Origin: an uncultured Candidatus Saccharibacteria bacterium
GTDB lineage: Bacteria; Patescibacteriota; Minisyncoccia; Minisyncoccales; CAYTKG01
DNA length: 26,105 bases
Direction of reading: 5' to 3'
Assembly: GCA_964539465.1 (NCBI GenBank)
Contig: CAZIIL010000001.1
Span: 1-26,105, forward strand
Part shown: in pieces, positions 1-26,105 of the stretch
How the letters are laid out: the number at the start of each line of letters is the position of its first letter
Position numbering within the stretch: position 1 is the first letter of the stretch
The notes under the pieces: model-generated
What the model was told of the DNA's origin: nothing
Seen by the model: the letters and a program-made list of their open reading frames with translations, nothing else
Database searches by the model: none
Translations under genes and position numbers: made by a program

Positions 1-474
1 AGGCTTGGATGGGATGGGGAGGTAACGCCTGATGTGTCCCTTGACGCCGAAGGCGTTGATTCCTCAACATCAGGTATTGAGGGGGGTGGAGAAATAGGAC
101 CTATGGAACAAATAGGGCAAATAGTAAAGCAAGCCCTCGCTGCGCTCGGGCTTGTATTTGAGGAAGGAGCAGCCCATATTGAGAAATTATTTGCCAAGGA
201 AATCGTGGTTGAGACAGCCAAGATTGAAAGGATAGAAATGATAGACCAAGCAACAGGAGAACCCTGGTGCACATGGATTGAAAATGGCGAATGGCTCAGG
301 GCGCAGGCATCTTGTGAAGACCTGCAACAAGGCGATGTGGAGTTGATATCTCCAAGCAGTGCAGGCGAGGAAGAAACAGGAGAAACAGAAGAGGCGTCAG
401 AGGATATTGAAGCCCAGATACAGCGTTTGCAGGAGATGATGGAGGAGTTGTTGGAAATGAGAGAAGGTCTATAG
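1..474 (+). CDS. C-terminal part (5'-truncated) of a probable large secreted/surface protein, acidic tail
   Basis: Frame is open from position 1 (RLGWDGEVTPDVSLDAEG...) to TAG at 472-474, so the gene starts outside the window. The segment LGLVFEEGAAHIEKLFAKEIVV..IEMIDQATGEPWCTWIENGEW resembles C-termini of CPR giant/tail-fibre-like proteins (recollection, unverified). Confidence 0.55.
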   Translation, partial: RLGWDGEVTPDVSLDAEGVDSSTSGIEGGGEIGPMEQIGQIVKQALAALGLVFEEGAAHIEKLFAKEIVVETAKIERIEMIDQATGEPWCTWIENGEWLRAQASCEDLQQGDVELISPSSAGEEETGETEEASEDIEAQIQRLQEMMEELLEMREGL

Positions 475-574
475 GACAAATAGGACGAATACGCCTCAAG
501 GCAAAGTTTCACTTTGCTTTAAGGGGGAGCAAGCAGATAAAATCTGCTCGCCCTGCAGAGCTTTGCTCCGCAGA
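471..574 (+). repeat. Mosaic palindromic element, copy 1
   Basis: ATAGGACAA-ATAGGACGA-ATACGC, then hairpins CAAGGCAAAG-TTTCA-CTTTGCTTT, GAGCAAGCAGAT-AAA-ATCTGCTCGC and GCAGAGCTTTGCTCCGC. Confidence 0.9.
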
Positions 575-606
575 ACACAAAAAGCCCTTGAAAGGGCTTT
601 TTGTGT
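575..606. terminator. Bidirectional intrinsic terminator
   Basis: Perfect 14-bp stem ACACAAAAAGCCCT-TGAA-AGGGCTTTTTGTGT with A and T tracts. Confidence 0.8.
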
Positions 607-615
607 GTGTTTTTA

Positions 616-624
616 TGTTAAAAT
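616..624 (+). promoter_or_regulatory. Extended -10 promoter (TGnTAAAAT), probably leaderless transcript
   Basis: TG-T-TAAAAT ends 6 nt before the ATG at 631; no SD present. Confidence 0.5.
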
Positions 625-630
625 AAAGCG

Positions 631-1692
631 ATGAAAAAGAGATTATTAGTAATTGACGCTAATGCGTTGGTGCATCGGGCATATCATGCCTTGCCGCCGC
701 TGAAAACAAAGAAAGGCGAATTGGTCAACGCTGTTTATGGCTTTTTATCAGTTTTTCTGAAAACAATAAAAGAACTCAAGCCGGATTATGTGGCGGCTTG
801 TTTTGATATGCCGGGTCCGACCTTTAGGCATAAAGAGTATAAAGAATACAAGGCAACACGGCCCAAAGCGCCAGATGAATTATATGAACAGATTCCAAAA
901 ATCAAGAGCTTTTTAGATGTTTTTAATGTCCCAATTTTTGAGAAACAGGGATTTGAGGCGGACGATATTCTTGCTACTATAGCAGAGAGTATGAGTGGGA
1001 CTAATGGGACCAGTACGCAGCAAGGCAAAGATAAGCTCCGCCCTGGAGAAGAAATAGAAACAATCATACTCACCGGAGATATGGATATCTTGCAGTTGGT
1101 GGGCAAGAATACCAAAGTATTTGCTTTGAGAAAAGGCATAAAAGATATGGTTTTATACGATAGCGCTAAGGTTCAAGAAAAATACGGCCTCTCCCCTGCT
1201 CAAATATCAGATATGAAAGGGTTGATGGGCGACGCTTCTGACAATATTCCTGGAGTGCCGGGCATTGGGCCAAAGACAGCCAGCCAATTACTTCAAAACT
1301 TTGATACGCTGGAGGGGGTTTATAAAGACGGGCTGGCAGAGCCAGCCCGTCACAATAAGACCTATAAAACCAATAGGACCAATACGCTCGCCGAAGAGGC
1401 GGGGAAGAGACGGGCTGGCCAAGCCAGCCCGTCTGGCGGAGCTTCGCTCCGCAGGGAAAGCGCAATAAGCCCGAGAATAAAAGAACTGTTGCTAAAATAC
1501 AAGGAGCAAGTGTTTCTTTCAAGGATGCTGGCAACTCTTAGATATGATGTACCTGTTCGTTTTCAACTGCAGGATTGTTTGTGGAAGGATTTTAACAAAG
1601 AAAAAGCAGCCCAGATGCTAAAGGATTTCGAATTTTATAGTTTGATTCAAAGATTGCCTGGAGAGCAAAGAGAACAGCGCGCCTTGTTTTAA
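631..1692 (+). CDS. Stand-alone 5'-3' exonuclease/flap endonuclease (PolA N-terminal domain) with two repeat-derived in-frame insertions
   Basis: LVIDANALVHRAYHA, FEADDILAT, ILTGDMD, LMGDASDNIPGVPGIGPKTA (H3TH motif). No polymerase domain follows. Confidence 0.93.
   Translation: MKKRLLVIDANALVHRAYHALPPLKTKKGELVNAVYGFLSVFLKTIKELKPDYVAACFDMPGPTFRHKEYKEYKATRPKAPDELYEQIPKIKSFLDVFNVPIFEKQGFEADDILATIAESMSGTNGTSTQQGKDKLRPGEEIETIILTGDMDILQLVGKNTKVFALRKGIKDMVLYDSAKVQEKYGLSPAQISDMKGLMGDASDNIPGVPGIGPKTASQLLQNFDTLEGVYKDGLAEPARHNKTYKTNRTNTLAEEAGKRRAGQASPSGGASLRRESAISPRIKELLLKYKEQVFLSRMLATLRYDVPVRFQLQDCLWKDFNKEKAAQMLKDFEFYSLIQRLPGEQREQRALF
996..1045 (+). repeat. Degenerate mosaic element inside the exonuclease CDS
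   Basis: 996-1030 matches intergenic copy 10114-10148 at 30/35 nt; encodes GTNGTSTQQGKDKLRP. Confidence 0.75.
1328..1463 (+). repeat. Full mosaic element inside the exonuclease CDS
   Basis: ACGGGCTGGC-AGA-GCCAGCCCGT, degenerate 9-mers ending AATAGGACCAATACGC, CGCCGAAGAGGCGGGG, AGACGGGCTGGC-CAA-GCCAGCCCGTCT, GCGGAGCTTCGCTCCGC. Confidence 0.92.
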
Positions 1693-1707
1693 ACAAAAGG
1701 GGCAATG

Positions 1708-1716
1708 TGGTAAAAT
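1708..1716 (+). promoter_or_regulatory. Extended -10 promoter candidate for the signalling locus
   Basis: TG-G-TAAAAT about 50 nt upstream of the ATG at 1769. Confidence 0.4.
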
Positions 1717-1768
1717 GAGAAAAAGGCTAAAAGGTCGGGTTAGTAATTATTAATTATCAAAAAATACT

Positions 1769-2332
1769 ATGAACGAAGAAAAACAATATTCAGAAGAAGC
1801 GCAGTGGTTTCTGCACAATCTTCAACGACTTCAGGACGACTTTGCTGAAGCGGTTGGAGCTCAGATTGTAACAACAGATAAAGAAGGCGCTTTATTGACC
1901 AAGATGAGCGGACAGCAAAAGATTTGCCAGATTATTCAAAGGACAGAAAAAGGAAAACAAGGATGCCAAAATGCCTATGAAACAGCACTTTCGCTGGTAA
2001 AAAAGATGAAAGAAGCGGCATTTATGGATTGCCATGCCGGACTTGCTTCGCTCTGGGTCCCGATTAAGGTGAGAGATGAAATAGTGGGTTCTATTACTGG
2101 ATGTGGCGGGAGGTATGACCGTGGTGAATCAGAGGAAGAGTTAAGAGAAAAGTTTGCTGCCAAAGCAGATGAATTGGGAGTGGTAGAAGAAGATAAAAAA
2201 GAGTTTCTTGATGCGCTATCTGAAGTAAAAGTAATTACCGAAGAAGAAATGCGGAAAAGAGCTGAAAGATTGGCAAAATTGGTGGGAATATTGGCCCAAG
2301 AGACTGCTATGAGTGAGGTTTTTGGGCTGTGA
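1769..2332 (+). CDS. Stand-alone PocR ligand-binding (sensory) domain protein
   Basis: LQRLQDDFAEAVGAQIVTTDKEG..., CQII...C, CHAGLASLWVPIKVRDEIVGSI match the PocR domain pattern. Confidence 0.8.
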   Translation: MNEEKQYSEEAQWFLHNLQRLQDDFAEAVGAQIVTTDKEGALLTKMSGQQKICQIIQRTEKGKQGCQNAYETALSLVKKMKEAAFMDCHAGLASLWVPIKVRDEIVGSITGCGGRYDRGESEEELREKFAAKADELGVVEEDKKEFLDALSEVKVITEEEMRKRAERLAKLVGILAQETAMSEVFGL

Positions 2333-2333
2333 C

Positions 2334-2370
2334 GGGGAGGCGGGCTGGCTTTGCCAGCCCGCAATAGGAC
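2334..2370 (+). repeat. Mosaic element (single hairpin plus one 9-mer core)
   Basis: GGGAG-GCGGGCTGGC-TTT-GCCAGCCCGC-AATAGGAC. Confidence 0.85.
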
Positions 2371-2377
2371 AATCACT

Positions 2378-3244
2378 ATGGAAGCCAATACTGAATTTAA
2401 GGAAATCTCATCTAAATTAAGAGCTGATATTAATTCAACCAAGAAGATGTTGGCGGTTTTTGCTTTCTTAACCATTTTCTTAAAATTCATTATTGGCACT
2501 TCTATTCCCATCGAGATATTAATTCTGCTTGCTATCTGGTTTTGTCTTTATGCCTTTGTTTATTTTTATTTTCTGAAGATACCCAAGACATCTCAAGGTC
2601 TCTATAAATTTTATTTTTCTTACAGCATAGTTGATTTTCTGGTATTAACATTAATTGTCCACTATATGGGCGGCGCAGAGTGGATGGGCATTATTCTTTA
2701 TGTCATAACCCTAGTTTTAGCCGGACTGCTTCTGCCAAAAAAACAAACTATGCTCTTAAGCATTATTGCGTTTTCCTATTATTCAAGTTTGGTTATTTTC
2801 GAATATTTTGGTTTTATTTCTCATAAACCCCTCTTTCCCCTTGAGCCTGGGCTCTACCGTTCTCTCCCCTTTTTAATCACCCAACTTATTATTGGCAGCG
2901 CCGTCTTTTATTTTATTGCTGACTCGATTGGCAGTTTTTCAGAGAAATTAAGAGAACAAAGAAAACAATTGGATGAGGAAAGAGAGAAAGTAAATAAGGC
3001 CTATGAAATGGCGAAGGAGGCAGAAAGCGTTTTAGAGATAAAGGTTAAGGCGAGGACGAAAGAATTAGAAGAGTTAGCAGAAAACAGGGAGCAGATTATT
3101 AAGGAGAGAACAAAGGAACTTCAGGAAAAAGTAAAGGACTTAGAGAGATTCCAGAAGATTGCTGTTGATAGAGAATTGAAGATGGTAGAGCTAAAGAAAA
3201 CCCTTCGTTCTGCGAAAAAGCGGAATAAGGATTATGAAAATTAA
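2378..3244 (+). CDS. Multi-pass membrane sensor with C-terminal coiled coil and no catalytic domain
   Basis: About 6 hydrophobic helices, then ...KARTKELEELAENREQIIKERTKELQEKVKDLERFQKIAVDRELKMVELK. Start placed at ATG 2378 because the upstream 9 codons are repeat-derived. Confidence 0.75.
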   Translation: MEANTEFKEISSKLRADINSTKKMLAVFAFLTIFLKFIIGTSIPIEILILLAIWFCLYAFVYFYFLKIPKTSQGLYKFYFSYSIVDFLVLTLIVHYMGGAEWMGIILYVITLVLAGLLLPKKQTMLLSIIAFSYYSSLVIFEYFGFISHKPLFPLEPGLYRSLPFLITQLIIGSAVFYFIADSIGSFSEKLREQRKQLDEEREKVNKAYEMAKEAESVLEIKVKARTKELEELAENREQIIKERTKELQEKVKDLERFQKIAVDRELKMVELKKTLRSAKKRNKDYEN

Positions 3245-3246
3245 GT

Positions 3247-3843
3247 ATGCAAGAAAAACTTATAAAGAAAACAGCCGAGAGGTTGATGAATATTAAAGGA
3301 GAGGCAAGAGGCGTTATTTTAAAGACCGATGCTAAGTTTGTCGAAGGAAAAACTGGAGAAAAAGGATTAGAGCGATTGGAGCAGTGGCTCAAAGAGATGG
3401 GCTATCCAATAGAATATGAAAAGATTGAAACAATGGATTTTTACCCTATTGGTTTAAGAGTTATTTCCCTATTGGCAGTCCGAGAAGCTCTTGGTCTTTC
3501 TGATGATGGTGTCAGGAAGATGGGAAGGCATGCTCCAAAGATTTCTTTGGTGCTGAAACTATTTATGAAATTCTTTCTCTCCGTCGAAAAGACAATTGAG
3601 CAGGTTCCTGAGATGTGGAAGAAGCACTATACAATTGGAGAGTTAATTGCCGAAGCCGACGAAGAGAAGCGATATGCAAGGATAGAACTCAAGGGCCCAA
3701 TGATTCACCCCGTATTTTATCTTTATTTAGAGGGCTATTTCTCTATGGTTTTACAAATGGTTGTTAATAGCCCTGTTTTTTGTGAGGGAACGAAACGCGT
3801 CTCTGGGGAAGAGAGCTATTATGAATATCTGCTTAAATGGTGA
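3247..3843 (+). CDS. H-NOX/V4R-like ligand-binding protein
   Basis: KGEARGVILKTDAKFV...GLERLEQWL..MG..I...I..MDFYPIG and C-terminal HPVFYLYLEGYF...CEGTK...YEYLLKW resemble H-NOX/V4R (DUF2378-like) proteins. Starts 2 nt after the upstream stop. Confidence 0.6.
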   Translation: MQEKLIKKTAERLMNIKGEARGVILKTDAKFVEGKTGEKGLERLEQWLKEMGYPIEYEKIETMDFYPIGLRVISLLAVREALGLSDDGVRKMGRHAPKISLVLKLFMKFFLSVEKTIEQVPEMWKKHYTIGELIAEADEEKRYARIELKGPMIHPVFYLYLEGYFSMVLQMVVNSPVFCEGTKRVSGEESYYEYLLKW

Positions 3844-3911
3844 AAATCCACAGACATTTCTGTTGAGCCCGAGAAAATATTAAATGTTAGTCAACCAATA
3901 GATTAATCAAG

Positions 3912-5459
3912 ATGGATTCATTGCGACCTAAAAAAAGAGACATAAAAATCTCCTCTTTATTGGAGGACTTATCAATACTTGAAGATTACGCTCAAGACCT
4001 TTTTAATTTTTCCCCTCTACCCGTTTGTCTTATAAGCCCCGTAGGGGTGATATTAGAGGCCAATCCTGCTTTTGAAAAAATCTCCGGGTCTGAAATAGAT
4101 GGGATCATTGGTGAACCTGCTGAAAGATTCTTTGAAAAGGACCAAATTAAAGCATTGACAACTGATATTTTAAAAGGGAAGAGAGAGATTATCGAGGGCA
4201 GGGAGATAAAGTTTCTGCCTCAAGGGAAGCAATCTATGGTTGTCCATGTCTTTGCTAAGGCAAGGAATGACCAGAGCGGAGAAACCGTTGGTTATTTTTT
4301 AGGTTTTTTTAATTTAACAGAGATTAAAAATGCAGAGAAAGAATTAAAAAAGACCCAAAAAGCGCTTTTGAATATTTTAGAAGACACGAAAGGGGCAAAG
4401 GACAGGGCTGAGCAAGAAAAAGAAAAAACCCAGGCAATCATTACTAATTTTACGGACGGCCTTTTGGTTTTTGACAGGAAATATAGATTAATTCTGATAA
4501 ATCCTAAGGCAGAGAGTTTTTTGAATGTTGGGGGAAAAAAGATATATGGGAAATCTCTCTTGGAACTTGCAAAGATTTCGGAATGCAAGTCACTCATTAA
4601 ATTATTGGGAAACACAATTGAGGATATCTTCAGAAAAGAATTAGACATGGGAGAAGAATTTGTTTTAGAAGTATCAGCCATTTCTTTGAAAAAAGAAGCA
4701 GAGGGTTTTGGATACCTGGTTATTCTGCATGATATAAGCAGAGAAAAAATAATTGAAAGATTGAAGACCGAATTCGTCTCTATTTCTGCCCATCAATTAA
4801 GAACGCCTTTATCAGCTATTAAGTGGACATTGAAGATGTTGCTCGACGGAGATTTGGGAGGCATTACTGCGGAACAAAGAGAATTCTTGAACAGAACATA
4901 TGACTCAAACGAGAGGATGATTAATTTGATAAATTCTCTCCTTAATGTATCGAGGATTGAAGAGGGCAGATTTGTGTACAAGCCAGTTTTTGTCAATCTT
5001 GCTGCGATGACAAAGTCATTGTTAGATGATTATCAGGAGATGATAAAGCAGAAAGGGGTTATAATAAAATTTATAAAACCTTCTAAGCCGCTACCCAAGG
5101 TTTTTGCAGATAAAGAGAAAATAGGATTAGCGATACAGAATCTTATTGATAATGCCATCAGATATACTCCTGCCGGAAAGAAAGTAATCATTTCTCTGCG
5201 GCGCGTCAAAGATGAAGTTGAGTTTAACATCAAGGATGAGGGAGTGGGCATTCCTAAAAAGCAGCAGAATAGAATATTCACTAAATTTTTTAGAGGAACC
5301 AATGTGGTAAAGTTAGATACCGATGGTTCGGGTTTAGGGCTTTTTATCACCAAGAATATTATTAAAGCGCATAAAGGGAAAATTTGGTTTGAATCAAAGC
5401 AAAGAAAGGGCAGCACTTTTCGGTTCACCTTGCCCACTAAAACAACGCCAAAGGAATAA
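3912..5459 (+). CDS. Cytoplasmic PAS-PAS sensor histidine kinase (HisKA + HATPase_c)
   Basis: Two PAS-like segments, H-box EFVSISAHQLRTPL, N-box NLIDNAIRY, G1 DEGVGI, F-box FTKFFRG, G2 GSGLGL; no transmembrane segments seen. Confidence 0.93.
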   Translation: MDSLRPKKRDIKISSLLEDLSILEDYAQDLFNFSPLPVCLISPVGVILEANPAFEKISGSEIDGIIGEPAERFFEKDQIKALTTDILKGKREIIEGREIKFLPQGKQSMVVHVFAKARNDQSGETVGYFLGFFNLTEIKNAEKELKKTQKALLNILEDTKGAKDRAEQEKEKTQAIITNFTDGLLVFDRKYRLILINPKAESFLNVGGKKIYGKSLLELAKISECKSLIKLLGNTIEDIFRKELDMGEEFVLEVSAISLKKEAEGFGYLVILHDISREKIIERLKTEFVSISAHQLRTPLSAIKWTLKMLLDGDLGGITAEQREFLNRTYDSNERMINLINSLLNVSRIEEGRFVYKPVFVNLAAMTKSLLDDYQEMIKQKGVIIKFIKPSKPLPKVFADKEKIGLAIQNLIDNAIRYTPAGKKVIISLRRVKDEVEFNIKDEGVGIPKKQQNRIFTKFFRGTNVVKLDTDGSGLGLFITKNIIKAHKGKIWFESKQRKGSTFRFTLPTKTTPKE

Positions 5460-5506
5460 GAAAAAACGCCAAGGTTTTAGGTTTTATTCTCTTGACTCAA
5501 TTATTT

Positions 5507-5515
5507 TGTTATAAT
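5507..5515 (+). promoter_or_regulatory. Extended -10 promoter candidate (TGnTATAAT) upstream of the first receiver
   Basis: TG-T-TATAAT followed by an AT-rich leader; no properly spaced -35. Confidence 0.4.
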
Positions 5516-5563
5516 GGAAAGGTATTAAGTATAAAGTATAAAATTAAATATTAAATATAAAGT

Positions 5564-5947
5564 ATGGTGGCAAGCATAAGAAAAAAGATTTTATTAATAG
5601 AAGACGAAGAAATAATGATTGATTTACTCCAAAGGAAGTTGGAGAAAGAGGGCTACGAAGTAAAACTTGCTCGGGATGGAGAAGAGGGTTTAGAAAAAAT
5701 AAGACAGGAAATGCCGGATTTAGTTCTCTTAGACATTGTTATGCCGAAAGTGGGAGGGCTTGAGGTTATGGAAGAGATTAGCAAAGACCAAGAATTGAAA
5801 AAGAAACCAGTGATTATTATTTCCAATTCAGGCCAGCCAGTGGAATTAGAAAGAGTTAAGGAATTAGGGGCTCGAGATTGGTTGATAAAAACTGAATTTG
5901 ACCCGCAGGAGGTATTAGATAAAGTTAAGCAGCAGATAGGAAAATAA
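5564..5947 (+). CDS. Single-domain response regulator (receiver only)
   Basis: ILLIEDEE, PDLVLLDIVMP (phospho-Asp), IIISNSG, LIKTEFDP. Confidence 0.93.
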   Translation: MVASIRKKILLIEDEEIMIDLLQRKLEKEGYEVKLARDGEEGLEKIRQEMPDLVLLDIVMPKVGGLEVMEEISKDQELKKKPVIIISNSGQPVELERVKELGARDWLIKTEFDPQEVLDKVKQQIGK

Positions 5948-6120
5948 ATCTCAAATCTTTCACCCACCCGAATTTTCGAAGAAAATTTGAGTGGACAAGA
6001 ATCTACATCTCAAAACCTTAAATCTTTTAGTTTTTCATCTATTAGTTTTGAGATTTGGCTGACCTGCCTCGCCGAAGACGACGAGTCGAGGCGGGAAGAC
6101 TCGTTCGGTGAGACGAGGCG
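5947..6120. repeat. Composite repeat region: heptamer inverted array, short palindrome and GC hairpin module
   Basis: TCTCAAAAC (6008-6016) pairs with GTTTTGAGA (6046-6054); AATTTTC-GAA-GAAAATT; CCTGCCTCG...CGAGGCGGG. Confidence 0.6.
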
Positions 6121-6146
6121 TTAAAATATATTAATTTTAACTGACA

Positions 6147-6524
6147 ATGGGAAACGCCACTAAAAAAATTCTTATTATCGAGGATGATAAATTTCTGAGA
6201 CAGTTGATTGTCCGCAAATTAACAGAGGAGGGCTATGATATCTCTGAGGCAGTGGATGGAGAGGAGGGAGTAAAGAAAGTGAAAGAGATAATGCCCGACC
6301 TGATTTTGTTAGACCTGATACTGCCCGGTATTGATGGTTTTGAGGTTTTATCTCGGATAAAGAGCGATGAGCCCACCAAGAAGATTCCGGTGATTATCCT
6401 TTCTAATCTTGGCCAGAAAGAAGATGTTGAAAGGGGTTTGAATCTGGGAGCGGTTGATTACTTGATAAAAGCGCATTTTACTCCAGGCGAGATTGTTGAG
6501 AAAATAAGAAGCGTTTTGGAGTAA
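6147..6524 (+). CDS. Single-domain response regulator (receiver only)
   Basis: ILIIEDDK, PDLILLDLILP, IILSNLG, LIKAHFTP. Confidence 0.93.
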   Translation: MGNATKKILIIEDDKFLRQLIVRKLTEEGYDISEAVDGEEGVKKVKEIMPDLILLDLILPGIDGFEVLSRIKSDEPTKKIPVIILSNLGQKEDVERGLNLGAVDYLIKAHFTPGEIVEKIRSVLE

Positions 6525-6526
6525 AA

Positions 6527-6680
6527 ATAGGACGCATATGCCGCAAGGCAAAGTGAAACTTTGCCTTGTGTTGCCAGCCCGCTCTTGGTAGCGGACTTTT
6601 CTTTTCTGTGGAAAACCTGTGTATAAAGTGTTCGATGCCGGGCATCGAACACTTTATAAAAACTGGCCACTGCCAGTTTT
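6527..6680 (+). repeat. Mosaic element with paired DnaA-box-like motifs and an 18-bp palindrome
   Basis: ATAGGAC, CGCAAGGCAAAGTGAAACTTTGCCTTGTG, GCCAGCCCGC, TGTGGAAAA-CC-TGTGTATAA, TATAAAGTGTTCGATGCC-G-GGCATCGAACACTTTATA, AAAACTGGC-CACT-GCCAGTTTT. Confidence 0.88.
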
Positions 6681-7609
6681 TAAATTTGAACGATTAAGAG
6701 GTCTATGGCGGACTCGGCGTCAATCTTTCCGGTTTTAATATCAAGGTCTGTCTGAATAATCTTTTGGTATATTTTTCTGAGCTCTTTGAGTTCAAACCCC
6801 TGGCTTAGTTGGTAGATTTTCCTGATTTGAAACGGACGCCAACCCAGATTCCAGATTGACTGTTGATTCTTGAGATGTTCTTTCATAAGCAGCAGTTTTC
6901 TAAACTCAAAAGCGATCATAGAAAGCAGATACAAGGGAGATTCACCTCTTTCTAAGTCCTGATGAAGAAAAGCAATCGCTTTCTGTTTTTGTTTGGAGGC
7001 AATAAGGTCCAATGTTTTAAAGATGCTTTCTTGAGAATCAGTCCTTATAATGATTTCTATATCTGATTCTGATATAGATGTCTTATCGTTTCTTTTATAA
7101 CTAACTAATTTTTGAATTTCGTTGGAAAGACGCCATAAGTCATTTCCTGTTGCTTTAAGCAAAAGCTGGAGGGCTTTTGGTTTTATTCTTGCCCCATATG
7201 CGGAGAATTCTTTTTTTGTCCAGCTTTCTAAAGCATTGGTTTTCAGCGGCTTAAACTCCTGCGTCTGACTATTTTTCTTTAAGGCAATAAAAAAAGGGTT
7301 CTTTGCGGGAACCTCTTTCCTCTCATAAAACACAATAATATCTTTTGCTCCAGAAAGCCTTTTAAGAGCTTTTATAGATTTCTGTTGGAATAAAGGATTC
7401 GCAGATACATTCTTTAGAACGAATAATCTATTTTCTCTAAATATAGACCGAGTTTGAAATTCATCCCGAAAGTCCTTAAACAGAGAATTTTCTAAATCAA
7501 AAACTCTTAGGTTGAGACCATTCTTGTGGACTTTTTCGTATTCTTCGATAATTTCTTTGAGTTTGCGCAGCGACCTGAAATTATCTTTTCCATAAAGAAA
7601 AATTATCAT
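6680..7609 (-). CDS. holA: DNA polymerase III subunit delta
   Basis: MIIFLYGKD.FRS, GNDLWRLSNEIQKL, IFKTLDLIA, DLDIKTGKID; adjacent to rpsT. Confidence 0.88.
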   Translation of the reverse strand: MIIFLYGKDNFRSLRKLKEIIEEYEKVHKNGLNLRVFDLENSLFKDFRDEFQTRSIFRENRLFVLKNVSANPLFQQKSIKALKRLSGAKDIIVFYERKEVPAKNPFFIALKKNSQTQEFKPLKTNALESWTKKEFSAYGARIKPKALQLLLKATGNDLWRLSNEIQKLVSYKRNDKTSISESDIEIIIRTDSQESIFKTLDLIASKQKQKAIAFLHQDLERGESPLYLLSMIAFEFRKLLLMKEHLKNQQSIWNLGWRPFQIRKIYQLSQGFELKELRKIYQKIIQTDLDIKTGKIDAESAIDLLIVQI

Positions 7610-7629
7610 CCGTTTATTCTATAAACCTC

Positions 7630-7893
7630 TTATGCTGATTTATTCAACATCTTTGTTATTCTGGACTTTTTTCTGGACGCATTGTTCTTTTTTATTACGC
7701 CCGTCTTGGCTGCCTTGTCCAGCGCCTTAGAATATTGAGGTAATATTTTTTTAGCTTCTTCAGTTTGTTTTTGAGAAGATAATCTATCAATTTTTTTAAA
7801 AAGATTTTTGATGGTTCTTTTCTTTCGTAAATTTCTAACTCTTCTTTTCTGGCTTTGACGAAGCGCTTTTTTTGCAGATTTTATGATTGGCAC
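7630..7893 (-). CDS. rpsT: 30S ribosomal protein S20
   Basis: MPIIKSAKKALRQS.KRR.RN ... LDKAAKTGVIKKNNASRKKSR; GTG start. Confidence 0.96.
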   Translation of the reverse strand: MPIIKSAKKALRQSQKRRVRNLRKKRTIKNLFKKIDRLSSQKQTEEAKKILPQYSKALDKAAKTGVIKKNNASRKKSRITKMLNKSA

Positions 7894-7991
7894 ATTATTT
7901 GGTTCGCCTTCCCCTATAATAGGTTCAGCTTATCTCTAATTAAACTTGAGATTTAGGGTTTAATAAGGTTAAGGATTTTATCTCTGAGATT

Positions 7992-8021
7992 ATAGTAGTA
8001 TATTTTTGCAGTTTTTGTCAA
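7992..8021 (-). promoter_or_regulatory. Sigma70 promoter candidate for rpsT-holA
   Basis: Minus strand TTGACA-18 nt-TACTAT, with an overlapping TATAAT. Confidence 0.45.
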
Positions 8022-8032
8022 TTTTTTAGGCA

Positions 8033-8108
8033 AAATAGGACCGATAGGCCGCAAGGCAAAGTTTCATTTTGCCTTGCGGGAGAGCGAGCAGATAAAATCT
8101 GCTCGCTC
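8033..8108 (+). repeat. Mosaic element between the divergent rpsT and ruvA genes
   Basis: ATAGGACCG-ATAGG, CCGCAAGGCAAAGTTTCATTTTGCCTTGCGG, GAGCGAGCAGAT-AAA-ATCTGCTCGCTC. Confidence 0.9.
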
Positions 8109-8225
8109 GAAATGTACAACATGGAAAGTTGCGCAAGAGGAGGGCTATCTTCCAGATATAATGTATAAAAGGAAATCGAGAATATGATATAATGTTTTAA
8201 TACTTAATAACCCCAACACTAATCT

Positions 8226-8786
8226 ATGATAGGTCATCTTAAGGGAGAAATCTTGTTAAAAGAAGACGCATCCTTAATTGTTGATGTTAATGGAGTAGGA
8301 TATAGGGTGCTTGTTTCTGGAGAAGGTTTAAAAAAAGCAGAGATAGGAGCGGCAATAGAAGTTTTTACCTGGCTTTACCTGAGGCGGGAGACCATAGACA
8401 TATATGGTTGTTTTACCTTGCATGAATTTGAACTTTTCAGATTTTTGGAGAAGATGCCGGGCATTGGGCCCAAGACAGCCCTCTCTTTGTCAGGTTTTGG
8501 CTCTATAGAAAAGCTAAAAGACGCAATTCAAAAGCAGGATACAGATTTCAATATCAGAGTCAAGGGTATAGGAAAAAAAAAGATACAGAGGGTGCTTTTA
8601 GAGCTCACTGGACAGATAAAAAAGGTAAAAAAGCAACATAATTCGCAGACAGAAGAGGCATTGGGCGCATTAATTTCACTTGGCTTCTCGTCAAATGAAG
8701 CCAAGAGAGCCCTATCGGAGATATCTAATGGGATTAAAGAACCAAAGCAAAGGGTCGCCGCAGCATTAAAGCTTTTAGGTAGGTAA
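8226..8786 (+). CDS. ruvA: Holliday junction branch migration protein RuvA
   Basis: MIGHLKG, IVDVNGVGYRV, LYLRRET..YG, GIGPKTAL, KGIGKK..QRVLLEL, ALISLGFS. Confidence 0.95.
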   Translation: MIGHLKGEILLKEDASLIVDVNGVGYRVLVSGEGLKKAEIGAAIEVFTWLYLRRETIDIYGCFTLHEFELFRFLEKMPGIGPKTALSLSGFGSIEKLKDAIQKQDTDFNIRVKGIGKKKIQRVLLELTGQIKKVKKQHNSQTEEALGALISLGFSSNEAKRALSEISNGIKEPKQRVAAALKLLGR

Positions 8787-8796
8787 CAAGAAAACA

Positions 8797-10113
8797 ATGG
8801 AGAACAAAGTGCTTTGCTTTTTTATTAATCAATATCATTTTTTGTGGGCTCTATTGGGCGCTATATTCTTTGGTTTTTTATCTTGTCTTCACAGATGCTT
8901 TAATAAGCGGGCAAAAAAGATAAAGATTATCGGAGTTACTGGGACAAGCGGCAAATCCACCGTGATTGATTTGACAGGCAATATATTAGAGGAAGCGGGC
9001 TACAGGGTTGCAACTCTGTCTTCAATCAAATTCAAGATTGGCAACCAAGAGCAGAAGAACAAAATGAGAATGACAATGCCCGGTCGGGCTGTTATTCAGA
9101 GATTTCTTTGGCAGGCAATGAGGGCTGGTTGTGAATATGCCATATTAGAGATTACATCCGAGGGAATCTTGCAGCACAGGCATAGATTCATTGATTTTAA
9201 TGCAGCGGTTTTTACCAATCTAAGTCCTGAGCATATTGAACGCCATGGCTCATTTGAGAACTACAGAGAAGCAAAAGCAAGGTTTTTTAGAGCAGTGAAA
9301 AAGACACATATAATCAATTTAGACGATAAGAATGCTGATTATTTTTTGCAATTTTCAGCAGGCAGGAAATATCTTTATAATCTCAAATCTGAATCGTCAA
9401 TCGCCAATGGTGAAATTACTGCAGAGGGCGCGGCAGTTTCAAGTTCCGGAGTAAGTTTTTCTGTAAGAGGTGTTAAGTTTAATCTGAAATTATTAGGCAG
9501 ATTTAATATCTATAATGCTCTTGCTGCAATATGTGTCGGTCTTTCTCAAGGCATTGATTTGGAAACTTGTAAAAAAGGATTAGAAAAGATAAGGGGCGTC
9601 TCGGGGAGGATGGAGTTGATCATTTCTAAGCCCTTTAGGATTTTTGTTGATTACGCCATTACCCCCAACGCATTAGAGCAGGTTTATCAAACAATTAGAC
9701 AGAACTTTCTCTCTATGGATTCTCTAAATGCACAGGGCGGGAAAATGATTTGTGTTTTTGGTTCTTGCGGCGGGGGAAGGGATAAGTGGAAGAGGCCGGT
9801 TATAGGAAGATTGGCGGCTCAATATTGCGACAAGGTGATTCTTACTAACGAAGACCCTTATGGCGAAGACCCAGAGCAGATTTTATTGGAAATAAAATCT
9901 GGAATTCCGAACGAAAAAATGCCGATAGTAAGCTTGATTTTAGACAGGCGAGCAGCTATTAAGAAAGCGCTTGATTTAGCTCGAGAAAACGACACTGTTA
10001 TTATTACTGGCAAGGGTTGCGAGCCCTCTATGTGCTTGGCAAAAGGGAAACAGATAGCATGGGACGACAGGCAAGTGGTGAGAGAAGAATTTGAGAAATT
10101 GACTAAGAGATAA
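8797..10113 (+). CDS. murE: Mur ligase, MurE-like (UDP-N-acetylmuramyl-tripeptide synthetase family)
   Basis: IGVTGTSGKST, LEITSEG, FTNLSPEHIERHG, Y.EAK, GRFNIYNALAA, VSGRME, FGSCGGGRDKWKRP, TNEDPY, IITGKG. Confidence 0.8.
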   Translation: MENKVLCFFINQYHFLWALLGAIFFGFLSCLHRCFNKRAKKIKIIGVTGTSGKSTVIDLTGNILEEAGYRVATLSSIKFKIGNQEQKNKMRMTMPGRAVIQRFLWQAMRAGCEYAILEITSEGILQHRHRFIDFNAAVFTNLSPEHIERHGSFENYREAKARFFRAVKKTHIINLDDKNADYFLQFSAGRKYLYNLKSESSIANGEITAEGAAVSSSGVSFSVRGVKFNLKLLGRFNIYNALAAICVGLSQGIDLETCKKGLEKIRGVSGRMELIISKPFRIFVDYAITPNALEQVYQTIRQNFLSMDSLNAQGGKMICVFGSCGGGRDKWKRPVIGRLAAQYCDKVILTNEDPYGEDPEQILLEIKSGIPNEKMPIVSLILDRRAAIKKALDLARENDTVIITGKGCEPSMCLAKGKQIAWDDRQVVREEFEKLTKR

Positions 10114-10222
10114 TAGGACGAATAGGACCAATACGCTGCAAGGCAAAGTGAAACTTTGCCTTGCGGGGAGGCGGGCTGGCAAAGCCAGCCCGCCCAGCGA
10201 AGCTTCGCTCCGCAGAAAAAGC
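10112..10222 (+). repeat. Mosaic element between murE and archease
   Basis: ATAGGACGA-ATAGGACCA-ATACGC, GCAAGGCAAAGTGAAACTTTGCCTTGC, GCGGGCTGGC-AAA-GCCAGCCCGC, GCGAAGCTTCGCTCCGC. Confidence 0.92.
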
Positions 10223-10227
10223 GAAAT

Positions 10228-10632
10228 ATGAAGAATTTTGAGATTTTAGAACATAGCGCAGACCTGAAGATTAGGGCTTTTGGCAGCGATAAAGAGCAGC
10301 TTTTTTGGAATATGATGCGGGGAATGCAGGCGAGCTTGCGGTCTAACCCAAGCGAACAGAAAACAGAAACAAAAATAATGGTTCAATCCGAAGACCTGCT
10401 ATCTTTATTAGTTGATTTTTTATCAGAAATTAATTATCTAAACGAGATTAATCAAGAGGTTTATTACAGAATAAAGTTTGATAAATTCTCCGACACCGAG
10501 TTAGAAGCTGAACTTTCTGGCTACAAGGTCAAAAGGTTTGGGTTGCAAATCAAGGGAGTTACCTTTCATGATTTAGATGTGAGCCAGAAACAAGATGGGC
10601 AATGGGAGGCAACGGTTTTGTTTGATATATAA
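10228..10632 (+). CDS. Archease
   Basis: FEILEHSADL.IRAFG, LLVDFLSE, IKGVTFH, C-terminal LFDI; immediately upstream of rtcB. Start moved to ATG 10228. Confidence 0.92.
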   Translation: MKNFEILEHSADLKIRAFGSDKEQLFWNMMRGMQASLRSNPSEQKTETKIMVQSEDLLSLLVDFLSEINYLNEINQEVYYRIKFDKFSDTELEAELSGYKVKRFGLQIKGVTFHDLDVSQKQDGQWEATVLFDI

Positions 10633-10636
10633 AATT

Positions 10637-13588
10637 ATGGGGAAAAAGATATTTAAAAAAATTAATGATTATCTGTGGGAGATTCCGGCAAGCCACCGTA
10701 GGTTTATGAGGGTTCCAGCGCGGATTTATGCTTCTGAGAAAATATTAGAAGATGTGGAACCCGATGCCTTGGAGCAATTAATCAATGTTGCGTCTTTGCC
10801 TGGAATTGTCAAATATTCTTTTGCTATGCCAGACATTCATACCGGCTATGGTTTTGTTATTGGCGGCGTGGCGGCTACAAAACTTCCAGAAGGCGTGATT
10901 TCTCCCGGCGGTATCGGTTTTGACCAGAATTGCACCGTTCCCAACACAAGAGTTTTATCAAGCATGGGTTTTTACTTACCCATTAAGGACCTAGAAAAAA
11001 ACAAAACGAAAGTAAGATTTGTTGATATTGATAAGAATAATTTAGGAACTTCAGAGGTTATCCGTTTCATAAAGCAGTATAATAATCCAAGTATCTATAA
11101 GATAACTACAGAATCAGGGGAAGAATTAGAAGTTACAAAGGATCATCCCATTCAAACGGAGAGTGGCATGAAGGAGGTTAGAAATGTTAAAAATGGGGAG
11201 AAAGTATTAATTTATCCCTTCAAAGGAGTGGAATTCCAATATCCTGTTTCAGATGTTATTTTGAATGAGGAAAAATTTAGAAAAATTCTGAAAAAATTCA
11301 ATAAAACTGAGAAAGGAAATGCTATTCTGCAAATTTTAAATTATATTAAATTCCGAGGGTTTTTGCCCTTGAGATATAATTCTCCTTCCTTACCTCATAT
11401 TTTAAAAATAATGGGGTTTATTTTTGGCGATGGGGCTGTGACAATTAATAAAGACGGAAAGGGAACCGTACAGTTTTATGGGAAAAAGGAGGACTTGGAA
11501 CAAATCCGTGAAGATGTAAAAAGAATTGGCCTTGTGCCCTCGAGAATATATTCCCGAGAAAGAAACCATTCTATTACTAATTTTTATGGCAAGCAGGAAT
11601 TTACGACAACCGAGCAACACTTTAAGGTAACTACCACTGCCTTCGCACTTTACTTGGTGGCTCTCGGGACACCCTATGGCCTTAAAGCGCATCAGGAATA
11701 TAGAGTTCCAGAATGGATTTTCAATTGTCCATTATGGCAAAAGAGATTGTTTTTAGCATCTTTTTTCGGAGCTGAACTTTCAAAGCCTTCAACCTCTAAT
11801 AATAAGTATAATCTTCATGCACTACAGTTTAGTGTAAGCAAGAAAGTAGAGTTGAAAGAAAATGCAAAAATGTTTTTAGAAGATATTAAAAGACTTTTAA
11901 GCGGTTTTGAGATCGGAAGTTCGCCTATTCAAGAAGTCCCTGGTTATCAATATAATGGTAAACTCGGGAAGACAACTGCTTTTAGGCTACATATTAATGG
12001 AAATAGTGAAAATCTTATAAGATTTTTTGAGTCAATTAGCTATGAATATAATCAAGAAAGACAAAGAGAGGCTTGTTTAGCGGCCAGTTACTTAAAAAGG
12101 AAATTGAGAATAGTAGAAATTAGGACTAAGACAAGGGACAGGGCATTTGAGCTTTATAAACAGGGAGAAAAAATAAAAAATATCATTAAAAGCCTTTCCA
12201 GCAGATATGCTCCTCCTCAATTTATTAAACACTCGTTTTTCAAGAGTAAAAGAGGAAAACCAAGAATCTCTTTTGATTTTCTATCCTTTGAAGAATACAA
12301 GAAGAAATATGCTTTTGGGGAGAGTGGTTTGGTTTGGGAGAAAATTGAAAAGATAGAAGAGATTCCATACTCAGGTTCTGTTTTTGACATTACTATCAAT
12401 GATATAAATCATAACTTTATTGCTAATAACTTTGTTGTTTCAAATTGCGGGATTCGTGTTCTGAAAACAGAATACAAGAAAGAGGAAATTATGCCTTTTA
12501 TTGATAGATTGGCAACAGAAATGCAGAGACGGGTTCCGTCTGGATTAGGCAGAGGACATAAAACAAAGTTAAGCGTAGCGCAGATAGACAAAGTATTGAA
12601 AAATGGTGTTTCCTATCTTGTGAGCCAAGGATATGGCGACGAGCAAGATATAGAAAATTGCGAGGCAAGAGGCAAGATGGAGCAGGCAGATGTAGCTACG
12701 GTTTCAGAAAGAGCTAAAAATAGAGGCAGGAACCAATTGGGTACATTGGGCAGCGGCAACCATTTTCTTGAAGTCCAAAAAGTTGAGGAAATTTTTGACG
12801 AACAAACAGCCAAAGTTTTTGGGCTTTTTGAGAATCAAGTAGTAGTAATGATTCATACGGGTTCCAGAGGGTTAGGGCATCAAAATTGTACTGATTATTT
12901 GAGGATTGTAATGAAAGCAATGCCGAAGTATGGGATAAGCCTGCCGGATAAGGAATTGGCGTGTGTTCCATTTAATTCTTCTGAGGGGCAGAGATTTTTT
13001 GGGGCTATGTCGGCTGCTGCTAACTTTGCGTGGGGAAATCGACATATGATAAGCCATTATGTCAGGAGAGCGTGGCAGGATGTTTTGGGCAAGGAAGCAA
13101 AGCTTGACTTGCTTTATGATGTTGCCCATAACATTGCTAAGGTTGAAGAGCATATAATTGATGGCAAGAAAATGAAATTATGTGTTCATCGCAAAGGCGC
13201 GACAAGGGCTTTCCCGCCAGGGCATTTGGAGATTCCAGCGCAATATAGGACTGTTGGCCAGCCGGTTTTAATTCCTGGTTCTATGGGAACTGCTTCTTAT
13301 ATTTTAGCCGGAACAGAACAAGGCAGCCCATCTTTTTTCTCAACCTGCCACGGCGCTGGCAGAAGGATGTCGCGAACCAGAGCAAGAAAAACTATTTCAG
13401 GGGAACAAGTTATTGAGGAGTTGAAAAGAAAAGGAATCTTGGTAAGATGTTATTCAGTAAGGGGTATTGCCGAAGAAGCGCCTCTTTCTTATAAAGATGT
13501 TGATAATGTGGTTGAGGTTGTGCATCAGGCAGGCCTGGCAAAAAAAGTAGCGAGGTTGGTGCCCTTGGCTGTTATTAAAGGAGAATAA
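10637..13588 (+). CDS. rtcB: RNA-splicing/repair ligase RtcB, intein-containing (478-aa extein)
   Basis: MPDIHTGYG, GGIGFDQN|CGIR, GSGNHFLE, HTGSRG, HNIAK, HRKGATRA, STCHGAGR. Confidence 0.96.
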   Translation: MGKKIFKKINDYLWEIPASHRRFMRVPARIYASEKILEDVEPDALEQLINVASLPGIVKYSFAMPDIHTGYGFVIGGVAATKLPEGVISPGGIGFDQNCTVPNTRVLSSMGFYLPIKDLEKNKTKVRFVDIDKNNLGTSEVIRFIKQYNNPSIYKITTESGEELEVTKDHPIQTESGMKEVRNVKNGEKVLIYPFKGVEFQYPVSDVILNEEKFRKILKKFNKTEKGNAILQILNYIKFRGFLPLRYNSPSLPHILKIMGFIFGDGAVTINKDGKGTVQFYGKKEDLEQIREDVKRIGLVPSRIYSRERNHSITNFYGKQEFTTTEQHFKVTTTAFALYLVALGTPYGLKAHQEYRVPEWIFNCPLWQKRLFLASFFGAELSKPSTSNNKYNLHALQFSVSKKVELKENAKMFLEDIKRLLSGFEIGSSPIQEVPGYQYNGKLGKTTAFRLHINGNSENLIRFFESISYEYNQERQREACLAASYLKRKLRIVEIRTKTRDRAFELYKQGEKIKNIIKSLSSRYAPPQFIKHSFFKSKRGKPRISFDFLSFEEYKKKYAFGESGLVWEKIEKIEEIPYSGSVFDITINDINHNFIANNFVVSNCGIRVLKTEYKKEEIMPFIDRLATEMQRRVPSGLGRGHKTKLSVAQIDKVLKNGVSYLVSQGYGDEQDIENCEARGKMEQADVATVSERAKNRGRNQLGTLGSGNHFLEVQKVEEIFDEQTAKVFGLFENQVVVMIHTGSRGLGHQNCTDYLRIVMKAMPKYGISLPDKELACVPFNSSEGQRFFGAMSAAANFAWGNRHMISHYVRRAWQDVLGKEAKLDLLYDVAHNIAKVEEHIIDGKKMKLCVHRKGATRAFPPGHLEIPAQYRTVGQPVLIPGSMGTASYILAGTEQGSPSFFSTCHGAGRRMSRTRARKTISGEQVIEELKRKGILVRCYSVRGIAEEAPLSYKDVDNVVEVVHQAGLAKKVARLVPLAVIKGE
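10931..12445 (+). mobile_element. Intein with LAGLIDADG homing endonuclease (505 aa)
   Basis: N-terminal Cys (CTVPNTRV), block B (TKDHPI), block C IMGFIFGDG, block E FLASFFGAEL, C-terminus FDITI..NHNFIANNFVVSN followed by Cys+1. Confidence 0.93.
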
Positions 13589-13593
13589 TTGAT

Positions 13594-13715
13594 AATCTCA
13601 AAACTCAAATCTCAAAACTCAAAACCACAACCTTAAATGTCAAAATTAATAGATAAAGGAATAAAAATTTAAGGTTTTAAGATATCCCTACCTGCCTACC
13701 GGCAGGCAGGCAGGG
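13594..13715. repeat. Heptamer tandem array with partial inverted copy, plus a short palindrome
   Basis: Seven 7-mers from 13596 (TCTCAAA ACTCAAA TCTCAAA ACTCAAA ACCACAA CCTTAAA TGTCAAA), then TTTAAGGTTTTAAGAT and CCTGCC-TACC-GGCAGG. Confidence 0.75.
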
Positions 13716-13801
13716 ACTTAATTTTTAACTAATGTCTAACAATCTTTGCTTATCAAAGACGATGGGCTTGAGGTGGACTCTCATTAATTTATTTTCGACT
13801 T

Positions 13802-13948
13802 ATGAAGAAAAAACTTCCCAGATCCATACGCAAATATATCAGAAAGGAAAAAGCCCGGATTCGTCGGGAGGTTTTAGATTTAGAGGAGAGAAAGACATTA
13901 ATAGGCCAACTTTATAATAAATTTCTAAAACAAAATAAAGAGAAATGA
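13802..13948 (+). CDS. Small basic hypothetical protein, 48 aa (absent from the ORF track)
   Basis: MKKKLPRSIRKYIRKEKARIRREVLDLEERKTLIGQLYNKFLKQNKEK; its TGA overlaps the next ATG (ATGA). Confidence 0.65.
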   Translation: MKKKLPRSIRKYIRKEKARIRREVLDLEERKTLIGQLYNKFLKQNKEK

Positions 13949-14892
13949 AGATTCAAGAAATATACAATTTAGCTCTTCAAATGGGCAAGGAGAGCGATTT
14001 CCGAGGAGCCGAGAGTATAGAAAAAATGCTAAAGAGACGAAGAGAATTGTTCGATAAACTGCCAGAAGAAAAGAAAAAGGATTTTGATAGAGATGATCTG
14101 ATTAACCCTTTCCCCGACTCAAGGGTTCTCAATGTGTCAGAAGATAAAGAAATAAAAAAGATTATGTTCGGCATTGACATTGCTCCAGCCGAACTCTTAA
14201 TGGCAAAGGAGATTGAAGGCATTGACCTAGTTATATCTCATCATCCTTTGGGAAAAGGATTAGCCAAATTATGGAGTGTGATGCAGCTTCAATGCGATGT
14301 CTTAGCTTATTATGGCGTGCCCATAAACATTGCCGAGGGTTTGATGACAGAAAGGATATCAGAGGTGGCTCGCGGGATTAATGCAATTAACCACCAAAGG
14401 ACAGTAATGGCTGCCGAACTATTGGGCTTTAATCTAATGTGCCTGCATACTATTTGCGATAATTTAGCCGCCAGATTCTTAAGAGAAAATATTGAGTCGG
14501 CAAAACCAGAAAGAGTTGGGGACATTATTGATTTACTCAAAAAACTCCCTGAATATCAAAAAGCGGTAAGCATTGGGGCGGGGCCAAAAATATTTGTCGG
14601 CAGTAGAGAGAACAGATGCGGCAAGATTGCCCTGACAGAGATTACTGGCGGCACCGAGGGCTCATCTAAGATTTATCAGAAAATAGCTCAAGCAGGTATT
14701 GGTACGGTGATAGGAATGCATATGAGCAAGGAGCATTATGAAGAAGCCAAGACAGCTTTCATTAATGTAGTGATTGCTGGGCATATGTCTTCTGATTCCT
14801 TGGGAATAAATATATTCTTAGATGAGTTGGAGAAAAGAGGAATTGAAATTGTCCCCTGTTCTGGTTTAACTCGTGTGTCGCGGGTGAAGTAG
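13945..14892 (+). CDS. NIF3/YqfO-like dinuclear metal-centre protein
   Basis: KKIMFGID, DLVISHHP, MCLHTICDN, IGTVIGMH, IAGHMSSDSLG. Confidence 0.8.
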   Translation: MKIQEIYNLALQMGKESDFRGAESIEKMLKRRRELFDKLPEEKKKDFDRDDLINPFPDSRVLNVSEDKEIKKIMFGIDIAPAELLMAKEIEGIDLVISHHPLGKGLAKLWSVMQLQCDVLAYYGVPINIAEGLMTERISEVARGINAINHQRTVMAAELLGFNLMCLHTICDNLAARFLRENIESAKPERVGDIIDLLKKLPEYQKAVSIGAGPKIFVGSRENRCGKIALTEITGGTEGSSKIYQKIAQAGIGTVIGMHMSKEHYEEAKTAFINVVIAGHMSSDSLGINIFLDELEKRGIEIVPCSGLTRVSRVK

Positions 14893-14897
14893 AACGT

Positions 14898-15072
14898 ATA
14901 GGACCAATAGGACCAATACGCCCGCCGAAGAGGCGGGGGAAGAGCAAGCAGATTTTATCTGCTTGCTCTGCGGAGCTCCGCTCCGCAGGGAAAAGAGCAA
15001 AGCTTCGCTTTGCAGGAAAAAACTGTGGAAAATCTGTGCATAAAGTGTTCGATGCCGGGCATTGAACACTTT
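14898..15072 (+). repeat. Mosaic element with paired DnaA-box-like motifs and a long palindrome
   Basis: ATAGGACCA x2-ATACGC, CCGCCGAAGAGGCGG, AGAGCAAGCAGAT-TTT-ATCTGCTTGCTCT, GCGGAGCTCCGCTCCGC, GCAAAGCTTCGCTTTGC, TGTGGAAAA-TC-TGTGCATAA, AAAGTGTTCGATGCC-G-GGCATTGAACACTTT. Confidence 0.92.
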
Positions 15073-15083
15073 TGAGAAGCTAT

Positions 15084-16700
15084 TTAGAGGTTTTTTACCA
15101 TATAGGTGTTTTTGAGCCGATAGCCCAATTTGCGATAATAATCTCTGACTCCGATACCAGCAATCACGGATATTTTTTTCAAGCCGAACTCATCCTTTGC
15201 AATACTTTCTGCGCTTTTGATTAATTGCTTTCCCAAGCCCTTATGCTGTGGTGAAATCATGGAGTCCTGTCCTCTGTGGTTTGTTTTTAAGGAAAGTTGT
15301 GGCCCAAAGGTTTGGATTTCACGAATAATAGCAGTACGAGAAGTGTTCTCGCATTGAATTCGCAATCTGAGTAAACTGAAAAGCTTTGTTCTCTCTTTGT
15401 TTTCAAAACTAAGAAAAATCTCTTTGCCGCCAGATGCCTCATAATCTTCGCGAAAAAGATTAATTTTTTCTTGGGGGCAATATCTTGCTCTTACCTCGCG
15501 GCAGCGGATGCAATGACATCTCTTGTTCTGCTTTTTTAATTCCAGCGCTACAACCTCTCTTAGATTTGAAGCCCTACAGCCGGCAATGATACTATATGAA
15601 GGAATATCACGGAATATTCTTGCAACCCTAACCCAATAAGGCAGATGTGTTTTGATTGTAATCAATAGTTTAACCAGTTGTTTGCAAGAGTATGGTTTAT
15701 ATCCACCCCCTTTCCACACATTCAAGAGTTTTGTTTTCGGGCAGACAACACAGGGGTAAATTTTGAGCCAATCAGGCCTGAATCTTGCGTCGTTGAAAAG
15801 AATTTGAAAGCATTCTAAATCCCTGCTTAGATTAGAGCCGGGCAGATTGGGCATTATTTGGTAAAGAACCTTAAATCCAGCATTCTTTAGTATTTGGGTG
15901 GCTTGGCTAATCTTTTGGACAGCCATTCCTGTGCGGCATTTTTTCAGAATATCGTCAAAGACGGTTTGAACTCCTAACTCTACCAGTGTTACGCCCAATT
16001 TTCTCAACCGTAAGACCTCTTTTCTATCAATAAAATCAGGTCTAGTTTCAATAGATAAGCCGACAATTCTATTCCTGGCTGTTTCATTTTTCTTTTGAAC
16101 TTTTCCCAGCAGAACAAGTCCCTTTTTATTAGGGACACGTTTCGTTTTAACATGCCCTATTTTAAACTCATTAGCCGCTTGGAAGCAGCGCTTAATAAAC
16201 CATGTCTGATATTGCTTTGGATAAAAGGACCATGTTCCGCCAACAATTCTTAATTCGATTTTATCAATAGGATGACCCTGATAATTCAATGACTCTAATC
16301 TCTTCTGAACCTGAAGATAGGGATCGAAGCCGAGGGCCTTTGCCCTGTCAGCAGCTGGTTCGCCGCTGACATAACTCTTAGGAAATCCTTTTTCGGTTGG
16401 ACAGTAGATACATTGGCCAGGGCAGGGGTATGGCTTGGTTAAGACAGAGATATTGACAATGCCAGACAAGGAGCGGATGGGCCGGGTTATCAAGAGATTC
16501 TCAATAATTTTTGACTTCCTGATTGTTTTATTTTTTACTAATCTATGATAGATTTTTAGCAAGTCGACATTAGACGGAAAAGATGTCCCAAATTCTTTTG
16601 CAAATCTGCGCTTTGTCTTTTCTAAATTCTCCCGACTACCGATGTTGTGGTCAGCGAGATACTTAACGAGTAGCTTCTTTTGCTTTTTATGCTCTATCAT
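15084..16700 (-). CDS. elp3: Elp3-family tRNA uridine(34) acetyltransferase (radical SAM + GNAT)
   Basis: RSLSGI..ISVLTKPYPCPGQCIYCP, PKSYVSGEPA, GGTW, ETRPD, VELGVQ, MPNLPG, LKIYP, CIRCRE, QHKGLG, VIAGIGVRDYYRKLGY. Confidence 0.93.
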   Translation of the reverse strand: MIEHKKQKKLLVKYLADHNIGSRENLEKTKRRFAKEFGTSFPSNVDLLKIYHRLVKNKTIRKSKIIENLLITRPIRSLSGIVNISVLTKPYPCPGQCIYCPTEKGFPKSYVSGEPAADRAKALGFDPYLQVQKRLESLNYQGHPIDKIELRIVGGTWSFYPKQYQTWFIKRCFQAANEFKIGHVKTKRVPNKKGLVLLGKVQKKNETARNRIVGLSIETRPDFIDRKEVLRLRKLGVTLVELGVQTVFDDILKKCRTGMAVQKISQATQILKNAGFKVLYQIMPNLPGSNLSRDLECFQILFNDARFRPDWLKIYPCVVCPKTKLLNVWKGGGYKPYSCKQLVKLLITIKTHLPYWVRVARIFRDIPSYSIIAGCRASNLREVVALELKKQNKRCHCIRCREVRARYCPQEKINLFREDYEASGGKEIFLSFENKERTKLFSLLRLRIQCENTSRTAIIREIQTFGPQLSLKTNHRGQDSMISPQHKGLGKQLIKSAESIAKDEFGLKKISVIAGIGVRDYYRKLGYRLKNTYMVKNL

Positions 16701-16704
16701 TTAA

Positions 16705-17427
16705 ATGGATAAGGATTATGCTCAATATCTGGTTTCTAAGACCTGCCTTGATTATAACTTGATTGCTTCCGAGTTTTCAAACAAAAGAAGTTTTCTTTGG
16801 AAAGAACTGAATTATTTTAGACAATTCTGTTCGGATGGCGACCGTATTTTAGATATTGGTTGTGGGAATGGAAGATTATTAGAGCTTTTTGACGGATTAA
16901 AGGTAGATTATATTGGGCTTGATAACTCAGAAAAATTAATAGCCATAGCAAGAAAAATCAGAGACAGTAGGGGGGAAAACAGCTCTGTGGAGTTCGTTGT
17001 TGGGGACGGCTTGAATCTGCTGTTTGATGCTTGCCATTTTGACAAGGTTTTCTCAATAGCCGCCTTTCATCACATACCTTCAAGAAATTTTAGGTTAAGA
17101 TTTTTAAAGGAAGCAAAAAGGGTGCTCAAACCTCAAGGTTTACTTGTGTTAACGGTCTGGAATCTTTGGCAAATAGCATTTTTGAAATATCACTTTAAAC
17201 ATCTGCTTCTAAAGATTTTTTGTAAATCAAGATTGGACTTTAAAGATATTCTTTATCCCTGGAAAGACCAAACAGGAAGCCCTTTTATCCAAAGATATCT
17301 GCATTGTTTTACAAAAAGAGAGTTGGAAAGATTGGTTAAAGAGGCTGGTTTTCAAATTAAGGAAGTAGGGTTCTTGGGGGAGAACAAGAGAAATATTTAT
17401 TTAGTTGCAGCAGCCCCCACAGCTTAA
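16705..17427 (+). CDS. Class I SAM-dependent methyltransferase, Trm9/ALKBH8-like
   Basis: YNLIA.EFS, ILDIGCGNGR, GLDNSEKL, SIAAFHHIPS...RL..LKE.KRVLKP.G.L.LTVW, RYLHCF...EL. Confidence 0.75.
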   Translation: MDKDYAQYLVSKTCLDYNLIASEFSNKRSFLWKELNYFRQFCSDGDRILDIGCGNGRLLELFDGLKVDYIGLDNSEKLIAIARKIRDSRGENSSVEFVVGDGLNLLFDACHFDKVFSIAAFHHIPSRNFRLRFLKEAKRVLKPQGLLVLTVWNLWQIAFLKYHFKHLLLKIFCKSRLDFKDILYPWKDQTGSPFIQRYLHCFTKRELERLVKEAGFQIKEVGFLGENKRNIYLVAAAPTA

Positions 17428-17447
17428 TGGACCCTGCGCTAAAATTT

Positions 17448-17519
17448 GTCCCTGTAGTCCAATGGATAGAACATCGGCCTCCGGAGCCGAAGATGCGCGT
17501 TCGAATCGCGCCAGGGACA
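17448..17519 (+). tRNA. tRNA-Arg (anticodon CCG), CCA not encoded
   Basis: Acceptor GTCCCTG/CAGGGAC, anticodon arm TCGGC-CTCCGGA-GCCGA, T-arm GCGCG-TTCGAAT-CGCGC. Confidence 0.96.
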
Positions 17520-17520
17520 C

Positions 17521-17668
17521 ATAGGACACATAGGAAAAAATAGGACGAATAAGAAAAATAGGACATATAGGACCGATAGGACCAATACGCCCGCCGAAGA
17601 AGCGGGGAAGAGCCAGCCCGCGCAGCGGAACTTTACTCCGCTTTGCTCTGGGGAGCGTCGGGCAACGC
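17521..17668 (+). repeat. Mosaic element with the longest 9-mer array (7 units), abutting the tRNA 3' end
   Basis: ATAGGACAC, ATAGGAAAA(A), ATAGGACGA, ATAAGAAAA, ATAGGACAT, ATAGGACCG, ATAGGACCA, then ATACGC, CCGCCGAAGAAGCGG, GCCAGCCCGC, GCGGAACTTTACTCCGC. Confidence 0.92.
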
Positions 17669-17670
17669 AT

Positions 17671-17698
17671 TTGACAAATCCTTTTTTAGCAGTAAAAT
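17671..17698 (+). promoter_or_regulatory. Sigma70 promoter
   Basis: TTGACA-16 nt-TAAAAT; predicted start near G17705. Confidence 0.65.
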
Positions 17699-17704
17699 AG
17701 TTTT

Positions 17705-17837
17705 GAGGGAGTGAGGGGGCAGTGTCCTCCAAAGGCAATAATGCTGACAAGTAAATATTGCCGGGTGCGCGTATAATTGGGATATTGCTTATTCCAAGGC
17801 CCAAGGCCCGGCGCTGTTTACCAAGCTAAACTCCCTT
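17705..17837 (+). ncRNA. Candidate structured small non-coding RNA, family unassigned
   Basis: GC-rich ORF-less stretch between a consensus promoter and a strong terminator; 5' and 3' ends pair; internal hairpins present. Confidence 0.5.
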
Positions 17838-17873
17838 CCCCAGCACATAAGACCTATGTGCTGGGTTGTTTTT
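17838..17873 (+). terminator. Intrinsic terminator
   Basis: CCCAGCACATA-AGACC-TATGTGCTGGG followed by TTGTTTTT. Confidence 0.8.
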
Positions 17874-17923
17874 GACAATGTTATTGGGTTATAATGAAAA
17901 AAGATTAACAAAATTTCTAAATA

Positions 17924-18532
17924 ATGAAAAGCAATAAATTTAAATATAAGATAGCTGTGTCTGGGGCAGAGGCGACAGGCCATTGCAGTAAAGATGCCGC
18001 TGAAAGAGCAAGGGAGATTGGGAGGCAGATTGTCAAACATAAAGGAGTGCTTCTTACTGGCGCTTGCTGGGGCATGCCATACGAAGCCGCGACTGGGACC
18101 GAAGAGGCAGGGGGAATTTCTATAGGCGTGTCGCCAGCCATTTCGGAGAAAGACCATTATGAACAGTTTAAAATGCCCACCGATAACTTTGACCTGATAT
18201 TCTATACTGGCTATGGTTTTTCAGCCAGAAATGTTTGGCTGATGCGGATGGCTGACGCTGTTATCTTTATCTGCGGCCGAATGGGCACATTAAACGAATT
18301 TACTATCTGCTTTGAGGATGATAGGTTAATAGGCATTTTAGAAGGAAGCGGCGGCACAGCTGATATTATAAGGAACATAGTCAGCAATACCCATAAGGGT
18401 CCTGGGAAGATTATTTATGAGAAAGACCCCAAAAAATTAGTAGAAAAGATTTGTCATGCCATTGACAAAGAAAAGAAAGAAATGGAGGTCTATTTCGAGG
18501 TTCAAAAATTCATCAAGGGTCGCAAGTTTTAA
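17924..18532 (+). CDS. LOG/SLOG-family Rossmann-fold protein (TIGR00725-like)
   Basis: IAVSGA, AREIGRQI, LLTGACWGMP, SIGVSP, RNVWLMRMADAVIFICGRMGTLNEF. Confidence 0.8.
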   Translation: MKSNKFKYKIAVSGAEATGHCSKDAAERAREIGRQIVKHKGVLLTGACWGMPYEAATGTEEAGGISIGVSPAISEKDHYEQFKMPTDNFDLIFYTGYGFSARNVWLMRMADAVIFICGRMGTLNEFTICFEDDRLIGILEGSGGTADIIRNIVSNTHKGPGKIIYEKDPKKLVEKICHAIDKEKKEMEVYFEVQKFIKGRKF

Positions 18533-18563
18533 TAAAAAGGTCGTAAATTTTAGGTTAAATTTT

Positions 18564-18839
18564 ATGTCTCAAGAAAACAATAAACTTGAAGAGTGGAAAT
18601 TAATCGGCAAGGTAACCCATTACTTTGATAAAGCAGGAGTAGCTGTGCTTGAACTTTCTTCTATTCTAAAACAAGGAGAGACCATTAGGATTGTGGGAGG
18701 GATAGATACTGATTTCGAGCAAGTAGTTAAGTCCATGGAAATAGAACATGAAAAGATAGAAACAGCGAAGAAAGGAGATATTATCGGCTTAAAAGCAAAA
18801 GAGAAGGTGAGAGAGGGCTACAAGGTCTATAAGAAGTAG
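18564..18839 (+). CDS. Small beta-barrel protein, translation elongation factor domain II-like
   Basis: LIGKVTHYFDKAGVAVLEL..LKQGETI.I.G..TDFEQ.V.SMEIEH..IE.AKKGD.IGLK; start at ATG 18564. Confidence 0.75.
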   Translation: MSQENNKLEEWKLIGKVTHYFDKAGVAVLELSSILKQGETIRIVGGIDTDFEQVVKSMEIEHEKIETAKKGDIIGLKAKEKVREGYKVYKK

Positions 18840-18970
18840 GGTGGCAGGATACAGTTTGTTTATTTAGACCCCTTTACATGGAAATCTCGCCACAAAAAGG
18901 TTGCTATGTAAAGAGTCCATAGATAATGCCTTGAGGGCTTTAAGCCCGGGCAGGCATTAGTTTCTTTAGA

Positions 18971-19303
18971 ATGACAAAAAAGAGATGGCCAGAGGAGATT
19001 TATCAAAGGGTTAGCATCCCGGATCTGATTTTGGTTTCTCTTTTGTCTTTAGAAGCTTCAGGCAAGAAGATTAATTTTGAAGAATTGCTAAAACAGTGCT
19101 TTGACCTATTCCCTCGCAGATTTAGTTTTTCAAAAATGAAATGGCCGGATGCCAGAAAGATTGACCGACCCCTGAGAATGCTTCGAGTTCAGAACCTGAT
19201 TAGGAATAGGTCCGAGACCGTTCTTGTTCTTACCAATAAGGGCAAAAAAAAGGCATTAAGCGCAATGAACCTTCTTCGGCAAAAGAAATTAAAGTTGAGA
19301 TGA
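18971..19303 (+). CDS. Hypothetical basic protein, possible winged helix
   Basis: DLILVSL...INFEELLKQCFDLFP..FSF..MKWPDARKIDRPLR.LR...LI......LTNKGKKKA has a wHTH-like ending. Confidence 0.55.
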   Translation: MTKKRWPEEIYQRVSIPDLILVSLLSLEASGKKINFEELLKQCFDLFPRRFSFSKMKWPDARKIDRPLRMLRVQNLIRNRSETVLVLTNKGKKKALSAMNLLRQKKLKLR

Positions 19304-19374
19304 AGAATAATGCAAGAGGATAGCCACAGCGGCGGCTTAAGCTCTTCTCGGCATCTTATTAAATTTAGATTTTT

Positions 19375-20421
19375 ATGGACGAGCAACATCTTTTAGAGAT
19401 TTCTTGGGGGACAATCCTGAAACTTGCAACCGCCTTTTTCTGTTTCTATCTTATCTTTTTAATAAAAGACATCCTGATATTGTCTTTATTTGGTTTAGTT
19501 ATCTCTATTTTATTTGAGGTGCCTATTCGGCGGTTAGCAAAAAAGGTGCCGCGGGGCTTGGCTGTCGCCTTTCTTTATGTTTTGGTTTTTTCGATTCTTG
19601 TGTTTTTGATATATCTTCCAGCATCCAGGATTGTTTCTGAAATCCGCAATTTTATTAAACTATTCCCTGTTTACTTTGAAGAACTTTCTCCACCCCTAAG
19701 AGGATTAGGACTTGAGGCGTTTAAGGATATAGAGAGCTTTGTTGATATGTTAGAAAGATTGGTTCAGATGATGACCTCGAACATCCTTAATGTTTTGTTT
19801 TCTATCTTTGGCGGAATTGCTTCAACTATTTTTGTTGTCTCGGTTGCCATTTTTCTTTCCCTGGAAGGAAAGACAATAGAAGATAACATTATCCTTTTCT
19901 TTTCTCAGAGCGATAAAAAGTTTGTAAGGGCTCTCTGGCGAAGATGCCAGAAAAAGGTTGGTCTTTGGTTTGTAAAAACTATCATGGGCTGTCTTTTTGT
20001 CGGTTTGAGCTCTTATCTGGGGTTTCTGGTTTTAGGAGTGAACTATCCCCTTTCTCTTGCCGCAATGGGAGGGGCATTTAATTTTGTTCCTAACTTGGGG
20101 GCTGCCTTGGCAAGTTTTCTGATTTTTATCATACTTTCTCTGGATTCTGTGTCAGCGGCGCTCTTTGCTTTAGTAATATATATTATTGTCCAACAGATTG
20201 AAAATAATATTATCAGCCCCCTTCTAAGCAAGAAATTGGTTGGTCTTTCTCCAACTCTTGTTCTGATTGGCTTAGCCGCTGGTGGGAAATTATTTGGTAT
20301 TATCGGCGCAATCCTCACAGTGCCTTTATTGGGAATTATTGTTGAATTTGGCAGGGGCTTATTGCAGAAAAAAAGAGAAGCCGAAGCCGAAGCCAAAGCT
20401 GAAGCCGAAGCCATAGTGTAA
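19375..20421 (+). CDS. AI-2E (PerM) family transporter
   Basis: Multi-TM; FNFVPNLG, IVQQIENNIISPLL.KKLVGLSP.LVLIGL..GG.LFGIIGAIL.VP. Confidence 0.88.
   Translation: MDEQHLLEISWGTILKLATAFFCFYLIFLIKDILILSLFGLVISILFEVPIRRLAKKVPRGLAVAFLYVLVFSILVFLIYLPASRIVSEIRNFIKLFPVYFEELSPPLRGLGLEAFKDIESFVDMLERLVQMMTSNILNVLFSIFGGIASTIFVVSVAIFLSLEGKTIEDNIILFFSQSDKKFVRALWRRCQKKVGLWFVKTIMGCLFVGLSSYLGFLVLGVNYPLSLAAMGGAFNFVPNLGAALASFLIFIILSLDSVSAALFALVIYIIVQQIENNIISPLLSKKLVGLSPTLVLIGLAAGGKLFGIIGAILTVPLLGIIVEFGRGLLQKKREAEAEAKAEAEAIV
20377..20412 (+). repeat. Coding hexamer tandem repeat (GAAGCC)n
   Basis: Six units, one variant (AAAGCT), encoding EAEAEAKAEAEA. Confidence 0.85.
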
Positions 20422-20449
20422 TTATTCCGAAAATTAATGTTTAAACGAT

Positions 20450-21922
20450 ATGACAAAGAGATTCTATGTCACCACAGCAATAGATTATGTTAATGCTCCT
20501 CCCCATATAGGCCATGCTCTAGAGAAGATACAAGCGGATGTATTGGCAAGGTATCATCGTTTTTTGAAAGAGGATGTTTTTTTTCTAACCGGTACGGATG
20601 ATAATGCTCAAAAGAATGTGCAGGCGGCTGATAAACAAGGACTTCCCATACAGGAATTCACCAATAGAAACGCAGCGGTTTTTAAAGAAATGGGAAAACT
20701 CTTAAATGTATCTAACAACGACTTTATCCGAACCAGCAGCAAGTCCGAACATTGGCCAGGGGTAGTTAAACTCTGGCAGGAATGTCAAAAAGCAGGCGAT
20801 ATTTATCAAAAAGAATATTCGGGACTTTATTGCTTGGGGTGCGAGGCATTTATAACGGAAAAGGACCTGGAAAACGGGCTTTGCCCAGAACACCTGAAAG
20901 CGCCGGAGCGGGTTTCTGAGAAGAACTATTTTTTTCGTCTTTCAAGATATCAAGACAAATTAAAGAGATTAATTAAAAGCGATAAATTAAGGATTGTTCC
21001 AGAGAAAAGAAAGAATGAAACCCTAAAGTTTATTGAGTCGGGCTTGGAGGATTTCAGCGTTTCGCGGCCAGCCGAACGGATGAAAAACTGGGGCATTCCT
21101 GTCCCCGGCGATAATAGCCAGATTATCTATGTCTGGTATGACGCCCTAAGCAACTATATTACTGGCTTGGGCTATGGAAGAAAGGACAATAAATTATTTA
21201 AAAGATTCTGGCCAGCCGATGTCCATGTTATAGGCAAGGGAATTCTGCGTTTCCATGCGGTTTTTTGGCCTGCTATGATACTTTCTACTGGATTAGAATT
21301 GCCTCGGACAATATTTGTTCATGACTATATCACTGTTGGTGGGCAAAAGATGTCAAAGACAATAGGAAACATTATTAACCCTATTGAGTTGGTAGAGAAA
21401 TATGGGACAGACCCTGTCAGATATTTTTTCCTAAGGGAGTTTTCTCCCTTCCAAGATGGAGATTTTTCCTACAAGCGATTGGAAGATAGATATAATTCTG
21501 ATTTAGCAAAAGGGTTAGGAAATTTGACGGCCAGGATTCTAACAATGGCTCAAAAAACATTTACGGAAAGTGTTAAGTATAACCCCGATTCTCAATTTAA
21601 GAGTTTATTTGAAAAAACTACAAAACAGATAGGACAGCATATGCAGAACTTTCGTTTTAATGATGCTGTAGCCGCTGTCTGGCAGTTGATAGGATTCTGC
21701 GATAGATATATTGAGAAAGAGCGACCATGGGAAGAAGGAAAAGAACAGGCGCTCAATAATCTGCTTGCCGCTTTATCCCACATTGCTTTAAGTCTGCAGC
21801 CGTTTTTGCCAGGTACTTCAGAAAAGATTTTTAAACAATTGGGGATAAAGAATAAAAGCAAACCATTATTATTCAGGGTTGGAAAAGGTGAGTCACTATT
21901 TCCCCGCTTGGAAAAGGAATAG
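20450..21922 (+). CDS. metG: Methionine--tRNA ligase (short form)
   Basis: FYVTTAIDYVNAPPHIGH, TGTDDNAQK, YCLGCE, CPEH, YVWYDAL, GKGILRFH, KMSKT. Confidence 0.97.
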   Translation: MTKRFYVTTAIDYVNAPPHIGHALEKIQADVLARYHRFLKEDVFFLTGTDDNAQKNVQAADKQGLPIQEFTNRNAAVFKEMGKLLNVSNNDFIRTSSKSEHWPGVVKLWQECQKAGDIYQKEYSGLYCLGCEAFITEKDLENGLCPEHLKAPERVSEKNYFFRLSRYQDKLKRLIKSDKLRIVPEKRKNETLKFIESGLEDFSVSRPAERMKNWGIPVPGDNSQIIYVWYDALSNYITGLGYGRKDNKLFKRFWPADVHVIGKGILRFHAVFWPAMILSTGLELPRTIFVHDYITVGGQKMSKTIGNIINPIELVEKYGTDPVRYFFLREFSPFQDGDFSYKRLEDRYNSDLAKGLGNLTARILTMAQKTFTESVKYNPDSQFKSLFEKTTKQIGQHMQNFRFNDAVAAVWQLIGFCDRYIEKERPWEEGKEQALNNLLAALSHIALSLQPFLPGTSEKIFKQLGIKNKSKPLLFRVGKGESLFPRLEKE

Positions 21923-21987
21923 GATACATAGGACCAAATAGGATTAATACGCCGCAAGGCAAAGTGAAACTTTGCCTTGCGGCGTAT
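21918..21987 (+). repeat. Mosaic element with a perfect 19-bp hairpin
   Basis: 9-mer-like units followed by ATACGCCGCAAGGCAAAGT-GAA-ACTTTGCCTTGCGGCGTAT. Confidence 0.92.
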
Positions 21988-22023
21988 GTAATTGTTCAAT
22001 CTTCCAGATTAAACAATTGGAGA

Positions 22024-22075
22024 TATTGCTTTTTCGGCAGATTTGTGTTATAAGGGCACAATGTTGCTCTTTACT
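22024..22075 (+). promoter_or_regulatory. Duplicated promoter/leader, copy 1
   Basis: TTGCTT-17 nt-TATAAG; 47/52 identical to 22595-22646; followed by AGGAGGTGA. Confidence 0.75.
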
Positions 22076-22090
22076 TTAGGAGGTGAAGAC

Positions 22091-22510
22091 ATGAAGAGGT
22101 TTTTCTTGCTCGAAGTTTCTTTACTGATTCTTGCTTGTGGACTCTTCGCCGCTGGCGCGGTGGCTGAGCCCGCTCTTCCTGCTCCTGTTTCCGCTCCTGT
22201 CCTCGCTCTTCCCCCATCTCCTGTTCTTCCTCTCCCCGTTCCTTTTACCTCTCCTCTTTCTACTCCTACTTCTACCCAAGAGCTCCGCATCAAGTATCTT
22301 CAATACGATGAACAGGGCATCGCCATCCTGGAAGTGACAGTCGATGGTGGAGAGATAAAGACAGTAGGGCTTCTTGAGGGTCGTCCCGTCCGTATCCAAA
22401 TCTGGAACGCGGACGGAGAGGTCATCAAGGACATCTACTTTCTCCTATTAGAGGATGGGAACATCTACTATAAGGAGAAAAAGGAGGACGAATGGACAAG
22501 TTTGGCTTAG
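22091..22510 (+). CDS. Secreted hypothetical protein with Pro-rich linker
   Basis: SD AGGAGGTGA then ATG 22091; signal-peptide-like MKRFFLLEVSLLILACGLFAAGAVA; Pro/Ser/Thr linker; acidic beta-rich C-domain. Confidence 0.75.
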   Translation: MKRFFLLEVSLLILACGLFAAGAVAEPALPAPVSAPVLALPPSPVLPLPVPFTSPLSTPTSTQELRIKYLQYDEQGIAILEVTVDGGEIKTVGLLEGRPVRIQIWNADGEVIKDIYFLLLEDGNIYYKEKKEDEWTSLA

Positions 22511-22519
22511 GTCTGGCTT

Positions 22520-22544
22520 AGGGGACGCTTCGGCGTCCCTTTTG
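22520..22544 (+). terminator. Intrinsic terminator
   Basis: AGGGGACGC-TTCG-GCGTCCCTT followed by T-run. Confidence 0.8.
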
Positions 22545-22594
22545 TATTTGGGTGTTGTGTAACGAGGTCAGACCTTGTTACAGTGCCTTGAGGG

Positions 22595-22646
22595 TATTGC
22601 TTTTTCGGCAGATTTGTGGTATAAGAATACAATATTGCTCTTTACT
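22595..22646 (+). promoter_or_regulatory. Duplicated promoter/leader, copy 2
   Basis: TTGCTT-17 nt-TATAAG with extended TG; 47/52 identical to copy 1. Confidence 0.75.
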
Positions 22647-22670
22647 ATAGTTCACCTTAGGAGGTGAGAA

Positions 22671-23276
22671 GTGAAAAAAAGAATGTTCTTCTTGGTAGGA
22701 CTCTTGCTGGTTGGTGGCGGGCTTTTAGCGCTTGGATTCGCCGCCGAGCCATCCCATGCTCTCGCTTCTATGTCCATTGGGGACACAGAGATAGAAGAGC
22801 TCTATTACCAGTTCCGGGCGGACTGGCAAGACCAGCCAGACGGGGAAGAAGATGTCTGGCAGGTCTCTGCAGAAATGCGGGGGGATTGCGAGGACTTTGT
22901 TCTTACTTTCTCCACCCAACTGCCTTCTTATTATGAATCGTTTCTCGTTCGCATGGAAGTAGAAACGATTCATCAATTCCTTGGTATTCAGTTGGGCAGG
23001 AAAAGTAGCGGCCACATTGCTGCTATCCTGTTTAACACCCAAACAGGAGAGATTTGGGTGTTAGACAATGATTGGATAGTGGGTCTCCGTGGCCCCTTCC
23101 CTCCAGGCCTGATTGGCTCCTCTTCCCCTGCTGTCATGGCTCTGAGACAGGGACAAGAAGAAGGACAAACAGGGTTTCTTTCTCGGAAGAGAGAAGTAAC
23201 AAGGATACAAATTTCCCTTTTTACACTGGAAAGGGAAGTTTTCCGGGAAGACAACAGTGTGCTTTGGCAAAAATGA
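22671..23276 (+). CDS. Exported transglutaminase-like cysteine protease (BTLCP/LapG-like)
   Basis: Signal peptide, then GDCEDF, GHIAAIL and WVLDN: Cys-His-Asp order and motifs as in BTLCP. Confidence 0.65.
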   Translation: MKKRMFFLVGLLLVGGGLLALGFAAEPSHALASMSIGDTEIEELYYQFRADWQDQPDGEEDVWQVSAEMRGDCEDFVLTFSTQLPSYYESFLVRMEVETIHQFLGIQLGRKSSGHIAAILFNTQTGEIWVLDNDWIVGLRGPFPPGLIGSSSPAVMALRQGQEEGQTGFLSRKREVTRIQISLFTLEREVFREDNSVLWQK

Positions 23277-23305
23277 CCCCACAGATTTATCGTGGGGTCT
23301 TTGCT
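23275..23305 (+). terminator. Terminator-like hairpin
   Basis: GACCCCAC-AGATTTATC-GTGGGGTC followed by TTTGCTTTT. Confidence 0.55.
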
Positions 23306-23325
23306 TTTGAGAGATGGGCTGGTTT

Positions 23326-23365
23326 CTCCTCCGCCAGGCGGAGGAGGGCAGGGCAGGGCAGGGCT
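23326..23365. repeat. 10-bp palindrome plus GGGCA x3
   Basis: CTCCTCCGCC-A-GGCGGAGGAG followed by three GGGCA units. Confidence 0.7.
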
Positions 23366-23468
23366 TTGCTCTAATAGGCCCATGGAAAACTCTGTCAAGA
23401 ACAGTTCTGGACAGAGTTTATGTAGATAGGAACGAGATCAGATTTCGTTGCAGCAATGTTTTATAGGG

Positions 23469-23497
23469 TTGAATTCTGTATCTCAAAGGGCTACAAT
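23469..23497 (+). promoter_or_regulatory. Sigma70 promoter candidate for leuS
   Basis: TTGAAT-17 nt-TACAAT. Confidence 0.55.
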
Positions 23498-23521
23498 AAA
23501 ACCACGGTATAACTGCTATCT

Positions 23522-26032
23522 ATGAAATACAATCCAAGAGAAATTGAAGAGAAATGGCAAAAAATATGGGAAGAAAGGCCCGGATTTAAGGCAGATGATT
23601 TTTCTAAAAAAGAAAAGTTCTATGCCCTAGTTGAGTTTCCCTATCCTTCTGGCTTGGGCCTTCATGTTGGCCACGCTTTTACTTTCAATATGATGGACAT
23701 CTTTGCTAGGAAGAAAAGAATGGAAGGCAAGAATGTGTTATACCCTATGGGCTGGGATGCCTTTGGCCTGCCTACAGAGAATTATGCTGTTAAAACAGGG
23801 ATACATCCTGCTAGGGCGACCAGGAATAATACTGATACCTTTAGGAATCAGATGAAGTATTTGGGCTTTGCCTATAACTGGGATAGAGAGATTAACACAA
23901 CAAGCTCAAGCTATTATAAGTGGACACAATGGATATTCCAGCAGCTCTTTAAATATGGTTTAGCATACAAGAAAGAGATGGATATTAATTGGTGTCCCTC
24001 CTGCCGTATTGGCTTAGCCAACGAAGAGGTTGTAAATGGAAATTGCGAGAGGTGTGGAGCTAAGGTAAGCAAAAGAAAACTCTCTCAGTGGCTCTTGAGA
24101 ATTACTGCTTATGCCGATAGATTGACTGATGAGTTGGATATGGTTGACTTTCCGGAATCAGTGGTTGCTTCTCAAAGGAATTGGATAGGCCGTTCTACCG
24201 GGATGACAATAGATTTTCCCCTATCAGGCAGCCAAGAAAAGATTTCTGTTTTTACTACGCGGTCTGATACTCTATTTGGGGTAAGCTTCTTTGTCTTGGC
24301 GCCAGAACATCCGTTAGCCATAAAAATTACCACGCAGGAGAATAAGAAAGCGGTCGAGGAATATATCCAAGAGGCAAAGAATAAGATGGAGTTTGAAAGG
24401 ATTGCCGAGGTTAAAGAAAAAACAGGCGTGTTCACGGGTAGTTATGTCAAAAACCCTTTGAGCAAAGAAGACATTCCTGTTTATGTAGCCGATTTTGTTG
24501 TTATTAGTTATGGCACCGGGGCAGTAATGGGTGTTCCGGCGCATGACCAAAGGGATTGGGAGTTTGCCAAAGCCCATAATATAAAAATCAAAGAGGTCAT
24601 TGCGGGAGGCAATATAGGAAAAGAAGCATATACGGGCGCTGGACTGCTTATTAATTCGGGCAAATATAATGGCTTGCCATTCCAGGAAGCGAAAGAAAAA
24701 ATTTATCAGGACTTAAAAGAAATGGGCTTAGCCAAGAAAGAAACCCAGTATCATATCAGGGACTGGATATTCTCCCGCCAGCATTATTGGGGAGAACCCA
24801 TACCAATGGTTTATTGTCCTGCTTGTGCAGAGAAGGGTATTGCGTGGTGGCAGACAGAAGATGGCAAGATTTTTCTTGGAAAACACGGCAAAGAGCCATT
24901 GGTTTCCAATATCAAAAAGAATTCGCAGGGCTTAGCGGGTTGGTTTCCTATTTCAGAAAAAGAATTGCCTCTTAAATTGCCTGATGTTGAAAAGTACGAG
25001 CCGACAGGTACTGGAGAGTCGCCATTGACTGCTATCAAGAGCTGGACAGTAGTCAAATGTCCTTTCTGCGGCGGCGAGGCAAAACGAGAAACCGATACTA
25101 TGCCCAACTGGGCTGGCTCTTCCTGGTATTATCTGAGATATTGCGACCCAAGCAATCCAAGTGGCTTGGCTGATAGAAATAAATTAGATTATTGGCTGCC
25201 GGTTGATATTTATTTGGGTGGGGCAGAACATACCACGCTCCATTTGCTATATTCTCGATTCTGGCATAAGTTTTTAGATGATATTGGTCTTGTTCCCAAT
25301 AAAGAACCATACCAAAAAAGACGTGTCCATGGGGTAATTTTGGGAGAGGATGGCTCCCGGATGTCTAAATCAAAAGAAAATGTGATTAACCCTGAAGCAA
25401 TGGCTCAAGAGTTCGGCGTTGACGCGCTTAGGACATATTTGGCTTTTATTGGTCCGTATAACGGGGTTTTCCCCTGGAGCACAGATGGCATTAAGGGAAC
25501 AAGAAAATTTTTAGATAGATTTTTTGATTTTGCTCAAAACCAAATTCAAAAGAAAAGTGATAAAACCGAAGAAAAGATTAAGATTTTGCTTAATCGATTG
25601 ATTTTCGAGGTTGGGCGGGATATTGATAATTTCAAATTTAATACCGGGGTGGCAAAATTGATGAAATTCTTGAATCAAGCAAAAAATAAGGAGCTCTCTT
25701 CAGATGACCTAAAAAACCTTTTGCTAATTTTATCTCCTTTTGCTCCTTTTGTAACCGAAGAACTTTGGCAGAAAATGGGAGGCAATGGCTCTATCCATCA
25801 ACAACCATGGCCTGATTACGATGTCGCCCTAATCAAGAGCCAGGAGGTAACATTCATTATCCAAATCAATGGCAGAATAAGGGACAAGATAATAGTAAAA
25901 TCCGGCATAACAGAACATGAAGCGAAAGAATTATCTATGGGATTAAAGAAGATTAAGAAATGGATTAAGGGAAAAGAGATCAAGAAAACATTTTTTGTGC
26001 CAGACAGATTGATTAATATCACTATTGAGTAA
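23522..26032 (+). CDS. leuS: Leucine--tRNA ligase
   Basis: FPYPSGLGLHVGH, MGWDAFGLP.EN, QRNWIGRS, VFTTRSDT, SRQHYWGEPIP, RETDTMP, GGAEH..LHLLYSRF, RMSKSK. Confidence 0.98.
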   Translation: MKYNPREIEEKWQKIWEERPGFKADDFSKKEKFYALVEFPYPSGLGLHVGHAFTFNMMDIFARKKRMEGKNVLYPMGWDAFGLPTENYAVKTGIHPARATRNNTDTFRNQMKYLGFAYNWDREINTTSSSYYKWTQWIFQQLFKYGLAYKKEMDINWCPSCRIGLANEEVVNGNCERCGAKVSKRKLSQWLLRITAYADRLTDELDMVDFPESVVASQRNWIGRSTGMTIDFPLSGSQEKISVFTTRSDTLFGVSFFVLAPEHPLAIKITTQENKKAVEEYIQEAKNKMEFERIAEVKEKTGVFTGSYVKNPLSKEDIPVYVADFVVISYGTGAVMGVPAHDQRDWEFAKAHNIKIKEVIAGGNIGKEAYTGAGLLINSGKYNGLPFQEAKEKIYQDLKEMGLAKKETQYHIRDWIFSRQHYWGEPIPMVYCPACAEKGIAWWQTEDGKIFLGKHGKEPLVSNIKKNSQGLAGWFPISEKELPLKLPDVEKYEPTGTGESPLTAIKSWTVVKCPFCGGEAKRETDTMPNWAGSSWYYLRYCDPSNPSGLADRNKLDYWLPVDIYLGGAEHTTLHLLYSRFWHKFLDDIGLVPNKEPYQKRRVHGVILGEDGSRMSKSKENVINPEAMAQEFGVDALRTYLAFIGPYNGVFPWSTDGIKGTRKFLDRFFDFAQNQIQKKSDKTEEKIKILLNRLIFEVGRDIDNFKFNTGVAKLMKFLNQAKNKELSSDDLKNLLLILSPFAPFVTEELWQKMGGNGSIHQQPWPDYDVALIKSQEVTFIIQINGRIRDKIIVKSGITEHEAKELSMGLKKIKKWIKGKEIKKTFFVPDRLINITIE

Positions 26033-26036
26033 AAAA

Positions 26037-26105
26037 TGGAAAACATTTTAGAAAAATCAGGAAAGAAAGTAGTACTTCTGGGCAATGAAGCCATTGTCAG
26101 GGGTG
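26037..26105 (+). CDS. iorA: N-terminus (3'-truncated) of an indolepyruvate:ferredoxin oxidoreductase alpha-like subunit
   Basis: MENILEKSGKKVVLLGNEAIVRG matches the IorA N-terminal LLGNEAIARG motif; only 23 codons visible. Confidence 0.55.

Follow-up and report, generated by a model that had tools for sequence, protein, structure and literature searches.

Ten loci of a Parcubacteria contig as putative copies of one mosaic family of palindromic repeats

Introduction

Ten short loci scattered over 26,105 nucleotides of DNA (the whole stretch analysed, hereafter the window) share recurring hairpins and a tandem nonamer. This raises the question whether they are copies of one repeat family, and if so, whether such a family is better understood as inserted DNA or as a signal maintained by the host.

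Results and Discussion

Architecture of the loci

All ten loci, described in the initial annotation as built from common parts, were recovered in the repeat analysis (repeat families D1-D13, inverted pairs I1-I20), and are itemized in Table 1. Compared with dinucleotide shuffles, the parts are over-represented: ATAGGAC is present 19 times, exclusively on the + strand, against 1.89 expected occurrences, and excesses are likewise found for CAAGGCAAAG (at most one mismatch, 16 observed and 3.4 expected), GCCAGCCCGC (at most one mismatch, 11 and 0.63) and GCTTCGCTCCGCAG (at most two mismatches, 5 and 0.10). Each copy has a single polarity. An unstructured tract of one to seven nonamers, present at 10 loci, comes first and is closed by an ATACGCC unit, followed by fixed hairpin slots: B or E in the first, C or D in the second, F (and F') in the third, with module G sometimes added. 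Up to three hairpins are found per copy, GC-rich and nearly perfect palindromes, joined by conserved, purine-rich linkers (GGGGAG or GGAAGAG). The proposal of one modular family of palindromic parts is borne out; the free shuffling of these parts, as proposed earlier, is overstated, since the module order is constant with two alternatives per slot.

The loops do flip independently, as had been claimed, with hairpin flanks remaining constant while the loops invert: TTC or GAA in B, AAA or TTT in C, and TTT, AAA, AGA or CAA in D. Stems of B, C, D and F/F' stay paired through double (compensatory) changes. When the 26 kb are combined with two further contigs, L001 and L027, hairpins B to F comprise 5-20 pairs and are represented by 3-8 copies each. 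Decayed copies with half modules and mismatched stems are also present. By arithmetic from the coordinates, the family makes up about 29% of the non-coding DNA of the window.

Table 1. Parts of the ten loci, positions counted from the first letter of the window.
Locus	Part	Position	Strand	Composition and setting
1	Nonamer tract	471..494	+	Two units (ATAGGACAA, ATAGGACGA) and closing ATACGC; its first TAG (472-474) terminates ORF 34..474
1	Hairpin B	494..524	+	Loop TTC, 13 pairs, 1 mismatch; decayed copy
1	Hairpin C	527..551	+	Loop AAA, 1 mismatch
1	Hairpin F	553..573	+	Loop TTT, 1 mismatch
2	Whole locus	996..1048	+	Two degenerate nonamers (GTGGGACTA, ATGGGACCA), GTACGC, left arm of B, F-like fragment; in frame within exonuclease ORF, encodes SGTNGTSTQQGKDKLRPGE
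3	Hairpin D	1327..1351	+	Loop AGA, 11 perfect pairs; within exonuclease ORF; missing in L001
3	Nonamers and hairpin E	1355..1403	+	Three nonamers (ATAAGACCT, ATAAAACCA, ATAGGACCA), ATACGC, E (CTCGCC-gaaga-GGCGGG)
3	Hairpins D and F	1408..1456	+	D loop CAA, F loop TTC; missing in L001
4	Whole locus	2334..2372	+	GGGGAG linker, hairpin D (loop TTT), one nonamer ATAGGACAA; adjoins, upstream, the ATG at 2378
5	Nonamer and hairpins	6527..6582	+	One nonamer and ATATGC, hairpin B (loop GAA), right half only of D
5	Module G	6606..6664	+	TGTGGAAAA-cc-TGTGTATAA and palindrome with arms of ~19 nt; between convergent RR2 and holA
6	Whole locus	8026..8108	+	Degenerate unit, one nonamer, ATAGGC closing unit, B (loop TTC), C (loop AAA)
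7	Nonamers	10113..10136	+	Two nonamers and ATACGC; begins one codon past the murE stop (TAA TAG ...)
7	Hairpins	10134..10215	+	B (loop GAA), D (loop AAA), F; between murE and archease gene
8	Nonamers	14889..14921	+	Degenerate unit with stop TAG of the NIF3 gene, two nonamers ATAGGACCA, ATACGC
8	Hairpins	14919..15013	+	E, C (loop TTT), F (loop TCC), F' (GCAAAGC-ttc-GCTTTGC)
8	Module G, second copy	15023..15081	+	88% identical to 6606-6664; flanked by convergent genes
9	Nonamers	17521..17590	+	Seven nonamers and ATACGC; directly 3' of tRNA-Arg(CCG) at 17448-17520, whose 3' end GGGACAC continues into the first unit
9	Hairpins	17590..17650	+	E (1 mismatch), right half only of D, degenerate F-like hairpin; decayed, fold z-score -0.74
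10	Whole locus	21919..21987	+	Three nonamers, the first TAG being the stop codon of metG, followed by hairpin B, whose perfect 19-pair stem takes in ATACGC/GCGTAT

Comparison with relatives

No module was detected in any of four syntenic relatives (L047-L050, ~55-65% protein identity), whose junctions are mostly short or overlapping where the window carries elements of 114-155 nt. The spacer between murE and the archease gene measures -4, -4, 2 and 64 nt in these relatives versus 114 nt in the window, the two genes overlapping or abutting in three of the four, and that following RR2 measures -4, 6, 46 and 58 nt versus 155 nt. Because the syntenic relatives lack the modules and mostly have such short or overlapping junctions, the copies behave as inserted DNA. 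The closest relative, L001, possesses the same family with other module content at the same sites, as well as a ~210-nt element that the window lacks. Its exo/PocR spacer spans 299 nt with an element, compared to 76 nt and no element in the window; at the PocR junction, L001 has D, five nonamers, B (left arm) and an inverted repeat of 86 nt, the window D and a single nonamer, and four rather than two nonamers precede the exonuclease gene. Judged from these sequence comparisons, the copies are insertions relative to the syntenic relatives, and apparently fast-turning-over DNA.

The family is known from three contigs, the window, L001 and L027. Confinement of the modules to the window, which would have spoken against the initial annotation, is thus not what we observe, as they recur on the latter two, independent assemblies. 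Outside these three, no family match was recovered in GTDB Patescibacteria, viral contigs, plasmids, phages or Rfam. With three known contigs of the lineage, the copy number and spread of the family are extrapolated.

We lean, with some reserve, towards the ten loci being copies of one lineage-specific mosaic repeat family of the REP/BIME/RPE type, non-coding and non-autonomous, selfish or nearly neutral, that spread recently in one Parcubacteria lineage. New copies would be copied from existing ones, by an enzyme whose gene lies elsewhere or by recombination or template switching from copy to copy. The common linkers would allow recombination to exchange hairpin alternatives, slippage would shift the number of nonamer units, and template switching within palindromes could yield both the loop flips and the perfect stems. 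Selection may then leave survivors mainly right after the stop codons of leading-strand genes, and any effect on RNA, where the very stable hairpins would reside in 3' UTRs, would be a by-product.

Copies inside the exonuclease gene

The placement at gene junctions reported initially holds for eight loci and fails for those at 996 and 1328, which are situated in frame within ORF 631..1692, encoding a 5'-3' exonuclease (996-1048 and 1327-1456). Both inserts are missing from ~120 homologues, and entire modules distinguish their versions in the window and in L001; locus 3 in full adds ~45 residues to the enzyme. In a confident AlphaFold model (mean pLDDT 80.9), the inserts lie within the only internal low-confidence segments, with pLDDT <50 at residues 125-134 and 238-274. 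As modelled, the in-frame copies are tolerated in disordered loops of an essential enzyme.

Reading-frame phasing and a possible role at gene ends

The first TAG of a tract falls in the frame of the upstream ORF in eight of nine cases (P ~0.001), and in three it serves as the stop codon, a phasing that is not predicted by purely selfish insertion. Within the nonamer unit, ATAGGA is conserved (1.5-1.8 bits) and position 8 is free (0.24 bits), a pattern reminiscent of a recognition site. At some of the junctions that carry the family here, related lineages have different short tandem repeats directly after the stop codon, which could mean that 'something' is needed there. True heptamer tracts, such as CCCTAAA/TAGGGTC and CTCAAAA, are present in relatives of the window. 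Stop-codon phasing and the relatives' repeats, both missed in the initial annotation, keep a functional reading alive. The window also has a heptamer tract of its own, at 13594-13625, separate from the nonamer family.

Such a functional reading would invoke a selected gene-end signal that acts on RNA, with the apparent mobility reflecting fast turnover of the signal. The tract would provide in-frame back-up stop codons and/or a single-stranded ATAGGA platform for an RNA-binding factor, and the hairpins would keep exonucleases off the 3' end or limit read-through. We consider this the main rival to the repeat-family interpretation, conceivable if rather unlikely. Congruent with it, besides the phasing and the relatives' repeats, eight of the ten loci are at gene ends and co-oriented with transcription, a free spacer accompanies the conserved hexamer core, the double changes keep the stems, and the tracts are predicted to be unpaired beside hairpins with fold z-scores of -3.9 to -9.2. 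However, copies also reside within a coding region and between the divergent rpsT (-) and ruvA (+) at locus 6, which hence does not lie in a 3' UTR, and half modules and mismatched stems are tolerated. Moreover, L050 has spacers of just -4 and 6 nt at the corresponding junctions, implying that no signal is needed there. The family hairpins are without U-tracts, and the window has ordinary terminators at 575-606, 17839-17865 and 22520-22541. The first of these is a canonical terminator that follows hairpin F of locus 1 and is outside the family.

Intrinsic (Rho-independent) terminators, requiring a GC-rich hairpin and a direct U-tract, were rejected as an identity for the family hairpins, the true terminators of the window being other sequences. 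In a loose scan for terminators, hairpin B of locus 10 is the only family hairpin to pass on the + strand, and its tail is weak; on the - strand F' qualifies, and a match at 6569-6593 overlaps the half-D. Searches with the Rfam 15 covariance models returned the tRNA-Arg as the sole match, the best other hit (E = 0.03) being below the gathering score.

Mobility and element ends

Returning to the interpretation as a spreading repeat family, the earlier statement that no transposase is encoded in the window stands: Pfam scans of 26 ORFs, with the exonuclease covered through precomputed hits, yielded only housekeeping, signalling or unknown proteins, and the window contains no gene for a transposase, integrase, HUH enzyme or reverse transcriptase. 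None of the inverted pairs extends over an entire element, the left end being the nonamer tract and the right end hairpin F or G. Direct repeats indicative of target-site duplication (TSD) are not visible at exo/PocR, murE/archease or RR2/holA, where base-exact boundaries are precluded by the divergence of the relatives or the degeneracy of the empty site. By eye, there is no conserved tetranucleotide 5' of the hairpins, as the feet of B, C, D, E and F differ (ATACGCY; GGGGAG or GGAAGAG; CCYAG).

Mobilisation of single-stranded DNA hairpins by a Y1 HUH enzyme (RAYT or IS200/IS605 TnpA-like), encoded elsewhere in the genome and put forward in the initial annotation, appears unlikely to us, but it would explain the single polarity as residence on the lagging-strand-template strand. 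Indeed, every tract and every F hairpin is on one strand, with positive GC skew throughout, and the short perfect palindromes, the addition of modules beside existing modules and the lack of a visible TSD all fit such a mechanism. The strand polarity is nevertheless confounded with gene direction, most genes of the window being on the + strand. No such gene is present in the 26 kb, the hairpins have no guide or cleavage tetranucleotide equivalent to the GTAG of REPs, and the nonamer tract is without counterpart in REP or IS200/605 ends.

Module G and DNA binding

Module G had been described as a DnaA-box pair, an assignment that did not hold up: the window contains nine 8-of-9 matches where 5.8 are expected, and 12 of 100 shuffles reach nine. 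Four of the nine lie in the two copies of G and represent a single duplicated repeat. A DnaA-box cluster or replication origin was likewise dismissed, with no significant TTATCCACA-like cluster among the nine one-mismatch boxes. A role in replication or chromosome organisation, with G bound by DnaA, or the nonamers by an iteron-like or nucleoid protein, is highly improbable in our assessment. The conserved ATAGGA core at a fixed 9-bp pitch, the single strand polarity and the two 8-of-9 matches per G copy would fit binding sites in DNA; the matches are however not enriched, the 9-bp pitch is out of helix phase, and the window offers no dnaA or dnaN context. Furthermore, an essential chromosomal role is hard to reconcile with the intragenic copies and with the lack of the family in close syntenic relatives.

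Comparison with known repeat systems

REP/BIME repeats of enterobacteria and pseudomonads are mobilised by RAYT transposases, which use a GTAG-like tetranucleotide at the 5' foot of the REP hairpin, and the RAYT gene is usually flanked by its own REPs. The comparison with BIME/REP drawn initially is apt. Imperfect palindromes of 20-40 nt are repeated often at extragenic sites here as well, short and GC-rich in an AT-richer genome and mostly directly after genes, and the mosaics have conserved linkers, both hairpin orientations and a sizeable share of the non-coding DNA. The sequences are unrelated, however, and the family differs by its leading tandem nonamer tract, the one polarity of the whole element and its intragenic copies, and by the absence of a GTAG-like foot and of a RAYT gene in the window.

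Analogously, MITEs such as Correia elements and the Neisseria intergenic mosaic elements (NIMEs) are small, non-autonomous repeats between genes that fold into hairpins once transcribed, and NIMEs are also mosaics of repeat units; the present elements differ in having neither element-spanning terminal inverted repeats nor a visible TSD, and no parent IS was found. Just as in the short tandemly repeated repetitive sequences (STRRs) of heterocyst-forming cyanobacteria, the same short unit occurs in tandem at many unlinked, mostly intergenic sites. The STRR unit is a heptanucleotide, whereas the unit here has 9 nt, is stop-codon-phased, has a dedicated closing unit and never occurs without hairpins. 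For STRRs, an instance within a functional gene, that of RNase P RNA, is attributed to Vioque 1997 (as cited in PMC2858038).

BOX elements of Streptococcus pneumoniae consist of boxA, a variable number of boxB and boxC, and cluster with RUP and SPRITE (PMC10969869). They share with the present family the variable tandem middle units between fixed end modules, the intergenic location, the stable RNA folds and the clustering with, or insertion beside, other repeats (PMC10969869), and differ in module length (45-59 nt versus 9-nt units and 20-40-nt hairpins), sequence and host phylum. Finally, Rickettsia palindromic elements (RPEs) are in-frame insertions in housekeeping genes, where the extra surface peptide is tolerated (PMC10969869). 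Compared by description, both are palindromic repeats of a small genome, and the two exonuclease inserts, placed in disordered loops, are in frame with the fold left intact in the AlphaFold model. An RPE is a single unit of ~100-150 bp that encodes a conserved peptide and often lies within a gene, whereas the elements here are modular, lead with the nonamer tract and are intragenic in two of ten copies. Taken together, the sequences are new and the family, by analogy, resembles in kind the REP/BIME and Rickettsia palindromic elements, with an odd link to the reading frame.

A modular repeat family with fixed order

The window is a complete metagenome contig of 26,105 bp, encoding housekeeping and signalling products: a 5'-3' exonuclease, a PocR-domain protein, a histidine kinase, two receiver proteins, holA, rpsT, ruvA, murE, archease, RtcB with an intein, NIF3-like and ELP3-like radical-SAM proteins, a methyltransferase, tRNA-Arg, a SLOG protein, an AI-2E transporter, metG and leuS. 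The closest named homologues of its proteins stem from Parcubacteria/Patescibacteria MAGs. As stated in the initial annotation, no transposase was found in the window; no integrase, HUH or reverse-transcriptase domain was detected either. All ten loci that the annotation proposed to be built from common parts were recovered. Each part is far above chance: ATAGGAC is found 19 times, always on the + strand (1.9 expected), CAAGGCAAAG 16 times (3.4 expected) and GCCAGCCCGC 11 times (0.63 expected) at up to one mismatch, and GCTTCGCTCCGCAG five times (0.10 expected) at up to two mismatches. Calculated from the coordinates, the elements total approximately 1,030 nt and thus cover 4% of the contig; its non-coding DNA amounts to roughly 2,950 nt, of which they make up about 29%. 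GC skew is positive across the entire window, so the single polarity of the family agrees with the leading strand and equally with the direction in which most genes are read; strand polarity and gene direction are confounded within this window.

The order of modules is the same in every copy, on the + strand, and the free shuffling of parts suggested earlier was not borne out. One to seven nonamers are followed by the closing unit ATACGCC, or a variant of it, and by slot 1, which is taken by hairpin B or E; a linker rich in purines (GGGGAG or GGAAGAG) then leads to slot 2, with hairpin C or D, and onwards to hairpin F, with F' in some copies and module G in some. Hairpin D is also found ahead of the tract. 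Independent flipping of the loops, on the other hand, was confirmed for B, C and D, where complementary loop versions (TTC/GAA; AAA/TTT) lie within unchanged flanks, so that the loop alone has been inverted in place. The loop of hairpin F has the same sense in all copies. Stem changes on both sides preserve pairing: in B, A-T is replaced by G-C between the window and L001, the closest relative contig, C and D each occur with A-T and G-C versions, and F and F' differ at two positions with paired double changes. In RNA folding the tract is predicted to be unpaired and the hairpins very stable, with fold z-scores of -3.9 to -9.2 for nine of the ten elements and -0.74 for the decayed locus 17521. 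Copies do decay, as they are found in varied states of repair: half modules occur, and locus 471 has one mismatch in each of its three stems, while its L001 counterpart is nearly perfect (two perfect stems, and B with one mismatch).

As an extra part of the kit, absent from the window, L001 contains an 86-nt inverted-repeat module, GTCATACTGAGG...CCTCAGAATGAC, twice within 3.7 kb; in hairpin B it lies within, or takes the place of, the loop and the right arm. At locus 9, the 3' end of tRNA-Arg (…CAGGGACAC) is nonamer-like and continues directly into the first unit (ATAGGACAC), and a sequence containing GGAC looks to have seeded the tract or to have served as its target.

Several known identities were considered. 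Ordinary terminators were rejected, as the family hairpins lack U-tracts and canonical terminators are located at other sites; in a loose scan of the + strand only B of locus 10 passes among the family hairpins, F' does so on the - strand, and a hit overlaps a half-D. A known RNA family was rejected as well, with no match in Rfam. The DnaA-box pair previously assigned to module G did not hold up either, the boxes being 8-of-9 matches of a kind found at no more than chance level, and a DNA-binding or DnaA role appears very improbable. A specific HUH/RAYT mechanism is possible as a candidate sub-hypothesis, but we hold it to be improbable: a GTAG-like foot is a defining feature of REPs, and the family hairpins are devoid of it. 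Plasmids and phages gave no blastn match, and the tract, hairpin B and the inverted-repeat module of L001 had no match in viral contigs.

Coordinates of the repeat family and of other features in the window and related contigs
Feature	Contig	Positions (nt)	Remark
Family loci 1-10, starts	window	471, 996, 1327, 2334, 6527, 8026, 10113, 14889, 17521, 21919	
Copies within exonuclease ORF	window	996-1048, 1327-1456	ORF 631..1692
Hairpin D ahead of tract	window	1327, 2340	
Hairpin D ahead of tract	L001	3578	
Hairpin C stem versions	window	8082; 14942	G-C; A-T
Hairpin D stem versions	window	1327, 1408; 10170	A-T; G-C
Right arm of D alone	window	6573, 17612	
Left arm of B alone	window	1020	
Terminator-scan hit on half-D	window	6569-6593	
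86-nt inverted-repeat module	L001	2810-2895, 3675-3760	
tRNA-Arg 3' end and first nonamer	window	17514-17529	
Segment shared with L027	window	21947-22133	100% identical
Junction repeats	L047	5136-5167, 6092-6138, 19588-19620	
Junction repeats	L048	1792-1834, 4094-4140, 4623-4659	
Junction repeats	L049		archease/rtcB spacer
Second repeat kit	window	13594-13625, 5946-6125, 13685-13716	
CTCAAAA tract	window	13594-13625	4 copies, after rtcB
Inverted relative of CTCAAAA tract	window	6025-6055	
E-like interrupted hairpin	window	6061-6125	
Separate GC palindrome	window	13685-13716	
Cross-phylum tract matches (examples)	L006	2858, 5650	
Cross-phylum tract matches (examples)	L003	12, 5277	
Cross-phylum tract matches (examples)	L011	4348	
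Cross-phylum tract matches (examples)	L008	426	
Promoter-terminator unit	window	17671-17870	terminator 17839-17865
SLOG/LOG-like gene	window	17924..18532	
RtcB with intein	window	10595-13588	997 aa in total
Leaders, 63 nt	window	22017-22079, 22588-22650	86% identical
Genes preceded by leaders	window	22043..22510, 22671..23276	
Raised GC	window	22001-24000	0.46
AGGGC pentamer tract	window	23345-23364	4 copies
GAAGCC hexamer tract	window	20377-20412	6 copies

Comparison with related contigs

Gene order is shared between the window and four contigs, L047, L048, L049 and L050, whose MurE or exonuclease is approximately 55-65% identical to that of the window (a MurE search returned no relative above 64% identity, and exact-protein look-ups of archease and the second receiver protein, RR2, gave no match). 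No family modules were found in these four contigs, and a second contig with the exonuclease of L050 (L051) is also module-free. The spacer from murE to archease, 114 nt in the window and containing an element, is 64, -4, 2 and -4 nt in L047, L048, L049 and L050, respectively, the genes overlapping or abutting in three of the four; that from RR2 to the next gene is 155 nt in the window and 58, 46, -4 and 6 nt in the same contigs. Relative to these relatives, the elements are insertions.

The modules also extend beyond the window, being present in L001 (3,769 bp, ENA ERZ24794679) and in L027, a 1,553-bp JGI contig (Ga0315549_1084040). The L001 exonuclease is 78% identical to that of the window overall and nearly identical outside the two insert-bearing loops, and L001 carries the same family with different content at corresponding sites. 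Upstream of the exonuclease there are four nonamers in L001 versus two in the window, the spacer between the exonuclease and PocR genes is 299 nt with an element of about 210 nt versus 76 nt without one, and the PocR junction comprises D, five nonamers, the left arm of B and the 86-nt inverted repeat versus D and one nonamer. The gene preceding the exonuclease differs too, and the switch falls at an element. Modules have been gained and lost between these near-identical strains, and turnover of the elements is rapid. The sequence of L027 upstream of the segment shared with the window is unrelated, and the break is located inside the nonamer tract; it could reflect a recombination event at the repeat, a chimeric assembly or the presence of a paralogous copy.

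Intragenic copies and stop-codon phasing

Placement at gene junctions, as initially described, applies to the other loci, but those at 996 and 1328 are inside the exonuclease ORF, in frame. The listed exonuclease homologues mostly comprise 290-335 residues and lack both inserts, as compared to 353 residues for the window protein. An AlphaFold model of the latter is confident overall (mean pLDDT 80.9, pTM 0.80), with internal pLDDT below 50 only at residues 125-134 and 238-274, corresponding to the two inserts, through which an essential nuclease has gained about 60 disordered residues. The window exonuclease carries a D block and a D-F block, both missing in L001, and the L001 enzyme an E-B stretch that is missing in the window; copies are tolerated inside this gene.

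Certain features are at odds with a purely selfish element. The first TAG of the tract is in frame with the stop of the preceding ORF in eight of nine cases (binomial P ~0.001), in three of which it is the stop codon itself; excluding the latter leaves five of six (P ~0.018). Across 37 intergenic units, positions 1-6 (ATAGGA) hold 1.5-1.8 bits each, and positions 7, 8 and 9 hold 0.9, 0.24 and 0.75 bits, values that may include an ascertainment bias at tract ends. The frame phasing and the ATAGGA core are not explained by REP, MITE or RPE models. Moreover, some of the corresponding junctions in the module-free relatives hold short tandem repeats particular to those relatives, often from the stop codon onward, namely CCCTAAA/TAGGGTC, TGAAAC and CTCAAAA-like heptamers and an 11-mer, AAAGCCAAGAT, in five copies. 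The CCCTAAA/TAGGGTC heptamers are telomere-like and begin at stop codons, and heptamer tracts also lie in frame within murE and archease of the relatives, encoding Lys/Asn/Gln/Thr-rich loops. Each syntenic relative examined has a kit of junction repeats of its own, which suggests that repeats arise at gene ends in this clade by some general process not described so far. A CTCAAAA tract is present in the window as well, with an inverted relative, and forms part of a second repeat kit that includes an E-like interrupted hairpin and a separate GC palindrome.

Frame phasing, conserved core and analogous repeats in relatives speak for the main rival explanation, a selected gene-end RNA signal, in which the tract would supply back-up stops or a protein platform and the hairpins protection. 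Such a signal fits poorly, however, with the intragenic copies, a copy flanked by divergent genes, the occurrence of half modules and the zero-length junctions of relatives, and we consider it possible but doubtful.

Distribution of the tract

The strict tract pattern matched no Patescibacteria genome among 185,579 GTDB species, and L027 was the only match from this lineage among JGI metagenome contigs; thus, the family is narrow or poorly sampled. The same 24-nt pattern was recovered in 13 GTDB genomes of unrelated phyla, where we estimate about one match by chance, and in around 30 other metagenome contigs. Exact ATAGGACnnATAGGACnnATACGC is found (L002-L046) well above chance in Acidobacteriota, Planctomycetota, Nitrospirota, Lentisphaerota, Armatimonadota and Bacteroidales. 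In five deltaproteobacterial contigs, ATAGGACnnATAGGACnnATACGC was rejected as a conserved non-coding motif, being the reverse strand of SVYVLLVLLALY, the VLLVLL signal peptide of a substrate-binding protein; another group appears from our translation to encode a Gly-Tyr-Ser-rich protein, and some matches are inside long ORFs. Several are located between housekeeping genes (selA/selB, dnaB, prs/ispE), and one at the stop codon of a yggS-like gene. Intergenic matches often comprise a tract, ATACGCC and an inverted tract, sometimes with the first TAG as stop codon. Transposon ends were rejected for these phyla, as the neighbours are the named housekeeping genes and not transposases. Being mixed, the cross-phylum set was excluded from the evidence for our main conclusion.

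It is unlikely that the tract is a stop-codon-anchored signal, a gene-end punctuation shared by this lineage and unrelated phyla, with the hairpins as lineage-specific add-ons. ATAGGA sites recurring every 9 nt and ending with ATACGCC would in that case be read by a conserved protein or the ribosome, and junctions of housekeeping genes in Acidobacteriota, Planctomycetota, Nitrospirota and others would bear the signal in an identical sequence form. If true, this would represent a widespread type of gene-end punctuation that has so far escaped recognition.

Other features of the window

About 140 nt separate a near-consensus promoter, TTGACA-16-TAAAAT (11 of 12 matches), from a strong terminator downstream of it, and the unit directly precedes the SLOG/LOG-like gene. 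It looks like a riboswitch or small RNA; Rfam gave no match. RtcB is split by an intein with a LAGLIDADG homing-endonuclease domain, and is uninterrupted in L047 and L048 (479-500 aa). Two similar leaders precede small genes that we read as encoding secreted proteins, in a region of raised GC; L027 joins this block to a different upstream neighbour, and the block may therefore be a movable or duplicated cassette. The AGGGC tract adjoins a GC hairpin 3' of the second small gene, and the GAAGCC tract encodes the EAEAKAEAEA tail of the AI-2E transporter.

Discussion

Based on sequence alone, from three contigs of the lineage (about 31 kb), the family is probably, by a modest measure of confidence, a non-autonomous mosaic repeat specific to this lineage and comparable in kind to REP/BIME, BOX and RPE elements, with a recent expansion. 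Copies may be spread by an enzyme encoded elsewhere, or by recombination or template switching among copies, with hairpin alternatives exchanged through the linkers and tract length altered by slippage of units. Template switching within the palindromes, a process established for quasi-palindromes in general, could yield both flipped loops and perfect stems.

Candidate phyla radiation genomes are small and usually described as streamlined and repeat-poor. If the rest of the genome is as densely populated, this family would to a major extent drive the expansion of junctions and the breaking of synteny in the lineage. It would also supply new protein loops, be a practical reason why metagenome assemblies come out fragmented or chimeric, and provide a sensitive strain marker.

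A literature search found neither the exact tract strings nor a paper linking Patescibacteria with REP-like elements. Intergenic mosaic palindromic repeats are already known in general; as far as the literature and libraries searched show, what is new here comprises the sequences and the host group, the slot grammar, the phasing with stop codons, and a nonamer tract that ends in a closing unit. Insertion within a gene is a behaviour described for Rickettsia palindromic elements (PMC10969869), the likeness being that in-frame copies are tolerated inside a gene, as in the window exonuclease.

Follow-up and report, generated by a model that had tools for sequence, protein, structure and literature searches.

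A complete copy of a modular hairpin repeat lies in frame inside a standalone flap endonuclease (FEN) gene in the 26,105-nt stretch of DNA analysed here (hereafter, the window). The segment 1327..1464 of the + strand (138 nt or 46 codons, residues 233-278 of the product) is composed wholly of repeat modules arranged as D-A4-E-D-F-tail, and these modules recur between the genes of the window. Most likely, this insert (further referred to as the site-2 insert) is a recent, translated and tolerated in-frame mosaic of the REP/BIME-like type which has replaced a linker in a permissive loop of the enzyme. A preliminary description of the sequence had proposed a complete in-frame mosaic at this place, and this is borne out; the ends given (1328-1463, about 45 codons) were 1 nt off on each side. 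The site-2 insert is known from one assembly.

The host gene, 631..1692 (+), is an uninterrupted ORF of 353 codons coding for a standalone 5'-3' exonuclease/flap endonuclease of the PolA N-terminal-domain type. Two Pfam domains score above the curated cut-offs: the N-terminal resolvase-like domain PF02739 (E=8.5e-52, 175.6 bits) and the H3TH/SAM-fold domain PF01367 (E=2.8e-28, 98.7 bits). The PF01367 match is broken into two stretches at profile position 48 of 97, in line with an insert that follows directly after the H3TH motif. The gene had been taken for polA, but no fusion to a 3'-5' exonuclease or polymerase (PF00476) domain was encountered: the ORF stops at residue 353, and what follows is the PocR gene. 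The metal-binding-type acidic residues D9, D59, E109, D111, D112, D150, D152, D201, and D204 are invariant across 118 homologues, the FEN protein included. The AF2 model (pLDDT 86.9, pTM 0.84) matches M. smegmatis FenA and E. coli ExoIX (6C33, 3ZDC) with target-length-normalised Foldseek TM scores of 0.78-0.92.

Compared with its closest relative, the 3.8-kb contig L001 (92.0% DNA identity in the flanks), the FEN framework shows a dN/dS of 0.078 at a dS of 0.353, a mark of purifying selection, and neither lineage has an excess of derived changes at conserved positions. With its catalytic core intact, the gene still looks functional. The idea that it is a decaying pseudogene whose frame stays open by chance could draw on the two insertions it carries and on a handful of derived substitutions at conserved sites, but it is hardly credible given this dN/dS value, 353 codons free of stops and frameshifts, the retention of all catalytic residues, a confidently predicted fold and the fact that no second 5'-nuclease gene was seen within the window.

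The mosaic begins with the first copy of module D (1327..1351, GACGGGCTGGC-AGA-GCCAGCCCGTC), a perfect 11-bp stem with an AGA loop; a hairpin sits right at the left border of the insert. It is followed by module A (1354..1386), which consists of three 9-mers, AATAAGACC, TATAAAACC and AATAGGACC, and a partial AATACG. The array reads as N-K-T-Y-K-T-N-R-T-N-T, and because of this phase the TAG of the A unit is out of frame in FEN. The E hairpin (1387..1404, CTCGCC-GAAGA-GGCGGG) contains a single T-G mismatch in the DNA; the second D copy (1409..1433) is again a perfect 11-bp stem, this time with the loop CAA. Therefore, the preliminary description, which called the stems perfect, does not hold for hairpin E. 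The F hairpin (1436..1452, GCGGAGC-TTC-GCTCCGC) leads to the cluster tail (1453..1467, AGGGAAAGCGCAATA), which matches 10214-10228 directly 5' of the archease start codon. All these modules are on the + strand.

Both FEN copies of D share a compensated G>A/C>T stem variant (GACG...CGTC), the intergenic copies having GGCGGGC...GCCCGCC. Between the two FEN copies all 22 nt of the stem agree, but the 3-nt loops have a different base at each of the three positions, which hints at some stem-keeping force, as neutrality alone does not explain this pattern. As RNA, the site-2 insert folds at -78.5 kcal/mol (z = -8.0).

The ribosome would read the segment as DGLAEPARHNKTYKTNRTNTLAEEAGKRRAGQASPSGGASLRRESA, with DGLAEPAR, TNTLAEEAGK and AGQASPSGGASLR as predicted insert-derived tryptic peptides. 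After the insert the native C-terminus picks up again in frame, just as had been supposed. The right border is uncertain by about 3-6 nt since CAATA is common to L001. The mosaic takes the place of a native linker of about 11 aa and is not a simple addition. In the AF2 model, residues 240-274 form a coil with pLDDT below 50 between the helices 227-233 and 281-289, everything else except residues 121-140 being confident. The insert is thus predicted to be a disordered loop just after the H3TH helices.

Eight clusters between genes of the window contain modules of the insert again, with order and orientation unchanged. AATAGGAC has 11 matches in the window, all on the + strand, against 0.68 expected; the D pattern, module E and module F have 4, 3 and 5 matches, respectively, with 0 expected for each. 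The closest intergenic counterparts of the site-2 insert are 14903-14938 (97% over 36 nt), 17576-17612 (95% over 37 nt) and 10172-10228 (86% over 57 nt). The longest exact match to the rest of the window is only 19 nt, so the insert is a distinct copy. Non-coding DNA, which makes up about 13% of the window, holds 16 of the 20 perfect G+C-rich hairpins, and the site-2 insert accounts for three of the four coding ones. The clusters follow a fixed grammar, (D)-A(n)-(B or E)-(C or D)-F-tail-(G), where a 9-nt-periodic ATAGGACNN array is combined with short G+C-rich hairpins having conserved stems and loops that vary or flip. By its sequence, the repeat can be considered a BIME-like mosaic, a composite specific to this lineage, and the family is apparently undescribed.

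The clusters, all on the + strand, are usually located just downstream of genes. In three of them an A unit provides the stop codon of the preceding gene: the first A unit TAG of the A2-B-C-F cluster (472..573; homologous to 1553-1675 in L001) ends the ORF 34-474, the degenerate first A unit TAG of A3-E-C-F-F'-G (14888..15072) ends the gene 13945-14892, and the first unit TAG of A3-B (21918..21987) is the MetRS stop. This phasing refers only to genes verified by homology, in the window and in L001. The idea that ATAGGAC arrays from many phyla begin right at the stop codon of the preceding gene was rejected: the test is biased, as a frame in phase with the TAG has no choice but to stop at it, and with all three phases counted the numbers were 32:27:24. 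The D-A cluster (2339..2370) lies between PocR and the next gene, its A unit stopping 7 nt 5' of the ATG at 2378, A-B-...-G (6526..6658) separates convergent genes, and A-B-C (8034..8108) is intergenic. A2-B-D-F-tail (10112..10227) separates the Mur ligase gene from that for archease; in the relative L125 these two genes overlap by 4 nt. The A(~8)-E-half D-F cluster (17513..17641) begins at the 3' end of tRNA-Arg(CCG); no other cluster is as close to the A-E portion of the site-2 insert.

None of the 21 window proteins scanned is a transposase, and no RAYT gene is present within the window. The cluster ends, from the A array to the F-tail, are not mutual inverted repeats of the MITE type, and there is no target-site duplication at the FEN junctions. 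At the sole site available in both filled and empty form, AAAAGG is found on both sides of the cluster but is already duplicated in the empty site. In L001, an 85-nt element resides within the loop of hairpin B, twice.

Outside the window, scanning of genome contigs for hairpin B found one unrelated MAG, L002 (candidate division FCPU426, 56% G+C). A metagenome scan for hairpin C and two scans of viral contigs, one with D and one with the A-E junction, had zero matches. On the basis of these B, C, D and A-E scans, the lineage is known only from the window and L001. In the papers searched there was no co-occurrence of a CPR/Patescibacteria term and a REP or MITE phrase, nor any of the 9-mer array strings.

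A segment consisting of dispersed repeats on a single metagenomic contig invites the suspicion that a repeat-induced chimeric join has put a cluster into the FEN gene during assembly, and no other contig of the collection encodes the exact FEN protein. We nevertheless regard such an artefact as very unlikely. Both junctions fall within one gene, in frame and exactly at a loop that is variable in relatives, and the longest exact match is shorter than the k-mer sizes we assume for short-read assembly. The copy also has private substitutions, including the stem variant seen in both D modules, and the independent assembly L001 contains repeat-derived DNA at both FEN sites too.

Comparison with homologues places the insertion in a wider context. 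A 14-aa linker is found at site 2 in 87 of the 118 homologues, and the corresponding linker in Taq and M. smegmatis Pol I has about 4-5 residues. L001, which shows sharp borders at both insert sites, is devoid of the mosaic and has a different, shorter repeat-derived segment of 22 aa at site 2. Across the 118 homologues, internal insertions of at least 6 aa are confined to two FEN loops, and at least four other Patescibacteria lineages have their own hairpin repeats at the same two loops. The expectation of a gap confined to this lineage was therefore right as regards the linker of most homologues, but not as regards L001 or the several lineages with inserts of their own. The hairpin DNA at the two FEN sites has z = -4.6 and -6.5 in L123 and z = -3.0 and -3.2 in L127. 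L128 has in-frame IGPIGP encoded by ATAGGACC 9-mers at both sites, and L129 has a 20-nt palindrome. The modules of L123 recur at both FEN sites, in an ELP3-like gene and in one further ORF; its histidine kinase carries a 19-aa hairpin insert. As FEN is the only one of about 23 genes in the window with such inserts, the donation of repeat-derived peptides to many genes is established for L123 only.

The other loop of the window FEN, site 1, carries an older, decayed A-B-F-like mosaic (982..1056, +; residues 118-142), 25 aa long against the modal 13. It is 88% identical to 10116-10148 over 33 nt, retains no residual RNA structure (z = 0.7 or 0.0), and residues 121-140 have AF2 pLDDT of 63-69. 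At this site L001 has an orthologous, diverged insert with AATAGGACC and an E-like module. For the site-2 insert, the recent insertion suggested earlier fits intact stems, 86-97% identity to the intergenic copies and the lack of the mosaic in L001. The other option raised at that time, a required RNA structure, finds no backing, as the orthologue does not share the structure.

The mosaic might instead be removed or skipped at the RNA level, by excision or by ribosomal bypass of the T4 gene 60 type, with the hairpins acting as a signal. Both options had been raised in the preliminary description, and the very stable structure, the hairpin at the left border and the perfect stems within coding DNA would suit them. 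We find this extremely improbable. There is no in-frame stop in 1327-1464, hence nothing to force take-off, and no take-off/landing pair restores the frame: landing copies of the AAA/GGG take-off codons are found only in the phase reaching TAA at 1466-1468. At the gathering score Rfam recognises tRNA-Arg only, and a permissive search of 1250-1550 gives generic hairpins of at most 22 bits against cut-offs of 36-107, so no ribozyme or intron comes near its threshold. An intein domain is absent, the two nuclease domains being the only Pfam matches above cut-off. The orthologue L001, again, does not have the structure. Finally, all eight inserts examined at five loci are in frame and stop-free, as translation and not removal predicts, a count weakened by ascertainment bias as full-length homologues alone were retrieved.

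Translation of the segment thus being the favoured reading, one can ask whether it is neutral. The insertion may have altered FEN activity or expression and been kept by selection or hitch-hiking, through weaker flap or hairpin processing (a local mutator favouring repeat spread), slowed translation or an mRNA stabilised by the -78 kcal/mol structure. FEN is the sole gene affected in the window, and this twice; the same two loops are affected in at least five lineages; and the identity of the D stems despite differing loops points in the same direction. G225D and A294V, window-specific changes at conserved positions adjoining the site-2 insert, are derived substitutions that could reflect altered FEN function. 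A mutator effect was also proposed for REP-tagged repair and replication genes, which are often the sole tagged genes of a genome (Di Nocera et al., 2013; PMC3733652). Still, we think that a non-neutral insertion is unlikely. In the 118 homologues insertions keep to two disordered loops, which is what one would expect of a filter for tolerance and nothing else, the mosaic has no conserved counterpart in L001, structure is wholly lost in the older site-1 insert, and the framework dN/dS is as given above.

Taken together, we infer that the site-2 segment is translated and roughly neutral, selection filtering only frame and position. The perfect stems would then be due to youth and/or self-templated palindrome correction, and not to a function in FEN expression. 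In the scenario we propose, one complete copy of the composite repeat would have landed recently in one of two structurally permissive FEN loops. As this copy happens to span 46 codons and to sit in the sole phase open across the entire element, the ribosome would read through it, adding a hydrophilic disordered loop of 46 residues between helix 227-233 and helix 281-289 and sparing the catalytic core.

We can also speculate, with considerable doubt, that the two FEN loops are preferred landing sites for hairpin and 9-mer repeats across Paceibacteria, and that the inserts tune, in a feedback loop, the enzyme by which hairpin-forming 5' flaps are normally cleared. Were this so, selfish palindromes would weaken or retarget the very nuclease limiting their own spread, and the mutator idea for REP-tagged repair genes (PMC3733652) would become testable in a minimal genome. 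The recurrent use of these loops provides a natural map of large-insertion tolerance, and FEN with and without the insert is a simple system for distinguishing neutral from altered repair. Very small, streamlined Patescibacteria genomes still bear prolific modular hairpin repeats, about nine clusters per 26 kb here, which reshape a protein, supply stop codons and mark a synteny break. Low-complexity protein segments in the Candidate Phyla Radiation (CPR) should be annotated with caution, as they can be translated repeat DNA.

Several known repeat systems resemble the one described here. Cyanobacteria have STRR heptamer arrays, and Nostoc has small dispersed repeats nested in other repeats. They are similar in placing short oligomer arrays downstream of ORFs and in nesting small hairpins, but the likeness is one of description: the unit is 7 nt versus 9 here, and the sequence and the phylum are different. 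BIMEs are enterobacterial mosaics of REP units and linker motifs, in which two orientations of related palindromes alternate and which are extragenic by definition. As in our case, they are modular clusters of small palindromes in set combinations, located at gene 3' ends and inside operons. The clusters of the window, in contrast, combine a tandem array of 9-mers with as many as five unrelated hairpins that keep to one order. Ton-Hoang et al. (2012), as cited in PMC3733652, also treat BIMEs.

Translated perfect inverted repeats of up to 284 bp are present in the coding sequences of Nematomorpha mitochondrial genes (PMC6649704). These palindromes are different in that they are long, occur in organelle genes and are not copies of a dispersed intergenic repeat.

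Rickettsia palindromic elements (RPEs; Ogata et al., 2000) are closer. As summarised in PMC10969869, they are dispersed palindromes, about 100-150 bp long, that lie in frame within housekeeping genes whose ORF is kept. The parallel drawn in the preliminary description holds for how the insertion works: the size of about 100-150 bp, the in-frame, fold-compatible position and the open host ORF are shared, a likeness of mechanism. Dozens of unrelated genes, on the other hand, carry RPEs, which code for a conserved peptide, whereas here FEN is the only affected gene in 26 kb, and the insert peptide occurs in no other protein: a six-frame peptide search with a 269-aa query against 5.8 billion proteins returned the window protein as the sole match. 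The many-genes feature of RPEs is present in L123, with other modules. RPE ends are CGTC (PMC3733652); the elements of the window do not have this end, except for the two FEN copies of D, where CGTC is paired in the stem.

The best precedent is given by intragenic REPs. Di Nocera et al. (2013) described GTAG-/CGTC-tagged REPs within genes for replication and repair, among them that of DNA polymerase I, which makes the phenomenon less novel than had been assumed. Such in-frame REPs occur singly, as dimers or in clusters, the clusters encoding 43-82 aa (PMC3733652). Both systems comprise short (20-40 nt) G+C-rich multicopy palindromes that are mostly extragenic and downstream of ORFs, with an occasional in-frame insertion, often into DNA synthesis or repair genes, the affected gene sometimes being the sole tagged gene of the genome. 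Unlike REPs, the hairpins described here have no unpaired GTAG/CGTC tag (0 of 19 copies outside FEN). In the FEN copies GACG/CGTC is paired within both D stems; what scored as a tag next to E and F belongs to the ends of the second D. Membership in the GTAG/CGTC REP superfamilies was rejected on this criterion. Nor are there head-head or tail-tail dimers: a 9-mer array precedes hairpins of several kinds, whose order is set, and only loops flip. Judged by its best protein hits, the host, an uncultured ultrasmall bacterium, belongs to the Patescibacteria (Paceibacteria/Parcubacteria type), a phylum outside the eight listed in PMC3733652. Overall, the phenomenon is of the RPE/intragenic-REP kind already reported for replication and repair genes, found once again in a DNA-repair/replication enzyme, to which the present case adds a new phylum and an untagged architecture.

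The ORF at 631..1692 (plus strand) codes for a 353 aa product with both domains of bacterial 5'-3' exonucleases/flap endonucleases (FENs), PF02739 at residues 4-186 and PF01367 (Pfam). Since this ORF ends at 1692 and the next gene codes for a PocR-domain protein, it is a standalone FEN, and the assignment to PolA polymerase in the preliminary description has to be dropped. The PF01367 match is interrupted: residues 188-234 correspond to positions 2-48 of the 97 in the profile, with the remainder picking up past an insert at 1327-1464 (site 2). Metal-binding acidic residues D9, D59, E109, D111, D112, D150, D152, D201 and D204 are invariant in 118 homologues, the window FEN included. The closest relative, P0002, encoded on the ENA metagenome contig L001, is 78% identical overall. 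Outside site 2 and the other variable site (site 1, 982-1056) DNA identity is 92.0%, with 15 differences in 282 residues, dS of 0.353 and dN/dS of 0.078; derived changes at conserved positions are split roughly equally between the two lineages. The AlphaFold2 model (118-sequence alignment) has pLDDT of 86.9 and pTM of 0.84. It superposes on solved FEN structures, with TM scores (normalised by target length) of 0.89-0.92 to E. coli ExoIX and 0.78-0.79 to M. smegmatis FenA. Judging by the retained catalytic residues, low dN/dS and confidently predicted fold, the gene appears to be alive. The only internal low-confidence stretches of the model are 121-140 (pLDDT 63-69) and 240-274 (pLDDT <50), the latter being coil. 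The linker between the corresponding helices takes up about 4-5 residues in Pol I of Taq and M. smegmatis.

The peptide singled out in the preliminary description as a translated repeat mosaic corresponds to FEN residues 233-278 (46 codons, 1327-1464), and each base of this segment is assignable to some repeat module. The mosaic includes, all on the plus strand, D1 (1327-1351), three and a half 9-mer A units (1354-1386), E (1387-1404), D2 (1409-1433), F (1436-1452) and the tail (1453-1467). The modules are present in the window far above shuffle expectation, which bears out the mosaic: AATAGGAC has 11 copies against 0.68 expected, always on the plus strand, while the D pattern, E and F have four, three and five copies, respectively, against 0 expected. 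Identity of the insert to intergenic clusters reaches 97% (36 nt), 95% (37 nt) and 86% (57 nt), but exact matches to other parts of the window do not exceed 19 nt, so the insert is a separate, slightly diverged copy. The shortness of these matches, together with private substitutions of the copy and two in-frame junctions within one gene, makes it unlikely that the mosaic was brought here by misassembly.

Eight intergenic clusters of the window (472-573, 2339-2370, 6526-6658, 8034-8108, 10112-10227, 14888-15072, 17513-17641 and 21918-21987) share a single orientation and the grammar (D)-A(n)-(B or E)-(C or D)-F-tail-(G), where A is an array of 9-mers and the other letters are short hairpins. 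The site-2 insert amounts to a single, complete unit built on this pattern. Hairpin copies have conserved stems and variable or flipped loops (GTGAAAC or GTTTCAC in B, ATAAAAT or ATTTTAT in C, AAA, TTT, AGA or CAA in D). Compensated stem changes are found in B (A-T in the window, G-C in L001) and D (G-C in intergenic copies, A-T in both FEN copies). Sixteen of the 20 perfect G+C-rich hairpins of the window lie in non-coding DNA, which makes up about 13% of the sequence, and three of the four coding ones belong to the site-2 insert. Classical REPs (palindromic repeats) carry an unpaired GTAG or CGTC tag, which is absent from all window hairpins outside FEN; no transposase genes are encoded in the window, and an Rfam search returned no family for these elements.

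Module G is a 59-nt repeat (6606-6664 and 15023-15081, copies 88% identical) with a perfect hairpin of 14-17 bp, confined to the two convergent intergenic regions of the window, where it adjoins the 3' ends of minus-strand genes. The A array at 17513 onward starts on the final bases of tRNA-Arg(CCG) (17448-17520), whose 3' acceptor strand CAGGGACA is similar to the A unit. Cluster 10112-10227 parts the Mur-ligase gene from the archease gene, its tail stopping 1 nt upstream of the archease ATG; in the relative L125 these two genes share a 4-nt overlap. In L001, an 85-nt element (GTCATACTGAGGAGCGGTAGCGACGAAGTATCCC...CCCTCAGAATGAC) is found at 2811-2895 and 3675-3760, both times directly 3' of CCGCAGGGCAAAGTT; it lies within the loop of hairpin B, forming nested repeats. 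A 63-nt direct repeat (22017-22079 and 22588-22650, 86% identical) lies upstream of two small ORFs and possibly represents duplication of a promoter or leader.

The segment from Y231 to the next helix is 14 aa long in 87 of the 118 homologues and 49 aa long in the window FEN, where the native linker (consensus KELEENSEKVKSIK) is replaced, not just interrupted. An insert specific to this lineage is thus supported by most homologues, but L001 has its own 22-aa segment, not alignable to the mosaic and holding a hairpin whose outer stem (CCGCAG...CTGCGG) is that of module B. The borders are sharp, with identity up to GTTTATAAAG and again from CAATAAGCCC. Neutral DNA is expected to be about 70-75% identical at dS of 0.35, yet site 2 is unalignable, so its content has been replaced since the divergence of the two lineages. 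The A-B-F-like insert at site 1 (25 aa against the modal 13) is present in diverged form in L001, there with AATAGGACC and an E-like module. It has no structure left (z = 0.7 or 0.0) and is the older of the two events.

Other genes of the window have few or no gaps relative to orthologues, except for 10 aa near the Mur ligase N-terminus and the intein of RtcB. The latter (997 aa, 10595-13588) carries a ~500-aa intein with a LAGLIDADG-like domain at residues ~127-617, and its orthologues in the relatives L123 and L125 are intein-free. Downstream of FEN, a ~250-nt cluster differs in presence between the window (1693-1768, AGAAAAAGG-CT-AAAAGGTCG) and L001 (2714-3014), where it lies between two AAAAGG-like copies. 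The difference may be a footprint or reflect duplication of a target. Upstream of FEN, synteny between window 1-630 and L001 1-1711 is broken exactly at a homologous A-B-C-F cluster, and the gene ahead of this cluster is YceG in L001 but, in the window, an uncharacterised ORF with a relative at L123 454-771.

As RNA, the site-2 insert folds at -78.5 kcal/mol (z = -8.0 against dinucleotide shuffles). The preliminary description offered a required RNA structure, translational bypass or RNA-level removal as an explanation for its perfect stems. We found no in-frame stop codon within the insert, no productive take-off/landing pair for bypass at site 2 and no ribozyme, intron or intein signature at FEN. 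Nor is the structure conserved in L001. These readings are not supported.

The recent insertion proposed in the same description fits the intact stems, which could also have been kept through self-templated correction of palindromes. We propose that a composite-repeat copy was inserted into the linker that follows the H3TH helices of FEN. One reading phase of the element has in-frame stops (TAG of A units) and a second has TAA in the tail; the sole phase open throughout is that used by FEN. The copy is 138 nt long, which restores the FEN frame. About one in nine random insertions meets both phase and length, so selection among many insertions suffices to explain the outcome. The FEN product would thereby gain a hydrophilic, presumably disordered loop of 46 residues.

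Internal insertions of at least 6 aa in the 118 FEN homologues occur exclusively at the site-1 and site-2 loops, and syntenic relatives have their own hairpin DNA there. L123 (P0072) has inserts of 50 and 78 aa (z = -4.6 and -6.5); a 40-nt hairpin module is common to both its FEN sites and another ORF (738-799, likewise in frame), and a second site-2 module is also in frame in an ELP3-like radical-SAM gene (15426-15500). Its histidine kinase carries a clean 19-aa hairpin insert (8064-8150) relative to the window and L125. L127 (P0021) has G+C-rich hairpins (z = -3.0 and -3.2). In L128 (P0082), the same ATAGGACC 9-mers, translated as IGPIGP, are found at both FEN sites; at site 2 a hairpin (z = -6.0) comes next. 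L129 (P0014) has a 20-nt perfect palindrome within a 16-aa insert conserved as protein in six homologues. In a further homologue, P0003 (505 aa), ~165 residues of the FEN core are duplicated in tandem from the site-2 loop onward; the duplication may be real or an assembly chimera.

The A units also provide or back up stop codons of genes. The window has four TAG stops. Three of them (472-474, 14890-14892 and 21920-21922) coincide with the TAG of an array's first A unit, as does one at L001 1555-1557; the remaining stop (22510) is part of a TAGGTC-like sequence. Two TAA stops (10111-10116 and 6522-6530) have an array TAG in frame 0-1 codons downstream. This role can mostly be put down to a filter against C-terminal extensions. 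Tandem ATAGGACNN 9-mers are not private to the window lineage and occur in at least 120 metagenome contigs of 28-71% G+C (L003-L122; e.g., L003 511-595, L063 25-135, L064 5644-5741 and L017 4313-4337). About one third of the matches listed are inverted array pairs, potential long hairpins; many of those listed are at contig ends and a few are collagen-like coding repeats. The arrays matched no Rfam family, and their strings were not found in the literature searched. Apparent cross-phylum phasing of the arrays with stop codons turned out to be a test artefact.

Our literature search found no paper joining CPR/Patescibacteria with REP or MITE repeats. Rickettsia is the classical case of palindromic repeats in frame within genes (RPEs; PMC10969869), and for repeats of this class such an event is nothing unusual; what deserves attention is the repeat family, its occurrence in streamlined CPR genomes and the recurrent hot spot in FEN. 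Di Nocera et al. (2013; PMC3733652) described intragenic REPs in genes of replication and repair, DNA polymerase I among them, and clusters encoding 43-82 aa, with the tagged genes sometimes being the only such genes of a genome, and speculated on mutator effects. The FEN mosaic works in the same way but belongs to a different phylum, lacks GTAG/CGTC tags, has several hairpins in a set order alongside a 9-mer array and hits a two-loop hot spot across lineages.

Follow-up and report, generated by a model that had tools for sequence, protein, structure and literature searches.

A probable relic of a modular intergenic repeat, inserted in frame in the 5'-3' exonuclease gene of a Patescibacterium

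The window (the whole stretch of DNA analysed here, 26,105 nt) contains a 5'-3' exonuclease gene in which nucleotides 994-1047, here called site 1, are probably what remains of an old insertion of a modular repeat that the genome carries between its genes. The insert, made up of 9-mer array A, TACGC and hairpin B1, would already have been in place before the lineage of the window separated from that of contig L001. A second and much younger mosaic of the same repeat would have entered the other permissive loop of the gene, at 1329-1467 (site 2), in the window's lineage only. The features referred to below are:

471-575, + strand: intergenic copy (A-B1-C2-D) upstream of the nuclease gene, orthologous to L001 1552-1675 (profile; comparison with L001)
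631-1692, + strand: host gene, stand-alone 5'-3' exonuclease / flap endonuclease (FEN) of 353 aa, P0001 (Pfam)
994-1011, + strand: relic of module A, two degenerate 9-mers, AGTGGGACT and AATGGGACC (consensus AATAGGACC), read S-G-T-N-G-T
1012-1030, + strand: well-preserved A-B1 junction (AGTACGC-AG) and B1 5' arm (CAAGGCAAAG), lying within both the 30/35 match and the nhmmer alignment
1031-1047, + strand: loop of B1 and decayed 3' arm (ATAAGCTCCGCCCTGGA), pairing with the 5' arm lost (nhmmer alignment; folding)
1329-1467, + strand: second and, most simply, younger in-frame mosaic, C1-A-B2-C1-D, hairpins intact (folding; absence from L001)
10112-10216, + strand: reference intergenic copy (A-B1-C1-D), directly 3' of the murE stop codon (profile; folding)

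The host gene and the repeat family

The product of the host gene contains the Pfam domains PF02739 (E 8.5e-52) and PF01367 (E 2.8e-28), and its catalytic acidic residues are all invariant across the orthologue alignment (A1). Its closest kin are proteins of other Patescibacteria (Parcubacteria, Pacebacteria, Nealsonbacteria), and comparison with the L001 orthologue gives a dN/dS ratio of 0.08 outside both loops. One homologue of 505 aa (P0003) has approximately 180 nuclease-domain residues duplicated internally, which may be an assembly artefact or a real tandem duplication.

Module A of the repeat is a tandem array of 9-mers (ATAGGACNN) terminating in ATACGC. In the window it is followed by hairpin B1 (CGCAAGGCAAAGTGAAACTTTGCCTTGCG) or B2 (CCGCCGAAGAGGCGG), then by C1 or C2, and then by D, the combinations found being A-B1-C1-D, A-B1-C2-D, A-B2-C2-D-D, A-B2-C1'-D and C1-A-B2-C1-D. 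The A motif has 12 matches against 0.17 expected, as befits a multi-copy dispersed family. Every array in the window lies on the + strand and points in the same direction, and most begin at a stop codon or just past one. In the mosaic upstream of the nuclease gene (471-575) compensatory changes relative to L001 preserve the hairpin stems. C1 has the ends GACG..CGTC only where it occurs at site 2 (two copies); between genes its ends are GGCG..CGCC or similar. Modules B1 and D are without a GTAG/CGTC tag. Rfam holds no family matching the element, a literature search with the literal repeat strings matched no paper, and PF05635 and PF13366 genes are absent from the window. A metagenome scan for the B1 hairpin gave a single locus, L017, a copy of the accessory region at ~21.9 kb; positions 1340-1553 of this JGI contig correspond to window 21918-22079, with the same A-B1 copy and the following accessory-gene leader, and the upstream gene differs.

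Site 1 as a decayed in-frame copy

The earlier note had matched 996-1030 to the intergenic sequence at 10114-10148 at 30 of 35 positions. This was reproduced, the best value in 2000 dinucleotide shuffles of the gene being 23/35; with 10114 as query, position 996 ranks third among all window positions, after the self-match and the copy at 472 (31/35). An nhmmer profile of A+B1, built from nine other copies in the window, L001 and L017 with site 1 excluded, aligned to exactly 996-1045, ungapped over profile positions 3-52 (22.1 bits, E=2.4e-6; 38 of 50 nt identical to the consensus), so that site 1 can be regarded, as was claimed, as an in-frame copy of the same modular element. Two 9-mers are joined canonically to B1 (20 of 22 positions at the junction), and the 5' arm proper, after the TACGC junction, occupies 1021-1030. 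An assignment of the tail (1029-1053) to the 3' part of module D (18/25) was set aside in favour of the ungapped B1 alignment.

The decay of the 3' arm noted earlier is evident from folding. The site-1 arm is CTCCGCCCTG and its intergenic counterpart CTTTGCCTTG, and the hairpin folds at -5.8 kcal/mol (z +0.74) compared with -23.7 kcal/mol (z -6.3) in the intergenic copy. Site 1 is therefore no longer palindromic, although the family consensus folds (z -6.3), and this is consistent with a decayed relic. In both 9-mer units, moreover, TAG/AGG has changed to TGG/GGG.

A chance similarity, or a native loop sequence that happens to resemble the repeat, could be entertained given that the loop varies among orthologues, and that a neighbouring stretch claimed as a third coding copy (94-123, IGx frame) does not itself reach significance (nhmmer E 0.51), has the same length as in its L018 homologue and is probably native coding sequence. 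For site 1, where 30/35 was observed against a best shuffle of 23/35 and the profile gave a 50-nt ungapped alignment with an E of 2.4e-6, the shuffle and profile results refute this explanation, to which we assign practically no probability.

Site 1 is read in frame, without a stop, as part of a conserved ORF. The span EADD..xGDxD measures 35 aa here, 23 aa in 66 of 107 orthologues (the mode) and 19 aa in a further 12, so that the loop is 12 aa longer than the mode and 16 aa longer than the 19-aa type; Mycobacterium Pol I (6vde) and Taq Pol I (1taq) have 16-residue gaps aligned opposite site 1. The extra length, put in the earlier note at about 15-20 residues between ADDILAT and IILTGD, is thus real. 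Unrelated expansions of this loop are present in ~19% of orthologues; length by itself is consequently unspecific, and it is homology to the repeat that identifies the insert. In the AlphaFold2 model (mean pLDDT 83) helix 110-122 is joined to strand 142-148 by a coil (residues 123-141), in which the pLDDT of residues 125-131 falls below 50, so the additional residues fall in a predicted disordered and structurally tolerant coil. An insertion of ~48 nt would have entered this loop of the nuclease domain in frame, and would have been tolerated because the loop is, according to the model, a disordered surface coil away from the catalytic carboxylates.

Age and remodelling of the two sites

Among 5.8 billion proteins the sole close orthologue is P0002, encoded on L001. 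Outside the two loops the two genes are 91.8% identical (dS 0.354, dN 0.029). L001 has an insert at the same site, with both host junctions common to the window and with the same non-canonical tail, GGCAAAG-ATAAGC-YCYGCYCT (GGCAAAGATAAGC), carrying the same derived states (GAT, AAG) relative to the B1 consensus; the L001 copy is also already unfolded. The homology of this insert, in its junctions and derived tail, supports an origin of site 1 before the split. It agrees with the description of site 1 as the older of the two copies, since L001 has the site-1 insert without the site-2 mosaic, and site 1 is unfolded while site 2 folds strongly (z -8.35).

Site 1 itself evolves almost neutrally. 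Between the window and L001 its dN is 0.47 and its dS 0.62 (dN/dS ~0.75), with dN ~16 times the core value. A canonical element would encode QGKVKLCLAG; the window has QGKDKLRPGE and L001 HGKDKPCSQE, with polar residues or proline now at the hydrophobic positions of the canonical peptide. Such replacements would alone destroy the 3' arm of the hairpin, and we infer selection for a hydrophilic loop. After insertion, evolution would have been nearly unconstrained, with mutation of the 3' arm and of TAG/AGG in both 9-mers. Both alleles are real and fixed: contigs from three salt-marsh runs (X2, X3, X5) span site 1 without differences, and an L001-like allele is present in a separate marine run. 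We considered whether the nuclease has put the insert to use as a functional loop, for instance in binding a partner. In favour of such co-option, the insert has been kept in both lineages since a dS of ~0.35 and its hydrophobic positions have been replaced by polar ones; the elevated dN with a dN/dS of ~0.75, the length changes between lineages and the disordered, low-confidence AlphaFold2 model at site 1 nevertheless make co-option very unlikely.

The earlier account of site 1 stood in that the event is separate from that at 1329-1467, and needs qualifying in that site 1 is not one simple hit. The alleles of the window and L001 differ by +9 and -30 nt, that is by one 9-mer unit and by a 30-nt block with a B2-type hairpin. 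In L001 a single 9-mer is followed by this hairpin (A-B2), ahead of the shared decayed B1 tail, and a profile from two window copies matches the A-B2 part with an E of 1.7e-5. To judge from these sequences, site 1 appears to have been remodelled, or struck again, after the split (A-B1 here, A-B2 in L001), which is new here. As there is one close orthologue only, the ancestral state rests on two sequences; these cannot settle the order of events, though the canonical A-B1 junction of the window (20/22) would favour A-B1 as the ancestral insert, to which L001 later added.

Two other explanations bear on this history. If the loop is a hot spot, A-B1 could have entered it in the window and A-B2 in L001 as independent inserts, and site 1 would then not be older than the split. 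The module beside the 9-mers does differ between the two, and unrelated repeats have colonised the same loops independently in other lineages; yet both host junctions are common to the window and L001, the non-canonical tail has the same derived substitutions against the B1 consensus in both, and both copies are already unfolded, which leaves independent inserts improbable. The other concerns mechanism only. The insertion may have involved a transposase acting in trans, recombination or template switching. As a possible, if not the probable, alternative to transposition, gene conversion, template switching or break repair may have copied a patch of an intergenic repeat into the gene, with microhomology to the 9-mer (host ACTATAGCA) assisting. 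Consistent with copying, the modules recombine freely into mosaics, the window and L001 differ by the gain or loss of a 9-nt unit, the edge of the upstream mosaic coincides exactly with a break in synteny, and target-site duplications and inverted termini are absent; nothing tested argues directly against it, and it leaves intact the preferred reading of site 1 as repeat-derived, old and in frame.

Elements have been gained or lost elsewhere, too, since the split. The spacer downstream of the nuclease gene (window 1693-1768, L001:2714-3013) is an empty/filled pair, with 5 nt (AAGGC) in the window against a 235-nt mosaic in L001. The pair shows no target duplication, and the empty site reads AAAAGGCTAAAAGGTCG, loosely like two 9-mer units. 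Of the hallmarks of a MITE, target-site duplication and terminal inverted repeats, neither is visible at site 1 or at this spacer. Upstream of the nuclease gene (window 455-475, L001:1540-1556), synteny breaks exactly at the 5' edge of the mosaic, which in the window is preceded by the gene for a large WCTWIENGEW-type protein and in L001 by that for YceG.

The mosaic at site 2 is 139 nt long and folds at -78 kcal/mol (z -8.35) into a perfect set of hairpins. The loop measures 47 aa in the window and 19 aa in L001, which has no mosaic. Being absent from L001 and with its hairpins intact, site 2 is most simply younger than the split and confined to the window's lineage.

The reading frames of the two sites are the same, as had been claimed: AGT-GGG-ACT / AAT-GGG-ACC at site 1 corresponds to the AAT-AGG-ACN frame of 1354-1380 in site 2. 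In the intergenic mosaics only the TAG frame is closed without exception. Most of these mosaics leave the NRT frame open and several the IGP frame, and the reverse frames are mostly open as well, so that four of the six frames are usually open. Two copies would consequently both fall in the NRT frame by chance with a probability of ~0.25-0.5. Of the proposal of repeated insertion with frame selection, the two separate events of different ages hold, and the sharing of a frame argues only weakly for selection. A protein search for NRT-frame peptide signatures, suggested as a check, gave nothing real: the representative protein search returned two spurious high-GC repeat ORFs only, and the region search the query alone.

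Related repeats and the same loops in other lineages

Insertion in frame into protein-coding genes is known from the Rickettsia palindromic elements, or RPEs (Ogata et al. 2000, as reviewed in PMC10969869). Like these, the element is a dispersed palindromic repeat which lies within a conserved gene, is read in frame, contributes a peptide at a tolerant site and is present in copies of different age. Unlike the RPEs, which are a single element of ~150 bp, it is a mosaic of a tandem 9-mer array and interchangeable short hairpins; its host is a free-living or episymbiotic Patescibacterium, and the site-1 copy has lost its palindrome. The REPs of the GTAG/CGTC super-families, described by Di Nocera et al. 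(2013, PMC3733652), lie mostly just 3' of ORFs and sometimes supply the TAG stop. Those within genes are often in replication or repair genes, and in some cases one ORF contains two of them, or related species have them at the same site. The resemblance extends to short hairpin repeats mostly 3' of ORFs, also inside genes and twice in one repair gene. By the GTAG/CGTC tetranucleotide at the stem-loop end, however, the window's elements do not belong here, there being no consistent tag (CGTC ends occur only in the two C1 hairpins of site 2), and a 9-mer array leads the hairpins.

The BIMEs of enterobacteria are composite intergenic elements made from a small kit of hairpins and linkers in varied combinations (PMC2817692). 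The repeat copies of the window likewise combine a common kit of modules in varying ways, but they all point one way and start with tandem 9-mers, whereas BIMEs alternate REP orientations. Short tandem repeats of 7-9 nt are found between genes as the TAACTGA repeats of Beggiatoaceae (PMC4679880) and the heptamers of Xanthomonas and Nostoc (PMC4692102). Module A resembles them as a short-unit tandem array right after stop codons, and such arrays recur across phyla; those reports concern intergenic arrays, and do not describe a decayed copy that is joined to a hairpin and read in frame within a gene. The element of the window works like RPEs and intragenic REPs without being a member of those sequence families, in which it was not filed for want of a consistent GTAG/CGTC tag, terminal inverted repeats or target-site duplication. 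The kind of event is itself already known from them; in the literature searched we found no report of in-frame intragenic repeats of this kind in Patescibacteria.

The two nuclease loops are recurrent landing pads for unrelated repeats in other lineages of Patescibacteria, which is new here. L018 (P0072), a syntenic relative, has an unrelated hairpin (AGAGGTCAAACCTCC..GGAGGATTGACCTCT) that occupies the two loops of its nuclease orthologue and recurs in the large gene upstream, in frame in each case and always read as EVKPPP..GGLTS; it is also found in the rpsT-ruvA spacer, where the window has a mosaic. A second L018 hairpin family occurs in site 2 and in a radical-SAM gene. The copies on L018 are:

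738-799, 5284-5323, 5656-5791, 11262-11300, 5826-5872 and 15443-15482: L018 hairpin-family copies, all strongly folding (z -4 to -6.7)

A third lineage (L020:742-795, P0014; same peptide in P0023) has a 16-aa insert at site 1 (EGEEDESSSTPFAIAR), the DNA of which contains an 8-bp perfect hairpin, GAAGAGGA..TCCTCTTC (z -2.3), with no further copies on the 9.9-kb contig. In L021 (P0011) there is a heptamer array at site 1 and a small 9-mer foldback at site 2. Just upstream of this orthologous gene (L021:1097-10000) are two PF05635 (23S rRNA IVP) genes, both of which have heptamer arrays on their flanks (TTACTGA direct; GAAAATC/CGATTTTC inverted). The same region includes a DGR (RVT_1 + bAvd) and a weak RAYT-like Y1 transposase gene (39.9 bits, below the cut-off of 80).

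Module A is not lineage-specific, since 15 genomes from about ten phyla (genome contigs L002-L016) contain exact matches to TAGGACNNATAGGACNNATACGC, with some four chance matches estimated. The motif is always in intergenic arrays (e.g. L006:5617-5681, L003:15-43 and 5263-5285, L016:6344-6385), often with an inverted partner array, and several loci have more than one array; the hosts include Acidobacteriota, Planctomycetota, Lentisphaerota, Desulfobacterota, Nitrospirota, Cloacimonadota, Bacteroidales and Armatimonadota. In three different phyla a tRNA gene has a 9-mer array at its 3' end or within ~55 nt of that end (window 17448-17590, L003:5263-5373, L016:6217-6385).

Speculatively, and with more doubt than confidence, we suggest that in this clade of Patescibacteria a few permissive sites (the two FEN loops, the tail of the large protein encoded upstream and the rpsT-ruvA spacer) are repeatedly colonised by whichever short hairpin or tandem-repeat family a lineage has. 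Insertion would then either be so frequent that tolerant sites become saturated, or be directed at genes of replication and repair. The 9-mer module (ATAGGACNN) would form part of a vocabulary, common to several phyla, of arrays that follow stop codons and tRNA 3' ends. If this were true, repeat insertion would be a main source of loop expansion in the reduced proteomes of this clade.

CPR genomes are usually regarded as streamlined. The nuclease gene provides a dated, two-stage example of selfish intergenic repeats becoming protein sequence, both stages being found in one essential gene, as a fresh copy with perfect hairpins and as an old copy that is unfolded and polar. It extends to the ultrasmall CPR bacteria a phenomenon of Rickettsia and the REP-rich proteobacteria, and it is a caution, when CPR proteins are annotated, that a loop insertion may have come from a repeat instead of serving a function.

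Follow-up and report, generated by a model that had tools for sequence, protein, structure and literature searches.

Histidine kinases regulated by accessory sensors are already known. In H-NOX systems a stand-alone sensor protein controls the kinase encoded next to it (PMC4436077, PMC8738867). PilS, a sensor with minimal loops, senses another membrane protein, the pilin PilA, inside the bilayer (PMC6058289). Signalling helices are recognised by an ERT signature (PMC1592074). MopR has a structural zinc site about 10 Å away from the ligand pocket (PMC9556785). Receiver-only regulators that act through protein contacts are likewise established, for example in archaea (PMC5847659).

Here we analysed a stretch of 26,105 nt from an uncultured Candidatus Saccharibacteria bacterium (the window), a tiny-genome member of the CPR/Patescibacteria. 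It contains a locus that is probably of this known kind, an accessory-sensor-regulated kinase. With a probability of roughly 60% we consider it a functional two-component phosphotransfer system whose parts are separate polypeptides: accessory sensors, one kinase and two receivers.

Gene content of the locus

Six co-oriented reading frames, all intact, were confirmed on the forward strand at the positions claimed before (Table 1). Pfam bears out five of the six domain calls of the earlier note, the exception being P3. DNA-binding, GGDEF or chemotaxis domains are absent from the six proteins, in agreement with the claimed lack of an output domain. Further kinase, receiver or T2SSE genes are not found in the 26-kb window.

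Table 1. Features of the signalling locus and its flanks (window coordinates).
Feature	Position	Strand	Basis or remark
5'-3' exonuclease gene	631..1692	+	ORF; syntenic upstream flank, non-signalling
Promoter-like site ahead of PocR	1688..1716	+	TTTAAA, 17 nt spacer, TAAAAT, TG extension; weak candidate from a consensus scan alone
P1, PocR ligand-binding protein, 187 aa	1769..2332	+	PF10114, E 3e-31
GC-rich palindromic repeat module, PocR/P2 junction	2333..2362	.	repeat search
P2, kinase-less membrane sensor	2351..3244	+	six-TM PilS-like domain and signalling-helix tail
P2 tail module	2936..3244	+	two (A/E)RT units, then cap ERFQKIAVDRELKMVELKK
P3, stand-alone protein, 198 aa	3247..3843	+	H-NOX fold, V4R-superfamily branch
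Soluble histidine kinase, 515 aa	3912..5459	+	PAS-PAS-HisKA-HATPase_c (Pfam)
REC1, 127 aa	5564..5947	+	PF00072, E 2e-25
REC1-REC2 spacer	5948..6146	.	199 nt, unusually long
REC2, 125 aa	6147..6524	+	PF00072, E 7e-27
Terminator-like hairpin 3' of REC2	6569..6594	+	followed by repeat modules, 6502-6664; probable end of the transcription unit, predicted
holA (6680-7609) and rpsT/S20 (7630-7893)	6680..7893	-	ORFs; downstream syntenic flank, non-signalling

Repeat elements are scattered over the region. One is inserted in frame into the exonuclease gene (about 1321-1467). A repeat hairpin (2339-2362, 100% complementary to 10171-10194) covers the TTG at 2351, the nominal start of P2, and the ATG at 2378 is the likelier one. 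In the annotation of the source, P2 is called as a shortened gene of 192 aa. A copy of the dispersed GC-rich repeat (about 6068-6095) is located within the REC1-REC2 spacer, which in related loci measures 1-139 nt and here has an RNA fold z-score of -3.4.

Conservation of the locus in related genomes

The gene neighbourhood was surveyed in 44 species-level loci. P3, the kinase and both receivers co-occur in 30 of them, and a P2-type, tail-bearing sensor is found in 36, where it precedes P3 and the kinase with short spacers. Five of the six genes (all but PocR) are found as a set in dozens of relatives, and L053, the nearest one, has all six. The earlier note had proposed such a survey and named a lack of co-conservation, together with a lack of interactions, as the result that would speak against its reading; the genes are co-conserved. 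In 33 loci P3 is a direct neighbour of the kinase; the two genes overlap in 20 of these, 12 of them by exactly 10 nt. The set is usually located between the exonuclease gene and holA: exonuclease homologs are found immediately 5' of the sensor genes in 27/44 loci (in L001 within the cluster), the holA/rpsT flank downstream in 25/44. A T2SSE ATPase gene lies divergently upstream in 23/44 relatives and is missing from this window.

The occupant of the upstream slot differs by lineage. PocR, FIST, periplasmic binding protein, GAF, HAMP, Cache and PAS-only proteins were found, all of them stand-alone sensors. This fits multiple inputs feeding a single kinase, as had been suggested.

P1 itself is a lone PocR sensor as described, with PF10114 as its sole domain in the Pfam search (108.7 bits, cutoff 23.9, residues 16-178 of 187). 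The family is rather uniform (63-83% identity, at least 120 clusters, every member 183-195 aa). However, PocR does not belong to the conserved core. It adjoins P3 in only 1/44 surveyed loci and accompanies the other genes within one subclade only, with the identical slot held by PocR in four separate loci (the window and its close relatives L053, L054 and L028). In L051 and L052 its surroundings are unrelated and contain no kinase gene within 9 kb. PocR would be an optional, accessory input, tied to the locus in some lineages only.

A membrane sensor split from its kinase

The kinase consists of PAS1 (about 28-137), a helical linker (138-178, ..KALLNILED..), PAS2 (179-278), HisKA (285-352) and HATPase_c (400-510). 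It has no true TM segment and hence is soluble as claimed. The H, N, G1, F and G2 boxes were examined and the catalytic residues are intact. The phospho-acceptor His294 is located in a HQLRTPL box that is invariant throughout the lineage and not peculiar to this genome. An acidic residue beside the phospho-His assists autophosphorylation. Here the usual Asp/Glu is replaced by Gln, so the kinetics may be unusual. Models for WalK, PnpS and PhoR each scored below their cutoffs.

In P2 a six-TM PilS-like domain occupies about residues 33-195, and residues 196-297 form the C-terminal tail. Its match to the Pfam 6TM PilS-like domain is sub-threshold (23.7 bits, cutoff 27), and 18/41 orthologs match 6TM_PilS (best E 3.9e-8). 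In the AF2 model the last of six TM helices runs on as a ~100-residue helix to the C-terminus, which agrees with a membrane sensor ending in a coiled coil. The tail comprises two S-helix-like units, ARTKEL and ERTKEL, followed by the cap ERFQKIAVDRELKMVELKK. It is the best-conserved region of P2 and the ortholog-invariant residues cluster there. The same tail (consensus ..ARt.El..RTkeLqek..eLE.F.kl.VGRElkM.ELKkeik) recurs, C-terminal in every case, in numerous further sensors that lack a kinase domain (HAMP, Cache, GAF and PAS-only types), a feature that is new.

Relatives carry the two parts in one protein. The fused kinase of L001 corresponds to P2(32-271) plus kinase(137-510), and in the kinases of L032 and L006 the tail is placed directly before the PAS-DHp-CA core. 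In the junction alignment the break between P2 and kinase falls within the signalling helix, with the linker 138-178 of the kinase corresponding to the C-terminal half of the fused helix. The term 'disassembled' system is hence appropriate: P2 is one half of a split kinase, divided within one continuous helix, which is also new.

Alternatively, the system might consist of P3, the kinase and the two receivers only, while P2 and/or PocR signal elsewhere or have another role. The kinase-free contexts of PocR and its rare adjacency to P3 fit this view. Moreover, no sequence similarity of the tail to the window kinase was detected (BLASTP E 5.3), therefore its docking site on the kinase is only guessed. 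Tail-bearing sensors also coexist with kinases that have their own fused sensor and tail (L001, L006, L032), thus the tail may dock to a different partner or simply dimerise sensors. Nevertheless we regard P2 and PocR as mere neighbours as unlikely, given the fusions with their break point inside the helix, the P2-type gene recurring before P3 and the kinase, and the identical PocR slot in four loci.

Two conserved receivers

REC1 and REC2 are receiver-only regulators as the earlier note had it, with PF00072 as the only domain. The acidic pocket, Asp (D57/D56), Ser (S87/S86) and Lys (K109/K108) are intact; further key residues are E13-D14 and W106 in REC1, E12-D13-D14 and Y105 in REC2. The two orthogroups are always paired, and in L011 a single protein represents REC1 and REC2 fused. 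Internal identity is 64.6% for REC1 (signature SNSGQPVE..LGAkDWLiKTeFDP) and 69.1% for REC2 (LSNLGQ..lGAvDyLiKAHFTPgEI), and orthologs show a median identity to the window copies of 67.6% and 72.8%, respectively. Both exceed ribosomal protein S20 in conservation, which is a new finding. The usual receiver motif at the conserved Lys is K-P; here both show K-[TA]-x-F-[DT]-P.

Output of such receivers by protein contacts would be nothing unusual as such. For pilus motors or host attachment as the output, as proposed earlier, the only hints, weak ones, are the PilS-like domain of P2 and the T2SSE gene of relatives, which is absent from this window.

The receivers may also not be the endpoint. One could be a Spo0F-like relay or a phosphate sink, with an unlinked Hpt, DNA-binding regulator or other effector as the true output. 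The two receivers are paralogs whose conserved surfaces differ, which would suit a division of labour. They resemble OmpR/PhoB-family receivers, also Spo0F and DivK, and RR468, DivK, PleD-REC, PhoP, YycF and PhoB are among their closest solved structures. Additional receiver-only genes lie nearby in L054, and a Dehalococcoidia relative uses a DNA-binding regulator. However, no Hpt or output-domain regulator occurs within about 9 kb in roughly 50 loci, the window itself covering 26 kb of the genome. We consider a relay or sink just as unlikely as the restricted system above.

An H-NOX fold without heme signature

P3 has no sequence match in Pfam, NCBIfam or PDB. Its confident AF2 model (pLDDT 92.6, pTM 0.89) aligns along its entire length with H-NOX structures (TM 0.55-0.68, best E 5e-7) and more weakly with V4R and YslB. 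Of the earlier H-NOX/V4R-like assignment the predicted fold therefore holds and V4R-type traits are found in the family, but a functional H-NOX is not supported: YxSxR occurs in 0/107 family sequences, and conserved His residues are confined to the zinc site, so that no proximal His is conserved. A heme/NO sensor is hence very unlikely on sequence grounds.

P3 belongs to a previously undescribed family of 973 clusters, stand-alone or tandem double, whose gene often overlaps that of the kinase. Pfam V4R is matched by 13/45 family members and not by the window copy. The zinc-site tetrad of the family (C158/E181/C184/H192) is replaced here by Y158, G181, R184 and Y192, which had not been noticed before; every other conserved family residue is retained. 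The divergent paralogs (1-5 per locus) together with the highly conserved receivers suggest that the inputs diversify whereas the output is under constraint.

In L044 from Dehalococcoidia, the partner of P3 and kinase is a REC-wHTH regulator of the ordinary type. This puts P3 among the inputs. We propose it as a cytoplasmic accessory sensor of the kinase. The REC-P3 fusion P0123 indicates that P3-type domains can also stand downstream of a receiver, and in methanogens the HNOB/V4R-like MetOD1 of Galperin serves response regulators as an output domain (PMC5847659). Phosphorylated receivers would then bind P3-family effectors as the in-trans counterpart of this fusion. Given that the P3 gene is located upstream of the kinase gene and overlaps this rather than the receiver genes, that copy number and sequence of P3 vary widely with nearly fixed receivers, that L044 works with a DNA-binding regulator and that just one of the top 150 family representatives is a REC fusion, P3 as the output is quite improbable.

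A decaying remnant, as the loss of all four zinc ligands, the Gln beside the phospho-His and the repeats at the PocR/P2 junction and in the REC1-REC2 spacer might suggest, is hardly credible with six intact frames, a lineage-invariant HQLRTPL box, the remaining conserved P3 residues retained, the tetrad independently lost in several other intact P3 members and the same six genes in L053.

Proposed mechanism

Domain content, intact catalytic residues, co-conservation, fusions and the position of the break are observed; physical contacts, ligands and output of the system are inferred as follows. The activity of the central soluble kinase would be set by non-covalently attached accessory sensors. 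P2 would act as the membrane sensor, its last membrane helix extending into the signalling-helix tail. The tail would report to the kinase, most likely by packing on the helical linker or the N-terminal PAS, so that the helix, uninterrupted in fused relatives, would be restored in trans. P3, presumably a cytoplasmic ligand-binding protein not binding heme in the H-NOX manner, would be translated together with the kinase and probably contacts it directly, by analogy to stand-alone H-NOX proteins and their partner kinases. PocR may be an optional third input of this lineage. The kinase would phosphorylate the two paralogous receivers, which may act by protein-protein contacts with conserved putative partners.

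Several observations count against this mechanism: the Gln beside the phospho-His, the zinc-site loss in the window P3, the often unlinked PocR, the lack of tail-kinase similarity, the tails beside fused kinases and the REC-P3 fusion P0123.

Comparison with known systems

As in HnoX-HnoK of Shewanella and Vibrio and the Silicibacter H-NOX/HK pair, a small stand-alone sensor gene of H-NOX fold lies immediately 5' of the kinase gene (PMC4436077, PMC8738867). The kinase likewise is without a membrane sensor domain of its own and more than one response regulator is present per kinase. In contrast, sequence similarity of P3 to H-NOX is undetectable (hhalign probability 0.3%), the P3 family carries a V4R-type Cys/Glu/Cys/His site, and the regulators have no EAL, HD-GYP or HTH output.

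At the sequence level P3 is closest to the V4R/XylR_N-V4R domains of the phenol-responsive MopR, PoxR and DmpR (PMC9556785). The family tetrad aligns with the zinc-site stretch of MopR (C155, C181, C189). However, in MopR the domain is part of the same protein as an AAA+ sigma-54 activator while P3 is separate and beside a kinase, and the window copy, its tetrad lost, has no match to the Pfam model.

The six-TM domain of P2 is in the PilS-like 6TM family, as is that of Pseudomonas aeruginosa PilS (PMC6058289). PilS has all of its domains in one chain (6TM-PAS-HisKA-HATPase) and passes its signal to a DNA-binding regulator of NtrC type. In the window the 6TM part forms a polypeptide of its own, the regulators lack an output domain and T2SSE or pilin genes are not found. 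The tail resembles the S-helix (Anantharaman, Balaji and Aravind 2006; PMC1592074) by motif and position: two (A/E)RT units are in heptad register, and in fused relatives it stands between sensor domain and PAS/kinase module. Unlike the S-helix it ends the polypeptide and has an extra conserved cap (eLE.F.kl.VGRElkM.ELKk).

REC1 and REC2 are single REC domains with all phospho-acceptor residues, like CheY, Spo0F, DivK, Thermotoga RR468 and archaeal stand-alone REC proteins, and as in these the output must use protein contacts or relay. In contrast to CheY-type receivers they are not part of a chemotaxis operon, with no CheA, Hpt or known target nearby. Unlike known receiver-only regulators they form two distinct, always-paired orthogroups conserved above S20 (68% and 73% median identity), and the extended motif after the conserved Lys sets them apart from usual receivers.

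Composition and conservation of the gene cluster

All six co-oriented reading frames claimed by an earlier note are present with exactly the boundaries it had assigned. The lone PocR, the soluble PAS-PAS kinase and the two receiver-only regulators were borne out by Pfam and NCBIfam. The same holds for the claimed absence of an output domain, as a DNA-binding, GGDEF/EAL or chemotaxis domain is found in none of the six proteins. Moreover, the rest of the 26-kb window holds no additional kinase, receiver or T2SSE gene. The neighbouring genes are of the housekeeping type (5'-3' exonuclease, holA, S20, RuvA, Mur ligase, archease, RtcB, MetRS, LeuRS).

Coordinates of the signalling genes, putative expression signals, repeats and further features of the window
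Feature	Position	Remark
P1 (PocR)	1769-2332	+ strand
P2 (6TM sensor)	2351-3244	+ strand, counted from the first possible start
P3	3247-3843	+ strand
Kinase	3912-5459	+ strand
H-box HQLRTPL	4791-4811	kinase residues 294-300
REC1	5564-5947	+ strand
REC2	6147-6524	+ strand
Terminator, strong	575-606	ahead of exonuclease gene; consensus-level, weak signal
Promoter-like site	1688-1716	ahead of PocR; consensus-level, weak signal
Terminator-like hairpin	6569-6594	3' of REC2; consensus-level, weak signal
Dispersed short GC-rich palindromic repeats, REP/MITE-like	~455-575, 979-1044, 1321-1467, 2333-2362, 6068-6095, 6502-6664	copies 1321-1467 within the exonuclease ORF
Same repeat family, remaining sites	8010-8128, 10097-10228, 14888-14988, 15023-15081, 17531-17641, 21913-22009	
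Exonuclease ORF	631-1692	
RtcB RNA ligase ORF	10595-13588	
Duplicated 63-nt sequence	22017-22079, 22588-22650	86% identity
Small ORFs	22043-22510, 22671-23276	

Conservation was surveyed with one genome per species, resulting in 44 loci that encode a P3 relative and onto which the window proteins and flanks were mapped. The named relatives are all Patescibacteria/CPR MAGs (Nealsonbacteria, Paceibacteria, Wildermuthbacteria and others). The kinase is encoded at 39 of the 44 loci and a P2-type sensor at 36. P3, kinase, REC1 and REC2 occur together at 30, most of the others stopping at a contig edge, while PocR is present at a single one. Co-conservation, on which the earlier note had made its system depend, is thus found for five of the six genes with PocR as the exception, and the locus is retained in at least 30 species-level lineages. 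The common order is T2SSE(-) / TsaE, 5'-3' exonuclease, variable sensors, P2, one to five P3, kinase, REC1, REC2, Fpg, holA / S20(-), with short spacers or overlaps; at the related locus L001 the exonuclease gene sits within the signalling cluster. P3 and the kinase gene adjoin at 33/44 loci and overlap in 20 cases, exactly by 10 nt in 12, which suggests that the two are translationally coupled. The spacer between REC1 and REC2 is unusual in the window, with 199 nt compared to 1-139 nt in related loci, and holds a copy of the dispersed GC-rich repeat. Our search of the literature on CPR two-component systems and on V4R/H-NOX proteins with kinases returned nothing specific, and no description of the locus was found.

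Two side observations concern the surveyed loci. An unannotated protein of ~235 aa without Pfam match is encoded between kinase and REC1 in two of them (L005:10805-11518 and L028:12105-12809) and could be an additional component of the system. Three loci carry the bacterial-type cluster yet are labelled Pacearchaeota (L040), Enterobacterales (L047) and Hadarchaeota (L050); mis-binning or mislabelling of MAG contigs is the probable cause.

P2 as half of a split kinase

In the AlphaFold2 model of P2 (pLDDT 84.8), six helices span the membrane, and the sixth runs unbroken into a C-terminal helix of ~100 residues, here called the tail. The membrane part resembles the PilS-like 6TM model PF25323: 18 of 41 orthologs match (best E 3.9e-8), and the window P2 reaches 23.7 bits versus a cutoff of 27. 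As to the start of the protein, TTG 2351, the first possible start codon, is located inside a perfect repeat hairpin, hence ATG 2378 (MEANTEF...) is the more plausible start. The source annotation uses an internal start and yields 192 aa; orthologs support about 280-297 aa.

The kinase is a soluble protein of 515 aa with PAS-PAS-HisKA-HATPase_c architecture according to Pfam and NCBIfam (HisKA E 2.9e-16, HATPase_c E 3.8e-28). Its H, N, G1, F and G2 boxes are complete (His294, NLIDNA, DEGVG, FTKFF, GSGLGL). The residue next to the phospho-His is usually Asp or Glu. Here it is Gln, and this H-box, HQLRTPL, is invariant in at least 41 CPR orthologs; the Dehalococcoidia relative L044 has HEIKTPL with the canonical HE. 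An identity as WalK, PnpS or PhoR was rejected, since the NCBIfam scores (258.7, 250.4 and 200.7) stay below the respective cutoffs (725, 400 and 334); the similarity is confined to the PAS-DHp-CA core.

In some relatives the two proteins are fused. The kinase of L001 (582 aa) corresponds to P2(32-271) joined to kinase(137-510), and the kinases of two further loci, L032 and L006, carry the same coiled coil directly before the PAS-DHp-CA core. At the junction, the fused forms read ...ARTEELE...RRTEELQRRIQEL-GNSRIALMNILED...-PAS. The window P2 ends with ...ARTKELEE...ERTKELQEKVKDL plus a conserved cap, ERFQKIAVDRELKMVELKK, and the window kinase has an extra N-terminal PAS domain and then resumes at ...EKELKKTQKALLNILED... 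These alignments identify P2 as one half of a kinase whose split falls within the signalling helix.

The tail is shared by kinase-less sensors

The tail bears the ERT signature in a heptad coiled coil that defines the S-helix (PMC1592074), with ARTKEL and ERTKEL in the window protein. Among 41 P2 orthologs R235-T236 and R253-T254 hardly vary or do not vary at all, and the invariant residues of the P2 family cluster in the tail. An S-helix lies between two signalling domains, on the N-terminal side of the kinase module; the tail takes such an internal position in the fused kinases of L001 and L032 alone and ends at most 30 residues from the C-terminus in all kinase-less sensors. An S-helix that terminates a polypeptide is atypical.

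In a homolog search with P2, proteins other than its true orthologs also matched, through a stretch that corresponds to the final ~100 residues of P2 (45-69% identity); these are HAMP-only, dCache+HAMP, PAS-only and GAF proteins and all lack a kinase domain. Moreover, the slot upstream is occupied in some lineages by stand-alone FIST proteins and periplasmic binding proteins. As the simplest reading of these sequences we infer that the sensor modules are interchangeable and signal to one kinase via the tail. The earlier note had claimed a 'disassembled' architecture in which several inputs converge on one kinase; the fusions of P2 and kinase in relatives, together with synteny, back both parts.

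Where the tail would bind was addressed in two ways. No segment of the window kinase matched the tail in BLASTP (E 5.3). PAS1 of the kinase as docking site was not adopted, since kinases devoid of PAS1 (L001, L006, L032) also occur alongside tail-bearing sensors. Adjacency and overlap of P3 and the kinase gene suggest that the kinase may be regulated by an accessory sensor, as in the H-NOX/HnoK type.

P3 has an H-NOX fold without H-NOX signatures

A confident AlphaFold2 model of P3 was obtained from 45 homologs (pLDDT 92.6, pTM 0.89). Compared to the PDB using Foldseek, its best 43 matches are all H-NOX proteins, with ~190 aligned columns, TM-scores of 0.44-0.68 and E-values down to 5e-7. The matches over the full length comprise Tt H-NOX, the Nostoc and Shewanella proteins and the beta1 subunit of sGC (TM 0.55-0.68), while V4R, YslB and TRAPP-Bet3 are weaker and partial. 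Judged by this model, P3 is an H-NOX at the level of the fold.

The sequence gives a different picture. P3 matches neither the H-NOX model PF07700 nor any other Pfam model even at E 10, and has no match in NCBIfam or the PDB (phmmer). The family profile finds only MopR in the PDB, weakly (E 0.4), and its hhalign comparison with Tt H-NOX is insignificant (probability 0.3%; the Tt sequence is identical to 1u4h). The heme-propionate motif Y-x-S-x-R, present at residue 131 of Tt H-NOX as control, occurs in none of 107 distinct P3-family sequences when searched anywhere in the sequence. The proximal His, the heme ligand on helix alpha-F of H-NOX proteins, was looked for by column conservation. His is found at position 127 in 53/69 members (Tyr in 13/69) and at position 154 in 56/69; no His outside the metal site described below is invariant. 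Based on profile, motif and His columns, P3 is probably not a functional H-NOX. The label 'H-NOX/V4R-like' given by the earlier note is correct for the fold, to which its H-NOX part is limited.

The metal site is a tetrad, C158/E181/C184/H192, kept in 65, 63, 65 and 63 of 69 members, respectively. Its counterpart in the alignment with the phenol sensor MopR is the zinc-site stretch of the V4R domain, where the zinc cysteines are C155, C181 and C189 (PMC9556785). With a limit of E<=0.01, Pfam V4R (PF02830) matches 13 of the 45 family members, the best at 1.3e-5, and a tandem member scores 35.2 bits compared to the cutoff of 31; the window P3 has no match. The latter, reported as the sole P3 copy in its genome, has Y/G/R/Y at tetrad residues 158, 181, 184 and 192 with all other conserved residues retained. 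Since several other members have lost the tetrad independently, the metal site is probably structural and dispensable.

Searching 1.84 billion representatives with the P3 profile yielded 973 clusters at 50% identity, 327 of them at E<=1e-30. Almost all members are stand-alone proteins of ~200 aa. A few are tandem doubles, such as the library proteins P0048 and P0049 (405 and 410 aa), and one, P0123 (354 aa, from one Logan contig), is a REC-P3 fusion. The family is sizeable, lacks a Pfam model of its own and is previously undescribed.

PocR is an optional addition

The PocR protein (187 aa) matches PF10114 with E 3e-31 and 108.7 bits (cutoff 23.9), its residues 16-178 covering profile positions 6-160 of 162. 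It belongs to a stand-alone family that comprises at least 120 clusters, with lengths of 183-195 aa throughout and 63-83% identity. The closest relative, L053, exhibits the identical six-gene layout with PocR in the same slot and the same downstream genes, and the slot is also used at L054 and L028. At L055 PocR adjoins a different small kinase-receiver pair, and at L051 and L052 there is no two-component gene within 9 kb of it. Sharing of the slot by some loci and lack of linkage at others indicate that PocR is, as far as gene neighbourhoods tell, an optional, lineage-specific addition and not a core part.

Receivers and putative output

REC1 (127 aa) and REC2 (125 aa) match PF00072 over their whole length (E 2e-25 and 7e-27). 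Both keep the acidic pocket, D57/D56, S87/S86, the aromatic switch residue and K109/K108, and these key positions are likewise kept in 34 and 35 orthologs. They form distinct orthogroups, with 65% and 69% identity within and 45% between the groups, each with its own conserved alpha4-beta5-alpha5 signature. The closest solved structures are generic (PhoP, YycF, PhoB, RpaA, PleD, DivK and the stand-alone RR468). At locus L011 REC1 and REC2 are joined to one REC-REC protein, and at the Dehalococcoidia locus L044 P3 and kinase stand alongside an ordinary REC-wHTH regulator. L054 has extra receiver-only genes at 7709-8086 (upstream of the exonuclease gene) and 15934-16323 (after the Mur ligase gene), hence the number of stand-alone receivers that surround the one kinase rises to three or four in some lineages.

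Compared with the window copy, the median identity is 73% for REC2 and 68% for REC1, followed by S20 (62%), kinase (52%), 5'-3' exonuclease (49%), P3 (44%), holA (43%) and P2 (38%). Conservation of both receivers thus exceeds that of a ribosomal protein, suggesting that the system controls something central. The ranking indicates that inputs diversify while the output is tightly constrained, and a constrained output fits with conserved protein partners.

Only two hints point to a pilus as putative output, as proposed by the earlier note, namely the PilS-like membrane domain of P2 and a divergent gene for a T2SSE ATPase upstream in 23 of the 44 relatives, which is absent from the window. PilS itself detects pilin inside the membrane (PMC6058289). 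Control of cell cycle or replication, suggested by the tight packing with exonuclease, Fpg and holA and by the Caulobacter pilin-PleC-DivK route as precedent (PMC7196804), is as speculative as the pilus idea.

Repeats and other observations in the window

The GC-rich repeats are built from TAGGACNAATAGGAC units as well as hairpins (GCAAGGCAAAGTGAAACTTTGCCTTGC, GGCGGGCTGGCAAAGCCAGCCCGC, GCGGAGCTTCGCTCCGC); most copies are intergenic, often between convergent genes or beside the tRNA-Arg gene. The copies within the exonuclease ORF leave its frame unbroken; the protein has 353 aa compared to 297-335 aa in most relatives, and the extra segment (...KTYKTNRTNTLAEEAGKRRAGQASPSGGASLRRES...) looks like an in-frame insertion of a repeat element.

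The RtcB ORF encodes 997 aa, roughly twice the usual size of RtcB. In the translation the catalytic domain is interrupted by a large insertion with LAGLIDADG-like motifs and re-entry at ...VVSNCGIRV, probably an intein. The duplicated 63-nt sequence is located upstream of the two small ORFs, each of which has a hydrophobic, signal-like N-terminal segment, and the region coincides with the GC peak of the window (0.48).

A possible plug-in signalling system

Taken together we propose, tentatively and with a probability of roughly 0.3, the following for Patescibacteria of this group. Kinase-less sensors of the 6TM, HAMP, Cache, GAF and PAS types, which share a tail of two S-helices with a VGRELKMxELKK cap, would plug into one shared soluble kinase, the tail docking non-covalently and completing the signalling helix of the kinase in trans. 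The H-NOX-fold family would provide a second, co-translated input, and the two ultra-conserved receiver-only proteins would pass the signal to a core process. Candidates for the latter are replication/cell-cycle control or type IV pilus dynamics, the pilus being suggested by the PilS-like sensor and the neighbouring T2SSE ATPase. If true, such a system would echo the pilin-PleC-DivK route of Caulobacter (PMC7196804).

With P2 and the kinase, nature provides a histidine kinase that is divided within its signalling helix. Both fused and split forms exist for comparison, which is relevant to signal transmission along helices of this type. Interchangeable sensors could generally use the shared tail as their docking module, which makes it of interest to receptor engineering. 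The P3 family adds an undescribed, sizeable set of putative sensors that stand alone, have the H-NOX fold and lack heme signatures. Little is known on the sensing of host or surroundings in CPR/Patescibacteria, whose members are mostly uncultured and have tiny genomes.

The closest known kind of system is H-NOX/HnoK, in which a histidine kinase is regulated by an accessory sensor. Output by receiver-only proteins, as assumed for REC1 and REC2, is common in archaea (PMC5847659). Compared to both, the system presented here differs by its split signalling helix, a tail common to numerous sensors without a kinase domain, the new P3 family and an ultra-conserved pair of receivers.

Follow-up and report, generated by a model that had tools for sequence, protein, structure and literature searches.

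The window, a stretch of 26,105 nt from a CPR (Patescibacteria) bacterium, carries a gene for Elp3 head to head with a gene for a Trm9-family methyltransferase, and we consider it likely that the two constitute a tRNA wobble-uridine module, in which Elp3 would generate cm5U34 and the methyltransferase would convert it to mcm5U34. The membership of both proteins in their families, the conservation of most of the essential Trm9 active-site residues and the pairing of the two genes across bacteria are established.

An earlier note on this DNA had placed the two open reading frames side by side and had ascribed Trm9-like motifs to the methyltransferase. Both reading frames were confirmed (Table 1), and the motifs were recovered in the translation as SIAAFHHIPSRNFRLRFLKEAKRVLKPQGLLVLTVW and RYLHCFTKREL. 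With only 4 nt between the start codons, the promoter of each gene must sit in the 5' coding region of the other. A promoter-like site directed at Elp3 was detected within codons ~16-26 of the methyltransferase, and is a candidate only, the total of such sites returned by the consensus scan in the region being no higher than the shuffled expectation. A tRNA-Arg(CCG) gene begins 20 nt 3' of the methyltransferase stop and likewise lies downstream of the methyltransferase in the closest relatives (L002-L005, L007, L008 and L015); as this tRNA has C34, it is not an Elp3/Trm9 substrate.

Table 1. Features of the Elp3-methyltransferase locus, with positions numbered along the window.
Feature	Positions	Strand	Description
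Elp3	15084-16700	-	538 aa; radical-SAM and GNAT/KAT tRNA U34 carboxymethylating enzyme; long archaeal-type N-terminus
Trm9-family class I SAM methyltransferase	16705-17427	+	240 aa; predicted tRNA (cm5U34) carboxyl O-methyltransferase
Spacer TTAA, 4 nt	16701-16704		between divergent start codons; sequence read directly
Promoter-like site TTGAAA-18-TATAAT, 11/12	16751-16780	-	candidate; consensus scan
tRNA-Arg(CCG)	17448-17520	+	ARAGORN; Rfam 65.9 bits
Repeat with perfect palindrome	15023-15081	-	directly 3' of Elp3 stop; inverted repeat I3 at 15042-15072
Second terminator-like hairpin	15013-14997	-	terminator scan

The window Elp3 scored 546.3 bits against the TIGR01211 model (cut-off 350), with a match that spans positions 4-522 of the 522 in the model, and the Pfam scan returned Radical_SAM and Radical_SAM_C together with weak matches to ELP3_N and GNAT. 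The best PDB match was the Elp3 of Methanocaldococcus infernus (6ia8; 1e-124, residues 38-538), and the Dehalococcoides Elp3 was also matched (5l7j; 1e-109, residues 75-538). Comparison of 31 homologues showed that the FeS motif CxxxCxxC (C93/C97/C100) and the acetyl-CoA motif Q/RxxGxG (Q485/H486/G490) are conserved, while the zinc triad typical of prokaryotic Elp3 (C395/C397/C400; PMC6367351) is near-invariant. Judged from its sequence, the protein can be solidly assigned as a full-length, motif-complete member of the Elp3 family.

When the methyltransferase was scanned against Pfam and NCBIfam, no Trm9-specific family was returned, and the generic matches (CpaM, UbiE, ArsM and others) fell below cut-off; among existing annotations, some homologues are labelled TRM9 in IMG and some UbiE in public records. 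Even the single sequence could be aligned with Yarrowia Trm9 from end to end, C-terminal PW...RY.H segment included, and its identity to fungal Trm9 is about 26-28%. Yarrowia Trm9 was also the best PDB match of a family profile built from 49 sequences (5cm2_Z; E 1.3e-24, profile positions 25-220), with 90 bits, only ~10 bits ahead of the next match at 79.8, and hhalign comparison of the family with 25 fungal Trm9 returned a probability of 100 and an E value of 2.2e-41 over 202 columns. In a neighbour-joining tree, a distance tree based on 215 columns and partial outgroup sequences, the CPR methyltransferases clustered with archaeal and eukaryotic Trm9 at a bootstrap of 98/100. PH0226, LahSB, AtmM and generic bacterial methyltransferases fell outside this clade, and the Chloroflexota branch joined it weakly (13/100). 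Tree and profile comparisons thus agree on an affinity to Trm9 rather than to small-molecule methyltransferases, the alternative against which the earlier note had set its reading. The AF2 model of the methyltransferase (pLDDT 95.8) found 5cm2_Z as its top Foldseek match; 3sm3, a protein of unknown function, scored almost equal to Trm9, many other methyltransferases were near-equal, and the modelled fold alone does not discriminate a Trm9 identity. PDB 6f5z is not Haloferax Trm9 but, by its Foldseek description, Hvo_0019-Trm112, and was discarded as evidence. Sequence comparison assigns the protein to the Trm9 family and not to the generic methyltransferases.

Eight residues are essential in yeast ScTrm9, namely R29, D72, H116, W145, W168, R241, Y243 and N271 (PMC4678810). 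The window methyltransferase retains seven of them, as R28, D73, H123, W152, W186, R197 and N230, with the pair H122/H123 among the Trm9 residues kept, and these seven residues speak for the description of the protein as Trm9-like. The equivalents of R29, D72, H116, W145, W168 and R241 occur in 48-49 of the 49 CPR proteins and in all 20 Chloroflexota proteins; R29, H115/H116, W145 and R241, for which roles in holding the cm5U carboxylate and in stacking on U34 have been proposed, are invariant. N271 is kept in 47/49 CPR proteins and replaced by Gly/Ser in the Chloroflexota branch. At the position of Y243, which archaeal Trm9 retains, the window protein has L199 and the bacterial members as a whole have I/L/F/V. 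These replacements, of Y243 in all bacteria and of N271 in the Chloroflexota branch, mean that the binding pocket differs from that of yeast Trm9. Residues dispensable in yeast (H24, K31, R122, E148 and D270) are not conserved.

The genomic association of the two genes was surveyed from both sides. With the methyltransferase alone as seed, an unbiased survey gave 57 loci that encode a full-length homologue and have 2 kb or more of upstream sequence; Elp3 was directly head to head in 42 of them and within 10 kb in 50, whereas it was absent at four generic matches limited to the methyltransferase core (L063, L070, L079 and L080). With Elp3 alone as seed, the methyltransferase was found head to head in 52/66 loci. 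The synteny, which the earlier note had proposed to survey, is therefore strongly conserved, the adjacency occurs far beyond chance, and its recurrence in both surveys supports a functional link between the methyltransferase and the cm5U-forming Elp3. The arrangement persists down to ~26% methyltransferase identity, and no neighbour of the methyltransferase other than Elp3 is widely conserved in the surveyed loci. Start codons in related loci are typically separated by -2 to ~30 nt, with a shared CATG in 8/38. The pair recurs in CPR, as had been proposed, but it is not confined to them, its carriers also including Chloroflexota/Anaerolineales, Fermentibacteria and other bacteria.

Trm9 forms an obligate complex with its activator Trm112, which it contacts by a hydrophobic patch and a beta3 zipper, and the Haloferax Trm9 requires Trm112 in vivo (PMC6144793). 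The core positions of the Trm112 interface, V59, F78 and I102 in Yarrowia, are occupied in CPR by K/R, D/E and Q respectively, while F116 and D117 are retained. A regular-expression search for a Trm112/YcaR motif, in itself a weak test, gave no match in the window, nor in any of the 80 methyltransferase-seeded loci (L001-L080), and the genomes may encode one beyond these loci. Drawing on these few interface columns and on the weak negative search, we consider that the CPR methyltransferase probably works without Trm112, as charged residues replace the hydrophobic patch to which Trm112 binds. MnmG and MnmE motifs were likewise not found in the 1.74 Mb of fetched loci, which cover only 10-20 kb per genome and say almost nothing on genome-wide absence. 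The same 1.74 Mb contained three MnmA-like P-loop motifs, two of which (L043 and L136) belong to a clear MnmA-type N-terminus.

Archaeal Elp3 alone is able to make cm5U, and the Haloferax Trm9 makes mcm5U (PMC7663514, PMC6144793). In the scheme that we propose, for which we infer the substrates, the product, the Trm112 independence and the co-regulation, the window Elp3 would act alone like the archaeal enzyme, using radical-SAM chemistry and acetyl-CoA to carboxymethylate U34 at C5. The divergently encoded methyltransferase would then esterify the carboxylate of cm5U34 with a SAM-derived methyl group, yielding mcm5U34 or, with the additional action of a thiolase, mcm5s2U34, probably without the Trm112 activator needed by eukaryotic and Haloferax Trm9. 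One very compact bidirectional control region, common to both genes, would couple their expression. Literature searches returned no relevant report of a CPR or bacterial Trm9 or of bacterial mcm5U; biochemical evidence for cm5U or mcm5U is lacking for any bacterium, and the bacterial DmcElp3 shows weak tRNA binding and low activity in vitro (PMC7663514).

The last two observations would fit an Elp3 that, together with its partner, works not on tRNA U34 but on something else, for example another RNA, or a protein modified through the acetyltransferase role, the methyltransferase then acting on the same target. We regard this as very unlikely, because Elp3 from bacteria, archaea and eukaryotes hydrolyses acetyl-CoA only in response to tRNA (PMC6367351), the window Elp3 keeps the long N-terminus that is a tRNA-binding determinant of the archaeal enzyme, and the methyltransferase keeps the Trm9 residues that recognise uridine and carboxylate. 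Even less credible is a chance neighbour unrelated to Elp3, a UbiE-, ArsM- or CFA-synthase-like methyltransferase of small molecules or lipids. Such an enzyme could account for the generic, sub-threshold Pfam and NCBIfam matches, for the UbiE label of some homologues and for the many near-equal Foldseek matches, but not for the head-to-head arrangement at independent loci across phyla in both surveys, nor for the lack of Elp3 at the core-only matches. It is also at odds with the homology to Trm9 that the family profile shows over the full length, with the conservation of Trm9-specific residues outside the SAM-binding core and with the placement in the 98/100 clade.

A closer alternative, unlikely but clearly ahead of the previous two, retains the Trm9-family enzyme and its tie to Elp3 and makes the product something other than plain mcm5U34; the enzyme might have a different Elp3-derived side chain as its substrate, require prior thiolation or ribose methylation, or target another carboxylate on the same tRNAs. 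The replaced Y243 and N271 and the weak attachment of the Chloroflexota branch to the Trm9 clade lend it some weight. Moreover, Haloferax lacking Trm9 diverts cm5U to unknown products (PMC6144793), which indicates that the side-chain chemistry after Elp3 is incompletely mapped even in archaea. On the other hand, the putative carboxylate-holding and U34-stacking residues are invariant, and the canonical formation of mcm5U34 is the simplest reading of a conserved pairing with a cm5U-forming enzyme.

Elp3 and Trm9 genes were already reported to cluster in Sulfolobus by a 2008 study (PMC2584109), and the pair described here is a bacterial case of this known pathway. The earlier note had called the route eukaryote-like; the relation to Trm9 stands, while an archaeal-like route fits better, given the Sulfolobus clustering and the mcm5U formed by archaeal Trm9 (PMC6144793). 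The archaeal systems (HVO_2888 and HVO_1032-Trm112 in Haloferax volcanii, the gene cluster in Sulfolobus solfataricus) share with the window a stand-alone Elp3 without Elp1,2,4-6, the prokaryote-type zinc cysteine triad and long N-terminus of Elp3, a Trm9-family gene adjoining Elp3, and the mcm5U34 product, which is predicted in the window. In addition, MinElp3 is the top scorer for the window Elp3 and the methyltransferases fall in one clade. They differ in that the window host is a bacterium with the genes head to head and nearly without spacer, the sole archaeal locus surveyed (L042) being co-directional, and in that the CPR protein has no hydrophobic Trm112 patch.

The eukaryotic systems, Elongator (Elp1-6) with Trm9-Trm112 or ALKBH8-TRMT112, use the same enzyme families, with seven of the eight essential Trm9 residues in common, and the same two steps, cm5U then mcm5U, that are predicted for the window. 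In contrast, the window genes are physically paired, their neighbourhood holds neither accessory Elongator subunits nor Trm112, the methyltransferase is not fused to AlkB or RRM domains, and its identity to fungal Trm9 is low. The Elp3 of Dehalococcoides mccartyi (DmcElp3) is likewise bacterial and stand-alone with the same domain architecture; it lacks roughly 70 N-terminal residues that the window Elp3 possesses, and the literature cited here discusses no methyltransferase partner for it. According to a 2020 review, Elp3 is rare among bacteria and confined to a single clade, Dehalococcoides (PMC7663514), whereas in our survey it is widespread among CPR and Anaerolineales. The MnmE/MnmG(-MnmC) and CmoA/CmoB/CmoM pathways also modify C5 of U34, with unrelated enzymes and side chains (cmnm5/mnm5 and cmo5/mcmo5). 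CmoM, also a class I SAM methyltransferase, is chemically analogous in that it forms the methyl ester of a carboxylate in a U34 side chain; it was absent from the best 60 PDB matches of the methyltransferase family profile.

The xcm5U branch of wobble-uridine modification has been treated as an archaeal and eukaryotic trait, while the conservation of an Elp3-Trm9 pair across many lineages of bacteria predicts mcm5U there. The pair is relevant to how CPR bacteria with reduced genomes secure the reading of split codon boxes and to gene flow between them and archaea, and hundreds of genes now called "class I SAM-dependent methyltransferase" or "UbiE" could be re-annotated. Eukaryotic Trm9 is insoluble without Trm112, and the bacterial pair offers small, soluble and probably partner-free enzymes for structural and mechanistic work. 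More tentatively, and as a possibility that we would not yet call probable, many uncultured bacteria (CPR/Patescibacteria, Anaerolineales and others) may make mcm5U34-type uridines by a self-sufficient module composed of a stand-alone Elp3 and a Trm112-independent Trm9. Expression of this module would be governed by an ultra-compact control region that is bidirectional and partly leaderless; the bacteria would have obtained the module from archaea or would hold it in common with them, and in their small genomes it would take the place of the canonical MnmE/MnmG route. If so, xcm5U would have its first bacterial pathway, and Trm9 its first member that is active alone.

Finally, the palindromic repeat 3' of Elp3 is a probable terminator of that gene, and the same 59-nt element recurs at 6606-6664, 3' of the other minus-strand gene. 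A direct repeat of 52-63 nt flanks the Elp3-methyltransferase-tRNA unit at 14887-14949 and 17556-17617; its interpretation as the ends of a mobile element was rejected, since the window holds ~10 copies of the repeat family to which it belongs, dispersed over intergenic sites.

The interval in which the earlier note had placed Elp3 and a methyltransferase was found to be exactly filled by two divergent ORFs (table), whose start codons are separated by TTAA alone (4 nt). Pfam and NCBIfam searches identified the methyltransferase only as a generic class I SAM methyltransferase; the sensitive tests were mutually consistent and assigned it to the Trm9 family. The alignment of the single sequence with Yarrowia lipolytica Trm9 (5cm2_Z) runs from residue 26 to residue 227 and extends beyond the common Rossmann core to the C-terminal 'PW ... 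RY.H' segment; PH0226 scored slightly higher, but its alignment was restricted to the core. A profile of 49 homologues searched against the whole PDB returned 5cm2_Z as the top match (E 1.3e-24; 90 bits vs 79.8 for the second-best match), and its hhalign comparison with 25 fungal Trm9 sequences gave a probability of 100 and an E value of 2.2e-41 over 202 aligned columns, starting in the N-terminal helix and ending in the last strand. A neighbor-joining distance tree (215 columns, partial outgroup sequences) united fungal Trm9 with the CPR proteins and four archaeal homologues in a clade with 98/100 bootstrap support, leaving outside PH0226, 3sm3, LahSB, AtmM and generic bacterial methyltransferases. 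The AlphaFold model (pLDDT 95.8) also retrieved 5cm2_Z as its best Foldseek match (TM 0.85 on target), with other methyltransferases nearly equal.

Yeast Trm9 function requires R29, D72, H116, W145, W168, R241, Y243 and N271, while H24, K31, R122, E148 and D270 are dispensable (Letoquart et al., PMC4678810). The joint alignment placed R28, D73, H122/H123, W152, W186, R197 and N230 of the window protein at essential positions. The first six essential residues listed are retained in 48-49 of 49 CPR sequences, in 20/20 Chloroflexota-type sequences and in the four archaeal ones. N271 is kept in 47/49 CPR proteins and in archaea and is Gly or Ser in the Chloroflexota type; Y243 is Tyr in archaea, I/L/F/V in the CPR set (L199 in the window protein), and Val and others in the Chloroflexota type. 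The dispensable positions are not kept in either bacterial set. Overall, conservation follows the functional map of Trm9, a pattern difficult to account for if the pocket that binds the substrate, a uridine with a carboxylate side chain, were not the same or very similar. The replacement of Y243 in all the bacteria and of N271 in Chloroflexota leaves room for a modified substrate.

The window Elp3 matched TIGR01211 end to end (546 bits, cut-off 350). PDB searches retrieved Methanocaldococcus infernus Elp3 (6ia8; 1e-124, residues 38-538), Dehalococcoides DmcElp3 (5l7j; 1e-109, residues 75-538) and eukaryotic Elp3 (1e-88 to 1e-94). As the alignment begins at residue 38 with 6ia8 and at 75 with 5l7j, the protein has the archaeal-type long N-terminus, which binds tRNA in archaeal Elp3 and is absent from DmcElp3 (PMC6367351). 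Across 31 aligned homologues, invariant or near-invariant positions comprise the FeS cysteines C93/C97/C100, the QH.G.G acetyl-CoA motif (485-490) and the prokaryote-specific Zn cysteines C395/C397/C400.

Features of the window and their coordinates
Feature	Position	Strand	Remarks
Elp3 ORF	15084-16700	-	538 aa
Methyltransferase ORF	16705-17427	+	240 aa
Start-codon junction	16698-16707		near-zero spacer
tRNA-Arg(CCG)	17448-17520	+	begins 20 nt past methyltransferase stop
NIF3/DUF34 gene	13945-14892	+	past Elp3 3' end, convergent with it
SLOG-cluster-4 (LDcluster4) and small beta-barrel protein genes	17924-18839	+	beta-barrel: weak EF-Tu domain 2 / U32 C-terminal-like matches
Folded segment	17671-17880	+	promoter-like TTGACA-16-TAAAAT (11/12), then about 170 nt
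Strong terminator hairpin and T-run	17839-17865	+	closes folded segment, just upstream of SLOG-cluster-4 gene
Archease, RtcB with intein	10156-13588	+	RtcB 997 aa in total; intein roughly 490 aa, LAGLIDADG homing-endonuclease domain
ATAGGAC repeat family	455-573, 1354-1467, 2333-2362, 6502-6567, 8010-8128, 10097-10228, 14887-15000, 17531-17650, 21913-22009	+	dispersed, modular, intergenic
5'-3' exonuclease ORF	631-1692		contains repeat copy 1354-1467
59-nt repeat	6606-6664, 15023-15081		88% identical
GC-richer kilobase	22017-23276	+	48% vs about 40%; two small ORFs
63-nt repeat	22017-22079, 22588-22650		86% identical; one before each small ORF
Signalling cluster	1769-6524	+	PocR sensory-domain protein, PilS-like 6TM protein, PAS histidine kinase, two stand-alone receiver domains

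The bacterial gene setting (RuvA, Mur ligase, DNA polymerase III delta subunit, Pol I-type 5'-3' exonuclease, MetRS, LeuRS) and the closest homologues, from Nealsonbacteria, Portnoybacteria, Paceibacterota and other Patescibacteria, make the CPR attribution of the earlier note reasonable. A scan seeded with the methyltransferase, in which each GTDB species was represented by one genome, yielded 80 loci; in 57 of them the match was full-length and the upstream sequence measured at least 2 kb. Elp3 lay directly head to head (extrapolated gap < 400 nt) in 42 of these 57, including one locus whose starts overlap by 2 nt, and within 10 kb in 50; it was not found in that range in the other seven, and was absent at all four loci with generic-core-only matches. 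Reciprocally, 66 of the 80 loci from an Elp3-seeded metagenome scan had at least 900 nt upstream, and a divergent methyltransferase was present at 52 (79%) and not found within 4 kb at 14. The pair occurs in many CPR lineages as well as in Anaerolineales/Chloroflexota, Fermentibacteria and a few other groups; in the one archaeal locus seen (L042) the two genes are co-directional. Clustering of all neighbouring ORFs returned Elp3 as the sole widely conserved neighbour. The SLOG-cluster-4 and beta-barrel proteins recur at 8 and 10 related loci, respectively, in most cases on the downstream side of the methyltransferase, and NIF3/DUF34 recurs near the pair at 6. The tRNA-Arg(CCG), possibly co-transcribed with the methyltransferase, also follows it in the closest relatives (L002-L005, L007, L008, L015); tRNA-Ser(CGA) occurs downstream in L006 and a tRNA-Ser/Ser/Arg cluster in Chloroflexota L076/L077.

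Archaeal Elp3 needs no partner to produce cm5U34 in vitro, and both in eukaryotes and in Haloferax it is Trm9 that turns cm5U into mcm5U by methyl esterification (PMC7663514, PMC6144793). By homology and pairing, the window Elp3 would form cm5U34 and the methyltransferase would convert it to mcm5U34. Eukaryotic Trm9 has a hydrophobic patch to be covered by Trm112 (Yarrowia V59, F78, V102, A110, P112, F116); because the CPR family has K/R, D/E and Q at three of these positions, and a motif search, a weak test, showed no Trm112-like gene in the window or in the 80 methyltransferase-seeded loci, the CPR enzyme is probably active alone. A motif search for MnmE/MnmG was negative over the 10-20 kb covered per genome, which gives it very low power.

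Where the methyltransferase start was defined (38 loci), the start-to-start distance was mostly -2 to about 30 nt, making the window junction typical, and an overlapping CATG was common to both start codons in 8 of them (L002, L004-L006, L009, L013, L015, L024). In Chloroflexota loci (L049-L076) a TATAAT box ends 6-8 nt upstream of the methyltransferase ATG, which suggests a leaderless mRNA. The candidate Elp3 promoter in the window (11/12 match) lies within methyltransferase codons about 16-26. Judged from sequence, each promoter would sit in the partner's coding region and thus tie together the expression of both genes.

Sulfolobus was reported in 2008 to have clustered Elp3 and Trm9 genes (PMC2584109), and mcm5U with its Trm9-Trm112 dependence was shown in Haloferax in 2018 (PMC6144793). 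The literature found on bacteria covers Elp3 only, in 'one specific clade' in 2020 (PMC7663514) and in 'numerous bacteria' in 2026, and states that xcm5U in bacteria has yet to be demonstrated. As our literature searches returned no paper on bacterial Trm9, the pair represents a bacterial case of a known pathway: its bacterial occurrence is the new part, with Trm112 independence as a possible variant feature. IMG automatic KO assignment labels some homologues TRM9 and others UbiE or plain class I methyltransferase.

RtcB and archease constitute an archaeal/eukaryotic-style tRNA ligase system, located two genes away from the pair at a distance of about 1.5 kb, with NIF3 between. Each ATAGGAC-family copy consists of tandem ATAGGAC motifs and CAATACGC, followed by interchangeable GC-rich hairpins such as GCAAGGCAAAGTGAAACTTTGCCTTGC, CCCGCCGAAGAGGCGGGG and GGCGGGCTGGCAAAGCCAGCCCGCC; two copies flank the Elp3-methyltransferase-tRNA unit, an arrangement not specific to it. 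The 59-nt repeat lies directly 3' of both minus-strand genes (pol III delta, Elp3) and is probably their terminator, with a palindrome AAAGTGTTCGATGCC/GGCATCGAACACTTT that is perfect in the first copy and has 14/15 pairs in the second. The segment preceding the SLOG-cluster-4 gene folds unusually well (-69.9 kcal/mol, z -3.9; 0/200 shuffles as good), had no Rfam match and may represent a riboswitch/attenuator or a small RNA. Both small ORFs of the GC-richer kilobase have signal-peptide-like N-termini, and one showed a weak match to transglutaminase-like cysteine proteases (BTLCP).

Follow-up and report, generated by a model that had tools for sequence, protein, structure and literature searches.

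A pseudoknotted RNA gene of Parcubacteria carries a variable palindrome at a fixed site and may form a homodimer

The window, by which we mean the whole stretch of 26,105 nucleotides analysed here, has surrounding genes of Patescibacteria type, including a split 5'-3' exonuclease, RtcB with an intein together with archease, a bacterial Elp3, MetRS and LeuRS. The nearest relatives of its proteins come from lineages named Pacebacteria, Azambacteria, Nealsonbacteria and Staskawiczbacteria, all of them in the Parcubacteria group. Our analysis centres on the gap between a tRNA-Arg(CCG) gene and a gene for a SLOG/LOG-like protein, for which an exact look-up returned no identical record. The gap holds a promoter, a GC-rich segment and a terminator, and the SLOG gene is followed by a gene for a small protein:

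17448-17520, + strand: tRNA-Arg(CCG), just upstream of the RNA, found by Rfam and ARAGORN
17671-17698, + strand: promoter, with -35 box TTGACA (17671-76), a 16-nt spacer and -10 box TAAAAT (17693-98)
17705-17837, + strand: structured core of the RNA, 133 nt
17839-17873, + strand: intrinsic terminator, an 11-bp hairpin (17839-17865) followed by the T-run UUGUUUUU
17924-18532, + strand: SLOG/LOG-like gene (PF18306, TIGR00725), beginning 87 nt past the core
18565-18839, + strand: gene for a 91-aa beta-barrel protein that resembles EF-Tu domain 2 and the U32 C-terminal domain

A sequence-only reading of this DNA had proposed a novel structured RNA transcribed from TTGACA-16-TAAAAT, with about 133 GC-rich, ORF-less nucleotides ending in a strong terminator, and all three elements are present. 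The promoter is near-consensus and of sigma-70 type, with 11 of 12 matches; its -10 box ends 6 nt before G17705, and transcription would start at this G or an adjacent nucleotide. The core has a GC content of 51% (about 40% for the window), and no conserved ORF was found within the RNA in the window or its homologues. Indels among the homologues are not multiples of three, and changes within helices are compensatory. An AUG in the H4a segment of one homologue (L023), considered as the start of a small ORF, is not conserved. With its terminator hairpin the primary transcript would be about 165-170 nt long.

The + strand folds with an energy of -69.2 kcal/mol (z = -4.1), a value equalled by none of 200 shuffled sequences; in the same comparison the - strand has z = -2.3. 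Among the pairs of the family described below, G-U cells outnumber A-C cells about five to one (118 versus 24), and pairing amounts to 92.8% on the + strand versus 83.3% if read on the opposite strand. The excess of G-U over A-C together with the better pairing identifies the + strand as the one that folds.

We next asked whether the RNA belongs to a known class. Rfam 15, with 4227 models that include SRP, RNase P, tmRNA, Y RNA/YrlA, 5S, raiA, ARRPOF and OLE, matched only the tRNA-Arg in the window at gathering score. At E<=10, the region 17520-17960 gave nothing except a chance miRNA match of 13.7 bits, and at E<=1 no match overlapped the RNA in ten homologous loci. The 6S covariance models (RF00013 and relatives) likewise had no match in this region at E<=10 or in the ten loci at E<=1. 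The cmscan check proposed by the sequence-only reading agrees with its failure to recognise a tmRNA, RNase P, SRP or common riboswitch. Our literature search found no description of the window RNA, and blastn found no similarity in phage and plasmid collections. A highly diverged housekeeping RNA (SRP, RNase P, tmRNA, Y RNA or 5S) would suit a neighbourhood rich in tRNA-related genes (RtcB, archease, Elp3, tRNA-Arg, MetRS, LeuRS), and unusual variants of universal components are a known trait of CPR genomes. However, no Rfam model scores on the RNA of the window or of the ten homologues, and neither sequence reading nor ARAGORN revealed an SRP domain IV motif, RNase P CR-I/CR-V or a tRNA-like end. 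Moreover, related lineages have no such RNA at the syntenic site. We therefore consider a disguised housekeeping RNA extremely improbable.

Homologues were sought by several routes. In a synteny search, contigs whose SLOG proteins have 66-78% identity with that of the window were found to share its gene order, and six of them (L002, L004, L005, L006, L009 and L011) contain a related sequence in the same gap, recognised by synteny alone. These homologues have the same promoter, the motif GAGGGRGU at the 5' end, CYCCCUY at the 3' end and a terminator. A DNA pattern covering the promoter plus the 5' third of the RNA was then scanned against genome contigs, which gave three matches, one of them new (L015, a Staskawiczbacteria MAG by GTDB), and against metagenomes, which gave 33 contigs, about 20 of them genuine. 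About 10 of the 33 proved to be chance matches that were rejected by covariance models (L017, L019, L021, L026/42/45, L028, L035/36, L038 and L048). A third route, through the small beta-barrel protein, led to contigs of a Nealsonbacteria-like lineage (L050-54) with the RNA at the expected place. One of them, L050, scores 73.6 bits and is a genuine member, yet it would escape the DNA pattern, which is therefore too strict. In total, 26 distinct homologues were collected in Parcubacteria metagenome contigs (Patescibacteria), falling into several groups; most of them come from a pattern that fixes the -35 box and the 5' motif, and their distribution is biased accordingly.

Covariance models provided a test of membership. 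Model R1, built from group C only, gave no match to the window. Model R2, built from 22 homologues with the window left out, matches it on the + strand at exactly 17705-17837, with 37.5 bits and an E-value of about 3e-6. R2 also matches two further homologues outside its seed, L025 (48 bits) and L011 (35 bits). It finds no match in SLOG loci that lack the synteny (L010, L012 and L013), and a sister lineage with the gene order Elp3-DUF7411-SLOG-barrel (L055-58) is without the RNA.

The flanking signals are shared as well. In 25 of the RNAs, the closing helix P1 begins with a G that lies 6-9 nt past the end of a -10 box (4-5 of 6 matches, spacer of 16-18 nt). For homologues found with the pattern, promoter conservation is partly built in, as TTGACA and the 5' motif were required. 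The homologues reached by synteny alone (n=7) all have TTGACA and a -10 box at the same distance, and owing to the way they were found, their promoters constitute independent evidence. A hairpin with a U-run follows within 25-45 nt past P1 in 24 of 25 homologues. Its stem, of up to 15 bp, begins 0-10 nt after P1; terminator sequences are unrelated between groups, and among the 25 homologues compared there is no conserved complementarity between terminator and core. Taken together, we are highly confident that the window encodes a structured RNA in a gene of its own and that the family of this RNA is absent from Rfam.

To define the fold, each homologue was folded with P1 fixed and both strands of a further helix, P3, kept single-stranded, and the same architecture emerged every time. 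It is a three-way junction made of P1, a short hairpin P2 and a long arm H4/H4', with P6 at the tip of the arm beyond an internal loop. In family order, P1 (7-8 bp) is followed by P2, whose stem is variable, a linker of 2-3 nt, a strand P3a of 5-7 nt (consensus GGACA), H4 (10-16 bp), its extension H4' (4-8 bp), a large internal loop with about 11-13 nt on each side, and P6 (4-7 bp). The loop of P6, about 9 nt long with the consensus CAUUGUCCG, carries the complement of P3a. The core measures 125-145 nt across the family. In the window, the elements are placed as follows:

17705-17712, + strand: 5' strand of P1, GAGGGAGU, pairing with 17830-17837
17715-17730, + strand: hairpin P2, GGGGG (17715-19), loop, CCUCC (17726-30)
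17733-17739, + strand: P3a, AGGCAAU, the strand at the P2/H4 junction, in a predicted pseudoknot with 17784-17790
17743-17765, + strand: 5' strand of H4/H4', GCU, internal loop, GUAAAUA-U-UGCCGGG, pairing with 17807-17826
17765-17774, + strand: palindrome Pal1 on the 5' side of the large internal loop, GUGCGCGUAU with the core UGCGCGUA, including G-U pairs
17777-17797, + strand: hairpin P6, UUGGGA(UA) / (UA)UUCCAA, with P3b, AUUGCUU, in its loop (17784-17790)
17798-17806, + strand: position of palindrome Pal2 on the 3' side of the internal loop, weak in the window (GGCC only)
17807-17826, + strand: 3' strand of H4'/H4, CCCGGCG-C-UGUUUAC ... AGC, with H4' formed by 17759-65 and 17807-13
17830-17837, + strand: 3' strand of P1, ACUCCCUU, pairing with 17705-17712

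Two helices drawn in the sequence-only reading, the end pairing of 17705-12 with 17830-37 and the hairpin at 17777-97, correspond to P1 and P6 and are kept in all homologues. Two others gave way once the family was aligned. A helix between 17718-26 and 17810-18 can be drawn in the window, but the family instead uses 17715-19/17726-30 for P2 and 17807-26 for H4/H4'. Similarly, GGCAATA/TATTGCC (17734-62) can form a perfect hairpin in the window, but in the family this strand pairs with the P6 loop to give P3 (in the window, AGGCAAU at 17733-39 with AUUGCUU at 17784-90), and UAUUGCC (17756-62) belongs to H4. Unconstrained folding of the window recovers H4 and P6 correctly; P3 is beyond the reach of such folding, and the competition of GGCAAUA/UAUUGCC with H4 stays hidden.

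The helices are supported by compensatory changes, which the sequence-only reading had named as a check to be made on CPR homologues. In a model-based alignment of 26 sequences, the seven pairs of P1 are 100% paired and nearly invariant (GAGGGRG / CYCCCUY), whereas the other helices vary. P2 is 94.6% paired, and three of its five pairs vary on both sides (one is AU in 13 sequences and GC in 11). The corresponding values are 87% and 13 of 14 pairs for H4, 91% and 4 of 4 for H4', and 92% and 4 of 4 for P6, whose loop motif CAUUGYCCG is conserved; P3 is 98% paired. Over the whole structure, both partners vary in 28 of 39 pairs. The proportion of paired cells is 92.8% versus 76.9% with partners shuffled, a level that none of 500 shuffles reaches, and the covariation score is 0.533 versus 0.237 for shuffled partners and 0.09-0.16 when partners are slid by 1-3 columns, although these controls overstate significance because the structure guided the alignment and the sequences share ancestry. 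A further helix, P5 (AGGU/RCCU), was dropped, as a G-to-A change in L023 breaks P5 and is tolerated in H4'.

Model-based alignments were used because MAFFT misaligns H4, P6 and the 3' end. Since the model alignment is fitted to the nested helices, we also examined P3 in a plain MAFFT alignment (A2). On this alignment RNAalifold predicts P1 and P2 as well as P3, with the P3 pairing present in 25 of 25 sequences. Compensatory changes affect three positions of P3 in separate lineages: G-C is replaced by A-U at position 1 in three sequences and at position 2 in two, and A-U by G-C at position 3 in three. In L050, A-U has become C-G, so that GGCC pairs with GGCC. These data support a pseudoknot P3 joining the P6 loop and the junction strand, a pairing that covariation would show equally within one molecule or between two. 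If P3 forms within a monomer, the P6 loop must reach about 17-20 bp back along H4/H4' to the junction.

The internal loop has an unusual property. At the Pal1 site on its 5' side, nearly all homologues contain 6-14 nt of self-complementary sequence, but the sequence itself differs: GCAAUUGC, GCGCGUGC, GAAGCUUC, GUAUAUAC, GUGUACAC, UAAGUAUAUACUUA, GCAUAUGC, UGCGCGCGCGCA, GGAUAUCC, AUAGCUAU, UCUGCGCAGA and GACGUC. Watson-Crick palindromes of at least 6 nt occur in 18 of 21 distinct segments (chance 0.26 each, binomial tail 1e-8) and of at least 8 nt in 12 of 21 (chance 0.07 each, binomial tail 2e-9). On the 3' side, Pal2 palindromes of at least 6 nt are present in 11 of 21 segments (chance 0.17 each, binomial tail 3e-4), examples being CUCGAG, CCCGGG, UCUAGA, GCUCGAGC, CGAAUUCG, CUUUAAAG, UUCCGGAA and UCUUAAGA. 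All three tails ignore relatedness among the sequences, although the palindromes themselves differ. For most of the RNAs, the 5'-side palindrome is the longest in the whole molecule, and in about 18 of 19 distinct cases the four bases at its centre form a palindrome on their own. There are exceptions: the window has Pal1 only if G-U pairs are allowed, L011 has no even-length palindrome, and Pal2 is absent in about half of the homologues. Two other pairing ideas, one between Pal2 and the anticodon loop of tRNA-Arg (UUCCGGAA in L002/L005) and one a T-box-like reading based on a CGG codon that follows P3a, show no conservation from one group to the next.

This same loop had prompted the idea of a 6S-like RNA, which would mimic an open promoter and sequester RNA polymerase. 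The sequence-only reading had pointed to an unpaired GCGCGTATAAT with a -10-like hexamer and had left a divergent 6S-like RNA and a new class side by side. The segment does form the 5' side of the internal loop, but the TATAAT is found in the window alone; in its place other homologues show GCAAUUGC or GUAUAUAC, among others, and it is the self-complementarity that is conserved. Like 6S RNA, the window RNA is small, independently transcribed, probably abundant and trans-acting, with a large internal loop (about 11-13 nt per side) between helices. However, 6S RNA is an extended rod, whereas here a core of 125-145 nt branches at a three-way junction and its arm is bent back by a pseudoknot, the helix past the loop has only 4-7 bp, the bubble sequence is not conserved, and neither 6S nor any other Rfam family matches at E<=10. 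The branched, pseudoknotted fold and the unconserved -10 hexamer leave the 6S-like proposal unsupported and very improbable; the data favour a new class.

What, then, is the role of the palindrome? A stretch of 6-8 nt could form a hairpin of only 1-2 bp, so that a hairpin is a poor explanation, and the sequences are too varied to be the binding site of one protein. Given this length, the self-complementary centre and the variety of sequences, an intermolecular duplex is the simplest reading. We regard homodimerisation through the palindrome as moderately probable on these comparative grounds. Pairing between two molecules would also ease the puzzle of how the P6 loop reaches back in a monomer.

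The same gene and fold could also act as a monomer, in which the palindromes are hairpins, protein sites or alternating segments. The palindromes of L024 and L009, at 12-14 nt, are long enough for small hairpins of 4-5 bp. By eye, the 3' palindrome of group B (CUCGAG, CCCGGG) can pair with CCGAG or CCGG past P3b, and the palindrome is poor in the window and in L011. On the other hand, most Pal1 elements would give a hairpin of just 1-2 bp, a hairpin loop offers no reason for a self-complementary centre in about 18 of 19 cases, and the variety of the palindromes speaks against a site for one protein. We consider a monomer rather unlikely.

The genomic surroundings of the RNA are also conserved. 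The upstream side occurs in three contexts (Elp3-MTase-tRNA-Arg, Dam-like MTase and dnaA-dnaN), and tRNA-Arg(CCG) lies upstream of the RNA in loci from all three groups. Downstream, a SLOG gene, a beta-barrel gene or both follow on the same strand in 25 of 26 loci; proteins of the SLOG/LOG type have nucleotides as their substrates. In one arrangement SLOG begins at +43 to +150 nt and a protein of 86-100 aa at +650 to +830 nt; in the other, confined to one group, the small protein comes directly after the RNA, at +116 to +191 nt. Among loci whose sequence extends far enough downstream, only one lacks a barrel gene after the RNA. The SLOG/barrel gene order may reflect inherited synteny.

Such surroundings raise the question of a cis-acting leader or riboswitch, in which the fold would be the aptamer and the terminator the platform controlling read-through into the SLOG or barrel gene. 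The co-oriented position directly upstream of these genes despite three upstream contexts, the terminator in 24 of 25 homologues, and the combination of three-way junction and loop-junction pseudoknot all fit this idea. The THF-I riboswitch, for example, has a three-way-junction aptamer in which a hairpin loop docks onto a joining strand, and aptamers of this type share with our RNA the closure by P1, a distal loop pairing back to a junction strand and conserved junction bases. However, no sequence relation to them is detectable, and the gene in the window comes with a promoter of its own and a fixed terminator. We found no expression platform whose pairing would exclude the aptamer: the terminators are separate from P1, long and group-specific, without conserved alternative pairing to the core. 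Moreover, the downstream SLOG or barrel genes have their own TATAAT or extended -10 box (TGnTAnnnT) past the terminator; in the window, a TATAAT lies between terminator and SLOG gene. In L023, L006, L011 and L037 a distance of only 6-8 nt separates this box from the ATG, so that the mRNAs would be leaderless. The association is also broken in both directions: L034 has the RNA with neither gene and without a hairpin terminator, and SLOG and barrel genes occur without the RNA nearby in two lineages (L012 and L055-58), and close SLOG relatives are without it. Control of the next gene in cis is therefore improbable.

We also looked at the small protein as a possible partner of the RNA. Its family has a much wider distribution than the RNA as known to date, with 70-78% identity across many CPR lineages. 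Sequence comparison with PDB returned nothing useful, but the AlphaFold2 model (pLDDT 88) is a beta-barrel, for which Foldseek finds the C-terminal domain of U32 peptidase (4he6, TM 0.82) as well as domain II of EF-Tu, EF-1alpha and IF2. Domains of the translation-factor domain II type touch the 3' end of tRNA. This contact makes the barrel protein a reasonable candidate partner, yet a particle of the RNA with this protein is a guess, and we think it unlikely to be right.

Our preferred explanation combines these elements. The RNA would be a stand-alone gene product with a pseudoknotted fold that acts in trans and not as the leader of the next gene. Two molecules would pair through their palindrome or palindromes into a symmetric homodimer, after which P3 may form within or between the two copies. 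More speculatively, the dimer could be the scaffold or the active part of a ribonucleoprotein, with the barrel protein as the leading candidate partner. We give the explanation as a whole, that is, a trans-acting, pseudoknotted RNA paired into a homodimer by its palindrome, an even chance of being correct. A fuller version, a Parcubacteria-specific class of homodimers with a swappable pseudoknot, acting as a ribonucleoprotein with the barrel protein or as a ribozyme in a role related to tRNA or translation, is distinctly unlikely.

There are precedents for such an RNA. A conserved self-complementary segment, a criterion for homodimeric RNAs, is found here at one homologous site. According to a recent review, palindromic pairing is among the interfaces of natural RNA homodimers, as in HYER1/5 and in P10 of ARRPOF (PMC12990946). 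HYER1 and HYER5 dimerise by a palindrome and relatives without one are monomers, whereas ARRPOF has a 12-bp helix that is constantly intermolecular, next to loop-junction and loop-end pseudoknots that can form within or between protomers (PMC12990946). ARRPOF, the group IIC-derived ribozymes HYER1/5 and OLE are stand-alone, elaborately folded RNAs with a self-complementary duplex, to which the internal-loop palindrome and loop-junction pseudoknot of the window RNA would correspond. However, the window RNA is much smaller (about 130 nt), comes from another phylum and context, and shows no sequence or model similarity to these RNAs even though Rfam holds their families; here the dimer is inferred only.

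Patescibacteria (CPR) account for a substantial part of bacterial diversity and have tiny genomes. To our knowledge, they are almost unstudied at the RNA level. The comparative data favour the view that the RNA found here in Parcubacteria represents a previously undescribed class. A conserved, pseudoknotted and separately transcribed RNA without an Rfam counterpart is unlikely to be idle in a tiny genome, and its constant neighbours suggest candidate partners: tRNA-Arg upstream, and the SLOG protein and the EF-Tu-domain-2-like mini-protein downstream. Natural RNA-RNA quaternary structure has been recognised only recently, mostly in very large RNAs. The palindrome that varies in sequence at a fixed site leads to the concrete and cheaply testable prediction of homodimerisation and, if this is true, an RNA dimer of about 130 nt would be an easy model. 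Even if the RNA turns out to be only a lineage-specific regulator, it would still add a well-supported new family to the catalogues and improve the annotation of CPR genomes.

Upstream of tRNA-Arg(CCG), the window carries an archease gene followed by a gene for the RNA ligase RtcB (10156-13588), the latter split by an intein that bears a LAGLIDADG homing-endonuclease domain, with 997 aa in all. Closer to the tRNA, and adjoining it, lie two divergently oriented genes (15084-17427) encoding a bacterial Elp3 (radical SAM plus GNAT; TIGR01211 match at 546 bits) and a SAM methyltransferase. This arrangement is syntenic across many relatives, and the two proteins may represent an Elp3/Trm9-like pair for tRNA U34 modification.

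The spacer between tRNA-Arg(CCG) and the small RNA gene begins, right at the tRNA 3' end, with a 9-nt tandem repeat (17515-17587; eight copies, 76% matches, consensus GGACAAATA). A GC-rich stretch without a significant fold (17588-17670; z = -0.5) comes next. At homologous loci the spacer is much shorter and the repeat is absent. One lineage, represented by the homologous locus L002, has three small ORFs (145, 123 and 129 aa) between tRNA-Arg and the RNA gene (2516-3731); they have no Pfam match and may constitute an insertion adjoining the tRNA.

On the other side, the beta-barrel gene is followed by a gene for a 110-aa protein (18971-19303) that matches no family; its counterparts of 108-112 aa are syntenic in most related loci. 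Further downstream, GC content rises to 0.48 between 22000 and 23520, compared with about 0.40. The ORFs there are all weak and begin with TTG or GTG; a single faint match, to a transglutaminase-like domain, was found, and no Rfam family matched the interval. It could harbor a further RNA or a gene that was called poorly.

In one group of homologues (L040 6003-7914, and also L044), the RNA lies in a gap of about 540 nt between a divergent dnaA-dnaN pair and the LOG-like SLOG gene, the expected location of a replication origin. The homologue in L034 (12452-12640) has no hairpin terminator, a U-run standing immediately 3' of the closing helix P1. Neither SLOG nor the beta-barrel gene was found within about 1 kb downstream of it, making L034 the only locus in which the usual linkage is broken.

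At another homologous locus, L023 (around 6500-6530), a TATAAT box directly abuts the RNA terminator and the SLOG start follows 6-8 nt after the box; L006, L011 and L037 share this layout. Such spacing suggests that the SLOG mRNAs of these four loci are leaderless and that the RNA and SLOG transcription units are packed very tightly.

Follow-up and report, generated by a model that had tools for sequence, protein, structure and literature searches.

An orphan gene in an uncultured, ultra-small Parcubacteria bacterium from a salt marsh has likely obtained its promoter and its Shine-Dalgarno (SD) sequence, and probably its export signal as well, from the protease gene beside it through a local partial tandem duplication. 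The two genes are monocistronic and lie in the gap between metG and leuS on a contig of 26,105 nt, which is referred to as the window. All positions are those of the window, and features are located on its forward (+) strand unless stated otherwise.

A repeat search of the window returned a direct repeat in two copies (22017–22079 and 22588–22650, 63 nt, 86% identity). The preliminary description had reported a 52-nt upstream block with 47/52 identical positions, and this figure is exact for the block beginning at 22024. Exactly two occurrences of the 23-mer ATTGCTTTTTCGGCAGATTTGTG were counted in the contig (26,105 nt), where 100 shuffles gave an expectation of zero. Both upstream regions (headers) contain the −35 hexamer TTGCTT, a 17-nt spacer and an extended −10 element TGnTATAAG with TG at −15/−14 (22026–22054 and 22597–22625). 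In header 1 (22017–22090) the hexamer is found at 22026–22031 and the extended −10 element at 22046–22054, followed by a short 5′UTR with the SD sequence AGGAGGTGA at 22078–22086. Header 2 (22588–22670), which would occupy the ancestral position, has its hexamer at 22597–22602, its extended −10 element at 22617–22625 and its SD sequence AGGAGGTGA at 22659–22667; a perfect SD sequence upstream of each gene, as originally described, is present at both sites. The 10-nt stretch TTCACCTTAG is contained in header 2 and missing from header 1. Within header 2, TCACCT (22652–22657) is able to pair with AGGTGA (22662–22667). The 5′UTR folds of the two window headers were no more stable than those of shuffled sequences (z=−0.2 and −0.7), and the leader of the related locus L001 was the only one to stand out (z=−2.5). 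A search of Rfam for a structured leader or known RNA returned noise only, and the window stretch was without a match in any RNA run. Both promoters are predicted to be active and both units to be highly expressed, with transcripts that would begin near 22061 and 22632 and finish at about 22551 and 23309.

The similarity of the headers probably runs on past the SD sequence through the 27 codons of the predicted signal peptides and then ends. Over this part of the coding DNA, genes 1 and 2 are identical at 40/81 nt (24±4 in the codon-shuffled null, p≈2×10−4), and both signal peptides finish with A-E-P at codon 27. Some of this likeness could stem from the composition common to signal peptides, which counts against a duplication extending that far. 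An end of the similarity just after the signal peptide fits a local partial duplication that supplied a ready-made header for expression and export.

Gene 1 (22091–22510) encodes P0001 (139 aa), a presumably exported protein with a candidate signal peptide ending in AVA-EP, a Pro-rich linker (approximately residues 27–62) and a C-terminal domain (residues 65–139) that was modelled as all-beta (AF2 pLDDT 80–90). The gene is an orphan encountered only among close relatives: the sole homolog of P0001 among 5.8 billion clusters, profile search included, was P0006 from the related locus L009 (68% identical). No meaningful match was obtained for P0001 in Pfam, NCBIfam, the PDB sequences, a Foldseek search against the PDB or a viral scan, and an exact-sequence look-up of the P0001, P0002 and LeuS proteins gave no match. 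Gene 1 is under purifying selection, with a dN/dS of 0.23 overall and of 0.19 for the C-terminal domain. The two encoded proteins had been described as unrelated, and no similarity of their mature parts was detectable at the protein level or, in any frame, at the DNA level. Gene 1 as a diverged or frameshifted copy of gene 2 was rejected, since nothing was found by tblastx or blastn.

Gene 2 (22671–23276, GTG start) encodes P0002 (201 aa; motifs GDC73ED, GH115 and LD131N). This protein is assigned as a putative Sec-exported, distant BTLCP/LapG-like cysteine protease with a predicted transglutaminase-like (papain-like) fold, and with Cys73-His115-Asp131 as its predicted catalytic residues. Its N terminus, judged by eye, is composed of a KKR n-region, a hydrophobic core of 17 residues and a c-region rich in Ala, and Sec or Tat signals were likewise recognised by eye in 9/9 members of the protease family. 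The match of P0002 to PF06035 (E=4×10−4, 20.5 bits) is under the gathering threshold of 27, and P0002 is accordingly regarded as a distant relative or as part of a sister clade rather than as a curated PF06035 member; across the family, PF06035 was matched at E≤1 by 8/9 members (best value 1.8×10−6). When the family profile was compared with the PDB, the LapG structures 4FGO and 4U65 were the only matches. In the alignment of the nine family sequences, W63, G71, D72, C73, D75 and H115 are invariant, D131 is present in eight of the nine, and the GDCED motif of P0002 aligns with GDCEDF of LapG. The AF2 model of P0002 (pLDDT 77) places Cys73 at the start of helix 73–82, and His115 and Asp131 on strands. 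Vasohibins were the best Foldseek matches of this model (probability 0.94–0.99, TM 0.36–0.46), but with an E value of only about 0.06; LapG and vasohibins belong to one superfamily (PMC4866520). The protease family is very small, with nine matches in 1.84 billion representatives, and constitutes a previously unannotated sister clade of LapG/BTLCP drawn from Parcubacteria contigs and short unassigned metagenome contigs. Gene 2 is under purifying selection, as is gene 1.

Each gene is followed by its own intrinsic terminator, in agreement with the first account of the locus. That of gene 1 (22520–22551) consists of a 9-bp GC-rich stem (22520–22541) and the T-run TTTTGTATTT; that of gene 2 (23275–23309) has a stem at 23275–23299, which overlaps the stop codon, and then TTTGCTTTTG. 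The terminator of gene 2 is kept in the ortholog locus L001, and the beginning of a similar stem is visible 3′ of the gene 1 ortholog in L009. The upstream boundary of unit 1 (21920–21987) comprises the metG stop codon, a series of 9-mer units and a 19-bp hairpin with perfect pairing (21947–21987). This element belongs to the mosaic repeat family of the contig (the same type of hairpin is found at 10112–10166), and assemblies switch or break at the 21947–21987 hairpin. A tight palindrome, TGTAACGAGGTC-A-GACCTTGTTACA (22558–22582), which is unique in the contig, lies between the units. A GC-rich hairpin and palindrome I3 (23387–23419) are located between unit 2 and the leuS promoter (23318–23419, no strand assigned) and are probably further mosaic-repeat modules. 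On a contig of 214 nt from run X2, an I3-like module likewise precedes a variant of the header.

Related loci were compared for the history of the gap. In the outgroup (L001–L008; MetRS 63% and LeuS 65% identical to those of the window), metG is followed by P0004, the protease ortholog, and leuS, and gene 1 is absent. P0002 is 54% identical to this syntenic ortholog. Upstream of P0004 in L001, only the hexamers, GCTCTTTA, AAGGAGGTG and the GTG start are recognisable. The closer relative L009 (metG 84% identical at the nucleotide level) contains metG, the hairpin, a header and the ortholog of gene 1 (P0006). The header of this locus has 90% identity to header 2 of the window and retains the 10 nt absent from header 1. 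Adjacency of the two units is independently supported by a Logan contig that covers 22297–23056 and extends from unit 1 into unit 2. A comparison across strains for gain or loss of cassettes had been proposed; the relatives show a simple history, with one gene in L001–L008 and at least gene 1 in L009. In more distant Paceibacteria, tatD is the ancestral occupant of the metG–leuS gap. The idea that secreted genes generally come and go at this site was rejected, because tatD and other housekeeping genes occupy it in these more distant Paceibacteria.

Under the duplication favoured here, the downstream protease gene would be an old resident that kept a strong sigma-70-type promoter, a full SD sequence, an intrinsic terminator and codons rich in GC. 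In the window's sublineage, a tandem duplication, local and partial, would have placed a copy of the header (promoter, 5′UTR, SD sequence and probably the 27-codon signal peptide) just upstream of the protease gene. This copy would now drive the lineage-specific orphan, which joins a Pro-rich linker to what appears to be a small beta domain. The 10 nt would have been lost from header 1 during divergence after the duplication, and the −35/spacer part of the headers was probably re-homogenised by gene conversion. As a consequence of the duplication, each unit would be transcribed from its own copy of the promoter, carry a strong SD sequence and a similar signal peptide, and be terminated separately. 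Two observations run against a purely local event: the header variant of the 214-nt X2 contig lies among different repeats, and the metagenome contig L090 links header 1 to a tyrS context, though this join is not backed by Logan contigs.

The same two observations bear on the proposal of the preliminary description, in which the header was taken as an expression module for reuse, within an array of cassettes or a regulon. Many surface or host-interaction genes across the genome would then share it, under the control of one regulator or shuffled by a recombinase. One part of that proposal stands, in that a single type of header precedes two unrelated, presumably exported cargos in self-contained units; the array or regulon itself was not supported, the contig containing two copies and no recombinase. 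Besides the two unrelated cargos, the proposal draws on the header variants of the salt-marsh population, among them the X2 contig with its different repeat context and a variant with a different N terminus (MKRFMIV...; these contigs are too short for the cargo to be read), and on the position of header 1 after the tyrS context in L090. We nevertheless consider it distinctly unlikely. Only two copies of the header are present within 26 kb, and its pattern gave 0 matches in 32 M GTDB contigs (the genome of the window is not among them), 0 matches in IMG/VR and 1 match in 241 M JGI metagenome records, which was L090, that is, header 1 itself. The L090 junction conflicts with a Logan contig from the tyrS-side context, which passes through the shared mosaic hairpin into other sequence, and L090 as a second context of header 1 was dismissed as a probable misassembly at this hairpin. 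The X2 contig as a third copy of the header downstream of gene 2 was downgraded: its upstream part is made up of 9-mer units and mosaic hairpins and resembles a gene-end junction, so that it more likely represents the equivalent junction of another strain.

A linked recombinase or sigma factor, for which a search had been proposed, is not encoded in the 26-kb window, the open reading frames of which are housekeeping genes (holA, ruvA, Mur ligase, archease, RtcB, NIF3, Elp3, AI-2E transporter, metG and leuS). The unit boundaries have no recombination-site-like repeats in common. The flanks upstream of the two headers are unrelated to each other, the same applies to the flanks that follow the two terminators, and each palindrome in these stretches is unique. 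In the outgroup the promoter is conserved only in its generic hexamers, and hence no operator-like constraint is visible. Diverged paralogues from a simple tandem duplication, with no copies of the block beyond these two, had been named as the outcome contrary to a cassette array. Two copies only were found in the contig, and the event was apparently local and in tandem; the mature proteins, however, are not duplicated, and the copy seems confined to the header and probably the signal peptide.

The two genes had also been described as GC-richer and more pyrimidine-skewed than neighbours lacking SD sequences, and each of these points was confirmed. Their GC content is 0.47–0.50 (flanks, 0.39–0.42), the coding strand is rich in pyrimidines at 22000–22400, and a strong SD sequence was found at 2/23 gene starts of the window, which are those of these two genes only; the remaining 21 starts match the SD sequence over no more than 4–5 nt. 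GC3 amounts to 0.50 for gene 1 and 0.49 for gene 2 (window background 0.394±0.032), and the share of NNC codons to 0.62 and 0.49, respectively (0.29 elsewhere). Comparable GC3 values were obtained for P0004 in L001 (0.47 vs. 0.278±0.037), for P0006 in L009 (0.49 vs. 0.38) and for the family members in L092 and L093 (0.41–0.43 vs. 0.23–0.34), all of which are the only strongly SD-led genes in their loci. The SD sequence and the high GC3 are retained in the protease orthologs of AT-richer relatives. Both units of the window combine a promoter of their own, a strong SD sequence and a terminator of their own next to SD-less neighbours, and these retained features are consistent with self-contained units that SD-poor Parcubacteria maintain for the proteins they export.

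Such a deviation could also be explained if both genes formed a recently acquired foreign islet, the promoter, SD sequence and GC-rich codons being leftovers from an SD-using donor. GC and GC3 do exceed those of the flanks by 10 points, codon choice differs as given above, the two genes are the only strongly SD-led ones of the contig, and the ancestral place of tatD in the gap of distant Paceibacteria means that the protease gene arrived at some point. A recent acquisition is unlikely all the same. The protease ortholog is found at the same site in a lineage with MetRS only 63% identical, where it is even more deviant (GC3 0.47 vs. 0.28 in L001), so the anomaly has not decayed; the same build recurs in more distant family members on other contigs. 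The protease pair (54%) is more diverged than the flanking genes, so that no recent transfer took place between the lineages of the window and L001. Purifying selection acts on both genes, and neither has close homologs outside these lineages. Persistence of the anomaly in orthologs only 54% identical argues for selection rather than for a recent foreign origin, and this selection probably acts on the expression level or on the mode of translation initiation.

A broader interpretation is put forward tentatively, as a possibility that we regard as less than even: a second, maintained expression regime would serve a minority of exported proteins, its header of promoter, SD sequence and signal peptide would be a portable module, local duplication would give birth to secreted genes, and the orphan might be a substrate or partner of the protease. 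The marks of this regime would be a strong promoter of its own, a full SD sequence, GC- and C-ending codons and a separate terminator, set among SD-less housekeeping genes. The anti-SD motif has been reported absent in about half of Parcubacteria (PMC9297842), which makes the locus relevant to the question of translation start in this group.

The co-expression of a functional pair through the shared header, with the orphan as a protease substrate set free from its N-terminal anchor by a cut at the conserved di-alanine of GLFAAG, or as an inhibitor or partner, was weighed as an explanation in its own right. LapG-type proteases cut their substrates within an N-terminal retention module, at a di-alanine, as LapG does with LapA. 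P0001 and P0006 both conserve the FAAG motif, the two window genes are neighbours with a promoter type in common, and the distant members L092 and L093 retain a homologous membrane-anchored neighbour. That neighbour is unrelated to P0001, however, L001–L008 have the protease without gene 1, and FAAG sits in the hydrophobic core of a probably cleaved signal peptide, where di-alanines are common. A functional pair is considered very improbable.

An array of cassettes or a regulon, if true, would have pointed to a new route of surface-protein diversification in ultra-small symbiotic bacteria. The evidence points to a more ordinary case, in which a partial tandem duplication lent an orphan the expression and export signals of its neighbour. 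With one gene in the outgroup and two with a common header in the ingroup, the locus illustrates, in a clean and dated manner, how a reduced genome may equip a newly arisen secreted gene. It is also a well-controlled case for Parcubacteria, the only SD-led and GC3-rich genes here being those that encode proteins with predicted export.

Among known systems, P0002 is closest to the BTLCP/peptidase C93 group (PF06035; LapG of Pseudomonas and Legionella, HvyA of Caulobacter), the members of which are likewise small and exported (export of P0002 is predicted). It has the W...GDCED(F/Y) motif, a catalytic Cys modelled at the N terminus of a helix, and conserved His and Asp(-Asn) on subsequent strands, and the Asp two residues past its Cys aligns with the calcium-binding Asp of LapG. 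It differs from LapG in an additional C-terminal segment, common only to its ortholog, and in its place in a very small separate clade with a score of 20.5 against the Pfam threshold of 27. Neither the 26-kb contig nor the L001 locus contains any of the Lap wiring (LapD-like receptor, type I secretion genes, giant adhesin). The host is, moreover, a CPR bacterium, and such a host probably has no outer membrane.

With integron cassettes the locus shares short single-gene units in a row and in one orientation. Integron cassettes, however, are promoterless, bounded by attC and located next to an intI integrase, whereas the units described here have their own promoters; neither attC-like boundary repeats nor an integrase were found in the window. 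A complete transcription unit per gene between the housekeeping genes metG and leuS, with differing composition, is reminiscent of phage 'morons'. The present locus lacks a phage setting (neither the header nor gene 1 was matched in viral scans), the protease unit is vertically inherited at a fixed site, and its compositional anomaly is kept rather than fading.

The 'upstream homology box' genes of Borrelia burgdorferi (ospE/ospF/elp/erp) and the vlp genes of Mycoplasma hyorhinis combine a conserved upstream region and signal peptide with unrelated mature parts. Such families are multi-copy and associated with antigenic variation, and their usual location is a plasmid or a switching locus. In the present locus there are two tandem copies, with neither phase-variation repeats nor any sign of switching; the likeness lies in a block of promoter, ribosome-binding site and leader peptide that appears to have been copied ahead of divergent exported cargos.

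The analysis drew on the window, itself a whole contig, together with related loci taken from public databases and Logan contigs assembled from seven runs. The host is an uncultivated member of the Parcubacteria/Paceibacteria (CPR); judged by MetRS, the named relatives closest to it are Paceibacterales MAGs. The window sequence is present in salt-marsh metagenomes at 2–5x depth. Gene 1 (22091–22510, protein P0001, 139 aa) and gene 2 (22671–23276, protein P0002, 201 aa) both lie on the plus strand between metG and leuS. A repeat search of the window returned a two-copy direct repeat of 63 nt with 86% identity ahead of these genes (22017–22079, header 1; 22588–22650, header 2), and the 52-nt block with 47 identical positions reported in the preliminary description is exact when counted from 22024. 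A 23-mer that takes in the -35 box and the greater part of the spacer is the same in both copies and absent elsewhere in the contig (0 expected by shuffling). Each header carries TTGCTT, 17 nt and TATAAG, with TG at -15/-14, followed by the Shine-Dalgarno (SD) site AGGAGGTGA and, after four or five nt, the start codon (ATG at 22091; GTG at 22671). Each gene is closed by a GC-rich stem with a T-run. The promoter, SD and individual terminator claimed for each gene were all located, and the sequence observation as a whole was fully confirmed. Both units are presumably transcribed from these promoters and highly expressed.

Within header 2, TCACCT (22652–22657) is able to pair with the AGGTGA of the SD (22662–22667 side of the stretch 22652–22667). 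Weaker equivalents of this pairing between pyrimidine stretch and SD were found in a closer relative (L009:1046–1061) and in a distant one (L001:9752–9770), the leader of the latter folding better than shuffles (z -2.5). Occlusion of the SD by the upstream pyrimidine stretch is put forward as a hypothesis, since the window leaders are not predicted to fold more stably than shuffled sequence. As for the stem-forming 10 nt, the difference between the headers is a deletion in header 1 and not an insertion in header 2.

The reading of the shared header as part of a cassette array or regulon was not borne out. The 26,105-nt contig holds two copies and no third, no repeats common to the unit boundaries were found in the window, and neither a recombinase nor a sigma factor, the linked genes looked for, is encoded there. 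Database scans were run with a degenerate pattern spanning all known header variants and gave 0 matches in 32 million GTDB contigs, 0 in IMG/VR and a single one among 241 million records of JGI metagenomes. That record (L090:1–1553, JGI Ga0315549_1084040) equals the window sequence exactly from a mosaic-repeat hairpin onwards, across header 1 and into gene 1; ahead of the hairpin it carries the 3' end of tyrS and a minus-strand ORF for a highly acidic 65-aa product. The switch point is the repeat hairpin, which occurs a second time at window 10112–10166. A chimeric join is most likely, because a Logan contig from the tyrS-side context crosses the same hairpin into other sequence; a real rearrangement is the less likely alternative, and the record was set aside as a second genomic context for header 1. 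A contig from the salt-marsh run X1 spans 22297–23056 and independently confirms that both units adjoin. A 214-nt contig from run X2 consists of 9-mer units, mosaic hairpins (one like the palindrome at 23387–23419), 33 nt and a header variant with 3 differences, followed by GCTTTATCACTTTAGG; it aligns to window 23363–23413 and 22594–22643. It resembles the corresponding gene-end junction from another strain, the alternative being a further header copy.

The locus, compared across relatives as the preliminary description proposed, differs in content and shows a simple history. Eight JGI contigs of a distant relative (L001–L008; 63% identity for MetRS, 65% for LeuS and 70% for the AI-2E transporter) have the order metG, one gene, leuS. 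The single gene encodes P0004, a protease ortholog 54% identical to P0002, and gene 1 is absent from the metG–leuS interval of all eight. Upstream of P0004, a good promoter, the word GCTCTTTA, AAGGAGGTG and the GTG start are kept, the remainder having diverged; the terminator is conserved with that of gene 2. In the closer relative L009 (metG 84% identical at the nucleotide level), metG is followed by a repeat hairpin unlike that of the window, a header and a gene 1 ortholog. The L009 header matches window header 2 at 90% identity and has the 10 nt (T[TG]CAC[CT]TTAG) missing from window header 1. From these arrangements, the protease unit is placed as the ancestral occupant of the site; copying of the header to its upstream position is placed before the separation of the L009 and window lineages, and the loss of 10 nt between TAG repeats of window header 1 after it. 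At 22029 and 22035 both window headers read C but two cassette-1 headers of other strains (L009 and a variant from runs X3/X4) read T, a pattern suggesting that header 1 was re-homogenised against header 2 in its 5' part.

The header similarity probably runs on into the signal peptides. Both window signal peptides comprise 27 codons ending in A-E-P, and their DNA is identical at 40 of 81 nt (codon shuffles 24±4, p about 2e-4), above the 28/81 of the true orthologs P0002 and P0004. The metG–leuS gap as a general hotspot for secreted genes was rejected because more distant Paceibacteria hold tatD and other housekeeping genes there. In L010, L011, L023, L025 and L054 the interval contains tatD, in some cases accompanied by cysS or further housekeeping genes; the window lineage no longer has tatD at this position, where the protease gene is found instead. 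Two further differences were noted in the relatives: L009:1–390 is about 67% identical to window 20975–21362, vs 84% over 566 nt of the metG 3' end, which indicates either recombination with a breakpoint in metG or uneven divergence; and L001:7556–8221, between the AI-2E transporter gene and metG, is a TP_methylase-domain gene absent from the window.

[quoted passage not shown] Only nine relatives came out of an exhaustive HMMER search through 1.84 billion representatives. PF06035 is matched by 8/9 family members; W63, G71, D72, C73, D75 and H115 are invariant in the alignment, and D131 nearly so. Against the PDB, the family profile found only the LapG structures 4FGO and 4U65, aligned on W...GDCEDF. 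The AlphaFold model (pLDDT 77) places Cys73 at a helix start and, on the strands that follow, His115 and Asp131, and vasohibins were the only coherent Foldseek matches (probability 0.94–0.99, TM about 0.4, E about 0.06). Vasohibins and LapG belong to one transglutaminase-like cysteine protease superfamily (PMC4866520). On the strength of the PF06035 match, the motifs, the profile and fold matches and the model, P0002 is called a secreted, distant LapG/BTLCP-like cysteine protease, in a sister clade and not a curated member; it would be exported through Sec and proteolytically active.

Two distant protease-family genes are each followed by a neighbour, and these neighbours (L092:831–1418 and L093:1202–1801) are homologous (BLASTP E 8e-7). 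Their products, about 195 aa long and anchored in the membrane at the N-terminus, are unrelated to P0001 and may be a conserved partner of the protease clade. A small signal-peptide ORF at L093:930–1100 (VNKWLVVAGILMSLFFVG...) has a promoter resembling that of the adjoining protease gene (common TTTTATCCTATAA) and may represent a second copied promoter beside this family. A canonical 162-aa BTLCP with GDCEDFA, HAVL and VLDN motifs is encoded at L095:1712–2200 (IMG/VR UViG_3300048575_000492), on a high-GC, Mu-like viral contig (repressor, transposase).

P0001 consists of a signal peptide, a Pro-rich linker and an all-beta domain of roughly 75 residues (pLDDT 80–90); it is presumably exported through Sec. 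No match was obtained among Pfam, NCBIfam, PDB sequences or PDB folds, and the only homolog in 5.8 billion clusters, profile search included, was P0006 from L009 (68% identical). Gene 1 is a real gene, since dN/dS against P0006 is 0.23 (0.19 in the beta domain). Beyond the N-terminus, P0001 and P0002 have nothing detectable in common in protein or coding DNA; the cargos are unrelated, as had been stated. X3/X4 contigs carry the cassette-1 header variant (window 22595–22650), then GAGGTGAAGA ATG AAG AGA TTT ATG ATA GT; on these short contigs only the N-terminus, MKRFMIV..., is seen, and it differs from P0001 and P0006. P0001 could possibly be a substrate or partner of the protease: LapG cleaves at a di-alanine, and FAAG is conserved in the gene 1 protein. 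This relation is nevertheless unsupported, because L001–L008 carry the protease without gene 1.

The description of both genes as GC-richer than their SD-less neighbours agrees with GC, GC3 and a listing of start sites. GC across the two genes is 0.47–0.50, vs 0.39–0.42 on both flanks; GC3 is 0.50 and 0.49 for genes 1 and 2, vs 0.394±0.032 (maximum 0.45) for the other window genes; and the C share among NNY codons is 0.62 and 0.49, vs 0.29. When 25 nt upstream of all 23 gene starts of the window were inspected, an SD longer than 5 nt was found at these two only. The gene for P0004 has GC3 0.47 vs 0.278±0.037 for the genes of L001, where it is the sole SD-led gene, and the L009 gene 1 ortholog has 0.49 vs 0.38 for metG. 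A recent foreign origin fits this anomaly less well: it would not predict persistence, at even greater size, in an ortholog of only 54% identity. Selection maintained for strong or special expression fits better for the same reason. Three more distant protease-family members on other contigs (L091, L092, L093/L094) have TTG(C/A)TT-17-TATAAT promoters, long SDs and GC3 above that of their neighbours. A crude scan over 15 loci of Paceibacteria type, a small sample with several homologous genes, found SDs of at least 8 nt ahead of signal-peptide genes only. The Paceibacterota locus L023 contains a 259-aa ORF (556–1335) with a lipoprotein-like signal (LKFTVLFLIIACAF...) and AAGGAGGTGAAGT upstream, another SD-led exported gene; no other gene of that locus has an SD. 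According to published work, just 48% of Parcubacteria have the anti-SD motif (PMC9297842). What gives the locus a moderate extra interest is this persistent regime of SD and GC3.

The repeat is real, as are its signals, and the cargos are unrelated. The best explanation is local partial duplication of a header from an old protease gene to a young orphan, and not a regulon or cassette array. In this history the LapG-like protease gene, the older of the two, would have been resident between metG and leuS; the duplication would have copied its promoter, SD and signal-peptide header upstream, to the young orphan gene; and header 1 would then have lost 10 nt and been re-homogenised in its 5' part against header 2. 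The locus belongs to kinds already known: partial tandem duplication, self-contained accessory units and the BTLCP superfamily.
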